A DNA stretch of 40,000 nt. It comes from an uncultured Solirubrobacterales bacterium. Lineage in GTDB: Bacteria > Actinomycetota > Thermoleophilia > Solirubrobacterales > Solirubrobacteraceae. Of the stretch, positions 1-40,000 are shown one piece after another. Position numbers and translations under genes: made by a program. The stretch lies in contig OY969817.1 of assembly GCA_963703395.1 (NCBI GenBank), positions 1,673,702 through 1,713,701 of the forward strand, given 5' to 3'. How positions within the stretch are numbered: position 1 is the stretch's first letter; every line of letters starts with the position of its first letter. The notes under the pieces are model-generated. The model had not been told where the DNA came from. It ran no database searches and saw only the letters and a list, made by a program, of their open reading frames with translations.

Positions 1-680
1 TCCAGGCGCAGATGGTCGCCGCCGGGCTGCACGGGCGCAAGACCGGGCGCGGCTACTACGACTACTCGGGATCGGGTCCCCACACCCACCCTCCCCACCG
101 GGCCGCCGACCCCGAGCCGCCCCCGGGCGGCGCTGACGCCCTGGTGCAGGGTTCTGGCCCGGTCGCCGACGCCCTGCGCGAGCTCGCGCCCGGCAGCGGC
201 GGACCCGAGCTCGCAGTCGAGGGACTCGGCGGCACCGTGGAGGGCGAGCCCTTCTACACGCTCGTGCCCCTCGGGCTTGTGGAGGTCACGGGCGAGGTCG
301 GCGAGCGGGCCTTTCAGGGACTCGGCCTGCACACCGCGCGCGTGCGGCCCTCGCCTGTCGGCGTGCTCCCGCGGATCGTGTGTCAGGTGATCAACGAGTG
401 CGCCTTCGCGCTGGGCGAGGGGGTGGGCTCCGCGCAGGACATCGACGCGGGCATGACACTCGGCATGAACTACCCCCGCGGCCCGCTGGCGTGGGCGGAC
501 GCGATCGGCCTGCAGCACGTGGCGGCGGTGCTGGGGGCGCTGTGGGAGGAGTACCGCGAGGAGCGCTACCGCCCGGCCCCCGTGCTGCTGCGGCTGGTGC
601 GCGCCGGGCGGCGCGGCCGCACGGCGGGGGCCGGGTTCTTCGAGTACGAGTTACCCGCGACCCTCCCGCTCGAGCCGTAG
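1..680 (+). CDS. 3-hydroxyacyl-CoA dehydrogenase family protein, C-terminal part (5' end outside window)
   Basis: The frame is open from base 3 (QAQMVAAGLHGRKTGRGYYDY). A second copy of the dehydrogenase C-terminal domain follows (VINECAFALGEGVGSAQDIDAGMTLGMNYPRGPLAWADAIGL ... GRTAGAGFFEY). The stop is at 678-680. Confidence 0.8.
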   Translation, partial: QAQMVAAGLHGRKTGRGYYDYSGSGPHTHPPHRAADPEPPPGGADALVQGSGPVADALRELAPGSGGPELAVEGLGGTVEGEPFYTLVPLGLVEVTGEVGERAFQGLGLHTARVRPSPVGVLPRIVCQVINECAFALGEGVGSAQDIDAGMTLGMNYPRGPLAWADAIGLQHVAAVLGALWEEYREERYRPAPVLLRLVRAGRRGRTAGAGFFEYELPATLPLEP

Positions 681-693
681 GGGCCGTCTGAGG

Positions 694-1761
694 CTACTCG
701 CCTCCGCCGGCGGGCTGAGCGGCGGCGCTGGCGGCCTGCTGAGCGGCGGCGGGGGGCGCCCACTGGGCCTCGGCGAGATCGCCGACGGGCATTCCCTCCG
801 GCGTGGGCACCTCGGGTGTGTCGCGCAGGTACCACTCCGCGTCCAGCGCCGCCTGGCAGCCGGAGCCGGCGGCGGTGACGGCCTGGCGGTAGGTGTGGTC
901 GACGAGGTCCCCCGCGGCGAACACCCCGGGACGGTTGGTGCGCGTGGAGCGGCCCTCGGTAACCACGTAGCCGTCCTCGTCGACGCCGACCTGCCCGCGC
1001 ACGAGCTCGGACTGGGGCTCGTGGCCAATCGCGATGAAGGCGCCTCTGATCGGAAGCTCGCGCTCCTCGCCGGTGTCGGCGTTGACGAGCACCGCGTGGC
1101 CGAGGGAGCCGTTCTCGCCGGGCTCCAACGCCTTGACGGTGTAGGGGGTGAGCAGCTCGATGTTCTCCCGCTCGCGGGCACGCTCGAGCATGATCTTCGA
1201 GGCGCGGAACTCGCTGCGGCGGTGCACGACGACGACGCTCGAGGCGAACTTCGAGAGGAAGATCGCCTCCTCCATCGCAGAGTCCCCGCCGCCGACGATC
1301 AGCGTGGGGGCGCCCTTGAAGAAGGCGGCGTCGCAGGTGGCGCAGTAGCTGACCCCACGGCCTCCCAGCTCGTCCTCACCGGGCACCCCGAGCCGCTTGT
1401 GCTCGGCGCCCATCGCGAGGATCACGGTGCGCGCGCGGTGCTCCACGTCTCCGACCCACACGCTGTGAACCCCGCCGGGCCCGCTCGCCAACTGAACGCG
1501 CTCGGCCTGGTCGGTCTCCAGGCGCGCCCCGAAGCGCTCGGCCTGGGAGCGCATCTGCGCCATCAGCTCGGGTCCGGTGATCCCCTCGGGGAAGCCGGGG
1601 TAGTTCTCCACGTCGGTGGTCTGCTGCAGCAGCCCGCCCCACGCGAATCCCTCGACCACCAGTGGCGCGAGGTTGGCGCGGGCGGTGTACAGCGCGGCGG
1701 TGTACCCCGCGGGGCCACTGCCGACGATGATCGTGTTCTCGATGCCCTCGGCTTTCGCCAT
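694..1761 (-). CDS. trxB: thioredoxin-disulfide reductase
   Basis: 355-aa ORF with an FAD-binding [12 protein letters not shown] motif, the redox-active CATCD motif, an NADPH-site [10 protein letters not shown] motif and a GVFAAGD motif. It carries a ~40-aa Ala/Pro-rich C-terminal tail. ATG is at 1759-1761. Confidence 0.93.
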
Positions 1762-1811
1762 CTGCTCATCCCCTTTCGCGCTTCGTCGGTAGCACCAGCC
1801 CGTACATTACT

Positions 1812-2111
1812 TTACTTTGTATAGTATACCGCGTCCTCCCGCGGGTTGGCCCGCCACAGGTACACCAACGTGGCCACCCCCACCAGGATCGAGAGGAAGT
1901 GTGGCCAGTGGACCTCCAGCGCCGTGAGCAGCGTGGTGCCGAGCCCGCTGCCGCGCACGGTGTGAACCGCGGAGCGCAGGGCGGCCGGTGAGCACCACCA
2001 GTGCGACCAACCGGGGGCGCCGCTGCCCTCGACGAGGGTTACCAGAGGCTCCAGTGCGATGGCTGCGACGGCGAGAGTCAACACGAAGGAGACAGCCGGC
2101 TTACGCAGCAT
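1812..2111 (-). CDS. small hydrophobic protein (hypothetical, ~99 aa)
   Basis: Internal ATG at 2109-2111 gives MLRKPAVSFVLTLAVAAIALEP... with at least two hydrophobic segments. It overlaps the TetR stop by 11 nt, suggesting co-transcription. No homology was recognised. Confidence 0.4.
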   Translation of the reverse strand: MLRKPAVSFVLTLAVAAIALEPLVTLVEGSGAPGWSHWWCSPAALRSAVHTVRGSGLGTTLLTALEVHWPHFLSILVGVATLVYLWRANPREDAVYYTK

Positions 2112-2751
2112 GGCCGTCCCGCTTCGCGCTTTGACGGCCCTCGGGATCGCCTCGGTGGTGCCGACCCTCGGGGTCGGCTTCTCGAAGGGCTTGGCGTACC
2201 GCCTCGACCGCCGTGGCGCCGGCGACGTGCAGCGACTCCGTGGAGCGCATGGCGCGACTGAAGATGAAAGCGCCCTCCAGGAGGCAGAGCATGGCGAATG
2301 CCAGCTCGCGCGAGCGCTCACGGGGGATGCCGGCGAAGACGAAGTACTCGGTGGCGCCGTCGATCCACTCCGTGAAGACCCCGGCCGTGGCCTCGCGCAA
2401 GGGCTCATTTGTGCTGGCTACCTCCAGGGCGACGGTGGCTATGGGGCAGGCGTCGGCGTAGTCGGTTTCGCGTAGCGTCTCGGCGGCGCCGGTGAAGAAG
2501 GCGTCCACCGCGGTGACCACGTCTGGGGCCTCCAGGGCGATGGCCGCAAAGAGCTGCGTGTAAAGCCTTCCAGAGGTGCGGATCACCTCGCAGCCGAGAT
2601 CCTGCTTACCGCCGGGGAAGAAGTGGTAGAGCGAACCGAATGGAGCCGCCGCTTCGGCCGCTATCTGCTTCATGCCGGTACCCGTGTAGCCCTGACGGCG
2701 GAACAGGTCGGCCGTCGTGTCGAGGATGCGGTCCTTGGTGTCGCTGGGCAT
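2101..2751 (-). CDS. TetR/AcrR family transcriptional regulator
   Basis: Start chosen at ATG 2749-2751 (MPSDTKDRILDTTADLFRRQGYTGTGMKQIAAEAAAPFGSLYHFFPGGKQDL), a typical TetR N-terminal HTH. The longer ORF upstream is Pro/Arg-rich and looks non-coding. Confidence 0.88.
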   Translation of the reverse strand: MPSDTKDRILDTTADLFRRQGYTGTGMKQIAAEAAAPFGSLYHFFPGGKQDLGCEVIRTSGRLYTQLFAAIALEAPDVVTAVDAFFTGAAETLRETDYADACPIATVALEVASTNEPLREATAGVFTEWIDGATEYFVFAGIPRERSRELAFAMLCLLEGAFIFSRAMRSTESLHVAGATAVEAVRQALREADPEGRHHRGDPEGRQSAKRDGHAA

Positions 2752-2911
2752 TGCCTTGGCGTGCAGTGGTCGTGGTGGCCTTCGTGGTGGCCTGGAGTGC
2801 GGGCTCGGTGTGGAGTGCTGGCTGGGAGTGAGTCCGCGCTTGCACCCCGGTCTTCTTTCTGGAAGACTACTCCTTCTAGAACGATCTATCAACTAGCAGC
2901 GGGAGGTCACC

Positions 2912-3337
2912 GTGCCAACACAAGACGAGCGCCGCAGGTTGACGGTTCTGAAGACGATCCTCGCGGCAGGCGTCCTGTCAACCGCAGTCCACTACACCCA
3001 CAACTTCGTGGCGGTCAACCGCTACCCCGGCCCCAAGGACCTCTACACGGTGACGCGCGTGGCGATCGTGGTGAGCTGGCCGCTGCTCACGTGGATCGGA
3101 CTGACAGGCTACCGCCGCTACCGCGAACGACGCTACCGCGAGGCGCACGTCTGCCTGGCCGTGTACTCGCTCACCGGCCTGGCCACCATGGGCCATTTCA
3201 TCTATGGCAACCCCAGGATCCCGGCTCTCTTCTACGCCACGCTTTTCACGGACGCCCTCGCCGGCTTGGCCGTGCTGGCCTTCGTGCTGTGGTCCGCGAG
3301 CATCGCGGCACCCCGCGCCGAGACGGCGCGGACGTAG
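2912..3337 (+). CDS. hypothetical integral membrane protein (4 predicted TM segments)
   Basis: 141-aa ORF divergent from the TetR gene with a GTG start. Four hydrophobic stretches are visible (ILAAGVLSTAV, VAIVVSWPLLTWIGL, VCLAVYSLTGLATM, LAGLAVLAFVLW). Confidence 0.55.
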   Translation: MPTQDERRRLTVLKTILAAGVLSTAVHYTHNFVAVNRYPGPKDLYTVTRVAIVVSWPLLTWIGLTGYRRYRERRYREAHVCLAVYSLTGLATMGHFIYGNPRIPALFYATLFTDALAGLAVLAFVLWSASIAAPRAETART

Positions 3338-3460
3338 ACCTCGGGGCGTGCCCTCTCGGTACCCTTCGTCGCCACGCTCGACCCGCTCACTTGCAGGTAC
3401 TTGAGCGCCCTCCTCTCCAAAGACGCTCCCTCTCTCCAACCAATACAGTCCTGGGCTCAC

Positions 3461-4315
3461 ATGGCATTCGAGCAGATCACCACCGAGGTCTCGGAGCACG
3501 TTCTCACCATCACCCTGAACCGTCCCGAGCGCCTCAACGCATGGACGTCCAGGATGGCGGAGGAGCTGATCGAGGCGTTCGACCGAGCCGACGCCGACGA
3601 TGAGGTACGCGTCGTCATCGTCACCGGCGCAGGCCGCGGGTTCTGCGCGGGCGCGGACCTCGCTGCCGGCGGCGAAACGTTTGACTATCGCCAGCATGAG
3701 AGCGCTGGGCCCATACCGCGCGACAACGGCGGTCAGGTGGTACTGCGGATCTTCGCCTCCACCAAGCCCGTCATCGCCGCAATCAACGGTCCCGCTGTGG
3801 GCATCGGGGCGACGATGACGTTGCCGATGGACATTCGCCTCGCGGCCGATGACGCTCGCATGGGCTTCGTGTTTGTACGCCGCGGGATCGTCCCCGAGGC
3901 ATGCTCAAGCTGGTTTCTGCCGCGCATCGTCGGCATCAGCCGCGCAATGGAGTGGGTCGCCACGGGCCGGGTCTTCCCTGCCCAGGAGGGGCTCGCCGGC
4001 GGGCTCCTACGCAGCTTGCACCCTTCCGGAGAGCTGCTCGAGGCGGCACGCGAGATAGCCCGCGAGATCATCGAGAACACCGCGCCGGTGTCGGTTGCCC
4101 TGGCCCGGCGCATGTTCTGGACAATGCTCGGCGCCCAGCATCCGATGCTCGCCCACCGTGCGGACTCGCGAGGGATGCTCTATCGCGGCCAGTCCCTCGA
4201 CGCGGCTGAGGGCATCAACGCGTTCCTCGAGAAGCGCCCGGCTCAATTCCCCGAACGCGTGAGCGACGGGCTGCCGGACATTCTGCCGGGGTGGACTGCC
4301 CCGGAGTTCGAATAG
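3461..4315 (+). CDS. enoyl-CoA hydratase/isomerase (crotonase) family protein
   Basis: Start at ATG 3461 gives MAFEQITTEVSEHVLTITLNRPERLNAW. Crotonase motifs are present: VVIVTGAGRGFCAGADL and KPVIAAINGPAVGIGATMTLPMDIRLA. Confidence 0.88.
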   Translation: MAFEQITTEVSEHVLTITLNRPERLNAWTSRMAEELIEAFDRADADDEVRVVIVTGAGRGFCAGADLAAGGETFDYRQHESAGPIPRDNGGQVVLRIFASTKPVIAAINGPAVGIGATMTLPMDIRLAADDARMGFVFVRRGIVPEACSSWFLPRIVGISRAMEWVATGRVFPAQEGLAGGLLRSLHPSGELLEAAREIAREIIENTAPVSVALARRMFWTMLGAQHPMLAHRADSRGMLYRGQSLDAAEGINAFLEKRPAQFPERVSDGLPDILPGWTAPEFE

Positions 4316-4418
4316 CAACGGAGCTACGCCGGTGCGCGCGCCGAATGGTGTTCCCGGACCCCACCCCGTACACGGTACGCAAGCGACAACGGCCCCGCAC
4401 CGCCGAACACAAGGAGCG

Positions 4419-4937
4419 ATGCTTGTGTCATGGCCCACTCCCAAGCTGCGCTACGTGGATCCGTATAAGCGACGAGGTCGCCTGTATCTCGCGGTGTGTC
4501 GGTTCTCCGCCACCAAGGCAGGCGCTTTGCTCTCCGTCAACATCCTGTGGAAGCTTGACCCACATCTGCTGACGCTCACGAGGGGGCGGCTGGGCACCGG
4601 GGGGCCGCTTGCCACAGCGCTACTCGAGTCGCGAGGTGCGCGGACAGGTCAGCGGCGTCGGAATGCCACGCTCTACTTCCACGACGGTGATCGGGTGATC
4701 ATCATCGCGTCGAAGCGGGGGGCACCGAAGAACCCAGCCTGGTACTACAACCTCTGCAAGCATCCCGACGTCGTCTTCGGCCGCCTACCATTCCGCGCCG
4801 AAATCGTGGAGGACGAAGCCGAGCGGCAACGACTGTGGGATCTGGCTGACCGCGTCTTCCCTGAGTACGCCGGCTACCGTGAGCGGGCCGGGAAGGCAGG
4901 ACGAGTCATCCCGATCGTTCACCTGGTTCCTCGCTAG
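4419..4937 (+). CDS. deazaflavin (F420)-dependent nitroreductase family protein (Ddn-like)
   Basis: C-terminal half matches the family pattern (RTGQRRRNATLYFHDGDRVIIIASKRGAPKNPAWYYNL...ERQRLWDLADRVFPEYAGYRERAGKAGRVIPIVHLVPR). SD aaggag lies at 4411-4416. The start is either ATG 4419 or GTG 4425. Confidence 0.8.
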   Translation: MLVSWPTPKLRYVDPYKRRGRLYLAVCRFSATKAGALLSVNILWKLDPHLLTLTRGRLGTGGPLATALLESRGARTGQRRRNATLYFHDGDRVIIIASKRGAPKNPAWYYNLCKHPDVVFGRLPFRAEIVEDEAERQRLWDLADRVFPEYAGYRERAGKAGRVIPIVHLVPR

Positions 4938-4952
4938 CTCGATCGCCATTTC

Positions 4953-5009
4953 CAGGTACTTTCTCATCGGGCGACAGGATTCGAACCTGCGACCGCCCGG
5001 CCCCCAGCC
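4953..5009 (-). repeat. tRNA-Pro(GGG) 3'-half fragment plus 13-nt flank (att-like direct repeat, copy 1)
   Basis: The reverse complement reads GGCTGGGGGCCGGGCGGTCGCAGGTTCGAATCCTGTCGCCCGA, covering anticodon loop through T-arm to acceptor 3' strand. No matching 5' half or D-arm is present. It is near-identical to 7502-7558. Confidence 0.78.
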
Positions 5010-5125
5010 AGAGCGATCTGGCGTCTCTGAGTGCTCAGAGCCTGTGTTTACAGGGTTTGAGAGCGTCTGAGTGCTCCTGAGTTGCGCTCATATTGGACCC
5101 CGAACTGGACCCCGTAGTATAAGTC

Positions 5126-5153
5126 TTGACTTCTACAAGCTTTGGTTTATACT
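5126..5153 (+). promoter_or_regulatory. sigma-70-like promoter for the toxin-antitoxin operon
   Basis: TTGACT (5126-5131), a 16-nt spacer, then TATACT (5148-5153). The in-frame GTG at 5160 lies 6 nt after the -10, implying a leaderless or near-leaderless mRNA. Confidence 0.5.
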
Positions 5154-5159
5154 CGCAGG

Positions 5160-5516
5160 GTGTGGGAAGTCGAGTACACCGACACGTTTGGATCGTGGTG
5201 GGATGAGCTCACCGAAGACGAGCAAGAGCGTGTCACCGCCGCTGTCGAGCTGCTGGAGCAAGGCGGCCCTGCCCTCGGGCGCCCGCTGGTGGACACCCTC
5301 AAAGGCTCTCGCCATCCGAACATGAAGGAGCTGCGTCCCCACGGCGGGCACATACGCGTGCTGTTCGCCTTCGACCCCCGCCGCATGGCGATCCTGCTCT
5401 TGGGCGGCGACAAGAGCCAGCGCTGGAGCAGCTGGTACGCCGAGGCAATTCCAGCCGCCGATGCGCTCTACGACGAGCACCTACAAACACTTCGCGACGA
5501 AGGAGCAACCCCATGA
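5160..5516 (+). CDS. type II toxin, RelE/HigB (phage Gp49-like) family
   Basis: WEVEYTDTFGSWWDELTEDEQERVTAAVELLEQGGPALGRPLVDTLKGSRHPNMKELRP..IRVLFAFDPRRMAILLLGGDK is the pattern of HigB/Gp49-like toxins. A 4-nt ATGA overlap links it to the downstream HTH gene. The ORF track opens at TTG 5142, which sits inside the promoter, so GTG 5160 is preferred. Confidence 0.75.
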   Translation: MWEVEYTDTFGSWWDELTEDEQERVTAAVELLEQGGPALGRPLVDTLKGSRHPNMKELRPHGGHIRVLFAFDPRRMAILLLGGDKSQRWSSWYAEAIPAADALYDEHLQTLRDEGATP

Positions 5517-5941
5517 CCACGACTAAGACCACAAAGAGCCGCAAAGGGTTCGACGAGCTGCGCAAGCAGATCGATGCCGACCCAGCGCGTCGTGCGAACG
5601 TCGAGGAGCACAAGACGGCGATGCTCAGCGAGCTACGTCGCAAGCTCGACCTCACCCAGGCAATCGTCGCCGACCGACTCGACGTCACCCAGGAGAACAT
5701 CTCCCAGATCGAGCGCGGAGAGGCCGACGTTCGGCTATCCACGCTGAGCCGATACGTCGAGGCCCTCGGCGGACACCTGGAGGTTCGAGCCGCGTTCCCA
5801 GAGGAGACCGTCGCGCTCAGCGTAGGGACAGCCGCGACGATGCGTCGCCGGCGAACGCGAAGGGGATCCGCCTCCGCAGCCAAGACACCTCGCAACTCCA
5901 ACGCCCCGAGAGCAAAGAAAACACCAGCAAGCGACGCCTGA
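5513..5941 (+). CDS. XRE-family HTH antitoxin (HigA-like) with basic C-terminal tail
   Basis: HTH LTQAIVADRLDVTQENISQIERGEADVRLSTLSRYVEALGGHLEV. It is translationally coupled to the toxin. The tail is Arg/Lys-rich (RRRRTRRGSASAAKTPRNSNAPRAKKTP). Confidence 0.8.
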   Translation: MTTTKTTKSRKGFDELRKQIDADPARRANVEEHKTAMLSELRRKLDLTQAIVADRLDVTQENISQIERGEADVRLSTLSRYVEALGGHLEVRAAFPEETVALSVGTAATMRRRRTRRGSASAAKTPRNSNAPRAKKTPASDA

Positions 5942-5972
5942 CACGGATCGAGCAGGTCCGCGAGAAAAATCT

Positions 5973-7484
5973 GTAAGCGTTCAGTTGGTTTGGCCGCTTA
6001 TGTGAGGAGTGGTATTGGGTCGCTCCGCGCGTGGGCGTGGAGGGCGTCGGTGAGGTAGGCGAACAGGGAGCGTTTCTGTAGCCGGCAGGTTGTGTGCGCG
6101 GAGAGGAGCCGCGCGGTGCGCTGCTCGCCGTTCTCGGACTGGCTGCCGAGCGATAGCTTGCGGTAGATGACCGCGCTGCGGAGGGCGCGCTCGGCGTGGT
6201 TGTTGGTCGGCTCGATACCGTCGTGCTTGGCGAACGTCCATAGTGCTGGCCAGGCTTTGAGGAGGTTGCGCGCCATGCCGCGGCAGCGCTTGTTGCGCGC
6301 TCGTTTTGACGCGTAGCGCGTGATGATCGGCTTGAACTCGCGTTGAAGCCGGCGGACGGTCAGCTTCAACGCTCGACGCTCGCCGGTGTGTTGGAAGACC
6401 TCCCAAGCCCAGAAGACGCGCTCACAGAGGGCGAGCCCGTGCTCGCCGAACTCCTTCTCGGCTGCCAAGCCTTCGGCGTGCGCGGCGAAATCTCGCTTCA
6501 GATGCGCCCAGCAGAGCTGACGGCGCGCCAAGGGCAGGTGCGTATAGGCCCACCAGCGATCGGAGGTGATGATCGCCTTGGTGTCGGCCAACAGGCTCTT
6601 GGCGTGATCCTCGTGACGGTCTGGGGCGATGTGTAGGTAGGCATGTCGAGGATCGAAGATGCCCCACAGCGCGCGGCGCTGCCCGGCGGTTCGCCAGCCC
6701 GTCTCGTCCATGTTCACCGCGCCTGAGCCGCGAAGCTTGCAGAGCAGATCGGCGTGTGGGCCGCAGAGCGCTGCGCCCGCACGGTCGATGATCGCGTCCA
6801 CCGCGCCCGTGCTGATCCGTGAAGCGAACAGCTCTTCTGCGAACTCCACGACATCGCGGCGGGAGATTCGGTTGCGCACCGAGAGCGTGGTCACGGCGGC
6901 CTGCAAGCGCGGGCCGAACGCGCTCTGGGCAACCTCGGCTCGCAGCGCTGCCCGCGCTTGCGCTCCGCAGCCAGGACAGCGCACGCGTTGGCATTGATAC
7001 TCAGTCACCGTCACCGTGATCCTCGGCAGCTCCTCGACCTGCCAGCGCACCGGATCACCCGCCGCCACACGCTCATCCTCGGTGAAGGCGTGGCCGCAAC
7101 CACAGCGCGCCGGCCAATACTCGATCACCCGATCCACCGCACAGACCGGCAACAGCTCCCGGCCGTGGCCCTCGTGACCGGGCTGGGCGCCCTGCTTGCG
7201 ACCCGAAGGATCCTTGCCGCGTCTGCAAGGACCACCCGGCGGATCTGAGCTCGGCGGAGCCGAGAAATTACGCGAGCTGCGATTCAGCCTACGCTCAAGC
7301 TGGGCAATCCGCTCATCCTGGCGCGCCACGCGCGCCGTCAACGCCTGGATCTGGGCGTCCATCCGCAGAAGCACCTCGACGACCGCCTCACGACCAGCGT
7401 CATAAATCGCCTCCGCCTCAACCCGCTCCACACTCCCAGATTCGACACGCCCGAGCTATGTCCCCCAACCAACTGAACGCTTAC
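5973..7484 (-). mobile_element. IS66-family insertion sequence (single-ORF type), apparently intact
   Basis: Perfect 18-bp terminal inverted repeats: gtaagcgttcagttggtt at 5973-5990 and its reverse complement at 7467-7484. GTAAGCG is the canonical IS66-family terminus. aaaatc is present just outside both ends (5966-5971 and 7486-7491). Confidence 0.9.
5998..7431 (-). CDS. IS66 family transposase
   Basis: 477-aa ORF with an N-terminal leucine-zipper-like coiled coil (QALTARVARQDERIAQLERRL) and a Cys-rich zinc-ribbon region (CGCGH...CPGCG). The DDE core includes the VNMDETGW motif. Confidence 0.92.
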   Translation of the reverse strand: MERVEAEAIYDAGREAVVEVLLRMDAQIQALTARVARQDERIAQLERRLNRSSRNFSAPPSSDPPGGPCRRGKDPSGRKQGAQPGHEGHGRELLPVCAVDRVIEYWPARCGCGHAFTEDERVAAGDPVRWQVEELPRITVTVTEYQCQRVRCPGCGAQARAALRAEVAQSAFGPRLQAAVTTLSVRNRISRRDVVEFAEELFASRISTGAVDAIIDRAGAALCGPHADLLCKLRGSGAVNMDETGWRTAGQRRALWGIFDPRHAYLHIAPDRHEDHAKSLLADTKAIITSDRWWAYTHLPLARRQLCWAHLKRDFAAHAEGLAAEKEFGEHGLALCERVFWAWEVFQHTGERRALKLTVRRLQREFKPIITRYASKRARNKRCRGMARNLLKAWPALWTFAKHDGIEPTNNHAERALRSAVIYRKLSLGSQSENGEQRTARLLSAHTTCRLQKRSLFAYLTDALHAHARSDPIPLLT

Positions 7485-7501
7485 CAAAATCCACCAATTT
7501 G

Positions 7502-7558
7502 CAGGTACTTCTCATCGGGGAGACAGGATTCGAACCTGCGACCGCCCGGCCCCCAGCC
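7502..7558 (-). repeat. tRNA-Pro(GGG) 3'-half fragment plus 13-nt flank (att-like direct repeat, copy 2)
   Basis: Positions 7515-7558 match the 3' 44 nt of the intact tRNA-Pro (21872-21915) at 42/44. The two differences form a compensatory T-stem pair flip. No 5' half is present. It lies 58 bp from the stop of the integrase pseudogene. Confidence 0.78.
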
Positions 7559-7616
7559 CGCGCGATACCGTGCGGCTGGGTCCTAAACCCCCGTGATTAC
7601 TGGCCCCGAGTGTAGC

Positions 7617-8470
7617 TCAGTTGCTCTCGTTTTCGCTCAATTTGCTCCCCGGATTGTTCCCCGTCGCGTCGGTAGGGCCGCCCGGGGCCTCCACCTCGAC
7701 CGTCGTCTCGGGGCACTCGCCCGTCCCCGCTCGAGCGCGCGGATCGGCCGCTTGAAGATCGTCTTCAGGCTCGCCAGCCGGGTCGGGGGCGAAGGCGTCG
7801 TTGACGACCTGGACCTCGTGCTCTGAGGGAGCGTAGTGCGAGTAGATCTGGGTCGTCTCGCTGTCGGCGTGCCCCATGAACTCCTGGATCAGCCGTAGGG
7901 CTGCCGGGAGGCGGCGAGGCGGGTCGCGAAGGTATGGCGTAGGTCGTGGAACTTGATGACCTGCACGCTGGCGTCCCCGCAGGCGGTCTGGAAGCGCTTC
8001 GTGACCTTCGTTCGGTCGAGGGATTGCCGGTCTGCGGATGGCCGAACACTAGGTCGCGTTCGGCGCGATACGCGGTGCGCTTTGACCAGCGGTCGAGCTC
8101 GCCGGCCAGCCGGTCGGCCATCGGCACCGATCGCTCCGTGGAGAGGTCGGACTTCCCGTCGCCGGAATGCTCACCGCGGACATAGGTGTTGCGCTCGCGG
8201 ATTCGCTGCGCGACCCAATCGACATCTCGCCACCGCAGACCGAGCAGCTCGGATTGGCGCAGTCCGGTCATCGCCGCGGTGACGACACGACCCATAGGAC
8301 TGGCCCGAGGACGTCGGGCGGTGGCGGTGGTGCTGGCCCTCGGCGCCCGCGCCTGGTGGGCTTCGGCTTGCGGATGACGATCCCATCGGGGATTGCTCGC
8401 AGCACAGCTTCGAGCTCGGCGACCGTCAGGAACTGCAGGTCTGGGTCGGCGTCCCCAGCACGTTGAGGGC
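7617..8470 (-). pseudogene. tyrosine recombinase/integrase, frameshifted and 5'-truncated
   Basis: Catalytic-domain pieces lie in different frames. They are FLTVAELEAVLRAIPD, then TGLRQSELLGLRWRDVD...LVFGHPQTGNP, then KFHDLRHTFATRLAA, then LIQEFMGHADSETTQIYSHY (the R, HxxR and H..Y residues). At least three frameshifts are needed, and the N-terminal region is replaced by an IS110 fragment. Confidence 0.8.
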
Positions 8471-8577
8471 CCGGACGGGTCGCCTCACTCACCGGGTGGA
8501 CTTCGAGCGAGCATCGAAAGCGCTTCGGCGCGCGAACTGAACCCGTGCGGGTGCACCCACATGCCCACCTCACCGCC

Positions 8578-8856
8578 GGTGGTCGCCAACGCTCAGGATG
8601 TGCGGGCGATCTCTCACGCGCGGGTGAAGTCAGACCGCTTCGATGCGCGCACGCTCGCGGACCTGCTCGCGGCCGGGATGCTCGAACCGGTGTGGGTCCC
8701 CGACGCGGAGACCTCGGCGCTACGTCGCCGGGTAGCTCGGCGCGCGGCACTGGTGCGCCAGCGTACCCGCGCGAAGAACGAGATCCACGCGACGCTCTCA
8801 CGCTGCCTGCTCGGGCACCCACCCGTCTCGGACCTGTTCGGCAAGGAAGGGCGCCG
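8578..8856 (+). pseudogene. IS110-family transposase internal fragment (remnant)
   Basis: VVANAQDVRAISHARVKSDRFDARTLADLLAAGMLEPVWVPDAETSALRRRVARRAALVRQRTRAKNEIHATLSRCLLGHPPVSDLFGKEG matches the conserved middle of IS110 (DEDD) transposases. The N-terminal catalytic start and the C-terminal half are absent. Confidence 0.7.
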
Positions 8857-8954
8857 CGATAGATCGGCAAGACATGGGTCTCGCGCTCTAGCGGGACGAC
8901 TCAATGGCAGAGCCCCGGCAGACGCAACACATCACAACCCAGGCACTATCTTAT

Positions 8955-10461
8955 TAGTACTTTGTTAGGCTGATTGTGGCTGTTTCACTCATCTTGTGGC
9001 GGGTGGCGCAAGGGTAGGTTGGCGAGGTCTATCGGCTGGCGGCAGGTGTGGCAGTGTCCGGCCCAGCAGTCGAAGATGGGCTCGAGCAGGCGGACTGCTT
9101 GGGGGAGTGTGAGGTCCGCCGCCGGGCTTTTGGGTTCTGCCGCTCCAGGGTGAGGAAGGCGTGCGCGGCGGTGACGAGCGCGGTGTGGTGGTACCAGCCG
9201 AGCCAGGAGCGTCCCTCGTAGTGGTCGAGGCCGAGCTCGCCCTTGAGTTGCTTGTAGTCGAGCTCGATCATCCAGCGCAGCCTGGCTAGGCGCGCGAGGC
9301 GCTCGGGCTTGGTGTCGGCGGGGAGGTTTGAGATCCAGTAGTCGCCGGGAGCGTCGCGGCCCGCGGGCCACTCGATGATCAGCCACTCCTCGCGGGGTGC
9401 CTCGTTGTCGCGGGTGACCGGGTGCGCGGCGGTGACGCGCTTGAAGGCGAAGCGCGAGCGGACCCGCTGCTTGCCTTTGCCGCGGAAAGTGACGATGCGG
9501 AAGTCCTCGTCTGCGAGCGAGCGCGCGTACTGCTCGACCGAGACCGGCTTGCCCTCCGCGCGCAGCTTGCGTGACGCTGGCCCTCTGGCGCCCCGCCGGC
9601 GCTCGGGCACGGCAAAGACCGTACCCGCCTGGAAGATGGTCATATCGGGGTCGATCGAAAGCATGTAGTCGAACCCGCCGCCGTTCAGCGCGGTGCGCAG
9701 CCCAGTGTTCTCGCCGTAGGCCGCGTCGCCGAGCACCGGCGCGCGGTCGATCGCAAACGTGGCGGCGCGCTCGATCAACGCCTGCCCGAGCTGCGGCTTG
9801 GTCTGAAAGACGACGTGCTCGGGGACCTTGGCCTTGCGGCGGCGTTCGGGGTCATCACACCAATCCTCGGGCATATACAGATCCCAGCCCAACGGCAGCG
9901 TCGCGTGCTCGGAGACGGCGTGCAGCGAAACCCCGATCTGGCAGTTGCCGATCTTGCCGAGCGTGCCCGAGTACTGGCGCTTGACCCCCGGGGAGCGCTT
10001 GCCGTCCTTGGGGAACCCCGTGTCGTCCAGCACCCACGCCTCAGCGTCAACGACCGGCGCGACGCACTCGACGACCGCCTGCATCACACGCTCCGGGTCC
10101 CACGGGCTGTCGGCCAGAAACTGCTGCAGGCTCTGATAGTCGGCCTCGCCCGCCAGGCGCTCGACCAGCGGTTCAAGCGATTTACGCGGGCCGGCATGCA
10201 ACAGGCCACGCACGTAGCGCTCAGCGTTCTCGCGCTGGACCGGGTGATCCATCGACGCCAGCGCCACCCCGCCCACGAACTCCTCCAAGCGCTCCTTCAC
10301 CGCCCCCGCCAAGAAGGACACCGGGACGCCTTCCTGCGACACCGGCACAGCCTCCTCCATCATCACAGCAGACATATCCGCCCTCCCGCATCGAGTATCA
10401 ACGATGCAGGAAGTGTTCGCCACGCAACGAACAATACCTACAACAGCCTAACAAAGTACTA
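8955..10461 (-). mobile_element. IS701-family (IS4-like DDE) insertion sequence, apparently intact
   Basis: Terminal inverted repeats: tagtactttgttaggctg at 8955-8972 and its reverse complement at 10444-10461 (18/18), with further partial matches inward. It is flanked by a 4-bp direct repeat TTAT (8951-8954 and 10462-10465). Confidence 0.85.
9029..10423 (-). CDS. IS701 family transposase (DDE)
   Basis: 464-aa ORF with the typical IS701 N-terminus (ERYVRGLLHAGPRKSLEPLVERL...YQSLQQFLADSPWDPERV). It also has WVLDDTGFPKDGKRSPGVKRQYSGTLGKIGNCQIGVSL and a C-terminal YKQLKGELGLDHYEGRSWLGWYHH. Confidence 0.88.
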   Translation of the reverse strand: MANTSCIVDTRCGRADMSAVMMEEAVPVSQEGVPVSFLAGAVKERLEEFVGGVALASMDHPVQRENAERYVRGLLHAGPRKSLEPLVERLAGEADYQSLQQFLADSPWDPERVMQAVVECVAPVVDAEAWVLDDTGFPKDGKRSPGVKRQYSGTLGKIGNCQIGVSLHAVSEHATLPLGWDLYMPEDWCDDPERRRKAKVPEHVVFQTKPQLGQALIERAATFAIDRAPVLGDAAYGENTGLRTALNGGGFDYMLSIDPDMTIFQAGTVFAVPERRRGARGPASRKLRAEGKPVSVEQYARSLADEDFRIVTFRGKGKQRVRSRFAFKRVTAAHPVTRDNEAPREEWLIIEWPAGRDAPGDYWISNLPADTKPERLARLARLRWMIELDYKQLKGELGLDHYEGRSWLGWYHHTALVTAAHAFLTLERQNPKARRRTSHSPKQSACSSPSSTAGPDTATPAASR

Positions 10462-13400
10462 TTATGGCACCGCCCACGGCGCGCAGGCACCGTATTCGTT
10501 CTTCCCCCACGTGCTGAACTTGTACTGAGAACCCCAGTACGGGACATAGCTCTCACAGCCAACCGCAAAGTTAGCATTGTAGTTGGGAAGCGGTGCCCTC
10601 GGATTCGAGAGCGTCCCCAATCCGGTGGGAGCAAAGCTTTGCCAGCTACCTCCGTATTGGACTCTCGGAGCGCGGAACGTCAGAGGTTTCTCATACGTCC
10701 CTGGAGCGGTGTCATCTTCGCGGTGAGTCTCTGCCCCGGCGAGATCGGCATCTCCGAACGATGTGTTCGCCGGCAGATAGTAGATCCACAAACATTGGCC
10801 GCCCATTCGTGCTTCCACTTCGAGGCGACGTTTACGTCGAGTGTACCCCTGATATTGTTCGTATTCTGCCTTCTTGCCTTGTTTAACCACCCATGGACAT
10901 GCTTTGTCATAGCCCTTTGGTTGAATCCCCTTGGATTCGACCGCAAATTTGACTGGCGAGGAAGGGACTTGGCCGAGGGCAAAGATCTCGATAGAGCCCG
11001 GTTCGGGAGGGCTGTTTTGGAACTGAACTTGCTGGTATTCGATTAGGCCATCGTTTTCGCTTTTTGGCGCATTAAGATTGGTTCCGCGGACCTCAACGAA
11101 GGGGTTGTCCGTGCCGTCAGAGTTGTAGAAGACGCCCGCTTGCACGAAGACATACGGCGATTCATTCTGAAGCATGACCCACGATGAGGTGGGATAGCCC
11201 GGACTACGACAGAGAGACGCTGGACCCAGGAATGCGCGCACACCAGTAAACGTGTTTGGATGTTGTTCAGGGAATTCATCGATGACGGCGTCAAAACCCC
11301 CGCCGCCGTTAGAAGATGGGCAGCTGTGGTTCTCGTAGTTGACGTTGGGATCGGCGGTCTGTGAGATTTCCTGGATGAGGCCAGCGGTACCGGCGGAGGT
11401 TTCGCCGACGGCCCAACACGACGCGTGCGCGTGACAGGAGATCGCGAAAAGTTGACTGGCCGCAGGCACAGCTTCGTGACTTCCAGCGGTGACCGCAAAT
11501 ACACCTTGATTGAAGCTCGCGTTCTCCCCGACGGCCAGACAGGTCGCTTCGGCAACGCACGATATGCCTTTGAGGTAGCCCGAGACAGGCGGGATTATAT
11601 ATTCAGGTTTGGGGGGCGTCGTACGGAAGACCGTGGTTGGGGGTATCCCGTCAGTCACGGGCACGATGATCGTAGAGCCTGGAGTTTTTGTAGTGCCTGT
11701 CGCATCACACGAAACGCTGTTGAAGCAATCCACCGCCGACAGGCTCTCGGTTTCGCCGATGGTGTAAACAGTGTGGGACAGGGTCGCCCGCTGAATATCC
11801 ACAACTACACCTTCGGGTACGTGATTGTTGCCAACAGCCACACACGTGTTGCGGCAGGTCACGCCATGCAGATCCGATACTTGCTTGTGGCCGTTGCCAC
11901 TTAGATCGTGGGCGCCTCCTACTACCCCGTTGGTGATCGGCACCGCGATTCCCTGGGCCGCACCTCCACCCGCACCTTCGCCGGTGCCAACCGCCAGACA
12001 CGCCCCTGCGTTGTGACACGCAACTCCCTCGAGCGCGATCACGCTCGGAACAACCCGTGCTTTGCCTGGGGATCCGTTCATAATCGGCACCACGATCCCT
12101 TTAGCGGTGGAAGTGTTGCCGACCGCGAAGCACGAGGCGGACGTTTCGCAGGCGACCGCATATAGGTGAGTGCTGCCGGGCACGCTCATTGCTTTGCTGG
12201 GAAGCCCGTTCGATACCCCCACGACGACGCCTTCACCCGTCGGGGAGTTTCCGACGGCCACGCATGAGCGTTCCCCGGTACACGCGATCCCGTCGAGGAG
12301 CTTCACATCACTGGACACGTGGACCCCGGTCAGTCCCGCTTGGACGACGGGATGATCCAGAACGTGTTTCCCATTGATGATACTGCTGACCGTGTAGTAC
12401 GCCTGGCTCTCGGCGGCGGCTCCCGAGATGTATGCATCGGTCGAGCCGGCGGGCAGCCTCGTGATCGTCTGCGTGGAGCTTGGGCTGGCGAGGACCGCTT
12501 CGGGACTGACCGGAAATGGTGTGTCGAGCGTGGGCGTGGAGAAGACCTCGTAGCCTTCCGCGTTTGGGTCCTGTTCCCAGTGGATGTGGACGCTAGTTGA
12601 AGCCTGGTTGGTCGCGGTGAGCGCGTACAGTGGCGGTGGTGACATTTGTTCGATGCCTGCGCCCGGGGTGATTGCCTCACCTGCAAACGTCGCACTCGAA
12701 AGCGCTGGTTTGAACGTTGATTCGCTTGCGCCGTCAGGCACGAGGACGTAGGTGCCGCCGAACGTGTCGCCGGGCGCGAGTTCGGCGAACGTAACGGTGA
12801 ACTTCTGGTCGGGCTGGAAAATAAAGTGTTCGTGAGTGTTTTCGTCGATCGTGACGGCGACGTTGTAGAGGGGGACGTTGGCTTCGTTTCTCACGCCGAT
12901 GCGAACGTTGTACGGCACGCCCGCGTGCAGGGCGCCTTCGTCGGCGTAGACCTTGAGCGACAGGGCTTCCACGCCCCAGACGCGCAGGGGCTGCGCGAGT
13001 TCGGCGTGCAGGTCCACCGGGGCTTCGATAATGTTGAGCTTGCCATGGTAGTCGGCTGAGAGGTAGTAGTTGCCGGGGGTGTCGCCGCGGATGACCCAGT
13101 TCACGGTCTTGCTGCCGAGGCCCGGCACGTCTTCGACCGTCTGCGTTTCCTGCTGCGGCGTCGAGGTCGGTGCGAGGCTGATGCCTGGTGGCAGGTGGAG
13201 ACTCGCGCTGCCCGCGGTGAGCTTGAACGGTTCCGGGGAGAGGTTCTGGATCACCATGCTCACTTCGAAGAACTGCTTGAGTACGGTCGCCTTGCCGCGG
13301 AGGATCAGCCACTGGATCAACGGGTGACCGCCGATGAAGGCCGGCACGACGACGATGCCGCCGCCCTCGCACTCGTTGGGCGAGCATGTCCAACCGCCTC

Positions 13401-16400
13401 CGCCCCCGACAGCTCCGCCGCTCGGACCGACGAACTCGCCGCTGTTGTTGATGTAGCCGTGGAGCGTGGCGGGCGGCGTGCCTTCGATGAACGCGAGACG
13501 AACTTCGAATTCGTACACGTGCTGGTTGGCGGGGTCGTTGACGTTGATGCCAGCGGCTTCGATTTCCTTGAGGTTCAGTTCGTGGGACTTCAGCGTACTC
13601 GTGGCGACTTCACCGCTCACGAGCGTCAGGGTCGTGGTCCCGGCTCCCCCGGTGACGACCACATTCCCGACCAGCGGCCGGTATCCGCTCTCGTACGCGT
13701 AGACGGTGTCGGTGCCGTCCGGCAGGCCTTCGAGCGCCGCTTCACCTTCGGTGCCCGTCGTCGCCTGGACGCGCGTGCCGCCGGAGCCGACGTACAGCAC
13801 GGTCGCGCCAGCGATCGGGTGCCCTTCGTGGTCGACGGTCTTGATTTTGACGTTGTGTGCGGCCGGCGCCGACACGGTTACAGAGATGGATTGGTGGGCG
13901 GTTTCGGTGCCGCGTGAGACCGTCAAGGTCGCCGTGTATGATCCGGCGGCGGCGTACGTGTGGACCGGGCTCTTTTCGGTGCTCGTCGAGCCATCCCCGA
14001 ATTCCCAGTTGTAGTGTTCGATTTCGCTCGCGGGGGAGCTTCCGCTGCCGTCGAACACCACCGGCGCGCCGACGGTCGCGGTGAGGTTTTCACCGGCTGC
14101 CGCGTGCAGCGGGATGGGAACGACGACCGCGGTGGGAACTGAGGGCGCCGCGGGGCTTTCTCCGCCTGCGTTAACTGCGGTCTCTTCTATGCGAAGGGTG
14201 TGTCCAACATCGGCCATGGTCGGCTGGTAGGTCTCGTTGAGGGCACCGGTGATGAGCGCGCATTCTTCGCCAGCGCTGTTGCACCGCACCCACCGGTAGG
14301 TGTATGCGGTCGGTTCGTTCGTCCACGCGCCGTGCGACTCGACCAGCGTCTGGCCCTTTTCGGCGCTGCCGGCGATCTTGGGCGCGGTCAGGTTCACCGG
14401 GACTGCGATGGTCACCGCCGCGGTGGCGGCCGACGGTGCCGGCAGGCTCGCGCCCCCTGCGTTTTCCGCGGTTTCTTCGACTCTGATCGTGTGGCCGACG
14501 TCCTGTAGGGTCGGTGCGTAAGTTTCGCCCTGCGCCCCTGAGATAGCGCTACAGCTCATCCCGACGCTGTCGCACTGCACCCACTGCAGCTTGGTTTTGG
14601 TCGGAGTGTGTTCCCAGGTCCCGGCCTGGGATGTCAGCGTCTTGCCCTCTTGCGCAGTCCCGGTGACGGTCGGCGGCGCGATGTTGACAGGGGGCAACGG
14701 CAGCACAACCGAGGTGGCCGCCGATTCGGCGGGCTTGGAGGATCCGCCCTTGTTGATTGCGACCTCTTCAACGCGGATCGTGTGCCCAACATCCGACGTG
14801 ACCAGAACGTAGGTTTCGCCAGTCGCCATGGAGATAGCGGAGCATTCGCCGCCGGATTCGTTGCAGCGCAGCCACCGATGTTCGAACTGCTGCGGTTCGT
14901 TCGTCCAGCCGCCGTCTTCGACAGTCAGCGTCTGACCTTCCTTCGCAACCCCGGAGATTTTCGGTGGCGTAGTCTCTTCGGGTACGTGTGGGGTGACGGC
15001 CGCTGTCGCAGCGCTGAGCGCCGCCGCTCCCGCTCCGCCTGCGTTGACTGCGGTCTCTTCGACCTTGAGCTTTTCGCCGACGTCAGCCTTGGTGGGCGTG
15101 TATGTCTGCGAGGTGGCCCCTTCGATCGGCAGGCAGCCTTCGCCCAGGCTGTTACAGCGCAACCACTGCAGTTTGTAGCTCGTTGGCGTGTACTTCCAGG
15201 TGCCGTGTTCCTCGGTCAGCGTATGGCCCTGCTGGGGACTGCCGTTGATCGTCGGCGCGGTTTCGTCGACAGGTTCGTGCGGGAGAACTTCCGCGGTCGC
15301 TCCGGAGGTCGCCAGCTTGGATTCTCCGGTTTTGTTGATCGCCGACTCTTCGACCTTGAGCTTGTGACCGACGTCGGCTTCGCCCGGGACGTAAGTCGGT
15401 TCCGTGGCGCCGGTGATCTTTTCGTTGCATTCGGTTCCGGAGCTGTTGCACCGCAGCCACTGCAGCTTGTAGCTCGTAATCGGTTCGTTGGTCCAGGTGC
15501 CATGTTCCTCGGTCAGGATCTTGCCCTGCTGGGCGGTTCCCGAGATCTTCGGCGGGGTTATTTCTTCGGGCACGCCGACATAGGTGTAGTGGTCAGCTTC
15601 GCTCGTCGCGCTGGTCCCGCCGGGCGTTGTCACCGTCACATCAACCTGACCGCCCGCATGCGCGGGGCTTTCCGCCGTGATTTCGGTCGCCGTGTTCGTC
15701 TTGATCGTCGCGGAAGCAGCACTGAAGTGAACCGCGGTGGCACCTTCGAGGGCGGTGCCGATGATCGTCACGAGGGTGCCGCCAGCGGTAGTACCGCCGG
15801 CGGGGGAGACTTTGGTCACCGCCGGCATCGGCGGTGCTGCGGTAAACCTGAATTGTGAGCTGTGCGCCGTTCCAGAGCCATTGACGGCGACGAGCTCGAC
15901 GCAATATTCGTTGCCCGCGCTGAGTCCAGGCAGTTCGACCGAGACCTGGTGGAACGCCGCGTCCGTGAAGCCAAGGGTCGCAGGTGTGGTCAAGTGCGCG
16001 GGCGAGCCGGCGAGACCTTCGCTCGCGCACCATTCGGAGCTGGCCAGGTCGTAAGCGACGTGGTACTGAGTCGCCTGGCCGGAGGGATTGACTTGCCCTT
16101 CGACCATCGCGGTCGTCGCGCCGGTCGCGAACGCGTTCGAGGTGGATGCGGCTGGGAATCCGGCAAAGAACGTGACCTGCGAGCCGTGCGCGATTCCAGA
16201 GCCATTGACGGCGATGAGCTCGGCGCAGTATTCGTTGCCTGCGCTGAGTCCAGTAAGTTCGACTGAGACCTGGTGGGACGTGGCATCCGTGAAGCCCAGC
16301 GTCACCGGTGTGGTCGAGTGCGCCGGTGAGCCCGCGAGGCCACCGCTCGTGCACCATTCAGAGCTCGCCAGGTCATAGGCGACGTGATATTCGGTCGTCT

Positions 16401-18867
16401 GGCCGGACGGGTTGACCTCGCCTGCGACCATCGCCGTCGTAGCGCCGATGGCGAACGCGTTTGACGTGGATGCGGACGGGAGGCCGGAGAAGAAGAATTC
16501 AGCGGAGCCATGTCCCGTGCCTGAGCCATTGACGGCGATCAGTTCGGCGCAGTATTCGTTGCCTGCGCTGAGTCCAGTAAGTTCGACTGAGACCTGGTGG
16601 GACGTGGCATCCGTGAAGCCCAGCGTCACCGGTGTGGTCGAGTGCACCGGTGAGCCCGCGAGGCCACCGCTCGTGCACCATTCAGAGCTCGCCAGATCAT
16701 AGGCGACGTGATATTCGGTCGTCTGGCCGGACGGGTTGACCTCGCCTGCGACCGTCGCCGTCGTCGCTCCGGTCGACTGAGGGCCAAACGCGAAGGCCGA
16801 CGGTGCGCCCGCGGTGAACGACTGCGGGAATCCTTCTGAAGTCCCCGAACCATTGACCGCGATGAGCTCGACGCAGTATTCGCTACCGCCTGTCAAGGCG
16901 GTCAGTTCTACCGAGACTTGGTGGAACGTCGCATCCGTGAAGCCCAGCGTCACCGGCGACGTCGAGTGCGCCGGTGAGCCCGCGAGGCCACCGCTCGTGC
17001 ACCATTCAGAGCTCGCCAGATCATAGGCGACGTGATACTGGGTCGTCTGGCCGGAGGAATTGACCTCGCCTCCGACCGTCGCCGTCGTCGCACCGGTTGA
17101 CTGCGGGCCAAACGCGAAGGCTGACGGTGCGCCCGCGGTGAAGGACTGCTGGAACCCCGCCGATGTGCCAGAGGCGTTGACGGCGATGAGCTCCTCGCAG
17201 TATTCGCTGCCAGCCGTCAGGCCGGTCAGTTCCACCAACACCTGGTGGAACGTCGCGTCCGTGAAGCCCAGCGTCACCGGTGCAGTTGAATGCGCCGGCG
17301 AGCTCGCAAGCCCTCGGCTCGTGCACCATTCAGAGCTCGCCCGGTCATATGCGACGTGATATTGGGTCGATTGGCCGGAGGGGTTGACCTCGCCTCCGAC
17401 CGTCGCCGTCGTCGTTCCGGTCGACTGTGGGCCAAAAGCGAAGGCCGAGGGCGCGCCAGCGGTGAACGTCTGTGTGAACCCAGACGAGGTCCCCGAGCCG
17501 TTGGCCGCGATGAGCTCCTCGCAGTATTCGCTGCCGCCAGTCAGGCCGCTGAGACCAACCGAGACGGGGTGAAACTTGGCCGCCGTGGAGCCGAGGGTCA
17601 GGAGGGACGTGGCGTGCGTCGGTGAGCCTTTGGACCCATAGCTCGTGCACCATTCAGAGCTCGCCAGGTCATAGGCGACGTGGTATTGGGTGGATTGGCC
17701 GGCGGGATTGACTTCGCCGTTGACCAGCTCGGTGGTCGAGGCGATCGCGCTGGAGCCACGCGCTTCGACCGAGGGCGCTCCGGCGGTGAACGTCTGTGTG
17801 AACCCAGACGAGGTCCCCGAGCCGTTGGCCGCGATGAGCTCCTCGCAGTATTCGCTGCCGCCAGTCAGGCCGCTGAGACCAACCGAGACGGGGTGAAACT
17901 TGGCCGCTGTGGAGCCGAGGGTCAGGAGGGACGTGGCGTGCGTCGGTGACCCTTTGGAGCCATAGCTGGTGCACCATTCCGAACTCGCCAGGTCATAGGC
18001 GACGTGATACTGGGTCGATTGGCCGGCGGGATTGACTTCGCCGCTGACAAGCTCGGTGGTCGACGCGATCGCGCGGGAGCCGAAGGCGTTGACAGACGGG
18101 GTTCCCGCAGTGAACGTCTGCGTGAATCCAGATGAGGTCCCGGAGCCGTTGGCCGCGATGAGCCCCTCGCAGTATTCGCTGCCAGCCGCCAGGCCGCTGA
18201 GACCAACCGAGACGCGGCGAAACTTCGGGGCCGTGGAGCCAAGGGTCACCAGGGACGTTGAGTGGCCCGGTGAGCCTTTGGACCCATGGCTCGCGCACCA
18301 TTCAGAGCTCGCCAGGTCATAGGCGACGTGGTATTGGGTGGATTGGCCGGCGGGATTGACTTCGCCTTCGACGAGCTCGTTTGTCGAGGTGGTCGCGCGG
18401 GGGCCAAAGGTCCTGACCGACGGCGTCCCCGCGGTGAAGGACTGCTGGAATCCCGCCGACGTGCCAGAGCCGTTGGCCGCGATCAGCTCCTCGCAGTACG
18501 TGCTGCCGGCCGTCAGCCCGCTCACCCCGACCGACACCTGCCGGTATGTGGCGGCCGTGGAGCCGAGGGTCACCGGTGACGTCGAGTGCGCCGGTGAGCC
18601 TTTGGAGCCATGGCTGGTGCACCATTCCGAGCTCGCAAGGTCATAGGCAACGTGGTATTGGGTGGATTCGCCGCCGGGGTTGACCGAGCCTTCCACTATC
18701 GCCGTGGTAGCGCTGGTCGAGAAGGCGTTGAAGGTGGAGGCCGACGGGATCGAGGCTTGCGCTAAGGCCGACAGCGCAAGAGTCCAGCACACGATCGCGA
18801 CAAGAACGGCAAGACCGGCCCTGAAGCGCCACGTGCGGCTGGCCCACGAGGCAAGCACAATGGCCAT
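10462..18867 (-). CDS. giant secreted multi-repeat surface protein (adhesin-like), ~2800 aa
   Basis: Start chosen at ATG 18865-18867, giving the signal peptide MAIVLASWASRTWRFRAGLAVLVAIVCWTLALSALAQA. The N-terminal half, read from the translation, is 9 x 108-aa FN3-like repeats (VNPxGQxTxYHVAYD..WC..YC) followed by IPT/TIG (VTKVSPAGGTTAGGTLVTIIG). Next come 5 x ~97-aa two-Cys Ig-like repeats (LQWLRC..G..C..I.GAT..TY....DVGH.L.VEE) and a PKD domain (WEFGDGS...HTY..AGSYTATLTV). The C-terminal half has a CarboxypepD_reg-like domain, CARDB-like sandwiches, an FN3, 7 Cys-pair repeats and a ~300-aa orphan C-terminal domain. Confidence 0.85.
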   Translation of the reverse strand: MAIVLASWASRTWRFRAGLAVLVAIVCWTLALSALAQASIPSASTFNAFSTSATTAIVEGSVNPGGESTQYHVAYDLASSEWCTSHGSKGSPAHSTSPVTLGSTAATYRQVSVGVSGLTAGSTYCEELIAANGSGTSAGFQQSFTAGTPSVRTFGPRATTSTNELVEGEVNPAGQSTQYHVAYDLASSEWCASHGSKGSPGHSTSLVTLGSTAPKFRRVSVGLSGLAAGSEYCEGLIAANGSGTSSGFTQTFTAGTPSVNAFGSRAIASTTELVSGEVNPAGQSTQYHVAYDLASSEWCTSYGSKGSPTHATSLLTLGSTAAKFHPVSVGLSGLTGGSEYCEELIAANGSGTSSGFTQTFTAGAPSVEARGSSAIASTTELVNGEVNPAGQSTQYHVAYDLASSEWCTSYGSKGSPTHATSLLTLGSTAAKFHPVSVGLSGLTGGSEYCEELIAANGSGTSSGFTQTFTAGAPSAFAFGPQSTGTTTATVGGEVNPSGQSTQYHVAYDRASSEWCTSRGLASSPAHSTAPVTLGFTDATFHQVLVELTGLTAGSEYCEELIAVNASGTSAGFQQSFTAGAPSAFAFGPQSTGATTATVGGEVNSSGQTTQYHVAYDLASSEWCTSGGLAGSPAHSTSPVTLGFTDATFHQVSVELTALTGGSEYCVELIAVNGSGTSEGFPQSFTAGAPSAFAFGPQSTGATTATVAGEVNPSGQTTEYHVAYDLASSEWCTSGGLAGSPVHSTTPVTLGFTDATSHQVSVELTGLSAGNEYCAELIAVNGSGTGHGSAEFFFSGLPSASTSNAFAIGATTAMVAGEVNPSGQTTEYHVAYDLASSEWCTSGGLAGSPAHSTTPVTLGFTDATSHQVSVELTGLSAGNEYCAELIAVNGSGIAHGSQVTFFAGFPAASTSNAFATGATTAMVEGQVNPSGQATQYHVAYDLASSEWCASEGLAGSPAHLTTPATLGFTDAAFHQVSVELPGLSAGNEYCVELVAVNGSGTAHSSQFRFTAAPPMPAVTKVSPAGGTTAGGTLVTIIGTALEGATAVHFSAASATIKTNTATEITAESPAHAGGQVDVTVTTPGGTSATSEADHYTYVGVPEEITPPKISGTAQQGKILTEEHGTWTNEPITSYKLQWLRCNSSGTECNEKITGATEPTYVPGEADVGHKLKVEESAINKTGESKLATSGATAEVLPHEPVDETAPTINGSPQQGHTLTEEHGTWKYTPTSYKLQWLRCNSLGEGCLPIEGATSQTYTPTKADVGEKLKVEETAVNAGGAGAAALSAATAAVTPHVPEETTPPKISGVAKEGQTLTVEDGGWTNEPQQFEHRWLRCNESGGECSAISMATGETYVLVTSDVGHTIRVEEVAINKGGSSKPAESAATSVVLPLPPVNIAPPTVTGTAQEGKTLTSQAGTWEHTPTKTKLQWVQCDSVGMSCSAISGAQGETYAPTLQDVGHTIRVEETAENAGGASLPAPSAATAAVTIAVPVNLTAPKIAGSAEKGQTLVESHGAWTNEPTAYTYRWVRCNSAGEECALITGALNETYQPTMADVGHTLRIEETAVNAGGESPAAPSVPTAVVVPIPLHAAAGENLTATVGAPVVFDGSGSSPASEIEHYNWEFGDGSTSTEKSPVHTYAAAGSYTATLTVSRGTETAHQSISVTVSAPAAHNVKIKTVDHEGHPIAGATVLYVGSGGTRVQATTGTEGEAALEGLPDGTDTVYAYESGYRPLVGNVVVTGGAGTTTLTLVSGEVATSTLKSHELNLKEIEAAGINVNDPANQHVYEFEVRLAFIEGTPPATLHGYINNSGEFVGPSGGAVGGGGGWTCSPNECEGGGIVVVPAFIGGHPLIQWLILRGKATVLKQFFEVSMVIQNLSPEPFKLTAGSASLHLPPGISLAPTSTPQQETQTVEDVPGLGSKTVNWVIRGDTPGNYYLSADYHGKLNIIEAPVDLHAELAQPLRVWGVEALSLKVYADEGALHAGVPYNVRIGVRNEANVPLYNVAVTIDENTHEHFIFQPDQKFTVTFAELAPGDTFGGTYVLVPDGASESTFKPALSSATFAGEAITPGAGIEQMSPPPLYALTATNQASTSVHIHWEQDPNAEGYEVFSTPTLDTPFPVSPEAVLASPSSTQTITRLPAGSTDAYISGAAAESQAYYTVSSIINGKHVLDHPVVQAGLTGVHVSSDVKLLDGIACTGERSCVAVGNSPTGEGVVVGVSNGLPSKAMSVPGSTHLYAVACETSASCFAVGNTSTAKGIVVPIMNGSPGKARVVPSVIALEGVACHNAGACLAVGTGEGAGGGAAQGIAVPITNGVVGGAHDLSGNGHKQVSDLHGVTCRNTCVAVGNNHVPEGVVVDIQRATLSHTVYTIGETESLSAVDCFNSVSCDATGTTKTPGSTIIVPVTDGIPPTTVFRTTPPKPEYIIPPVSGYLKGISCVAEATCLAVGENASFNQGVFAVTAGSHEAVPAASQLFAISCHAHASCWAVGETSAGTAGLIQEISQTADPNVNYENHSCPSSNGGGGFDAVIDEFPEQHPNTFTGVRAFLGPASLCRSPGYPTSSWVMLQNESPYVFVQAGVFYNSDGTDNPFVEVRGTNLNAPKSENDGLIEYQQVQFQNSPPEPGSIEIFALGQVPSSPVKFAVESKGIQPKGYDKACPWVVKQGKKAEYEQYQGYTRRKRRLEVEARMGGQCLWIYYLPANTSFGDADLAGAETHREDDTAPGTYEKPLTFRAPRVQYGGSWQSFAPTGLGTLSNPRAPLPNYNANFAVGCESYVPYWGSQYKFSTWGKNEYGACAPWAVP
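11365..12310 (-). repeat. seven divergent ~40-55-aa Cys-pair repeats (propeller-blade-like) inside the giant gene
   Basis: The units start LDGIAC, LYAVAC, LEGVAC, LHGVTC, LSAVDC, LKGISC and LFAISC. Each has the form L..(I/V).C.....C.A(V)G......G(I/V)VV(P/G)(I/V).NG. Confidence 0.6.
14110..15565 (-). repeat. five tandem ~290-bp repeats (93-100 aa two-Cys Ig-like units) inside the giant gene
   Basis: Five units each contain G.TL....G.W...P..Y..(Q/R)W(L/V)(R/Q)C...G..C..I.GA...TY.P...DVGH.(L/I)(K/R)(V/I)EE.A.N..G. They are divergent at the DNA level. Confidence 0.8.
15840..18750 (-). repeat. nine in-frame tandem repeats of 324 bp (108 aa) inside the giant gene
   Basis: A 324-bp period is visible in the DNA; for example, 17461-17583 is repeated exactly at 17785-17907. 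Antisense shadow ORFs also start 324 bp apart (16088/16412, 17060/17384). The boundaries given are approximate. Confidence 0.9.
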
Positions 18868-19117
18868 CGCGGCACAACGAACCGCCGCTCGTCGCGCCTG
18901 TGGCCCTTCGCGGATGTTCGCTGCTGCGGCCGTAGCCCCCCGCTCTCGCGTCCTGCGGCTCCATCCTCCGGGACGCTTCTCCCCGGTGCCGCTATTCGGG
19001 CGCGACCCTATCAGGTCAGACAAACTCAACGACGACGCCCGGAGACTGGCAGTGGATCACACCCGACGTGCCAGGGTTGTGGGCGTGCACAACGGTCCGC
19101 GGTAGACGAACAGCTCA

Positions 19118-19525
19118 ATGCGGGAGCCCTCTTCGCCGAGGGACTGCGTCGCTTACACGCAGATGTTCGCATCCCGAGGGGCACGCTTGAGAGCGCTTCT
19201 ACGTCATCGAGGGACCGTGTGGGAAAGTTCGCTGCAGCGTGCGATGCTGACGCACGGCTTTGCGAAGGCCGAAGTGCGGAAGGCATTCGCCGCTCGCCCG
19301 ACGAGCATCCATGGCTTCGATCTTGTGCGGTCACTAGCGATACCGGCCCCACAGCCGGCATTCACACGCTACTACGACATGCTGGAGATCAACGATGTCA
19401 TGACGCTCGTCAATGAGCTCGCAAGGCTCCGCTGCGGGGCGCCATGGGTCGCTGGAGGCACACGAGCGCTTCGCGGCCCCGCTCGATCATCCTGGCTCCG
19501 CTGGTGGTTCTCGTCGGCCTGCTGA
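19118..19525 (+). CDS. hypothetical protein (weak call)
   Basis: 135-aa ORF divergent from the giant gene. Third-position GC is visibly lower than in neighbouring genes and no motif was recognised. It may be non-coding. Confidence 0.25.
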   Translation: MREPSSPRDCVAYTQMFASRGARLRALLRHRGTVWESSLQRAMLTHGFAKAEVRKAFAARPTSIHGFDLVRSLAIPAPQPAFTRYYDMLEINDVMTLVNELARLRCGAPWVAGGTRALRGPARSSWLRWWFSSAC

Positions 19526-19806
19526 TAACGGTTGCCTCGGCCGGTGCCTTTAGTGTTGACTCTAATTAGCTGACGGGCTCGCGGTCATCGCCGCTACCGC
19601 TGGATCACCAGCCGATTCGCCCCACCCGGTGCGCCATCGCCGCCGGGAAGCGGTTCCCCCGCCCGCTCGCGGACACGCCGCAAGCAGTTCGGGTATCACT
19701 TGTTGTTCCCGGTAGCAGCGCCCGCAACCCTAAAACCCGCAAACAGCGCCAACTCTCTGGCGGTCATGCCGTGCGCAGGCGCTCGACTGTCCGCCACGGG
19801 CGACGC

Positions 19807-20270
19807 TCACCGATACGCTTGCTCGCCGAGCAATGCGAGCGCCAGCCAGCCGCGGGGTCGCACTTGCGCAATGGACGACGAGCAGGGCGCCCTCGTCTCG
19901 CACGCCCGACACCTGCTTCGCGGTGGTCGCGGTACTCGACCATGCCGGCCGTGGCGCTGCCGGTCGACCCCGGCGATATCCGTGTCGACGCTGTGCGCGA
20001 TCGCTATCGCCTCTCCGCGCTCGGTCCGGACCACGCTGTCGGCTTGCTGGCCGAGCGCGCCGCGCAGCTGCGCGAGTGCGTTACGGAGGCTGGCGCGCGC
20101 GCTGTCCTCGCGCACATCAGGCCACAGCCGGCCAGCTCGCTGCGGCCGTGCGCTCGGCGCTCGAGCGCGAGCATCGCTAGGAGCAACCTCGCCTTGCGGC
20201 TGGCCGGCAGTTCGACGTCCCGCCCGTCGATTTCGAGCCGAAGCTCGCCCAGCAGGTTGAACCGCACCAT
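19807..20270 (-). pseudogene. SARP/BTAD-type winged-helix transcriptional regulator, frameshifted and truncated
   Basis: MVRFNLLGELRLEIDGRDVELPASRKARLLLAMLALERRAHGRSELAG continues in another frame as LWPDVREDSARASLRNALAQLRGALG...VDTDIAGVDR. This is the OmpR/SARP-type N-terminal DNA-binding domain. No BTAD, ATPase or TPR part follows. Confidence 0.6.
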
Positions 20271-20409
20271 GGCAGCGAATCTACTCGGCCGAGCGCCGCG
20301 ATCGAGCGCACGGGTCTTTGCGCGCCCCCATGTTTGCTCATGCGTCGCCGTTCCATGCGAGCCAGCGCGAGCATGATCTTCATGCCGAACTCGCCGAACG
20401 GCGTCGGCC

Positions 20410-21594
20410 CTACTGCAGCGACTCGAGTGGGTGGTGACGTCTGATGTAGTCGCCGAAGAGGGGTGCCGTGAAGTTGACGTAGCCGCGTCGGGGGCTGTAG
20501 ATGAGACCCTTGAGGTCGATCAGGTTCTGGCGCACGAGCGCGGTGCGGCGCTGGTCGGCGCCGAGCAGCGCTGACACCTTCGCGGTCTGCTGCGACCCAT
20601 CGCCGAGCTCGGCAATCGCGGCCAGGTAGCGGCGCTCAGCCGCGGTCGCGCGGTTGAAACGTGCTCGGTGAAAGCCGCTGTCGAGCTGCTCTTGAGCGAT
20701 CGTGTCGGCAGCTTTGGCATCGTGGTCGGTGATCGGCGAGCTGGCCGCGACCAGCCAGGCGTAGCGCCCGTAAGTCTGCAGAAAGAACGGGTAGCGGTCA
20801 GCTCGAGCGAGGATGAAGTCGAGTGCGGCCTGCTCGTACTCGACGCCCTCGCGCTCAGCGGGGAGCGTGAGCGCAGTTCGGGCGGCGTCCTCGGTGAGCC
20901 GACCGATCTCGACGTACTGGAAGAGGCGCTCCGCATAGGAGCTTGCCTCAACGAGCCTGCCTGGGAGCTGTGGCAGTCCAGCGCAGACGAGCGCCACGGG
21001 AAGCTGACGCTGAGCGATGCGATGGAAGGCCGCGAGCAGCGCCTGCAGGTCCTCCTTCTCGGCGAACTGCATCTCGTCGAAGAAGAATGCTATGCCGCCC
21101 TCAGCCTCGCGGGCTGTCTCGCCAAGCTCGACCAGGACATCCTGGAGATCGACATCGAGCTGCCCGCTGTCACCGCGTCCAGGAGTCGGGGCGACATCGA
21201 CCTTGAACGTGATCCCAGCGGGCATAGCTGTCACCGAGAAGCTGCTGATGACCGACAGCGACCTGCGCAGCCGCTCCCGGACACTCTCCCGCCGTGCAAG
21301 CGACTGCGCGGCCTGCGCTGCCACCTGAGCAAGCGCTGGACGCAGCGGTCCACGGCCGCGCAGCTCGATGTAGCCCGAGCCCCATCCGGCCTCTTCGGCC
21401 TCCGCAGCGAAGCGGTTCAGTAGGACCGTCTTGCCGACGCCGCGAAGCCCCCACAGCGCAAGGTTCTGCTCAGGACGCCCGGCAGCAAGACGCTTGAGCA
21501 GCACACCGAAACTCGTCTGCTCTCCATCGCGACCTGCAAGCTCCGGTGGTGGCGTACCGGCGCCTGGTGCGTAGGGATTGAGGACCTCGTCCAC
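20410..21594 (-). CDS. AAA+ ATPase (archaeal-ATPase/COG1672-like) with C-terminal winged-helix
   Basis: N-terminal NPYAPGAGTPPPELAGRDGE, Walker A GLRGVGKTVLLNRF and Walker B IAFFFDEMQ. The C-terminal winged-helix-like region reads AERRYLAAIAELGDGSQQTAKVSALLG...LIDLKGLIYSPRRGYVNFTAPLFGDYIRR. GTG start at 21592-21594, with TATACT 6 nt upstream. Confidence 0.85.
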   Translation of the reverse strand: MDEVLNPYAPGAGTPPPELAGRDGEQTSFGVLLKRLAAGRPEQNLALWGLRGVGKTVLLNRFAAEAEEAGWGSGYIELRGRGPLRPALAQVAAQAAQSLARRESVRERLRRSLSVISSFSVTAMPAGITFKVDVAPTPGRGDSGQLDVDLQDVLVELGETAREAEGGIAFFFDEMQFAEKEDLQALLAAFHRIAQRQLPVALVCAGLPQLPGRLVEASSYAERLFQYVEIGRLTEDAARTALTLPAEREGVEYEQAALDFILARADRYPFFLQTYGRYAWLVAASSPITDHDAKAADTIAQEQLDSGFHRARFNRATAAERRYLAAIAELGDGSQQTAKVSALLGADQRRTALVRQNLIDLKGLIYSPRRGYVNFTAPLFGDYIRRHHPLESLQ

Positions 21595-21871
21595 ACCACG
21601 AGTATATAGCTTTATATGGCTGTATTTGCTCAGGGCATAAAGTCAAATAATCCCGTGCCGATGCGGCCTCCGAACTGCTGGCCGGAGCCGTTCGCTCCGG
21701 AGGGCCAGAGATTTGAGAAAGGCCATCGCAACCCCTGGCTTGGTCGCCGGCCAGCGTGGCAGGCAATCGCCATGCTTTGCAAGTTCTCCGAGAAATTGTT
21801 CCCCGTGGGGGGCCTTTCTTTCTCGAGGAGCTAACCGCAGTTTTTGGCTCTATTACTTGCTTTTCCTGTAG

Positions 21872-21945
21872 TCGGGGAGACTGGATTCGAACCAGCGACC
21901 GCCCGGCCCCCAGCCGGGTGCGCTACCAGACTGCGCCACTCCCCG
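21872..21945 (-). tRNA. tRNA-Pro (anticodon GGG)
   Basis: Hand-folded cloverleaf: CGGGGAG TG GCGC AGTCTGGTA GCGC A CCCGG CTGGGGG CCGGG CGGTC GCTGG TTCGAAT CCAGT CTCCCCG A. It is 74 nt and CCA is not encoded. Confidence 0.9.
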
Positions 21946-21982
21946 TGGCTCAGGTCCAGAGCCTAGCGCGGGGCGGGCTCCA

Positions 21983-22053
21983 AGCGGGCGACGGGAATCG
22001 AACCCGCCCTAGAAGCTTGGAAGGCTTCTGTGCAACCACAACACTTCGCCCGC
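21983..22053 (-). tRNA. tRNA-Gly (anticodon UCC)
   Basis: Hand-folded: GCGGGCG AA GTGT TGTGGTT GCAC A GAAGC CTTCCAA GCTTC TAGG GCGGG TTCGATT CCCGT CGCCCGC T, 71 nt. Position 8 is A, which is unusual. Confidence 0.82.
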
Positions 22054-22150
22054 AAGCTCCGGTCATGTTACCCGCCCGGATCGGCCTCAGGTGGTCTGTC
22101 GCGGATCGGGCGGAGCGCTTCGCGCCGATCCGCCGGGCAGCCCGCCGCTG

Positions 22151-23083
22151 CTACCCCCGTCCCCGGCGCTCCTCGGTCGGGACCTCGCCCCCGGCGTCAG
22201 CGAGGCCCGGCGGGGGCCAGGGGCCGAACCAGTTGTCGCGTGCGCCGTCCAGGGTCACCACCGAGCCGTTGAGAGCCGCGCCCACTGGGGAGGCCAGCAG
22301 CGCGATCAGCCATGCGTGCTCCTGCACCGTCCCCAGGCGCTGCAGCGGGACCGAGCGGGCCATCCCCGCGCGCACCGCGGCCGGGTACTTCGCCATCGCC
22401 TCCGTGTCGAAGTGGCCTGCCGCGACCGCGCAGACCGTTGCTCCCGCCGGTGCCCAGCGGCGCGCCAGTTCGCGCGTCAGCGCCTCCACCGTGGCCCGCG
22501 CTGCGCCCGAGTGGGCCATGCCCGGCATCCCGTGGTGGGGGGAGAGCGTCACGTTGATGACCGTCCCCCGTCCTGCCGGGGCCAGCGCCTGCGTGAAGGC
22601 CTCCTCCGCCATGTTCAGCATCCCGTCCACATTCAGCCTCCACACCGCGCCCCACCCCTTCGTTGCGATCCCCTCCGCCGGCGTGAAGTACTGGCCCCCC
22701 GCGTTGTTCACCAGGATGTCCAGACGCCCCCACCGCTCCAGCACGCCGGCCACCAGCGCTCGCGCCTGCTCGCGCTCGCGCACGTCTCCCACGGCCCACT
22801 GTGCTCCGCACGCTTCGGCCTCGTCAAGCGGCGCCCCCGACTTGCTCTTCCGCTCCCCCTCTTCGCTGGCCTGTGCGCGCTCGATCTCCTCGACCGCCTC
22901 CCGCAGCGGCTCCTCGCGGCGGCCTGCCACCGCCACCGACGCCCCGCACCGTGCCAGCTCGAGAGCGCTCGCCCGGCCCAGGCCCGTGCCACCGCCCGTC
23001 ACCAGCGCCACCCGGCCCCGCAGCATCCCGGGGGCGAAGATCGCCGACCCTCCGCCCGCGCTCCGCTCCCGCTCTGCGCTCAT
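22151..23083 (-). CDS. short-chain dehydrogenase/reductase (SDR) family oxidoreductase
   Basis: Start at ATG 23081-23083 (MSAERERS...). The cofactor motif is VALVTGGGTGLGRA. LVNNAGG and the active-site region MAHSGAARATVEALTRELA are also present. The longer upstream ORF is Arg/Pro-rich and discounted. Confidence 0.88.
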   Translation of the reverse strand: MSAERERSAGGGSAIFAPGMLRGRVALVTGGGTGLGRASALELARCGASVAVAGRREEPLREAVEEIERAQASEEGERKSKSGAPLDEAEACGAQWAVGDVREREQARALVAGVLERWGRLDILVNNAGGQYFTPAEGIATKGWGAVWRLNVDGMLNMAEEAFTQALAPAGRGTVINVTLSPHHGMPGMAHSGAARATVEALTRELARRWAPAGATVCAVAAGHFDTEAMAKYPAAVRAGMARSVPLQRLGTVQEHAWLIALLASPVGAALNGSVVTLDGARDNWFGPWPPPGLADAGGEVPTEERRGRG

Positions 23084-23094
23084 CTCGGAGCGCG

Positions 23095-23529
23095 ATGATA
23101 CGGATGGTGCGCGGTAAGGCGGTCGCAGCCGCCGGCCGCGCCGACGGCCCGGGGGCGGACGCCCCCGCCCGTAGCGCATCCGTCCCCGCTCCCCGCTACG
23201 GTTTGGTCGTGCCCCATTGGCCCCTCTGGCCACGCCTGGCCACTGTCGCGCTGCTCACGCTCTGCGACTACCTCCTGTGGAACTGGTCGTTGAGCGCCAA
23301 CCACGACGTCCTCGCGCTCGTCTCCGGCATGACCCTGATTCCGCTGCTCATCGCCCTCGCCTGGCTGGTCGCCCTCACCGTCGCCCGCCTCATCGCCCGT
23401 ACCGCCCAACGCCCCCGGGCCCGCTCGAGCGCGGGTAAGCGCGCTCGCTCCAGCGGGGGTGGGCGGGGCTCCAACTCAGGCGCCGACGAGGCCCCCACCG
23501 CCTCCCCCACCTCGAAGCTCGCCGCGTGA
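23095..23529 (+). CDS. hypothetical membrane protein
   Basis: Two or three TM segments (LATVALLTLCDYLLWNW, LALVSGMTLIPLLIALAWLVALTVARLI). The stop overlaps the GTG start of the next gene. The start is uncertain: ATG 23095, or later TTG/GTG around 23203-23209. Confidence 0.5.
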   Translation: MIRMVRGKAVAAAGRADGPGADAPARSASVPAPRYGLVVPHWPLWPRLATVALLTLCDYLLWNWSLSANHDVLALVSGMTLIPLLIALAWLVALTVARLIARTAQRPRARSSAGKRARSSGGGRGSNSGADEAPTASPTSKLAA

Positions 23530-24773
23530 AGCGCCGCTGGTTCGTGTTCACAACGCTCCTGGTCTTCGCCGGCCTCGCGCTCGGGGGCTACGTCTACGCG
23601 CGTGACCGCACCGGCTCCATCTACCACCCCCACGCGCGCTTCGTCCCCGAGGCCAACCCCTCTCTCCCCGCCCGCGGCCCCGAACGCTTCACCTGGCCGA
23701 TCTACGGCTACACCAAGAACCACACCCGCTACTTCCCCGCCCCCGCCAGCCTGCGCCCCCCCTTCAAGCGCGCCTGGGCCCGCGGCGGGTCCTCCCTGCG
23801 CGAGTTCCCCCCCGTGCTCTCGGAAAACCGCATCTTCCAACTCACCGACGACGGGGTCCTCAGCGCGATCGACAAGTGGGACGGCAAGCTCCTCTGGAGC
23901 CGACGCCTGGGCACGCTCTCTGCCGCCTCCCCCGCCGTCGGCGGGAGCACCGTGTACGCCACCGTGCTCTCCCGCGCCTCCGGCGCGGAAGAAGGACGCA
24001 TCGCCGCGCTCGACGTCGCCACCGGCGCGATCCGCTGGTCGCGTACGCTCTCCTCCCGCAGCGAGTCCTCCCCCCTGCTCGACCGCGGCCGGCTCTACTT
24101 CGGCTCCGAAAACGGCACCGTCTACGCGCTCGACGCGCGCGATGGGCGGATCGTGTGGACCTACCACGCCGCCGGCGCCGTCAAGGCCAGCCCCTCCCTC
24201 TCCAACGGCCTGCTCTACTTCGGCGACTACTCCGGCCACGTGCAGGCGATCAGCGAGCGGACCGGACGGCGGCTCTGGCTCGCCGGCTCCGAAGGGGCGC
24301 TGCTCGGCAGTGGGACCTTCTACTCCACCTCCGCCGTCGTCTACGGACGCGTGTTCCTCGGCAACACCGACGGGCGTGTCTACGCCTACGACGCCGCCAC
24401 CGGCAGGCTCGACTGGGCCTACCAAACGGGTAACTACGTCTACGCCTCGCCCGCGGTCGCCGACGCTCCCGGCCTCGGCCCCACCGTCTACCTGGGCTCC
24501 TACAACAGCAACTTCTACGCCCTCAACGCCCGCACCGGCCACGTCGAGTGGAGCTACAACGCCGGCGGGAAGATCTCGGGCTCCGCCACCATCATCGGCC
24601 GGGTCGTCTACTTCTCCGACCTCGGCACCCACCGCACGTACGGCCTCGGAATCTCCACCGGCAAGGTCGAGTTCACGATGCACACCGGCGCCTTCGACCC
24701 CGTGATCAGCGACTCGAGCCGCATCTACCTCACCGGCTACACCGGCCTCTACGACCTCTCCCCGGCAGGCTGA
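23526..24773 (+). CDS. PQQ-like beta-propeller repeat protein (BamB-like fold), N-terminal membrane anchor
   Basis: An N-terminal TM segment (WFVFTTLLVFAGLALGGYVY) is followed by repeated motifs: GTVYALDARDGRIVW, GLLYFGDYSGHVQAISERTGRRLW, GRVYAYDAATGRLDW and SNFYALNARTGHVEW. Confidence 0.85.
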   Translation: MKRRWFVFTTLLVFAGLALGGYVYARDRTGSIYHPHARFVPEANPSLPARGPERFTWPIYGYTKNHTRYFPAPASLRPPFKRAWARGGSSLREFPPVLSENRIFQLTDDGVLSAIDKWDGKLLWSRRLGTLSAASPAVGGSTVYATVLSRASGAEEGRIAALDVATGAIRWSRTLSSRSESSPLLDRGRLYFGSENGTVYALDARDGRIVWTYHAAGAVKASPSLSNGLLYFGDYSGHVQAISERTGRRLWLAGSEGALLGSGTFYSTSAVVYGRVFLGNTDGRVYAYDAATGRLDWAYQTGNYVYASPAVADAPGLGPTVYLGSYNSNFYALNARTGHVEWSYNAGGKISGSATIIGRVVYFSDLGTHRTYGLGISTGKVEFTMHTGAFDPVISDSSRIYLTGYTGLYDLSPAG

Positions 24774-24825
24774 GCCGGCCTGAGACCGACCCGACGGGCC
24801 GTCGCGGGGAACGCCCGCCGACCGT

Positions 24826-26583
24826 TCACCCTGGCTGCCCGGTGCAGGAGGAGCCCTCCACCCCCAGCGCGCGGGCGATCGAGAAGCGCGCCGCCACGGT
24901 CACGGCACCCGCCCGCCGCGCGATCACCTCCGTCCAGCCACCCGGCGCCCTGCCCACGCACGCGGCGCCCGCGGCAACCGTCCAGTAGCGGGTGTAGCGC
25001 ACCCTCACCACGAAGCTGCCCCGCGCGCGCGCCCGCAGCGCGAACCAGTCGTGCCCCATCCCGCTCAACACGCCCGGCCCCTGTGTGAGCGGGGTGGCGC
25101 CCAGCACTTCGTAGATCCGCCAGTGCCGCGTTCGCCGCACCTCCCGCAGGTACGGCAGCCCCGCCTCGATCAGGCGGCCCTCCCCGGCGCTCGATGGGTC
25201 GAGCGGCGCGTCCGGCAGCGCCACGTAGCGCACCGCCTCCTCCTCCAGCCACGCGCGGTACTGCCCCGCCGTCAGGCGCTTGGAGAGCAGCACCCCGTCG
25301 TAGCGCTCGTCGAGCTGCTTCTCCCACCCCCGCGCCAGCGAGACCTTCGGCGCCAGCCACGCCGCCTCCCAGTGGCCCCGCGTGAACGGCACCTCCACCC
25401 GCACCGGCTGGGCGGGTGGGGCCTCGACACCCGCCACGAAGCGCTCCACCGGCACGTAGTACGAGGCGCTCGTCGAAGCGTTCCCCGCCACCGCCGCTGT
25501 TTCGCGCACTGGCCCCCACACCGTCCACACGGCGATGCCGCACAGGACCGCTGCCGTCGCCGCGGAGAAGCGCCCGCTCGCGCCCGGCCGGCCCCACCCA
25601 CGTTTTCCGGGCGGGCCGCCTGGATCGGTCGACACCCCCCCGCCGGTCCGGTCCGGCGGTCGCTCGTCGGTCGGCTCGGTGCGACCGTCGTGTTCGCGGA
25701 CGCAGAGGGCGCACAGCAGCAGCGGCCCCGCCAACAGCACCCCGTAGCGCTCCACGTTTGCCCCCATCGGAGTGTGCACCGCCACGCACGCCACACACGC
25801 GGCCAGGTAAACGACCGCCCCGGTCCGCAGCAGCCGCGCCTCCGCGGGGAGCGCCCACAGGAACCCCACGATCACCGCGACGCTCGCCAGGAAGGAGTAC
25901 AGCGGATAGGGCTCCCACCCTCCCTCCGGGAAGAGCCCCGCCAGCGCCGCCACCACCACGGCGGGTGGCCCTCCGAGCACCACGAGGCTACGCGGCGAGC
26001 GCGCGGCCAGGGAGTGTGTGAGCCCCGCCAACGCCAGCAGCACGCCCGCGACCGGGCTGCACGCCGCGCACGCCGCCGCCACGCACGCAGCCGCCGCGGG
26101 CCGGCCGCGCATCAGCGCGAGCACTGCCCCCACCGCGAAGCTCACTCCCAGCGCGAACGTCACCCGTCCGCTCCACACGTCCCCCAGCGCCGCCACCGCG
26201 AACCACACCGCCCCCCACCTCGCCGCCGCCCCGTACACTGCCCCGGCCGCCCGTTCGAACAGGGCCGCCGAGACCACCACCGCCGCCGCCCCCACCGCGC
26301 GCACCCCCACCAGCGCCCCCAGCGGCGGGAACACGAGGCTGTACCCCGGGATCGCGTGGCCTCCGTACCAGCGTCCGTCCCACACCACGAACCCCACTTC
26401 GCGGAAGAGGCTCGCCCGGTACACCTGCCCCGCGAGGTCCGGCGTGCGGGGGTCCACGATCAGCCACACCGCCACCCCCACCGCCGCCGTCAGGAGGCCC
26501 CAGGGCGCCCCTCTCGCCGCGCCTGCGCCGGCAGCCGCCTTCGGCGCGGACTCTCGCGCCACGTACGTGCCCATTGGCGGCAC
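24826..26583 (-). CDS. large polytopic membrane protein with C-terminal extracytoplasmic domain (possible GT-C-type glycosyltransferase)
   Basis: 585 aa with about ten hydrophobic segments in the first ~330 aa, then a soluble ~250-aa domain. The function is only inferred from topology and no catalytic motif was identified. Confidence 0.7.
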   Translation of the reverse strand: MPPMGTYVARESAPKAAAGAGAARGAPWGLLTAAVGVAVWLIVDPRTPDLAGQVYRASLFREVGFVVWDGRWYGGHAIPGYSLVFPPLGALVGVRAVGAAAVVVSAALFERAAGAVYGAAARWGAVWFAVAALGDVWSGRVTFALGVSFAVGAVLALMRGRPAAAACVAAACAACSPVAGVLLALAGLTHSLAARSPRSLVVLGGPPAVVVAALAGLFPEGGWEPYPLYSFLASVAVIVGFLWALPAEARLLRTGAVVYLAACVACVAVHTPMGANVERYGVLLAGPLLLCALCVREHDGRTEPTDERPPDRTGGGVSTDPGGPPGKRGWGRPGASGRFSAATAAVLCGIAVWTVWGPVRETAAVAGNASTSASYYVPVERFVAGVEAPPAQPVRVEVPFTRGHWEAAWLAPKVSLARGWEKQLDERYDGVLLSKRLTAGQYRAWLEEEAVRYVALPDAPLDPSSAGEGRLIEAGLPYLREVRRTRHWRIYEVLGATPLTQGPGVLSGMGHDWFALRARARGSFVVRVRYTRYWTVAAGAACVGRAPGGWTEVIARRAGAVTVAARFSIARALGVEGSSCTGQPG

Positions 26584-26729
26584 CCTACGGGTTCGCGGGT
26601 CTCCTATGGAAAGGTCGACCGGGGTCCGGTGCGCTACCCCACCGGACCCCGGCCTTCCCGCGAGCGAACCTCTGCCTGTCCCGCGGGGTGCTATGCCAGT
26701 TTCAACAGTTCGGCCGCGCGAAAGTCGCT

Positions 26730-27449
26730 GTGATAATCCGCGTTGTGGTCCCCGCTCTCAAGACGATCGGCTGCCTCCGCCGGCCCCGGCGGCCGCTCGC
26801 GTTCTCGCTCGCGGCTCTGCTCGCCGCCAGCGCCTGCCTGGCCGCCGGCGGCTGCGCCACCGTGCAGCCCGCGCCGCTCGGGGTGCGTGAGCTCGCCGAA
26901 GCGCAGACCTTCCCCTTCTACCGCCTCTACTGGGTGGGGCCCCGCTTCGGCTCCGATCCCCTCGCCGCGGCCGACGGCATCCGCAACTACAACAGCGCCG
27001 TCGGGGACTCCGTCTACTACGGCGACTGCGCATCCGGCAAGGCCGCCGGGCTCGGCGGCAACGGCTGCGTGCTGCCCCTCCAGGTCGCCACCCTGATCTA
27101 CGCCCGCCACGCCAACGCGCCCCTCGGCCCTCAGCGCAACGTGCTGCTGCGCGGAGTCCCGGCGGTCATCTACGACGGCGGGGACTCGATCGAGCTCTAC
27201 AGCGGGCGTCTTGCGATCGACGTCTTCTCCGAGGGCCTCTCCGACGGGCTGCGCGCCGTCCACGCCCTGCGTCCACTCAACGCGCCCGGCTCCGCCGTCG
27301 CTCTCCTGCCGCCGCCCGTCTACTGCCCGGGCCTCTCCGGACCCCGGCCCGCTGCCGTGCGGGCCGTCCTGCGCAACCTCCCTGGGCACGCCTGCCAGAA
27401 GGTCGCGCAGACGCTGGCCGTCGATCGCGCCCTCTTCGGGAAAGGCTAG
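26730..27449 (+). CDS. putative lipoprotein / secreted protein
   Basis: Signal and lipobox-like N-terminus (RRPRRPLAFSLAALLAASACLAAGGC). The start is uncertain (GTG 26730 or 26745; the ORF is open from 26574). It is divergent from the membrane protein gene. Confidence 0.55.
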   Translation: MIIRVVVPALKTIGCLRRPRRPLAFSLAALLAASACLAAGGCATVQPAPLGVRELAEAQTFPFYRLYWVGPRFGSDPLAAADGIRNYNSAVGDSVYYGDCASGKAAGLGGNGCVLPLQVATLIYARHANAPLGPQRNVLLRGVPAVIYDGGDSIELYSGRLAIDVFSEGLSDGLRAVHALRPLNAPGSAVALLPPPVYCPGLSGPRPAAVRAVLRNLPGHACQKVAQTLAVDRALFGKG

Positions 27450-28537
27450 GCCCCGGCCGCGCTGCCCGGCTGGGGGCGTAGCGGCTTGCCGATCTCCCCG
27501 CGCAGGCTCAGGAACGCCGCCGTCCCGACCAGCGCGGGGATCCACAGCGAGATCGCTCGGTAAGTCACCACCGCCGCCAGCACCATCGAGGCGGGGCGCG
27601 CCCCGAACAGCAGCAGCATCCCCACGAGGCCCCCTTCCACCGCGAAGAAGCCCCCCGGGATCGGGATCGAGTTCGCGAGCATCCCCACTAGGTACGCCAT
27701 CGCCACCGCCCAGAACGTCGGCGTCGGGCCATACGCAGCCAGGCACGCCCACAGGCACGCCACGTCCCACAGACAGTACCCCACCGCCCCCGACAGGCGC
27801 CAGTCGTGGCGGCGGATCAGCGCGACCGCGTCGCCCACCCCACCTCCGACGGCGATCAGCGCCACCACTGCGCGGCCCTGCTCGCCGCTGCGGCGTGCCG
27901 CCGCCCGCCGCGCCCACCGCGCCGCCGCGAGCGTGGCGAGGATCGTCGCGAGCGCCGCCCCCGCCGGCAGCAGCGTCAGTAGCGGGTTGCGCGAGCCCGG
28001 CAGCAGCCCCAGCCACATCGGCACCCCGATCGCCACCACCGCGGCGACGTTCACGGCGCTCGTCAGCACGAACAGCAGCACCGAGCGCTTCGCGATCCGC
28101 TCCACCGAGATCCCCTTGCTGCGCAGCACCCACGCGCCCAGTGCGATCCCTCCCAGCCCGCTCGCGGAGACCACCGAGTTGACCGCCAGCTCGGCCAGCG
28201 ACAGACGCGAGCTCAGGCTGCGGCCCAGCCGTCCGAACACGAGCCCGAACAGCACGACGTAGGAGATGCACGAGAGCACCTCCAGCACGACCGCCGCCGC
28301 CACCCACGCCCCGTTGGCGTCCGTGATCCGCTCCCCCGCCGACCGCAGGCCCGGGACCGCTAGCAGCAGGCCCGCGACGACCGCGAAGAACACTGCGAGG
28401 CTGACGATGCTGTTGCGCAGCCTCCGCGACTGCGCCGCCATCCCCCGCGCGGTCTCCTCCGCGTCGGCCCGATCGTCTTCCTGCGCTCCCTGCTGGCCGA
28501 TCTTTGATCGGTCGGTCGCTCTCGAACTCACCTTCAC
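27446..28537 (-). CDS. flippase-like (lysylphosphatidylglycerol synthase TM region / UPF0104) membrane protein
   Basis: 363 aa with about 8 TM segments. The characteristic C-terminal region reads AYLVGMLANSIPIPGGFFAVEGGLVGMLLLFG....AVVTYRAISLWIP. Confidence 0.8.
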   Translation of the reverse strand: MKVSSRATDRSKIGQQGAQEDDRADAEETARGMAAQSRRLRNSIVSLAVFFAVVAGLLLAVPGLRSAGERITDANGAWVAAAVVLEVLSCISYVVLFGLVFGRLGRSLSSRLSLAELAVNSVVSASGLGGIALGAWVLRSKGISVERIAKRSVLLFVLTSAVNVAAVVAIGVPMWLGLLPGSRNPLLTLLPAGAALATILATLAAARWARRAAARRSGEQGRAVVALIAVGGGVGDAVALIRRHDWRLSGAVGYCLWDVACLWACLAAYGPTPTFWAVAMAYLVGMLANSIPIPGGFFAVEGGLVGMLLLFGARPASMVLAAVVTYRAISLWIPALVGTAAFLSLRGEIGKPLRPQPGSAAGA

Positions 28538-28624
28538 CTCTTACTCGCGTGGACGCTCGCCGTCGCTTACCCGCGTGGATGCTCGCCGTCGCCGGCTCCG
28601 GCCTGCCTCCCGCCGTCAACCCCA

Positions 28625-28879
28625 TCATGCCCGATCCCGTGCGCGTTCCCGGAAGCGTGCCGGGGAGAGCCCGTAGCGGCGGCGGAACGCGCGCGCGAAG
28701 TGCGAGCCTCCGCTGTAGCCCACCAGCCGCGCCACGTCCGCCACCGGGATCGCCTGGCCCGCGAGCAGCTCCGCCGCGGCGGCCATCCGCCGCGCGCGGA
28801 GGTCCTCCTGGAAGGTGCTTCCCCCGGACGCGTACGCACGCTGCAGCTGGCGCGGCGAGCAGGAGAGCGCGCGGGCCAC
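28625..28879 (-). CDS. AraC-family HTH DNA-binding domain only (probably N-terminally truncated regulator)
   Basis: Both AraC HTH units are present (LAAVARALSCSPRQLQRAY and VADVARLVGYSGGSHFARAFRRRYGLSPARFR). An in-frame TAA at 28934-28936 leaves no room for a sensor domain. The only start candidate is GTG 28877-28879. Confidence 0.7.
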   Translation of the reverse strand: MARALSCSPRQLQRAYASGGSTFQEDLRARRMAAAAELLAGQAIPVADVARLVGYSGGSHFARAFRRRYGLSPARFRERARDRA

Positions 28880-28964
28880 CGCCGCGAGCGTCAGCTCCTG
28901 GCGGTAGTGGCGCTTATCGCTCTGCCGAGCACATTATCGCCCTCCCTCCCCCCTGTCAAGGGGT

Positions 28965-28993
28965 TTTATCTGTGATATCTCGTCACAGATAAA
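28965..28993. repeat. perfect 11-bp inverted repeat (hairpin) over the integrase stop codon
   Basis: tttatctgtga (28965-28975) and tcacagataaa (28983-28993) are separated by 7 nt. Just upstream, cccctgtcaagggg (28950-28963) is a second small hairpin, followed by tttt. Confidence 0.6.
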
Positions 28994-29946
28994 CTGGACC
29001 CTGTGACCGTCGAACTGGTCGCGCTCCGCATTTGCCGGCCGAACCTCTCCAGCCTCTCGGCCTGCGACACCCCATAGCGCAATCCCCGCACGCTCGCAGC
29101 TAGCTCATCAAGCGAGGGGCGCCCGGTATACACCTCTGCGGTGGTCTCGACCTTTGCGTGCCCCATCAACGCCTGCGCGACCCTGAGCCCCGCGTACTTC
29201 GCCACATGGTCCCCGTAAGCGTGACGGAGGAGATGCGGATGAACATGCGCGGCGATCCCAGCCCGGCGGCCTACCCCCACGACGATGCGGCGCAGCGATT
29301 CATAGCTGATATGGTGCGTCGGCTCACGCTGCACCAACGGCACCGGACCGCCCCCGCACTGGGCGTTGATGACGTAATGGTCCGGCGCGACATCCCGCCG
29401 AATGCCTTCCGCGATGGCCTCAAGTTCGCCCACCACGGGCACCCACCGCTCGCTCGCGCCCTTGGCGATATCAGCACTGAACCAGACGAAGCCACGCCGC
29501 GCGAAGTGCCTGCCCTGCAAGAACGTCAGTTCCGTTGCCCTAGCGCCCGCGCAGACCCCCAGCAGGATCACCCGTCGCTCACGGGTGGTCTCGCACGCCG
29601 CGATCAACGCTATGACCTCCTCCCGCGTCAGCCGGTAGATACTTGGCTTGCGCACTCTCGCTCTGCGGACCTGTCTAGCGGGGTTGTCCGGCCGGTGCCC
29701 CTCCGTCGAGAGATAGTCGTAGAAGCTCGTCAAGCATGAATGCTCACGCGACTGCGTAGTCGGATGCTCCCACCGCGCTAGGGTGCGCTTCACGTCCTCG
29801 CGGGACGCGGAGAGCGGCCCCGCTGGCGTGTCCCCCGCATGGAGGGCGAGCACACGCCGGTAGGCGCGCACCGTCTCCTTGCTGTTGATCCTCCCGGCCT
29901 GCCGTTGGTCGCGCAGATACTCCTCGATGGCCTGTTCCCACCGCAT
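28966..29946 (-). CDS. tyrosine-type site-specific recombinase/integrase (phage integrase family), intact
   Basis: 326 aa. It has an N-terminal SAM-like domain (IEEYLRDQRQAGRINSKETVRAYRRVL) and the catalytic residues GARATEL (R), HLLRHAYGDH (HxxR) and LMGHAKVETTAEVY (H..Y). SD ggaggg lies upstream of ATG 29944-29946. Confidence 0.92.
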   Translation of the reverse strand: MRWEQAIEEYLRDQRQAGRINSKETVRAYRRVLALHAGDTPAGPLSASREDVKRTLARWEHPTTQSREHSCLTSFYDYLSTEGHRPDNPARQVRRARVRKPSIYRLTREEVIALIAACETTRERRVILLGVCAGARATELTFLQGRHFARRGFVWFSADIAKGASERWVPVVGELEAIAEGIRRDVAPDHYVINAQCGGGPVPLVQREPTHHISYESLRRIVVGVGRRAGIAAHVHPHLLRHAYGDHVAKYAGLRVAQALMGHAKVETTAEVYTGRPSLDELAASVRGLRYGVSQAERLERFGRQMRSATSSTVTGSSLSVTRYHR

Positions 29947-30495
29947 CGCCTACCCCCTCCTTGGGTGCTGCGACACGCTGGTATCGTCCCGGGCGCGTCG
30001 AGACCCCCGTGTCTCGGTGCCACGGCCCGGGGTGGTGATGCACCGCCGGGCCGCCCTGTCGGCGCGGCACCGTAGCAGAAGGGCGCGGGGAGGGGCACGC
30101 ACCCCGACCCGGGCGGGTGTGGGTGTCCCGGTGTGCCGCCGCATTCCCCTCCTCTCCTCGGGGGTTGTTGGCTTGCTGGGTGTGACGGTGCTGCCGTCTC
30201 GTGTTTAGACAACATACAACCCTATTTCGAATGGTTCGTCAAGCCCACTTGTGGGAGCCCGTCCAGACTTCAGGACCGGCGGGTTGCAAGACTCCGTTTA
30301 GAGTAGCGCGTTGTCTGCGAGGCTGCGGGTGCACGGCGCCAGCCTGATGGTTCGCGGCGGGGCTGGCCCACATCCCTTTCAACAACCGCGTCTCCGCTCG
30401 CCGCGCACGCAGCCACTCGGCATCTGCGAGCTTACCTCCCGCTCCGGCGCCCCCAGAACGCGAAAAGCCCCGGCGCAATGGCCGGGGCTTTGGGA

Positions 30496-30524
30496 TTGAC
30501 AGGCGTGGGGTACCATGCTATACT
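30496..30524 (+). promoter_or_regulatory. near-consensus sigma-70-type promoter of the XRE/early operon
   Basis: TTGACA (30496-30501), a 17-nt spacer including an extended -10 TGc, then TATACT (30519-30524). The ATG at 30534 is 9 nt after the -10, so the mRNA is essentially leaderless. Confidence 0.6.
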
Positions 30525-30533
30525 GAGTGGCAT

Positions 30534-30752
30534 ATGAACGAGCAAGCCACACTCGGCTCCCGGCTACGCACGATGCGCGAAGCAAAGGGCCTCAGCTTCG
30601 CCGAAACAGCAGAGCTTGCCGGCCTCACCAAGGCGTACCTTGTGCGCATGGAGAAAGACCGCGTGAACCCCACGATCAAGACCATCGACTCGTTGGCCGC
30701 GGGTCTTGGGTGTTCGCCTGGGTGGCTCGCGTTCGGAAGCGACCAGCGATGA
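30534..30752 (+). CDS. XRE-family (Cro/CI-type) HTH regulator
   Basis: 72 aa: LGSRLRTMREAKGLSFAETAELAGLTKAYLVRMEKDRVNPTIKTIDSLAAGLGCSPGWLAFG. Confidence 0.88.
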   Translation: MNEQATLGSRLRTMREAKGLSFAETAELAGLTKAYLVRMEKDRVNPTIKTIDSLAAGLGCSPGWLAFGSDQR

Positions 30753-31009
30753 TTGCCGAGATTATCGGCGGTGTCGCTGGACTGGCGCTTGGGAGCGTCG
30801 TGGTGCTCGTCTCGAATGCGAGGCGCCGTGCTCGCCGTGACCGGGAGTTGGCCGCAAGGTTCCGCGGAATGCTAGCCGGCGTCTCCAAACCCGCGTGCTG
30901 GGATGAGTGGCCCAATCTGAGCGACGCTGATCTTACCGACGCGAACCTGTCGGGCGCCGATCTACGGCCAACCGTGCCTCTCTCCTACTTCCTGGACTGG
31001 CCGCAATGA
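30749..31009 (+). CDS. small membrane-anchored protein with short pentapeptide-repeat stretch
   Basis: ATGA overlap with the XRE stop. It has an N-terminal TM segment (IIGGVAGLALGSVVVLV) and three A(D/N)LxX units (SDADLTDANLSGADL). Confidence 0.55.
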   Translation: MIAEIIGGVAGLALGSVVVLVSNARRRARRDRELAARFRGMLAGVSKPACWDEWPNLSDADLTDANLSGADLRPTVPLSYFLDWPQ

Positions 31010-31221
31010 GCCCCCTCTTCGATACCTCCAAACCCGAGCTGACGTACCGTGCCATCGCCCACAACCTCCGCGAGTTCGGCTACCCCGACGTGACCACCAG
31101 CATGATCCGCGAGGTCCACGAGGCAATGAACGCCGGCGACCCCGAGCTGCCGCACGGTGTGGTCGGTATGTTCGCGCGGGAGCAGATCGCCGAGGCCCAA
31201 GCGAAAGGAATGCTCGCGTGA
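31006..31221 (+). CDS. hypothetical protein (71 aa)
   Basis: ATGA overlap with the previous gene and coding-like composition. No motif was recognised. Confidence 0.5.
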   Translation: MSPLFDTSKPELTYRAIAHNLREFGYPDVTTSMIREVHEAMNAGDPELPHGVVGMFAREQIAEAQAKGMLA

Positions 31222-31267
31222 TTGGGTTGGGGTGCTCCCCCGGCAGGCCGGCCACCGGAGAGCCGTC

Positions 31268-31588
31268 GTGACGGGCGCTGTCGTTAACGGGCGCGTCGCC
31301 CTTGACTGGTCGAAGGTGCGCCCCGGCTGGTACGAGGCCACAGACCCGGACGGCACCCGCTGGAGGATCGTGCAGTCCGGCAATTATCGCTGGGAGGTCA
31401 TCCTTCCCGGCGTCAGAGAGGTCTCCGAGTTCGAGGGCGAGACGCTTGCAGAAGCCAAGATGAGCGTCGAGGAGGAGGTTGCCGAGCGACTGGACACCTC
31501 CCTCCGTGCGCGGCGAGAAGAACGCCGTAGCCGCCAGCGTGCCCTTTTGCGTCAACGCGATCGGCTGGCCTCCGGGAGCGAGCGATGA
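31268..31588 (+). CDS. hypothetical protein (~106 aa)
   Basis: GTG 31268 is preceded by ggagag. An alternative GTG is at 31232 and the ORF is open from 31157. No motif was recognised. Confidence 0.5.
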   Translation: MTGAVVNGRVALDWSKVRPGWYEATDPDGTRWRIVQSGNYRWEVILPGVREVSEFEGETLAEAKMSVEEEVAERLDTSLRARREERRSRQRALLRQRDRLASGSER

Positions 31589-31848
31589 GCTGCACGTCGG
31601 ATATGCGTCAGCCTTTCCGTGCGCGGATGTCGTGGAGAGAGTGGTACTACGGCGACGCGCAGCCGCCACCCGGCACGCAGATTGGTGACAGCATCCCGGT
31701 CCGCGAGGACGCCGTATGCGAGGCCGACGTGGAGGCCGTAGTGCGCCGCATGGTCAAATGGGGTGCGACAGATAGTGAGGAGACGGACCGCCAAGCGCGT
31801 GCCCTCCTGGCGCTAGTCCTCGGCGACCAAGGTGCTACGGGAGGCTGA
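31585..31848 (+). CDS. hypothetical protein (87 aa)
   Basis: ATGA overlap with the upstream gene. No motif was recognised. Confidence 0.5.
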   Translation: MSCTSDMRQPFRARMSWREWYYGDAQPPPGTQIGDSIPVREDAVCEADVEAVVRRMVKWGATDSEETDRQARALLALVLGDQGATGG

Positions 31849-31851
31849 GCT

Positions 31852-32154
31852 GTGAGCGCCACCAAGGAGATCCGCCGCAAGTACGCGCTGACGAAGATCA
31901 AACGCGGGGACTACCTGTTGCCGAGTAACGACGGCCGTACGATCTGGAGGCTCTGCGCATACGAGGACGGCCCGAGCACGGGCATAACTGACTGGCCGGG
32001 GGATGTGACGTTCTGGGGCGTCTGGAAGTGGACAGGCGCCGGCGACACTGTCGATCCGCAGGATTGGGAGCCGTGGGAAATGATGGAGAGCATGTTGCCC
32101 ACGCGCGCTGAGGCTGTCCGAGCCGCGCTGAAGATGGGGGGCGGCGGTGGGTGA
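31852..32154 (+). CDS. hypothetical protein (100 aa)
   Basis: Starts 3 nt after the previous stop and is Trp-rich (WPGDVTFWGVWKWTG...DWEPWEMM). No motif was recognised. Confidence 0.55.
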   Translation: MSATKEIRRKYALTKIKRGDYLLPSNDGRTIWRLCAYEDGPSTGITDWPGDVTFWGVWKWTGAGDTVDPQDWEPWEMMESMLPTRAEAVRAALKMGGGGG

Positions 32155-33355
32155 GCTACCAGTCGAGGAGCGCGGGAGGATCTACGACATCCTGGTCGAG
32201 TTTTGCGGCGCCAGCGAGGATACGCGCGGAGACTTCCTCGCCTACATGGCCCAGCCCGTGAACGGCGGCCACGAGTTCCGCTTCTGCGGCTGGCTCGGCT
32301 TCGGCGGCAAGCTCTACAGCAATTCGCAGGGCGTCTACGTGGACTGCTACCCGGAGCACAAGTCGCAGCTTAGGTCGGTCGCGATCAAGGTGGCCAACGA
32401 ACGCATCGGCGCCGCTCTCGCCGCCCGCGAGCAGCCGACGCACTTCGAGTGGCCCGAGCGCTACGAGCGCGGCGACGAGCAGACCACCGCGTGTGGGCAA
32501 ACCTTGCGTGCCGGGATGCACACGAGCTACCGCAAAGAGGTCACGTGCGTCGCGTGCTTGCAGACCATGCTCGCCGCCCGTGAGGAGGACGACGGCGACC
32601 CGAGCCACACCCGCCAGGCGCAGTACGACGCGATCGTCAAATTGCAGGACGAACTCACCGTCGCCCGAGCACGTCGCGAGGTAGAGAAGCTACCGGGTGA
32701 GCGGTCGTGTCTTGTGCGGCTTGCGGGCGGTGATCGCAGCCAAAGCGAGCTTCAGGTGTTTGCTAGCGGCGTGCTGGAGGTGCTCGAAAAGTACGTCCCC
32801 CACCTCGGGGCCGCTGTCGCCTGCGACCTCGACGCGATGACTGTAGAGGTCGTCTTTACGCCCGACGAGGAGCTACCGGGTGACGGCCAACGGCCCCTGC
32901 TCCGCTGGTCCGACAGGGATGTCCGAGCAATGCTCGCCGCGGGCCGCGCCAGCAGCACCGCCCTGTCAAGCCTTATGGAGCGGGCGCAGGAAAAAGGCTA
33001 CGTGCGGGACACCGAGCGGGAGCACGAGCCCACAGAGGACGACGATAAGCCTGACGCAATCGAGCGCGCCGCGCGGACACTCTGCATGTACAAGACCGGC
33101 GACCCGCAGCGTGTCGGCGAGTTCCGACGGGAGGCCCGGCTTGCTGTTGAGGCGGCAGGCGTACCGTGGCAGCCAGACTACGCCGGGAAGCTGTTGCAGA
33201 CCCGCGCCGCAGATGCCGAGAGGCAGGCCGGGGTTCTCGCCAAGGCCCTCGACCAGTTCTTCAGAGGCCCTGATAGCTGGGCGACTCGCACGAATCTACA
33301 GAACCAAGTGAGGTCCACGTTGCGGGCCCTGGGCTACCCAAAGGAGGAGACGTGA
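32147..33355 (+). CDS. hypothetical protein (402 aa), largest early-operon product
   Basis: The GTG start overlaps the previous stop by 8 nt. A Cys-containing segment (TTACGQTL...VTCVACLQ) may be a zinc-ribbon-like element. No enzymatic motif was recognised. Confidence 0.7.
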   Translation: MGELPVEERGRIYDILVEFCGASEDTRGDFLAYMAQPVNGGHEFRFCGWLGFGGKLYSNSQGVYVDCYPEHKSQLRSVAIKVANERIGAALAAREQPTHFEWPERYERGDEQTTACGQTLRAGMHTSYRKEVTCVACLQTMLAAREEDDGDPSHTRQAQYDAIVKLQDELTVARARREVEKLPGERSCLVRLAGGDRSQSELQVFASGVLEVLEKYVPHLGAAVACDLDAMTVEVVFTPDEELPGDGQRPLLRWSDRDVRAMLAAGRASSTALSSLMERAQEKGYVRDTEREHEPTEDDDKPDAIERAARTLCMYKTGDPQRVGEFRREARLAVEAAGVPWQPDYAGKLLQTRAADAERQAGVLAKALDQFFRGPDSWATRTNLQNQVRSTLRALGYPKEET

Positions 33356-33825
33356 GCGCCCCCGTGTTGTCCGACGCGGAGTGCAAGGCGATGGAGAGCG
33401 TGCCTCTTCTCTTTGGCCAGAGCGAGCAGCTACGCGAAAGCACCTGGCTCGCTTGCCGTGAGTGGGCCGAGGAGCGCGCAGAGAGCCTCGGCGAGGATGA
33501 GTGGCATACGGACGGCGACGGGCGTGTGATCGGCGGGGCACCCCCGGATAGCGTGTTCGTTGCTCGGTGCGTTTACAGCGCAGCCTTGGGGAGGGAGCGG
33601 GCGCTACGAGAGGCGCTGGCGGAGCTTGTGCGGTTGCGCGACCTCAAGGCGAAGGAGCCGCTCGCGTACGCGGCAGGAGGCAGCATCGCGAAAGAACTCG
33701 CATGGCAAGCTGCTCGTGCGGCTCTCTCCTACACGCCCCCGAACGACAGAGAGGGCCCCCAGCCGAAGCTGAGGGCCCTCAGGGACCTACGCGACCACCG
33801 CACCACTCCCCCGGAGGGAAGCTAA
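33352..33825 (+). CDS. hypothetical protein (157 aa)
   Basis: GTGA overlap with the upstream gene. No motif was recognised. Confidence 0.6.
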   Translation: MSAPVLSDAECKAMESVPLLFGQSEQLRESTWLACREWAEERAESLGEDEWHTDGDGRVIGGAPPDSVFVARCVYSAALGRERALREALAELVRLRDLKAKEPLAYAAGGSIAKELAWQAARAALSYTPPNDREGPQPKLRALRDLRDHRTTPPEGS

Positions 33826-34344
33826 GCCCCGCCAGAGCAGCCGAAAGCCGGTCGGCGGGGAAAAATGGAAGCGAGCTAAGGGCCAGGGACCCTCACCCGC
33901 CGCGGGGAGTCTATACGGCGCCCCGGATAGCGGGCGGGGCGCGAGACCCACCCCGACCCACACGGGTCCGACTCCCTCAGCGAGGAACCCGATCTGGCGC
34001 GCTGTCGCTTCGGTGAGATCGTATTCGCGGCCTTCCACGTAGGGGCCGCGGTCGATGACCGTTACGTTCGCGCATGGGCCACGCGGGGTCATGCAGACAC
34101 GAACCGGCGTGCCGCACGGCAGTGTCTTGTTGGCGACGCCCATCGTGCTCCCGGTCAACGGGCCGCCGCAGGCTAGTTCGCCGCCGGAATCCCGAGGTCC
34201 GTACCAGCTCGCGGTTGTTTCGTGCAAAGGTGGGGTATCATGCGTGCACCCCCTCTGTTTGCCTCGGCGGCAGAGATGCGCGGCCCTCTTCGGAGGGCCG
34301 TTGCGGTTCGTGGGTGCTACGCAGCGGCAGCCCCGGGCGTCCAC
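33787..34344 (-). CDS. RlpA-like double-psi beta-barrel (DPBB) protein, secreted; start unresolved
   Basis: DPBB pattern TTASWYGPRDSGGELACGGPLTGSTMGVANKTLPCGTPVRVCMTPRGPCANVTVIDRGPYVEGREYDLTEATARQIGF. The same frame stays open upstream to 34455 and encodes a signal-peptide-like ALRSLLVSLTLAFALAAPTPPGVDA, but without any ATG, GTG or TTG codon (see findings). Confidence 0.7.
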   Translation of the reverse strand: MDARGCRCVAPTNRNGPPKRAAHLCRRGKQRGCTHDTPPLHETTASWYGPRDSGGELACGGPLTGSTMGVANKTLPCGTPVRVCMTPRGPCANVTVIDRGPYVEGREYDLTEATARQIGFLAEGVGPVWVGVGLAPRPLSGAPYRLPAAGEGPWPLARFHFSPPTGFRLLWRGLASLRGSGAVVA

Positions 34345-34505
34345 CCCGGGTGGAGTAGGCGCCGCCAGAGCAAACGCCAGCGTGAGCGAGACGAGTAGAG
34401 AGCGCAGTGCATTGAGACCTCCTATCCGGGTCGGCTCGGGCGCTGCCCGGCCAGGTCACGCCCCACTCGGGCGTCATCCGCCAGATGGCGGGGTAAGATT
34501 CCGGC

Positions 34506-34715
34506 ATGATGGATTCGCGGATCGACCGTGCGGCGCAAGCGCTTCTCAACCACGACACCGAGAGGCGCGCAGGAGCGAACCCCCCGCACATAGTTGACGT
34601 CCTCGACGCGGACGCATACCGCGAGGTCGCAGTCAAGATGCTCTCCGCCGCCGACGATGAGTACTTCGAGTTCCCTCAACGGCGAAGTCAGCGCGCCCAG
34701 CTCCGCGCCGTCTAA
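34506..34715 (+). CDS. hypothetical protein (69 aa)
   Basis: ORF only, with no motif. It ends 3 nt before the tRNA-like element. Confidence 0.4.
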   Translation: MMDSRIDRAAQALLNHDTERRAGANPPHIVDVLDADAYREVAVKMLSAADDEYFEFPQRRSQRAQLRAV

Positions 34716-34718
34716 CCT

Positions 34719-34804
34719 GGAGAGCACCCGGCAGGATCAGGAGCAGCCCCGCTAAGGCTGTAGACGCTCTCGGGCGTTTGTGGGTTCGAGTCCCACGCTC
34801 TCCG
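34719..34804 (+). tRNA. tRNA-like element, class II (long variable arm), Ser(GCU)-like, non-canonical
   Basis: GGAGAGC [18 nt] CAGCC CCGCTAA GGCTG [19-nt variable arm with ACGC/GCGT stem] GTGGG TTCGAGT CCCAC GCTCTCC G. The 7-bp acceptor, 5-bp anticodon stem and 5-bp T stem are perfect. However, position 8 is A, position 33 is C, and the D stem is weak. Confidence 0.45.
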
Positions 34805-35231
34805 CTTCACTACGCGGCGAGGGCCGTGGCGTGTCCGGCATCGGGGCTTTGGCCTCCACGTACATCGCGCCGAGCATGTAACGCATCTCTAGTCGCGCGC
34901 GTCGCTCATCTTCCCCGTCGTTCGCCCACGCCCTCAGGTACCTGTCGAACGCCTGGAGGTAGAGTTTCTGCGCCGGGGAAAGCGGCGGTTCCTGCGGGCC
35001 CGCGGGACGTGGGACCCCTGGGTTAGCGAGGGCGTGTGCGATCTCCTGCGACTCGATTCGCCTGCCATGCCGGGTGGGCAATCCGAGCTTGCCGCGAGCA
35101 CGGCTCAGCAAGACGTTGACGTTCCCTTTCTTGGTTCCCCGGGCCTTCGCGATCTCGCTGCGGGTATGGCCCGTTGCGAAGAGACGCGCGACCTCGCGCT
35201 CCGCGGGGGTGAGCTCGCGCAGCTTGTCCAC
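34752..35231 (-). CDS. LuxR/GerE-type HTH protein
   Basis: N-terminal LTPAEREVARLFATGHTRSEIAKARGTKKGNVNVLLSRARGKLGL. The GTG start lies 4 nt after the upstream HNH gene stop. The last ~17 codons are antisense to the tRNA-like element. Confidence 0.65.
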   Translation of the reverse strand: MDKLRELTPAEREVARLFATGHTRSEIAKARGTKKGNVNVLLSRARGKLGLPTRHGRRIESQEIAHALANPGVPRPAGPQEPPLSPAQKLYLQAFDRYLRAWANDGEDERRARLEMRYMLGAMYVEAKAPMPDTPRPSPRSEAESVGLEPTNARERLQP

Positions 35232-35234
35232 GGC

Positions 35235-35738
35235 CTATGCGGCTGCTGGCGTTACGTCTTCCATGGCGGCAGGACCGTCGGGGTGCGGGTCTCCGTTCGC
35301 CAACAGCGCCGTATGCGCCACAGGCACGGGGTGCTGCTCGATGAACATGAACTCGTCTCCTTGGTACCTTTGCAAAAGCCACGCAGGGTATGTTATCTCA
35401 TGGATACCCTCATACTTCGCGCGGTGATGCGTGGCACACAAAACCAACATATTATGCTCCCCGTCTACCCATTCCGCGAGTTTTTGGCGGTCTGTGAGGT
35501 CGGGGAAGTCGGCCTCAACCCTGGCGAGGTCGAGCCCGAACTGTGACGCCCACTCGAAGCGGTAGTGGTGGGTCTCAAGCGCCCCCCCTGTGGAGTGGCG
35601 GATACCGCAGATCCAGCATGGTGCGTCCATCTCGTACACGAGGTGATGGTGCGTTTGGACATAGATTGCGCTCTCTGTGCGCGGCGGGTGTGGCGGATAA
35701 CTGACTAGCTCATCGAGCTGGCGCTTAAGGGTAGACAC
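35235..35738 (-). CDS. HNH/His-Me finger nuclease-like protein
   Basis: CWICG...ETHH...EHNMLVLCATHH spacing is typical of HNH motifs. 167 aa. Confidence 0.6.
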   Translation of the reverse strand: MSTLKRQLDELVSYPPHPPRTESAIYVQTHHHLVYEMDAPCWICGIRHSTGGALETHHYRFEWASQFGLDLARVEADFPDLTDRQKLAEWVDGEHNMLVLCATHHRAKYEGIHEITYPAWLLQRYQGDEFMFIEQHPVPVAHTALLANGDPHPDGPAAMEDVTPAAA

Positions 35739-35776
35739 TTGCCTTCCGCCTTTCTATCTGGTATCGTTGAGGCTCA

Positions 35777-36331
35777 ATGCGACAATGTTCGATCCCGGGA
35801 TGTGAAAAACCGTACCGAGCGAGAGGGTGGTGCATTGTCCACTGGAAGCATTGGCGCAAATACGGCGACCCGCTCATGGTCCGAGTCGCCGGCAAGGGAT
35901 GCCTTGTAGACGGGTGCGACGCGCCGCACTCATCCCACGGCTACTGCGGGAAGCATTACCTGCGATGGAAGAAGTACGGCGATACCGACGCGATCGGCAA
36001 GTCAGGCCGCAAGCCCACACCGCTAGCGAGCAAGATCAACCTCAACGGCCTGATGCCGAGCGATCCCACGCTGGGGCGATGCCACGAATGGACTGCGTGT
36101 ATCGACCGCAAAGGCTATGGTTCCGTTCGTAGCCCAATCGACAGCGTAAGTCATCCCGCGCATCGCGTGCTATGGGAACTAACGCATGGCCCGCTACCCG
36201 CCGGATACGATCTTCACCACCGCTGTGAAAACAAAGCGTGCGTCAACGTGGGCCACCTTGAACTACTACTGCACGGCGTGCACTCATCCCTGCACAGGCG
36301 CCTAGCGCAAACATCCAGTCATCCAGGGTAA
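35777..36331 (+). CDS. HNH endonuclease (phage type)
   Basis: Two N-terminal Cys-rich repeats (CSIPGCEKPYRARGWCIVHWKHWRKYG and CLVDGCDAPHSSHGYCGKHYLRWKKYG). The HNH_3-like core reads GYGSV....HRVLWELTHGPLPAGYDLHHRCENKACVNVGHLE. Confidence 0.85.
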   Translation: MRQCSIPGCEKPYRARGWCIVHWKHWRKYGDPLMVRVAGKGCLVDGCDAPHSSHGYCGKHYLRWKKYGDTDAIGKSGRKPTPLASKINLNGLMPSDPTLGRCHEWTACIDRKGYGSVRSPIDSVSHPAHRVLWELTHGPLPAGYDLHHRCENKACVNVGHLELLLHGVHSSLHRRLAQTSSHPG

Positions 36332-36352
36332 ACGTCTGGAGAGTGGACGCGC

Positions 36353-36556
36353 TCATGTCGTTTTCTCCGTAAGCGGGACGGTCACCGACTCCCCATAGTG
36401 GTTCTCGCCGTCGCTGACACTCAACGACAACCACTGGCCAACAGGGGCCGCGCGGCCTTCGAAGACCCCAACTTCGACAGTCTCCACCCCATTCGCTTTC
36501 GCCGCCGCGGCCAAGCGCTCCAGTTCACTGGTTGGGATGCTTCCCTGGAGGCTCAT
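36353..36556 (-). CDS. hypothetical protein (67 aa)
   Basis: Last ORF of the minus-strand lysis operon. No motif was recognised. Confidence 0.45.
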   Translation of the reverse strand: MSLQGSIPTSELERLAAAAKANGVETVEVGVFEGRAAPVGQWLSLSVSDGENHYGESVTVPLTEKTT

Positions 36557-36577
36557 CGGTCAATCACATCCTTTCGG

Positions 36578-37330
36578 TCAGCGCTCTGTGTAAACACCGG
36601 CTTCGCCGCCTTCCTTGAGGAGCTGGTCGAGTGTCGCCACCGGCAGCCATACGACCGAAACATCCGCTGAGGGGTAGGCGAGTCCCCAGCTCTGCTCCCA
36701 CGGGACCGCCTCCGCACCCGGCCGGCCAAGCGCCGCGAGAACTTCCTCGACGCTCGTCGCCCACCGGATAGCACCGATCCCGTCCAGTGGCAACGGTGCC
36801 GCGTCCCCCGTATCGCGGGTGCAGACTCCCTGCCCGGTCTGCTGACGGTGTCCTCTGGCGAGTAGCACCTGTGCGCCCGAGTGGACCGTTGAGCCTTCAC
36901 CGCTCGGGTAGGTCCCTTCCAGACACCTAGCTTCGTCGTATAGCCATAGCGCGTCGAACAGCTTTGCTTCACCGCCAGCTTCCATGCCCTTGTGGATCGT
37001 GATCGCTCGGCTATTACCGAACCCGACGCACGCCGGTTCTTCGAGCTGGTTGTAGAAGACCTGCGCGACACGCCGGTTGCACTTCACGGCGCCCATCGGC
37101 TCCAAACAGAAGCAGTGGCCTCCACGGATTGTGCCGAGGTCTTCACCCTTCGCTACATCCGGCAGGTGCCACGAGCCATCCAGGAGCTGCTTGGGGGTGT
37201 CGAACGCGCTCCACCAGTTCACGCCCACCACCACCGGCACATCCGTTGGTACTCCCGCTGGCGCGGCCGACAGCGGTTTCGCGGCGACGTGCGGTTTCTC
37301 CGTGGGGATAATGCAGCCGAGGGGTCCCAT
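36578..37330 (-). CDS. papain-like cysteine peptidase candidate (possible second lysin)
   Basis: The motif order resembles C1 peptidases: Cys region EPACVGFGNS, His region STVHSGAQVLLARGH, then PWEQSWG (compare NSWG). The start ATG overlaps the holin stop by 1 nt. Confidence 0.5.
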   Translation of the reverse strand: MGPLGCIIPTEKPHVAAKPLSAAPAGVPTDVPVVVGVNWWSAFDTPKQLLDGSWHLPDVAKGEDLGTIRGGHCFCLEPMGAVKCNRRVAQVFYNQLEEPACVGFGNSRAITIHKGMEAGGEAKLFDALWLYDEARCLEGTYPSGEGSTVHSGAQVLLARGHRQQTGQGVCTRDTGDAAPLPLDGIGAIRWATSVEEVLAALGRPGAEAVPWEQSWGLAYPSADVSVVWLPVATLDQLLKEGGEAGVYTER

Positions 37331-37536
37331 CAGCGGCTCACGTCCCTCTTGGTGCCCACAGACAAGCCGTGGTGGATGATGCTATTGGCGAGCACGAAGA
37401 TCGCCGCGATAGCACCGACGATCGTGGACTCCAGGGTGGTGGCCTGTTCGACACCGATGATGCCCAGGGCGACGACGGTGTTGCCGATGCCGACGATGAG
37501 CGCGGCGATCGCGGCCTGCAATGAGCTGAGTGGCAT
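37330..37536 (-). CDS. holin-like small membrane protein (68 aa, 2 TM)
   Basis: AAIAALIVGIGNTVVALGIIGV and TIVGAIAAIFVLANSII are followed by a charged C-terminus. A strong SD aaggag lies 6 nt upstream (37543-37548, minus strand). It sits between lysin genes. Confidence 0.6.
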   Translation of the reverse strand: MPLSSLQAAIAALIVGIGNTVVALGIIGVEQATTLESTIVGAIAAIFVLANSIIHHGLSVGTKRDVSR

Positions 37537-37551
37537 TTCCTTCTCCTTTGG

Positions 37552-37719
37552 TTAGGCCGCGAGGGTTTCCGGGCGGCGGACAGTGGCGTATTCACGCGGC
37601 GGCACAACGGGCTCGCCTGCGTCCAACTTGACGGTGGGGAACGGGAGGACCGCGCGCAGCTTGCCTTCGTCATGTATGACCTGGACGAGCTTCACGCCAT
37701 CGGGTAGCCACGCGCGCAT
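37552..37719 (-). CDS. small ORF (55 aa), translationally coupled to the muramidase gene
   Basis: Not in the ORF track because it is under 60 aa. The ATG at 37717-37719 shares one base with the TGA of the upstream gene. It encodes MRAWLPDGVKLVQVIHDEGKLRAVLPFPTVKLDAGEPVVPPREYATVRRPETLAA. Confidence 0.4.
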   Translation of the reverse strand: MRAWLPDGVKLVQVIHDEGKLRAVLPFPTVKLDAGEPVVPPREYATVRRPETLAA

Positions 37720-38735
37720 CACGCCCCCAGTCGTCGTATGTCGAGGTACAGGCGATGCTCAAGCCGTCGGAGCGCCGAGCACTTCGGCCCCGTGCTGTTA
37801 CCCCGGCACCCGTCGAGGTGGTAGCGGTGAAGGACCGCGCGCCTCGCGATCGTCCAGTGGGCGATGAGACGCCGCTTCTCAGCGGGCGACAGCGGCCGGG
37901 GCTTCGGTTTGGGGTGCGCGAGCGCGAGCAGCCCGCGGTCTTCATCGCGGTCCACTTCCCCCGGGAACCCCGCCAGAAGGCACACGCCGCACCACTGCCG
38001 GATCTTGACCGAGCTTGCCGGGTACCCGGGCAGCGGGTATGCGGGGCCCACACCCCACTCCGCAGGGTACGCGTAGCCTGTGCAGCGACCGCCCGCATAC
38101 GTCCCGGGCGACCCATACACGCCGACGATGTACGCCACCCGGTGTGCCTGCGAGGTGAACGAGCACGCCTGCGGGTACGCCGAGGGGTGCTCCGCGTCAC
38201 CCCACACCCCGAGCGTGCGCCCCAAGCCAGCGGACATCGAGAGCGCCGTGTCCGCCTGCTGCGCGCCGGAGAACCCCTCCAGGTACGCGTAGACCCCCCA
38301 CGGGACCCCAGCCCGCCTAGCGGCAGCGACCTGCGCGCGGAACAGCTGGTTCGGGAGCGTCCCGTCGTTGGTTTGGATGACGACGCACCGCACCCGGGCA
38401 GCCCTGAAGTCAGGGACGCCCTGGTAGACGCTGATATCGACGCAGGGTGCCCCGCGCACACCGAACGTCGCCCCGAGCTTCGGCACGGCAGGCTTGACGC
38501 CCTGCGCTTCCAGTTCCTCCTTGATGCATTCTCCGGCTTCCGCAGGGACCCGCTGACGACACACGAACGGCCGAACTCCAAGATTTGGATGTCTTTGGAG
38601 ATGGTTTGGAGTTGAGGTGGTCGCCACCGCGGGGGGCACAGGAGGAGAGGGAGGAATACCTGCGCCACACCCCGCGGCGACGAGGGTTGGGCACGCCGCG
38701 ACCAGCGCACAAGCTATGAGCAGGACGCGGCGCAT
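37719..38735 (-). CDS. GH25-family muramidase (lysozyme) with lipoprotein signal peptide
   Basis: Start at ATG 38733-38735 gives MRRVLLIACALVAACPTLVAAGC (lipobox LVAAGC). GH25 motifs are present: VDISVYQGVPDF, VVIQTNDG, GVYAYL and LGVWGDAEHP. A ~90-aa basic C-terminal extension follows. Confidence 0.75.
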   Translation of the reverse strand: MRRVLLIACALVAACPTLVAAGCGAGIPPSPPVPPAVATTSTPNHLQRHPNLGVRPFVCRQRVPAEAGECIKEELEAQGVKPAVPKLGATFGVRGAPCVDISVYQGVPDFRAARVRCVVIQTNDGTLPNQLFRAQVAAARRAGVPWGVYAYLEGFSGAQQADTALSMSAGLGRTLGVWGDAEHPSAYPQACSFTSQAHRVAYIVGVYGSPGTYAGGRCTGYAYPAEWGVGPAYPLPGYPASSVKIRQWCGVCLLAGFPGEVDRDEDRGLLALAHPKPKPRPLSPAEKRRLIAHWTIARRAVLHRYHLDGCRGNSTGPKCSALRRLEHRLYLDIRRLGA

Positions 38736-38739
38736 CGGC

Positions 38740-39042
38740 TCAGGCTTCCGGAGCGGGTTCTGGTTTGAGCGGCTGGAGGCTCCCCAGCGCCTGGACGGCA
38801 GCATCGAGCGGTAGGACCGCCGTCTTGAGTGCCGACAGGTCGATGCTTGGGTTCGCGGCGGCGAGACTGTCGATCTCTGCCTGGAGGGTGCCCAGGACCG
38901 TTGTGAGGTCCGTGGCGACCTTCTGCACTTCGGTAGTGATCGCGTCAACTTCCTGCTGGTTAGCCATTTGTTGCCTTTCGAGTCGTTTGATTGCTTGCCA
39001 TATCTCGCGGTCGCGAGAACGACGGTTGGAGAAGAGGGTCAT
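38740..39042 (-). CDS. hypothetical coiled-coil protein (100 aa)
   Basis: Heptad-like region EVDAITTEVQKVATDLTTVLGTLQAEIDSLAAA. ATGA overlap with the upstream gene. Confidence 0.5.
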   Translation of the reverse strand: MTLFSNRRSRDREIWQAIKRLERQQMANQQEVDAITTEVQKVATDLTTVLGTLQAEIDSLAAANPSIDLSALKTAVLPLDAAVQALGSLQPLKPEPAPEA

Positions 39043-39362
39043 GTCGAGTCCTTCGTGCGGTCAAGGTGCAGGGTGGTATCGGGCCGGAGTGGTTCCCCGG
39101 CCGGCAGCTCGAAATGCGGGTGCGGTTCGGGCTCACCTACGTGCTTGCGGTACAAGCCCGCGAGATGACGGGCGGCCCATTCATTGTGAGCGACGTGCTT
39201 TGCCCACTCCGCTTTGATCTTCCGCCCGACGAACACGCCGAGGAGACCGGCGACGAACCCCCACAAGATGGACGATCCGAGATTCGTGCCTATGCCCGAT
39301 CCGAAGAAGTAGTTGAACGGATCGGGCTCCAAGAAGCTGCCACCCCAGATAGCGAATATCAC
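39039..39362 (-). CDS. hypothetical membrane protein (107 aa)
   Basis: One clear TM segment (SSILWGFVAGLLGVFVG). It is the first gene of the minus-strand lysis operon within the window. Confidence 0.5.
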   Translation of the reverse strand: MIFAIWGGSFLEPDPFNYFFGSGIGTNLGSSILWGFVAGLLGVFVGRKIKAEWAKHVAHNEWAARHLAGLYRKHVGEPEPHPHFELPAGEPLRPDTTLHLDRTKDST

Positions 39363-39390
39363 GTCCCCTCACTCCTCTACACTTTGTGCT

Positions 39391-39678
39391 ATGTCCGTTC
39401 TCACCTACGCAGTCCTGATCGAGGTAGCACCCGGCGTTCTACGCCCCGCGATTGCCTGCACACCCGCCAACCTCGCACAAGCCCGCGCGCTCGAAGCACG
39501 CCGTGAAGGGCTGCAAGTCGAGATCCAGCATCTCATCGAAGAGGCGTACCAGTACGACCTGCCGGTCCCGCAGGAGCTCCGTGACATGATCGTCGAGGAG
39601 TGGGACGGACGGGACGTGCCACGCCTCGAAGCACTCCGGGACGCGCTCCGCGACCGTCTCGCAGCGCAGCCCGTCTGA
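39391..39678 (+). CDS. hypothetical protein (95 aa)
   Basis: ATG at 39391 (MSVLTYAVLIEVAPG...). The longer ORF from 39313 overlaps the divergent gene. No motif was recognised. Confidence 0.45.
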   Translation: MSVLTYAVLIEVAPGVLRPAIACTPANLAQARALEARREGLQVEIQHLIEEAYQYDLPVPQELRDMIVEEWDGRDVPRLEALRDALRDRLAAQPV

Positions 39679-39679
39679 G

Positions 39680-40000
39680 CTACGGGTGAAGGAAGTACAG
39701 GAGCACCAGGCCGACGGCGGCGAGCGCTGAGAGCAGTCCCACGGTGCTCGCCTTCAGCTCGCTCGCTCCCCGCCGGCCGGCTTCCCCGGACTCCAGCGCC
39801 TGCAACCGTTTGTTCGTCGTGTCCGCTTTCCGGTCGTTCTGTTCAACGAACGTCGTGAACTGCCGTCCCGTTGCCTCCTCCGCCTTATCGACTGCCTGTT
39901 TCTGAGCGTCCGCCTTCGCGACCACCTCACGGCGCAGACCATCCAGCTTCTCCTCGAACAGCCGGTCCGTGTCCGCTAGCCGGCGGTCGAGCTGTTTTTG
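39680..40000 (-). CDS. coiled-coil protein with C-terminal TM anchor (5' end outside window)
   Basis: The frame is open to the window edge (QKQLDRRLADTDRLFEEKLDGLRREVVAKADAQKQAVDKAEEA...). The C-terminal anchor reads TVGLLSALAAVGLVLLYFL. Confidence 0.5.
   Translation of the reverse strand, partial: QKQLDRRLADTDRLFEEKLDGLRREVVAKADAQKQAVDKAEEATGRQFTTFVEQNDRKADTTNKRLQALESGEAGRRGASELKASTVGLLSALAAVGLVLLYFLHP

Follow-up and report, generated by a model that had tools for sequence, protein, structure and literature searches.

Actinomycete integrative and conjugative elements (AICEs) of the pSAM2 type use a tRNA-Pro gene as attB, and their att identity spans the tRNA from its anticodon loop to its 3′ end. 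Williams (Nucleic Acids Res, 2002) reportedly defined an anticodon-loop sublocation class, in which attP carries a segment from the anticodon loop to the 3′ end. In Dehalococcoides, the ssrA islands lie in tandem and are separated by repeats of the 3′ end of the gene. ssrA, the tmRNA gene, is a single small-RNA gene serving as a lineage-wide site of genomic islands (PMC3146451). Tandem accretion of integrative and cis-mobilizable elements at one att site has been described for ICESt1 and CIME of Streptococcus thermophilus (PMC5704250). In the three-step model of this process, integration of a first element is followed by its decay to a remnant that has lost the integrase but retains its att sites, and a second element subsequently enters an att site of the same locus (PMC5704250).

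I analyzed a window of 40,000 nucleotides from an uncultured soil actinobacterium of the order Solirubrobacterales, using about 160 Solirubrobacterales loci of up to 21 kb each as the comparison set. The region from 4944 to 21945 is very probably a fossil array, left by the site-specific accretion of two integrative elements at a tRNA-Pro(GGG) gene. In the tRNA orientation, the array begins with the intact tRNA and a P′ arm, followed by an AAA_16 gene, an Ig-repeat gene, insertion sequences, and an integrase remnant. The second half consists of the P arm of the 14.3-kb element B (7559-21870), an orphan tRNA-Pro segment (F2), an IS66 copy, a toxin-antitoxin (TA) pair, the P arm of the 2.5-kb element A (5010-7514), another orphan segment (F1), and a truncated flank. 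The initial annotation had already proposed the serial accretion of two elements, and the proposal gained support from integrase homologues beside orphan tRNA halves elsewhere and from arm repeats pairing attL with F2. Accretion of two elements at one tRNA is a known phenomenon and belongs to ordinary genome history, while the integrase lineage is uncharacterized.

The suggested ARAGORN search found the intact tRNA-Pro(GGG) at 21871-21945 and a tRNA-Gly(TCC) at 21983-22053, both on the minus strand. Rfam also called both at full length (tRNA-Pro with 62.1 bits over the full model length) and made no call for F1 or F2 in the window. The full tRNA-Pro exists in only one copy, at one end of the array, where it forms the attL of element B. 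F2 (7515-7558, minus strand) extends from the anticodon loop to the 3′ end and is the B/A junction, that is, the attR of B and the attL side of A. F1 (4966-5009, minus strand) is the outermost orphan 3′ part and forms the attR of A, with one substitution and one deleted base in its acceptor strand. With F2 as the reference, a repeat finder placed 4966-5009 at 91% and 21872-21915 at 95%, the latter being the 42 of 44 matches reported before. A 28-nt core pattern with up to three mismatches occurs at exactly three places in the window, all on the minus strand, and had no match in 100 shuffles. There are three copies of the tRNA 3′ part in direct orientation, and zero are expected by chance. The shared identity begins at the 5′ edge of the anticodon loop (between GGC and TGGGGG) and runs through the 3′ end. 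As had been stated, neither F1 nor F2 has a 5′ half; the sequence upstream of each, in the tRNA orientation, is element DNA.

The two orphans had been described as 57-nt segments (4953-5009 and 7502-7558) differing by two 1-nt indels and one substitution, and direct reading of the sequence gave the same differences. The repeat is real, but its extent was under-measured: beyond the 3′ end of the tRNA, F1 and F2 remain similar for about 20-30 nt (as far as 4944 and 7485), and on the element side the similarity covers about 105-115 nt more (5010-5125 and 7559-7680). Together with the near-identical cores and the IS66 copy between them, this similarity on both sides would suit a local duplication of one attR region, either IS-mediated or by unequal recombination. 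However, the 115-nt P arm of F1 is 81% identical to the arm of L009 and 74% to that of L008, other species, but only 63% to the F2 arm, which contradicts a local duplication. Moreover, the arm motifs differ (GGGGTCCA versus GGGGAACA/GGGGAGCA), and the short flank common to F1 and F2 also follows the intact tRNA-Pro in many species. Thus, a duplication origin of the two fragments is highly improbable.

Could the fragments instead be members of a dispersed family of tRNA-derived repeats, similar to MITEs or SINEs? No observation in the window or the related loci was found to favor this. The window has exactly three copies, and in the roughly 160 loci, orphan copies were present only downstream of tRNA-Pro; the 10 kb on its upstream side had none. 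Apart from L029, whose entire segment is inverted, all of them have the direct orientation, and a structured arm with integrase-type repeats precedes every one. Judged from the window and these loci, it is very improbable that they are anything of this kind rather than att scars.

Each element has its own 9-bp arm repeat at both sides. GGGGAACAA adjoins both the intact tRNA and F2, which makes these two the ends of element B (7559-21870). Its P′ arm (21780-21870, minus strand) has only one perfect site, GGGGAACAA at 21796-21804, 67 nt past the tRNA end, and the P arm of B (7559-7680, minus strand) has tandem sites, GGGGAACAA at 7654-7662 and GGGGAGCAA at 7642-7650. GGGGTCCA adjoins F1 and is the mark of element A (5010-7514), occurring twice in its P arm; in this arm (5010-5125, minus strand), the tandem sites are GGGGTCCAA at 5093-5101 and GGGGTCCAG at 5105-5113. 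The exact arm motif occurs only three times in the 40-kb window, always at a predicted arm position and on the tRNA strand. The GGGGAACAA motif was also found 62-78 nt past tRNA-Pro in 17/74 and 12/43 related loci, the background being 0.018 per kb. Where a locus has both ends, its element has one repeat of its own in the P and P′ arms alike: GGGGAACAA in L007, GGGGTCCAA in L008 and L009, and TGTTCTAT in L001. The class of the P′ flank of B is common to L065, L005, and L002. Element B of the window thus has arm repeats in both arms that are distinct from the core, and its integrase probably bound them.

F2 and the intact gene differ at two positions, which form one T-stem pair, A51:T63 in F2 and T51:A63 in the intact gene. 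The flip is compensatory, as the initial annotation had claimed. A comparison of 78 loci revealed that T51:A63 is a rare allele; in the window it is carried by the 3′ part of the intact gene (21872-21915), and L065 also has it. The tRNA-proximal segment of about 1.5 kb (20408-21949) is 97% identical to L065, a distant genome whose core flanks are 67-76% identical, and the AAA_16 stop codon is exactly where this identity ends. The segment is horizontally shared with L065. Since the rare allele travels with the shared segment, the earlier idea that the flip was brought by an element attP held up, and the 3′ part of the intact tRNA is likely to derive from the attP of the element.

The integrase gene of B is a tyrosine integrase pseudogene (7758-8498, minus strand) corresponding to about residues 166-418 of intact homologues. 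It lies in three reading frames with three frameshifts, and the N-terminal 165 residues or so are gone. The order of the TA pair (Gp49/HTH), IS66, and integrase had been given correctly, but the integrase had not been recognized as a truncated, frameshifted pseudogene. In a six-frame reading, box I TGLRQSELLGLRW (TGLR), HDLRHTF, and LGH...Y appear in different frames; thus, the R..H-x-x-R..Y signature of tyrosine recombinases is present, though the gene is inactivated in the window. The Pfam Phage_integrase match is partial, and tblastn with the L007 and L029 integrases aligns to the remnant. It is 70-80% identical to these intact integrases of 413-433 amino acid residues (Phage_integrase E = 2.4e-35 for L007). 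Both genes are located toward attR, with the P arm of the element about 1 kb and 4 kb away; the integrase is on the tRNA strand in L007 and in the window, while the entire L029 segment is inverted. In other Solirubrobacterales too, intact homologues occupy the same position beside an orphan tRNA-Pro 3′ half. By eye, the N-terminal segment seems to be where the L007 and L029 integrases differ most, and their arm motifs differ.

The window resembles pSAM2-type AICEs in its tRNA-Pro target and in an att segment from the anticodon loop to the 3′ end. On the other hand, Pfam and NCBIfam detected no Rep, FtsK-like Tra, Kor, or Pif among the ORFs of 5010-21870, finding only TA genes, transposases, the integrase remnant, the Ig-repeat protein, and AAA_16. 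A coupling-protein-like gene is carried by the L001 element alone, which is unrelated. The best matches of the intact L007 integrase in plasmid and phage collections are less than 30% identical, and none is from a Streptomyces element. The assignment to the pSAM2 type is therefore reduced to an analogy of att position, because the integrase has no match of 30% or more in those collections and the replication and transfer genes of AICEs are absent here. Since its integrase is truncated and frameshifted, element B is dead and immobile without outside help.

The cargo of B includes the AAA_16 ATPase gene at the P′ end (20410-21594, minus strand; Pfam E = 4e-16), located inside the 97% block. Its product is 98% identical at the amino acid level to that of L065 and 44% to that of L013, where the genes also come directly after tRNA-Pro, and it had no PADLOC or PDB match. 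A giant gene (10462-19029, minus strand) encodes a protein of 2855 residues made of Ig-like, fn3, PKD, and TIG repeats and contains nine tandem 324-bp repeats (15869-18760). Its stop codon falls within an inverted repeat of an IS701-family insertion sequence (8952-10464, minus strand). This IS and an IS110 fragment were missed in the previous account of the cargo. IS701 has both hallmarks of the family: a transposase gene at 9029-10423 (NCBIfam transpos_IS701, 396 bits against a cutoff of 150) and 21-nt inverted repeats at 8952-8972 and 10444-10464 (95% complementary). The IS110-family transposase gene fragment (8579-8855, plus strand) lies at the expected place of the integrase 5′ part; tblastx gave 74-81% identity to an L072 ORF, in which Pfam detects DEDD_Tnp_IS110 and Transposase_20.

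Element B may be a mosaic or a product of more than one event, because only 1.5 kb of it is found in L065 and its GC content varies internally between 0.56 and 0.69. There may have been more than two events at the locus, with B assembled from several elements or through exchanges of cargo and its internal scars since lost, or with A and B arriving as one block excised between the outer att sites. The common block ending at the AAA_16 stop codon, the uneven GC, and the presence of IS701, the IS110 fragment, and pseudogenes in B are all compatible with this. Arrays of relatives also mix arm types, as in L007, where a TGTTCTAT-type P′ arm comes after attR, and CIME/ICE tandems moving as one unit are documented (PMC5704250). 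However, only three core copies exist, even with three mismatches allowed, and the same arm motif stands at both ends of B, as a single element predicts. Such a longer history has a real chance of being true, yet it is unlikely.

In element A, the only remaining cargo is the TA pair (5142-5941, plus strand), consisting of a Gp49/RelE-ParE-like toxin gene (5142-5516; Pfam Gp49, E = 1e-20) and an HTH antitoxin gene (5513-5941; Pfam HTH_3, E = 2e-10). NCBIfam toxin-antitoxin families match the pair below their cutoffs. The adjacent IS66-family insertion sequence (5973-7484, minus strand) has a transposase gene at 5998-7431 (NCBIfam equivalog transpos_IS66, 256 bits against a cutoff of 180; Pfam agrees). 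It combines a DDE transposase with terminal repeats GTAAGCGTTCAGTTGG, next to which lie AAAAATCT and CAAAATCC; the repeats begin with GTAAGCG, which is typical of IS66 ends. A copy with 81% identity occupies the same site in L046. IS66 cuts the hairpin-type flank downstream of F2 (CCTGCAAA...TTTT; 7485-7514, minus strand). This flank matches the one after the intact tRNA-Pro in many species, e.g., L009 with 89% over 76 nt, and may be read as a remnant of the P′ arm of A. With no integrase within 5010-7514 and with the P′ arm truncated and split by IS66, element A is immobile without outside help.

Element A is thus CIME-like: it lies between the att-type sites F2 and F1 without integrase or transfer genes, in the sense of the published definition (PMC5704250), holding only the TA pair and IS66 beside the truncated P′ arm. 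The array differs from ICESt1/CIME in host phylum and integrase lineage. Moreover, the second element is dead as well, and conjugation genes are found in neither element.

How would the array have formed? A lambda-type tyrosine integrase would recombine attP with the tRNA gene, acting on core sites near the anticodon loop and on the 9-bp repeats of both arms. The predicted attP has three parts: a P arm, the tRNA segment from the anticodon loop to the 3′ end with about 20-30 nt of the downstream hairpin, and a P′ arm. The linkage of T51:A63 suggests that the crossover took place between the anticodon loop and T-stem position 51. At each integration, a working tRNA would be rebuilt from the element copy (attL), and the earlier 3′ part would be displaced downstream as an orphan (attR); I also infer the order of the two integrations. 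As in the Williams 2002 class, the identity block extends from the anticodon loop to the 3′ end, the tRNA is regenerated, and an orphan marks the far end of the element. Unlike in that class, the block runs about 20-30 nt past the tRNA into a downstream hairpin, and the crossover position is narrowed no further than the stretch from the anticodon loop to T-stem 51.

At the outer end of the array, the truncated tRNA-downstream flank beside F1 (4944-4965, minus strand) breaks off at 4943/4944, the point at which homology to loci of Ddn-like genes starts. The initial annotation had placed core-looking genes on both sides. The right side is indeed conserved, but Ddn-like genes with 87-93% amino acid identity have other neighbors in all three related contigs; the left side is a candidate core flank. 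The search for an empty site, in which the Ddn-like gene would adjoin tRNA-Pro directly, was negative among the related genomes and contigs. Neither an empty site nor a partly filled array was found among relatives more distant than strain level, the best SDR identity being 81% in species genomes and 77% in metagenomes. The proposed composition check agreed with foreign DNA in the array, whose GC content is 0.56-0.69, below the 0.72-0.76 of the conserved right flank.

Is this common in Solirubrobacterales? The order of the SDR gene, tRNA-Gly, and tRNA-Pro is kept in 78/80 species, and the upstream genes were found in 69-76 loci. Downstream of tRNA-Pro, no gene family occurs in more than nine loci. 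Seven related loci have an intact tRNA and an orphan 3′ part 1.7-8 kb downstream, and L038 and L029 have further copies, which are more divergent or inverted. By these comparisons, tRNA-Pro(GGG) is an order-wide integration hotspot. It resembles Dehalococcoides ssrA, a single small-RNA gene used as a lineage-wide integration site, while the target gene and the organism are different (PMC3146451).

A more speculative and rather doubtful reading is that tRNA-Pro(GGG) is an order-wide dock for integrase-less cassettes of 1.7-5 kb, mostly TA cassettes with complete P and P′ arms. They would be moved in trans, the N-terminal domains of integrases reading the arm-repeat code (GGGGAACAA, GGGGTCCAA, TGTTCTAT). 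If true, the arrays would document the activity of an exchange system that is loosely integron-like, and not random decay alone. Among the six both-ended related loci examined, four (L008, L009, L026, and L068) have arm motifs at both ends and no integrase.

Three copies of the 3′ part of a tRNA-Pro(GGG) gene lie in the window. ARAGORN called three tRNA genes there, namely Pro(GGG) at 21871-21945 (minus strand), Gly(TCC) at 21983-22053 (minus strand), and Ser(GCT) at 34719-34805 (plus strand). The Pro and Gly genes are full-length tRNAs by Rfam, which made no call at either orphan fragment, F1 (4966-5009) or F2 (7515-7558). A repeat finder grouped the two fragments and the intact gene into one direct-repeat family of three members: 4966-5009 (91%), 7515-7558 (100%, the middle copy being the reference), and 21872-21915 (95%). 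With up to three mismatches, a 28-nt core pattern matches at these three tRNA-Pro sites only in the 40-kb window, always on the minus strand, and in 0 of 100 shuffles. Reading the bases bore out the initial annotation: the 57-nt segments containing F1 and F2 are two single-base indels and one substitution apart, both lack the 5′ half of the tRNA, and F2 differs from the intact gene solely in a T-stem pair (A51:T63 versus T51:A63). The repeat is thus real, but its extent had been under-measured, as the likeness of F1 and F2 runs about 20-30 nt past the tRNA 3′ end. On the other side of the core, their similarity spans about 105-115 nt. The proposed serial accretion of two integrative elements at this tRNA gene is supported by the repeats, the pairing of arms, the integrase homology, and the comparative loci. 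The supported process, standard tyrosine-integrase integration at a tRNA gene followed by tandem accretion and decay, is biologically ordinary, and the window holds dead remnants only. It is a worked example, from the Solirubrobacterales, of accretion at a tRNA gene with the full att anatomy (core, arm repeats, and spacing).

An alignment of the junctions showed that every element bears a short repeat of its own in both arms. The P arm, the element-side sequence beside the orphan core, has two tandem copies located about 85-105 nt upstream of the core; in the P′ arm, the sequence after the intact tRNA 3′ end, a single copy or two copies lie 62-78 nt past the tRNA. All arms are collinear, with the repeat pair, TGAGCG, ACTCAG-type boxes, a short hairpin, and the core. 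Among related loci, the repeat is GGGGAACAA in L007, GGGGTCCAA in L008 and L009, and TGTTCTAT in L001. At the P′ offset, 17 of 74 species loci and 12 of 43 loci from metagenomes have an exact GGGGWMCAA, while a background of 0.018 per kb per strand predicts about 0.1 loci by chance. In the 40-kb window, the exact motif occurs three times only, always on the tRNA strand and at the predicted arm positions: 21796-21804 (67 nt past the intact tRNA), 7654-7662 (by F2), and 5093-5101 (by F1). One-mismatch partner sites (7642-7650 and 5105-5113) each lie 12 nt from an exact site. No TGTTCTAT-type arm was found in the window. The intact tRNA and F2 share the GGGGAACAA arm type and thus mark the ends of element B (7559-21870). 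The arm of F1 is of the GGGGTCCA type and closes element A (5010-7514). This pairing rule is a practical means of delimiting elements in arrays where integrases are missing. In two relatives, the orphan fragment precedes another P′ arm, of the TGTTCTAT type in L007 (16504-16590) and of a second GGGGTCCAA type in L009 (16078-16165). Thus, arrays of at least two elements, sometimes with different arm types, recur at tRNA-Pro.

Element B has a tyrosine integrase remnant at 7758-8498, to the right of F2. The motifs of box I, HxxR, and the catalytic tyrosine are spread over three frames, and tblastn with intact homologues covers residues ~166-418 only, so that the N-terminal ~165 residues have been lost. 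The integrase is dead. Intact integrases 70-80% identical to the remnant were found in L007 (413 aa) and L029 (433 aa). Both lie nearer the element end that has the orphan fragment, about 1 kb and about 4 kb from the P arm, respectively. The L007 integrase shares the strand of the tRNA, like that of the window. L029 has the entire segment inverted with respect to the neighboring SDR gene, and an HTH_17 excisionase-like gene lies upstream of its integrase. Such intact integrases and their attP layout could start off integration vectors for Solirubrobacterales.

The att arrangement had initially been likened to that of pSAM2. The pSAM2-type AICEs have replication, transfer, and regulatory genes, whereas the elements of the window lack them, and the integrase lineage is less than 30% identical to any plasmid or phage record. 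I therefore rejected filing the array as an integrative and conjugative element of this type, as the defining gene set is absent. A search of IMG/VR gave one 39% match and no close relative for the integrase, and nothing for the AAA_16 ATPase encoded next to the intact tRNA-Pro (20410-21594). Thus, there is no sign of phage origin in either protein sequence. The AAA_16 protein had no match in PADLOC or PDB. In L013, a 44% identical AAA_16 gene occupies the same place after the tRNA, and the gene may be a regular P′-end component of one sub-lineage.

Between the integrase remnant and the AAA_16 gene, a fragment of an IS110-family transposase gene (8579-8855) is followed by an IS701-family element (8952-10464), which is bounded by 21-nt inverted repeats. 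Next is the gene of a 2855-aa repeat protein made up of Ig-like, fn3, PKD, and TIG domains (10462-19029), and then come short ORFs and what is probably the frameshifted remnant of a regulator. Since the stop codon of the 2855-aa ORF falls within an IS701 inverted repeat (10444-10464), the C-terminus of the protein was probably cut off by the IS701 insertion. The same ORF has nine tandem 324-bp (108-aa) repeats at 15869-18760 with 69-89% identity. The regulator frame (~19990-20270, minus strand, starting with MVRFNLLGELRLEIDG) resembles the N-terminus of SARP/OmpR-type winged-helix regulators. It needs a 1-nt frameshift repair, its Trans_reg_C match is weak (E = 1.6e-4, below the cutoff), and it is probably a pseudogene.

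From F2 to F1, element A consists of about 30 nt of hairpin-type tRNA flank (CCTGCAAA...TTTT), an IS66-family element (5973-7484), about 30 nt, a toxin-antitoxin pair, and the P arm. The pair is a Gp49/RelE-ParE-like toxin gene (5142-5516) and an HTH antitoxin gene (5513-5941). Neither a P′ arm repeat nor an integrase was found between F2 and F1. Element A fits what has been published as a cis-mobilizable element produced by decay, and such a remnant is consistent with the published accretion model (PMC5704250). The IS66 is located 30 nt past the tRNA end of F2, directly after CCTGCAAA(N8)TTTT, and its flanks, AAAAATCT and CAAAATCC, resemble an 8-bp target duplication that has decayed. An 81% identical IS66 copy was found at the same position after the intact tRNA-Pro in L046 (11187-12680), in the opposite orientation and with a truncated far end that is joined to a reading frame resembling an integrase. 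Such a pair of independent insertions at a single nucleotide position suggests that this IS66 may prefer the hairpin as a target site.

The order Solirubrobacterales, whose actinobacteria are abundant in soil, has few cultured members, and no integrative elements are known to have been described for it. Is the tRNA-Pro gene variable on its 3′ side across the order? With the adjacent SDR protein as the query, genomes representing one species each gave 80 loci (best 81% amino acid identity), nearly all labeled Solirubrobacterales or Solirubrobacteraceae, and JGI metagenomes gave 80 further loci (best 77%); neither set has a strain-level relative. In 78 of the 80 species loci, tRNA-Gly and tRNA-Pro(GGG) come after the SDR gene, and the SDR-side genes (for a PQQ-like propeller protein, a 643-aa protein, and an LPG-synthase-like membrane protein) are present in 69-76 loci. 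When all ORFs downstream of tRNA-Pro were clustered, no family occurred in more than nine loci, and none of the left-flank proteins of the window were found there by tblastn in the 80 loci. Thus, the 3′ side of tRNA-Pro is a variable region order-wide. Comparison of the downstream segments with the window by tblastx gave GC-rich noise only. L001, L007, L008, L009, L026, L068, and L136 each have an intact tRNA-Pro and, 1.7-8 kb downstream of it, a directly oriented orphan 3′ part; more divergent or inverted versions are present in L038 and L029. In about 30 of the 80 species (L001-L080, ~10.9-11.7 kb in each), tRNA-Gly(TCC) is found inverted with respect to the SDR gene and tRNA-Pro, and the spacer in most of them is about 100-600 nt long instead of 10-40 nt. 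The tRNA-Gly/tRNA-Pro interval is a site of recurrent inversion or insertion polymorphism.

A recent local duplication of the att region was ruled out as the origin of the fragments, since the P arm of F1, over 115 nt upstream of the core, is closer to those of other species (81% identity to L009 and 74% to L008) than to that of F2 (63%). A dispersed repeat family was rejected in view of where the copies lie and how they are oriented across about 160 loci. The reading of the 20-30 nt flank common to F1 and F2 as plain host sequence was also dropped; because arm motifs come after the same flank in many species, attP carries at least part of it. The segment 20408-21949 (tRNA, P′ arm, and AAA_16 gene) is 97% identical to L065, while the conserved flanks of L065 are only 67-76% identical, a pattern of horizontal transfer. 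The T51:A63 allele is common to the window and L065 and is present in only 5 of 78 related loci, indicating that it travels with the element. This would place the crossover 5′ of position 51, between that position and the start of identity (GGC|TGGGGG) in the anticodon loop. Such a placement agrees with the anticodon-loop class of tRNA att sites that Williams reportedly described in 2002.

Complete small elements of 1.7-5.3 kb were found in L008 (11596-14942), L009 (11168-16046), L026 (11130-16433), and L068 (11026-12726), with arm repeats at both ends and no integrase. The first three have PIN/VapC-like or AbiEii-like toxin genes beside the P arm, and L068 has a 175-aa ORF without a Pfam match there. 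Since four of the six complete related elements examined are integrase-less yet arm-bearing, one might imagine an actively exchanged cassette population under an arm-repeat code, unlikely as this is.

The gene before F1, on its left, encodes a Ddn-like F420H2-dependent reductase (ORF 4332-4937, probable start 4419). The downstream flank of F1 matches the usual tRNA-Pro flank for about 20 nt only and stops at 4943/4944, exactly where homology to the loci of the Ddn-like gene begins. The window from ~4354 to 4942 is 86-92% identical in nucleotides to three contigs (L081, L082, and L083) whose homologues are 87-93% identical in amino acids. The homology breaks off 4-5 nt past the stop codon in each contig, and unrelated genes follow; the gene is a single-gene conserved block with unrelated neighbors on both sides. 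In L083, an island with an integrase and a toxin-antitoxin pair lies immediately upstream of it. No tRNA-Pro or fragment adjoins the homologues in the three contexts. The empty site predicted initially, with the Ddn-like gene abutting tRNA-Pro, was found neither there nor in the 80 loci searched by tblastn. The genes at 1800-4937 have a GC content and third-position GC below those of the conserved right flank, so that a return to core sequence on the left is only putative. The outer left edge of the array looks like a later rearrangement junction.

On the right side, synteny with the relatives stops at ~28913, and a second tyrosine recombinase gene lies past it (28966-29946, minus strand). The region 28914-40000, with a lower GC content (0.60-0.68), HNH and GH25-like genes, and the tRNA-Ser(GCT) gene, is probably another island or prophage. 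Thus, the conserved core block in the window would span only ~21.9-28.9 kb. Just beyond the end of the LPG-synthase-like gene, there is a tandem 26-nt direct repeat (28540-28591, 92% identical).

Follow-up and report, generated by a model that had tools for sequence, protein, structure and literature searches.

We identified, in a 40,000-nt stretch of DNA from an uncultured Solirubrobacterales bacterium (the window), a single uninterrupted reading frame (10462-18867, minus strand; 2,801 codons from the ATG, no internal stop), for which the best explanation, held at a probability of about 0.5, is that it encodes an intact giant Solirubrobacterales exoprotein whose rod presents an exchangeable head that binds, and possibly cleaves, an extracellular polymer. 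Solirubrobacterales abound in soil, and nearly all of these actinobacteria are uncultured. The gene shows that these organisms build very large exoproteins on a clade-typical adaptor, with the head exchanged among enzymes, RHS toxins and other domains, and its analysis delimited three families outside Pfam, namely the 335-aa adaptor, the C-x5-C-x-A-V-G propeller blade and the 296-aa end domain. The value of these results is descriptive and hypothesis-generating, and no principle is overturned.

In the arrangement that we propose, the mature chain would form an extended rod of ∼21 beta-sandwich domains (nine FN3-like, TIG, five A9, PKD, CarboxypepD_reg, approximately three in the adaptor, and FN3). 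At the far end of the rod would stand a seven-bladed propeller, with a Cys pair stapling the first hairpin of each blade, and past it a rare all-beta domain with three Cys pairs, invariant Gln and Glu, and invariant aromatic residues. The rod would keep this head tens of nanometres off the producing cell, or tether it within the matrix, and the lectin-like propeller and end domain may bind, and possibly cleave, polymer on particles or other cells. Recombination would swap the C-terminal heads among genes residing in mobile-element-rich DNA, here an apparently decayed tRNA-Pro island. The features on which this arrangement is based are listed in Table 1.

Table 1. Features of the giant gene and its surroundings, in window coordinates.
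Feature	Residues	Position	Strand	Evidence
Signal peptide	aa 1-38	18754..18867	-	read off sequence
Nine tandem 108-aa FN3-like repeats	aa 39-1010	15838..18753	-	TRF, repeat search, Pfam fn3
IPT/TIG domain	aa 1015-1096	15580..15825	-	Pfam PF01833, 48.6 bits
Five A9 / SCAB-Ig domains	aa 1100-1585	14113..15570	-	Pfam IG_AIR9 and SCAB-Ig
PKD domain	aa 1589-1665	13873..14103	-	Pfam PKD_4 73 bits, PKD 38 bits
CarboxypepD_reg-like (transthyretin-like) beta-sandwich	aa 1678-1745	13633..13836	-	borderline Pfam
Adaptor (335 aa)	aa 1751-2085	12613..13617	-	homologues, AF2; without Pfam family
Second FN3-like domain	aa 2086-2185	12313..12612	-	blastp, weak Pfam fn3, AF2 strands
Seven-bladed beta-propeller	aa 2186-2505	11353..12312	-	AF2 and Foldseek
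C-terminal all-beta (end) domain (296 aa)	aa 2506-2801	10465..11352	-	relatives' alignment, AF2
Upstream region travelling with the gene		19029..19562	.	blastn, 95.5% identity to L001
tRNA-Pro(GGG), proximal att site		21871..21945	-	ARAGORN; Rfam 62.1 bits
IS701-like insertion sequence		8952..10464	.	inverted repeats, Pfam DDE_5
Tyrosine-integrase fragment adjoining distal att repeat		7765..8295	-	Pfam Phage_integrase 28.8 bits
tRNA-Pro 3′-half direct repeat, distal att site of gene-carrying 14.3-kb island		7515..7558	.	repeat search
Third tRNA-Pro 3′-half copy		4966..5009	.	repeat search, 91%

Reading frame, export signal and rod modules

An earlier note on this DNA had described one 8.4-kb gene for a secreted mosaic protein, a description borne out by the 2,801-aa open frame and its signal peptide. 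The same frame extends through a TTG start to 19029; nonetheless, the signal peptide starts at the ATG. This peptide has a basic n-region, a hydrophobic core of ∼20 residues and an A-Q-A cleavage motif ahead of SIPS, and it is the sole segment of the protein with high Kyte-Doolittle hydrophobicity (aa 15-40). From these features, the giant protein is predicted to be exported by the Sec pathway as a mature chain of ∼2,760 residues. The protein is strongly acidic (244 Asp+Glu versus 114 Lys+Arg), and GC3 is coding-like over the entire gene, at 0.74-0.87 with a drop to 0.59-0.66 in the C-terminal head.

Full-protein domain scans were performed with Pfam and NCBIfam, and the Pfam scan showed most of the earlier module calls to be right: the nine FN3-like repeats, the IPT/TIG domain, the five two-Cys Ig-like repeats and the PKD domain were all matched. 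Every FN3-like repeat carries a W-C...Y-C pair with a spacing of 42 residues. TRF gave a period of 324 and 8.6 copies for this array, a separate repeat search found nine copies of 324 bp, and Pfam fn3 scored 76.9 bits over the whole protein and 14.7 bits for one repeat alone. The units are 64-93% identical in DNA sequence, and the longest exact run that they have in common is 125 bp. In the A9 region, IG_AIR9 scored 103 bits in five stretches and SCAB-Ig scored 86 bits on the same region; each A9 domain has an R/Q-C-x6-C pair, and the DNA repeat period is 291-297. The CarboxypepD_reg-like assignment was sustained in part, with a Pfam score (31.3 bits) slightly below the cut-off of 32.3 but with a precomputed PF13620 annotation on homologues and an AlphaFold2 (AF2) model in its favor (model residues 1-80, pLDDT >90).

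The protein contains 51 Cys, of which one lies in the signal peptide; the mature protein has the other 50, as 25 regularly spaced pairs. The statement that nearly every module carries such a pair was too strong, since the TIG, PKD and CarboxypepD_reg domains lack Cys altogether, as do the second FN3 and all but one of the three adaptor sandwiches. In aerobic Actinobacteria, even-numbered cysteines in Sec-exported proteins indicate disulfide formation (PMC2823432); the 25 pairs fit this actinobacterial habit and are probably disulfide bonded. The further suggestion that a disulfide-stapled stalk is unusual for an adhesin of this size is not supported, because paired cysteines are usual in exported proteins of Actinobacteria (PMC2823432) and homologues place the gene in the Solirubrobacterales.

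A search of the whole protein for anchors found no strict LPXTG, lipobox, SLH, C-terminal helix or known wall-binding module. The C-terminus reads ...GACAPWAVP, and LP.TG occurs nowhere in the sequence. The Pfam and NCBIfam scans, together with motif and hydrophobicity checks, are in agreement with the earlier observation that no anchor is recognisable. We infer that no covalent link retains the protein on the cell; if it is retained at all, the rod or the adaptor must do this non-covalently.

A constant adaptor with exchanged C-terminal heads

The adaptor comprises approximately three beta-sandwich domains; its Gly-rich loop contains a conserved C-x4-C, and a W..RGD motif is invariant. AF2 modelled this stretch as a beta-sandwich chain (pLDDT 88.8), and a Foldseek search with the model returned only generic tandem beta-sandwich proteins (TM ≤0.22). 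The former label of CARDB-like sandwiches found no matching Pfam model, with only weak fn3 and MG4 hints, although the AF2 model does show a chain of this general fold. Homologues of the adaptor (55 matches in >50 proteins, 40-72% identity) came from nearly exclusively Solirubrobacterales MAGs, as did all 35 of the 35 adaptor loci in species-representative genomes, and two genomes each carried two adaptor paralogues on one contig. A distant relative of the adaptor from Phosphitispora fastidiosa, P0040, is annotated with an SLH domain (PF00395), and the shortest family members have nearly no rod ahead of the adaptor. The second FN3 always stands after the adaptor; its detection by blastp in 50 family members, a weak Pfam fn3 match and confident AF2 strands support the single FN3 that had been placed after the sandwiches.

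A homologue search found the full architecture again at two loci, as the earlier note had proposed to ask. In L001, an independent assembly, the same gene aligns colinearly along 8,573 nt (94% DNA identity) and has nine repeats and an open frame, and L038 holds a third copy that is broken up by frameshifts. Compared with L038, the rod is 83-94% identical and the adaptor 72%; for the FN3 the value drops to 47%, and the head gives 34% and 42%. In both close relatives L038 and L002, the N-terminal region is conserved and the C-terminal domains are variable. Across the family, the tails of 49 members fell into at least 11 unrelated classes, and the kinds of head are SGNH esterase, GH5, GH30, RHS cages, TIG arrays, DUF642 and the propeller plus end domain, with DUF6531, RHS and YD-shell heads in six members. 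The adaptor (CarboxypepD_reg, approximately three sandwiches and FN3) is the constant part of a mosaic family whose C-terminal heads differ. Paralogues have hydrolases and RHS cages on this scaffold; rather than a dedicated adhesin, the giant protein would more aptly be called one allele of an exoprotein family with swapped heads. No neighbouring gene was conserved in more than 4 of 37 adaptor-family loci, and our literature search on Solirubrobacterales surface proteins found nothing relevant.

Structure prediction, one of the checks suggested earlier, resolved the C-terminal 1,050 aa, which had no firm domain assignment, into a beta-sandwich chain with an FN3, a propeller and an all-beta end domain. 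The seven Cys-pair repeats noticed from the sequence are real and correspond to the seven blades of the propeller, as judged by AF2 and Foldseek. In each blade, a C-x(4-6)-C pair lies across the hairpin of the first two strands and is followed by A-V-G. The propeller was modelled as seven groups of ∼4 strands with pLDDT mostly >85, and the model of propeller plus end domain had a pLDDT of 79.8. The propeller had no Pfam match and its C-x5-C-x-A-V-G blade motif is absent from Pfam; homologues P0134-P0140 carry DUF642. Foldseek matches to the propeller were PLL/PHL lectins (TMt 0.61-0.66), WD40 proteins and Ycf48. The Photorhabdus PLL/PHL lectins (PDB 6t96, 6rgr, 5mxh), which bind sugars, are seven-bladed and are ∼340 residues long, ranked with the best structural matches for aa 2186-2505, a likeness of fold with only 8-10% sequence identity to the propeller.

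In the end domain six Cys are conserved, W58, Q62, Q71, Y76, E87, W189, E208 and W282 (domain numbering) are invariant, and the AF2 strands had pLDDT of ∼70-94. The domain had been called an orphan and indeed matched no sequence in Pfam, NCBIfam or the PDB, but a search of 1.84 billion representative proteins turned up 24 relatives, C-terminal in all, which make it rare rather than orphan; a word-indexed profile search recovered just four end-domain proteins. As a unit, the propeller and end domain are also found in free-standing secreted proteins of 460-940 aa, of which several have evident N-terminal signal sequences, and the unit is placed behind TIG, LamG or Kelch modules. One free-standing end-domain protein (P0152) is monocistronic, and its surroundings gave no clue. 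A back-translated WVMLQ...QAG pattern hit 31 metagenomic loci, none of which encodes the end domain, and these were discarded as chance matches. Foldseek two-domain alignments over the propeller and end domain were to GH32, viral LamG-like or sialidase-like proteins. Although the alignments to the GH32 fructofuranosidase (PDB 9tdu) and to viral propeller plus LamG-like jelly-roll proteins cover both domains, they have TM of 0.21-0.39, large rmsd and no catalytic residues in common, and GH32 has five blades as opposed to seven in the giant protein.

Alternative interpretations and known systems

One alternative, put forward in the earlier note, is a cell-retained adhesin, a fibrillar surface stalk sticking the cell to particles, hosts or neighbours. 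The Ig-like array, terminal lectin-like propeller, signal peptide and acidic repetitive rod are indeed typical of fibrillar adhesins, and the SLH domain of the P. fastidiosa relative also speaks for this reading. We consider it unlikely, given that each of the anchors sought is absent, that the head is found in short secreted proteins without a stalk, that minimal family members are nearly rodless, and that sister proteins bear GH5, GH30 and SGNH enzymes. Gram-positive MSCRAMM-type giant adhesins likewise combine a signal peptide, a tandem Ig-like/FN3/PKD array and a terminal ligand-binding unit, but the giant protein differs from these in having no LPXTG or other anchor, in its Cys-paired domains, in a functional head that is C-terminal rather than N-terminal, and in the exchange of this head among paralogues. 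A polymorphic toxin for contact-dependent or diffusible competition, in which the rod and adaptor deliver the propeller and end domain as an exchangeable payload, is in our view unlikely. Recombination-made C-terminal diversity is the hallmark of polymorphic toxin systems (PMC3482391), and WapA/Rhs toxins share with the giant protein a conserved N-terminal scaffold, recombined C-termini and a mobile context, a likeness extended by the RHS/YD-shell heads of some paralogues. The conserved N-terminus and variable C-terminus of close homologues, the mobile-element contexts of the genes and the six DUF6531, RHS and YD-shell members, which indicate that the same scaffold carries toxins too, are consistent with such a function. 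However, it is chiefly a small adjacent immunity gene that sets these systems apart (PMC3482391), and none follows the stop codon in the window, L001 or L038: an IS and then an IS110 fragment lie downstream in the window, the next same-strand ORF in L001 looks like a transposase fragment, and the next genes in L038 are on the opposite strand. Moreover, the 616-aa head is a large Cys-rich propeller plus beta domain rather than a small toxin domain, and its ten Cys pairs point to an extracellular fold that would not readily be imported into the cytoplasm of a target cell. Pfam on the whole protein, and Pfam and NCBIfam on aa 2186-2801, revealed no known toxin domain, and many sister heads are ordinary hydrolases, CAZyme- or esterase-like. 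The RHS-headed paralogues follow a teneurin/YD-shell-like order (CarboxypepD_reg/transthyretin-like, beta-sandwich/FN, YD shell), and teneurin (PDB 6fb3) was the top Foldseek match of the adaptor model with a TM of only 0.14; the giant protein has a propeller after the FN3, which is part of the likeness, but no RHS or YD repeats. The teneurin resemblance is one of domain order, and homology is not demonstrated.

We also considered that the end domain might be a new extracellular hydrolase (glutamic-peptidase-like or a jelly-roll glycosidase) and the protein mainly a nutrient-acquiring enzyme on a spacer, which appears distinctly improbable. Gln62, Gln71, Glu87, Glu208 and several aromatics are invariant across the end-domain family, sister proteins have hydrolase heads, the motifs are by eye colinear with WVGIDG, LQTG and YEWYP of scytalidoglutamic peptidase, and a first hhalign comparison with this peptidase gave P = 0.011. 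In contrast, Pfam Peptidase_A4 (PF01828) had no match even at E <10, the end-domain profile had zero matches in the PDB, and hhalign with the full family scored 17.5 (P = 0.11) against 16.8 for a reversed-template control. Because the control scores alike, the G1 match is at noise level, and we rejected homology of the end domain to peptidase G1 (eqolisin), including its catalytic Gln53/Glu136 motifs, as unsupported. It is very improbable that repeat expansion or collapse created the gene as an assembly artefact or left it dead. Its repetitive sequence (nine 324-bp and five ∼291-bp units), its location among IS elements and the fragmented copy in L038 might raise this concern, but the repeats are just 64-93% identical with exact runs ≤125 bp, GC3 is coding-like throughout, an IS insertion leaves the frame intact, and the colinear independent assembly L001 has an identical repeat count and an open frame.

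Going beyond the preferred reading, that of a rod presenting an exchangeable polymer-binding head, we suggest only tentatively, and with considerable doubt, that the adaptor defines a previously undescribed Sec-dependent "exchangeable-head" system, mainly of Solirubrobacterales, in which a single display scaffold receives RHS toxins, carbohydrate-active enzymes or new heads by recombination and spreads on islands. The disulfide-stapled propeller and end domain would then be a new extracellular glycan- or wall-targeting effector family, and the adaptor would give non-covalent envelope attachment. If this is true, the adaptor itself would supply the missing attachment to the producer's envelope.

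Island, insertion sequences and upstream DNA

The proposal that the gene lies on a tRNA-linked island was upheld by three direct copies of the tRNA-Pro 3′ half. IS elements and a fragment of an integrase gene are also present, and GC is lower in the island (0.58-0.69) than in the flanks (0.71-0.76). The 3′ end of the tRNA-Pro points into the island, which lies at lower coordinates, and the 44-nt repeat at 7515-7558 is 95% identical to 21872-21915. The third copy bounds a second islet of 2.5 kb that contains a HigB/HigA-like pair and an IS66 element (Pfam Gp49, HTH_3 and DDE_Tnp_IS66). The integrase fragment covers only positions 32-104 of the 172-position Phage_integrase model, and overall the island looks decayed and invaded by IS elements. 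On the question of whether homologues are also island-borne, the L001 orthologue lies in a different but likewise mobile context, and no tRNA or att repeat was found near the orthologues at L001, L002, L006 or L032.

In the region upstream of the gene we found no consensus promoter and no Rfam match, and its small conserved ORFs had no Pfam match. Homology to L001 ends beyond this region. At the other end of the gene, the IS701-like element (DDE_5 transposase at 9029-10423, minus strand, Pfam 219.6 bits) carries 21-nt inverted repeats, with TTAT as the target duplication. It is inserted at the giant gene's stop codon, which the insertion duplicates, and the frame remains intact. Positions 8854-8954 of the window correspond to the sequence that immediately follows the L001 stop codon, with a 98% match.

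Reading frame, modules and cysteines of the giant protein

As the earlier note had claimed, the giant gene is one uninterrupted reading frame, with 2,801 codons and an ATG start. The frame remains open upstream as far as a TTG at 19029, and we preferred the ATG because a hydrophobic signal sequence, MAIVLASWASRTWRFRAGLAVLVAIVCWTLALSALAQA followed by SIPS, begins there; it is the sole strongly hydrophobic segment in the protein, in agreement with the Sec-type signal peptide proposed. A Pfam scan bore out most of the modules that had been read from the sequence, namely fn3 (76.9 bits), TIG (48.6 bits), five stretches of IG_AIR9 (103 bits, with SCAB-Ig also matching the same region) and PKD_4 (73 bits). 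CarboxypepD_reg scored 31.3 bits, one bit below the cut-off; this family is listed for homologues of the protein, and the segment gave a confident AlphaFold2 model. The nine FN3-like units are tandem repeats of exactly 324 bp and are well diverged (pairwise DNA identity 64–93%; longest exact common run 125 bp). It is very unlikely that their number reflects collapse or expansion during assembly, because the orthologue P0001 at locus L001, from an independent metagenome assembly, is colinear with the giant gene over 8,573 nt (94% identity), keeps an open frame and also has nine of these repeats.

The mature protein contains 50 cysteines in 25 regularly spaced pairs. A pair in nearly every module had been reported; the pairs are there, although cysteine is absent from TIG, PKD, CarboxypepD_reg, the second FN3 and two of the three sandwiches of the adaptor. 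Nor is this pattern, read earlier as a disulfide-stapled stalk unusual for a bacterial adhesin of this size, out of the ordinary for the phylum, because in aerobic Actinobacteria such pairing of cysteines is typical of exported proteins (PMC2823432). The reported lack of a known anchor was upheld by Pfam and inspection of the protein sequence, which revealed neither an LPXTG motif nor a lipobox, a C-terminal helix or any wall-binding domain such as SLH.

Positions of features in the window, the giant protein (aa) and related loci
Feature	Position	Strand	Remarks
tRNA-Pro 3′ copy	4966-5009		direct copy
Islet	5010-7514
HigB/HigA-like pair	5142-5941		Gp49 + HTH
IS66 element	5973-7484		own 21-nt inverted repeats
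tRNA-Pro 3′ copy	7515-7558		direct copy
Downstream DNA shared with L001	8854-8954		100 bp
IS701-like element	8952-10464		DDE_5 transposase, 21-nt inverted repeats, TTAT target duplication
Giant gene	10462-18867	minus
Low-GC3 stretch of giant gene	10465-12265		aa 2201-2800
R-G-D in W-x-x-R-G-D	13081-13089		aa 1927-1929
Upstream DNA shared with L001	19029-19562		~530 bp
Short ORF	20004-20270
AAA_16 ATPase	20410-21594	minus
tRNA-Pro(GGG)	21871-21945	minus	3′ end toward giant gene
tRNA-Pro 3′ copy	21872-21915		at the tRNA itself
ORF	24826-26583		585 aa, GC3 0.92
Second tyrosine integrase	28966-29946		57 bits
ORF	32147-33355		402 aa, GC3 0.82
tRNA-Ser(GCT)	34719-34805
Adaptor	aa 1751-2085		homology + AlphaFold2
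FN3-like domain	aa 2086-2185		homology + AlphaFold2
Propeller	aa 2186-2505		AlphaFold2, pLDDT mostly >85
End domain	aa 2506-2801		all-beta, AlphaFold2 pLDDT ~70-94
L002, GH30 gene after P0002	18392-21262		956 aa, same strand
L038, four consecutive genes	3264-11491	same strand	381, 1,713, 68 and 496 aa

Adaptor, propeller and end domain

Except for weak fn3 and MG4 hints, aa 1751-2801 had no sequence match in Pfam, NCBIfam or the PDB, and we partitioned these C-terminal 1,050 aa by homology searches and structure prediction; the protein holds three sequence families not covered by Pfam. The adaptor and FN3-like domain form a pair that recurs at 40–72% identity in >50 proteins, nearly always after CarboxypepD_reg and usually with PKD. 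The AlphaFold2 model of this region (46-sequence alignment; pLDDT 88.8, pTM 0.78) is an all-beta chain of sandwiches. The fold class implied by the description 'CARDB-like' thus stands, although no family model backs CARDB itself, and Foldseek matched only generic beta-sandwich strings (teneurin, alpha-2-macroglobulins, BcpA pilin, factor XIII) at TM ≤0.22. The adaptor also carries R-G-D, the classical integrin-binding tripeptide, within a W-x-x-R-G-D that is invariant or nearly so in the 46 sequences and probably has a structural role.

The seven Cys-pair repeats described earlier proved to be the blades of a seven-bladed beta-propeller in the AlphaFold2 model, whose Foldseek matches include seven-bladed PLL/PHL lectins (TMt 0.61–0.66), WD40 proteins and Ycf48. 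Each blade has one cysteine at the end of its first strand and the other at the start of its second (in blade 1, model residues 11 and 17, within strands 5-13 and 16-22), a geometry compatible with a putative disulfide stapling the hairpin.

The end domain had been called an orphan; although this holds for Pfam, NCBIfam and the PDB, an exhaustive HMMER scan covering 1.84 billion representative proteins turned up just 24 relatives, in all of which it occupies the extreme C-terminus. In most it directly follows the same cysteine-type propeller, and in one a Kelch propeller; TIG or LamG modules lie further upstream, and several relatives have evident N-terminal signal sequences. Those that bear a name are called 'hypothetical protein' throughout and come from metagenomes or MAGs; one is labelled Solirubrobacterales. 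Invariant residues are W58, M60, Q62, Q71, G73, Y76, F85, E87, C152, C187-L-W189, E208, P217-G218 and W282. The motifs TSSWVMLQ...FVQAG...PFVE resemble WVGIDG...LQTG...YEWYP of glutamic (G1) peptidases. A profile comparison with SGP and AGP, whose sequences were taken from the PDB, gave P = 0.011 in the first run, but the full family scored 17.5 versus 16.8 for a reversed-template control, and the end-domain profile had no Pfam or PDB match; we therefore regard the resemblance as noise and do not claim it.

A mosaic adaptor family and the proposed role of the giant protein

In one-genome-per-species contigs, all 35 adaptor-family loci come from MAGs of Solirubrobacterales or Solirubrobacteraceae, and two of these genomes have two paralogues on one contig; distant copies occur outside the order, one of them in a protein of Phosphitispora fastidiosa that lists an SLH domain. 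The rod ahead of the adaptor ranges from almost nothing to >2,700 residues, and the tails that follow FN3 in 49 members make up at least 11 unrelated classes: an unknown ~225-aa Cys-containing domain (18 members), TIG arrays (12), DUF6531, RHS and YD-shell cages (6), SGNH/GDSL esterase, GH5 + SGNH (paralogue P0002), GH30, DUF642 and others. Propeller and end domain sit on the adaptor scaffold in three assemblies only (the window, L001 and L038), which carry the full architecture. The L038 copy is broken by frameshifts into P0003 and P0142, reflecting either errors of long-read assembly or a decaying gene. Its identity to the window falls from 83–94% in the rod to 72% in the adaptor, 47% in FN3 and 34% and 42% in the head, and similarity to P0002 ends within FN3. 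GC3 of the giant gene falls exactly over the head (0.59–0.66 versus 0.74–0.87 elsewhere in the gene; 0.77–0.94 in core genes), which suggests that the head came in independently of the rod. Together, the varied rods and tails, few head carriers, L038 gradient, break in P0002 and fall in GC3 point to recombination as the means by which C-terminal cassettes are exchanged. The GH30 gene after P0002 is followed by one for a 728-aa unknown protein, and this neighbourhood may be a polysaccharide-degrading cluster.

We consider it about an even bet (probability ∼0.5) that Sec exports the giant protein as a rod, either released or held non-covalently, which would present the lectin-like propeller and conserved all-beta end domain to an extracellular polymer. 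This reading is favoured because the head occurs elsewhere as a self-sufficient secreted unit and is rich in probable disulfides, suiting extracellular action, because the propeller resembles sugar-binding propellers and sister heads include GH5, GH30, SGNH and DUF642, and because the invariant Gln/Glu/aromatic set is as expected of a carbohydrate or peptide cleft. The serious rival is a polymorphic toxin, given that heads are swapped within the family and that some paralogues (L040 and L041 among them) are RHS-headed. However, the key criterion of such systems is an adjacent immunity gene (PMC3482391), and none lies downstream of the giant gene in the window, where the IS and then a fragment of IS110 come next, in L001, where the ORF that follows on that strand bears a motif read as a transposase fragment, or in L038, where the genes that follow run the other way; no conserved neighbour recurs among 37 loci.

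The giant protein would work like fibrillar multi-Ig exoproteins and adhesins, and its adaptor family evolves like polymorphic toxins, yet the protein is without the defining features of either. The order in L040 and L041 (CarboxypepD_reg repeats, A9, adaptor, FN3, DUF6531, RHS/YD shell) recalls that of teneurins (transthyretin-like domain, FN-plug, propeller, YD shell); teneurin-2 was the top Foldseek match of the adaptor model, at a TM of only 0.14. We know of no description of an adaptor with exchangeable heads in Solirubrobacterales, and a literature search returned nothing relevant to it. The original observation is solid and has been enlarged; the function is one that we infer. No long-standing question becomes directly testable through these findings, of which the mosaic nature of the adaptor family is the most informative.

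Island and mobile context

The tRNA-linked island of the earlier note is supported, although in decayed form. Copies of the 3′ 44 nt of tRNA-Pro delimit a 14.3-kb island with the giant gene and a 2.5-kb islet, and these three 3′ half copies imply two tandem integrations. Besides the giant gene, the island contains an integrase fragment adjoining the distal repeat, an IS110 fragment, the IS701-like element, the AAA_16 ATPase and broken regulator ORFs, whereas the islet contains only the HigB/HigA-like pair and IS66 element. GC content is 0.58–0.69 in the island versus 0.71–0.76 in the adjoining chromosome, and the flanks carry ordinary metabolic genes. The short ORF beside the ATPase gene has an N-terminus resembling the start of a SARP/AfsR-type regulator, has no Pfam match and overlaps other frames; this region is probably what is left of a large gene for an ATPase-regulator.

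The IS701-like element is inserted exactly at the stop codon of the giant gene, where the duplicated TTAT (ATAA on the coding strand) regenerates TAA and leaves the ORF unaffected; the DNA that follows the stop in L001 now lies across the IS. Apart from this segment, the gene itself and the shared upstream stretch, everything differs between the window and L001. No tRNA lies within reach in L001, which does carry a relaxase-associated AAA_30 helicase fragment, and the P0002 gene is surrounded by transposases, so that homologues, too, lie in mobile DNA. The tRNA repeats, island contents, GC content, differing surroundings of L001 and transposases around P0002 support the conclusion that the giant gene is island-borne and horizontally mobile.

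Elsewhere in the window, the ORFs at 24826 and 32147 have coding-like GC3 and no Pfam match at E ≤ 1e-5. The tRNA-Ser gene was called by ARAGORN; Rfam at the gathering threshold lists only Pro and Gly tRNAs. GC content falls to 0.61–0.68 around this tRNA and the second integrase, and the stretch may be another integrated element.
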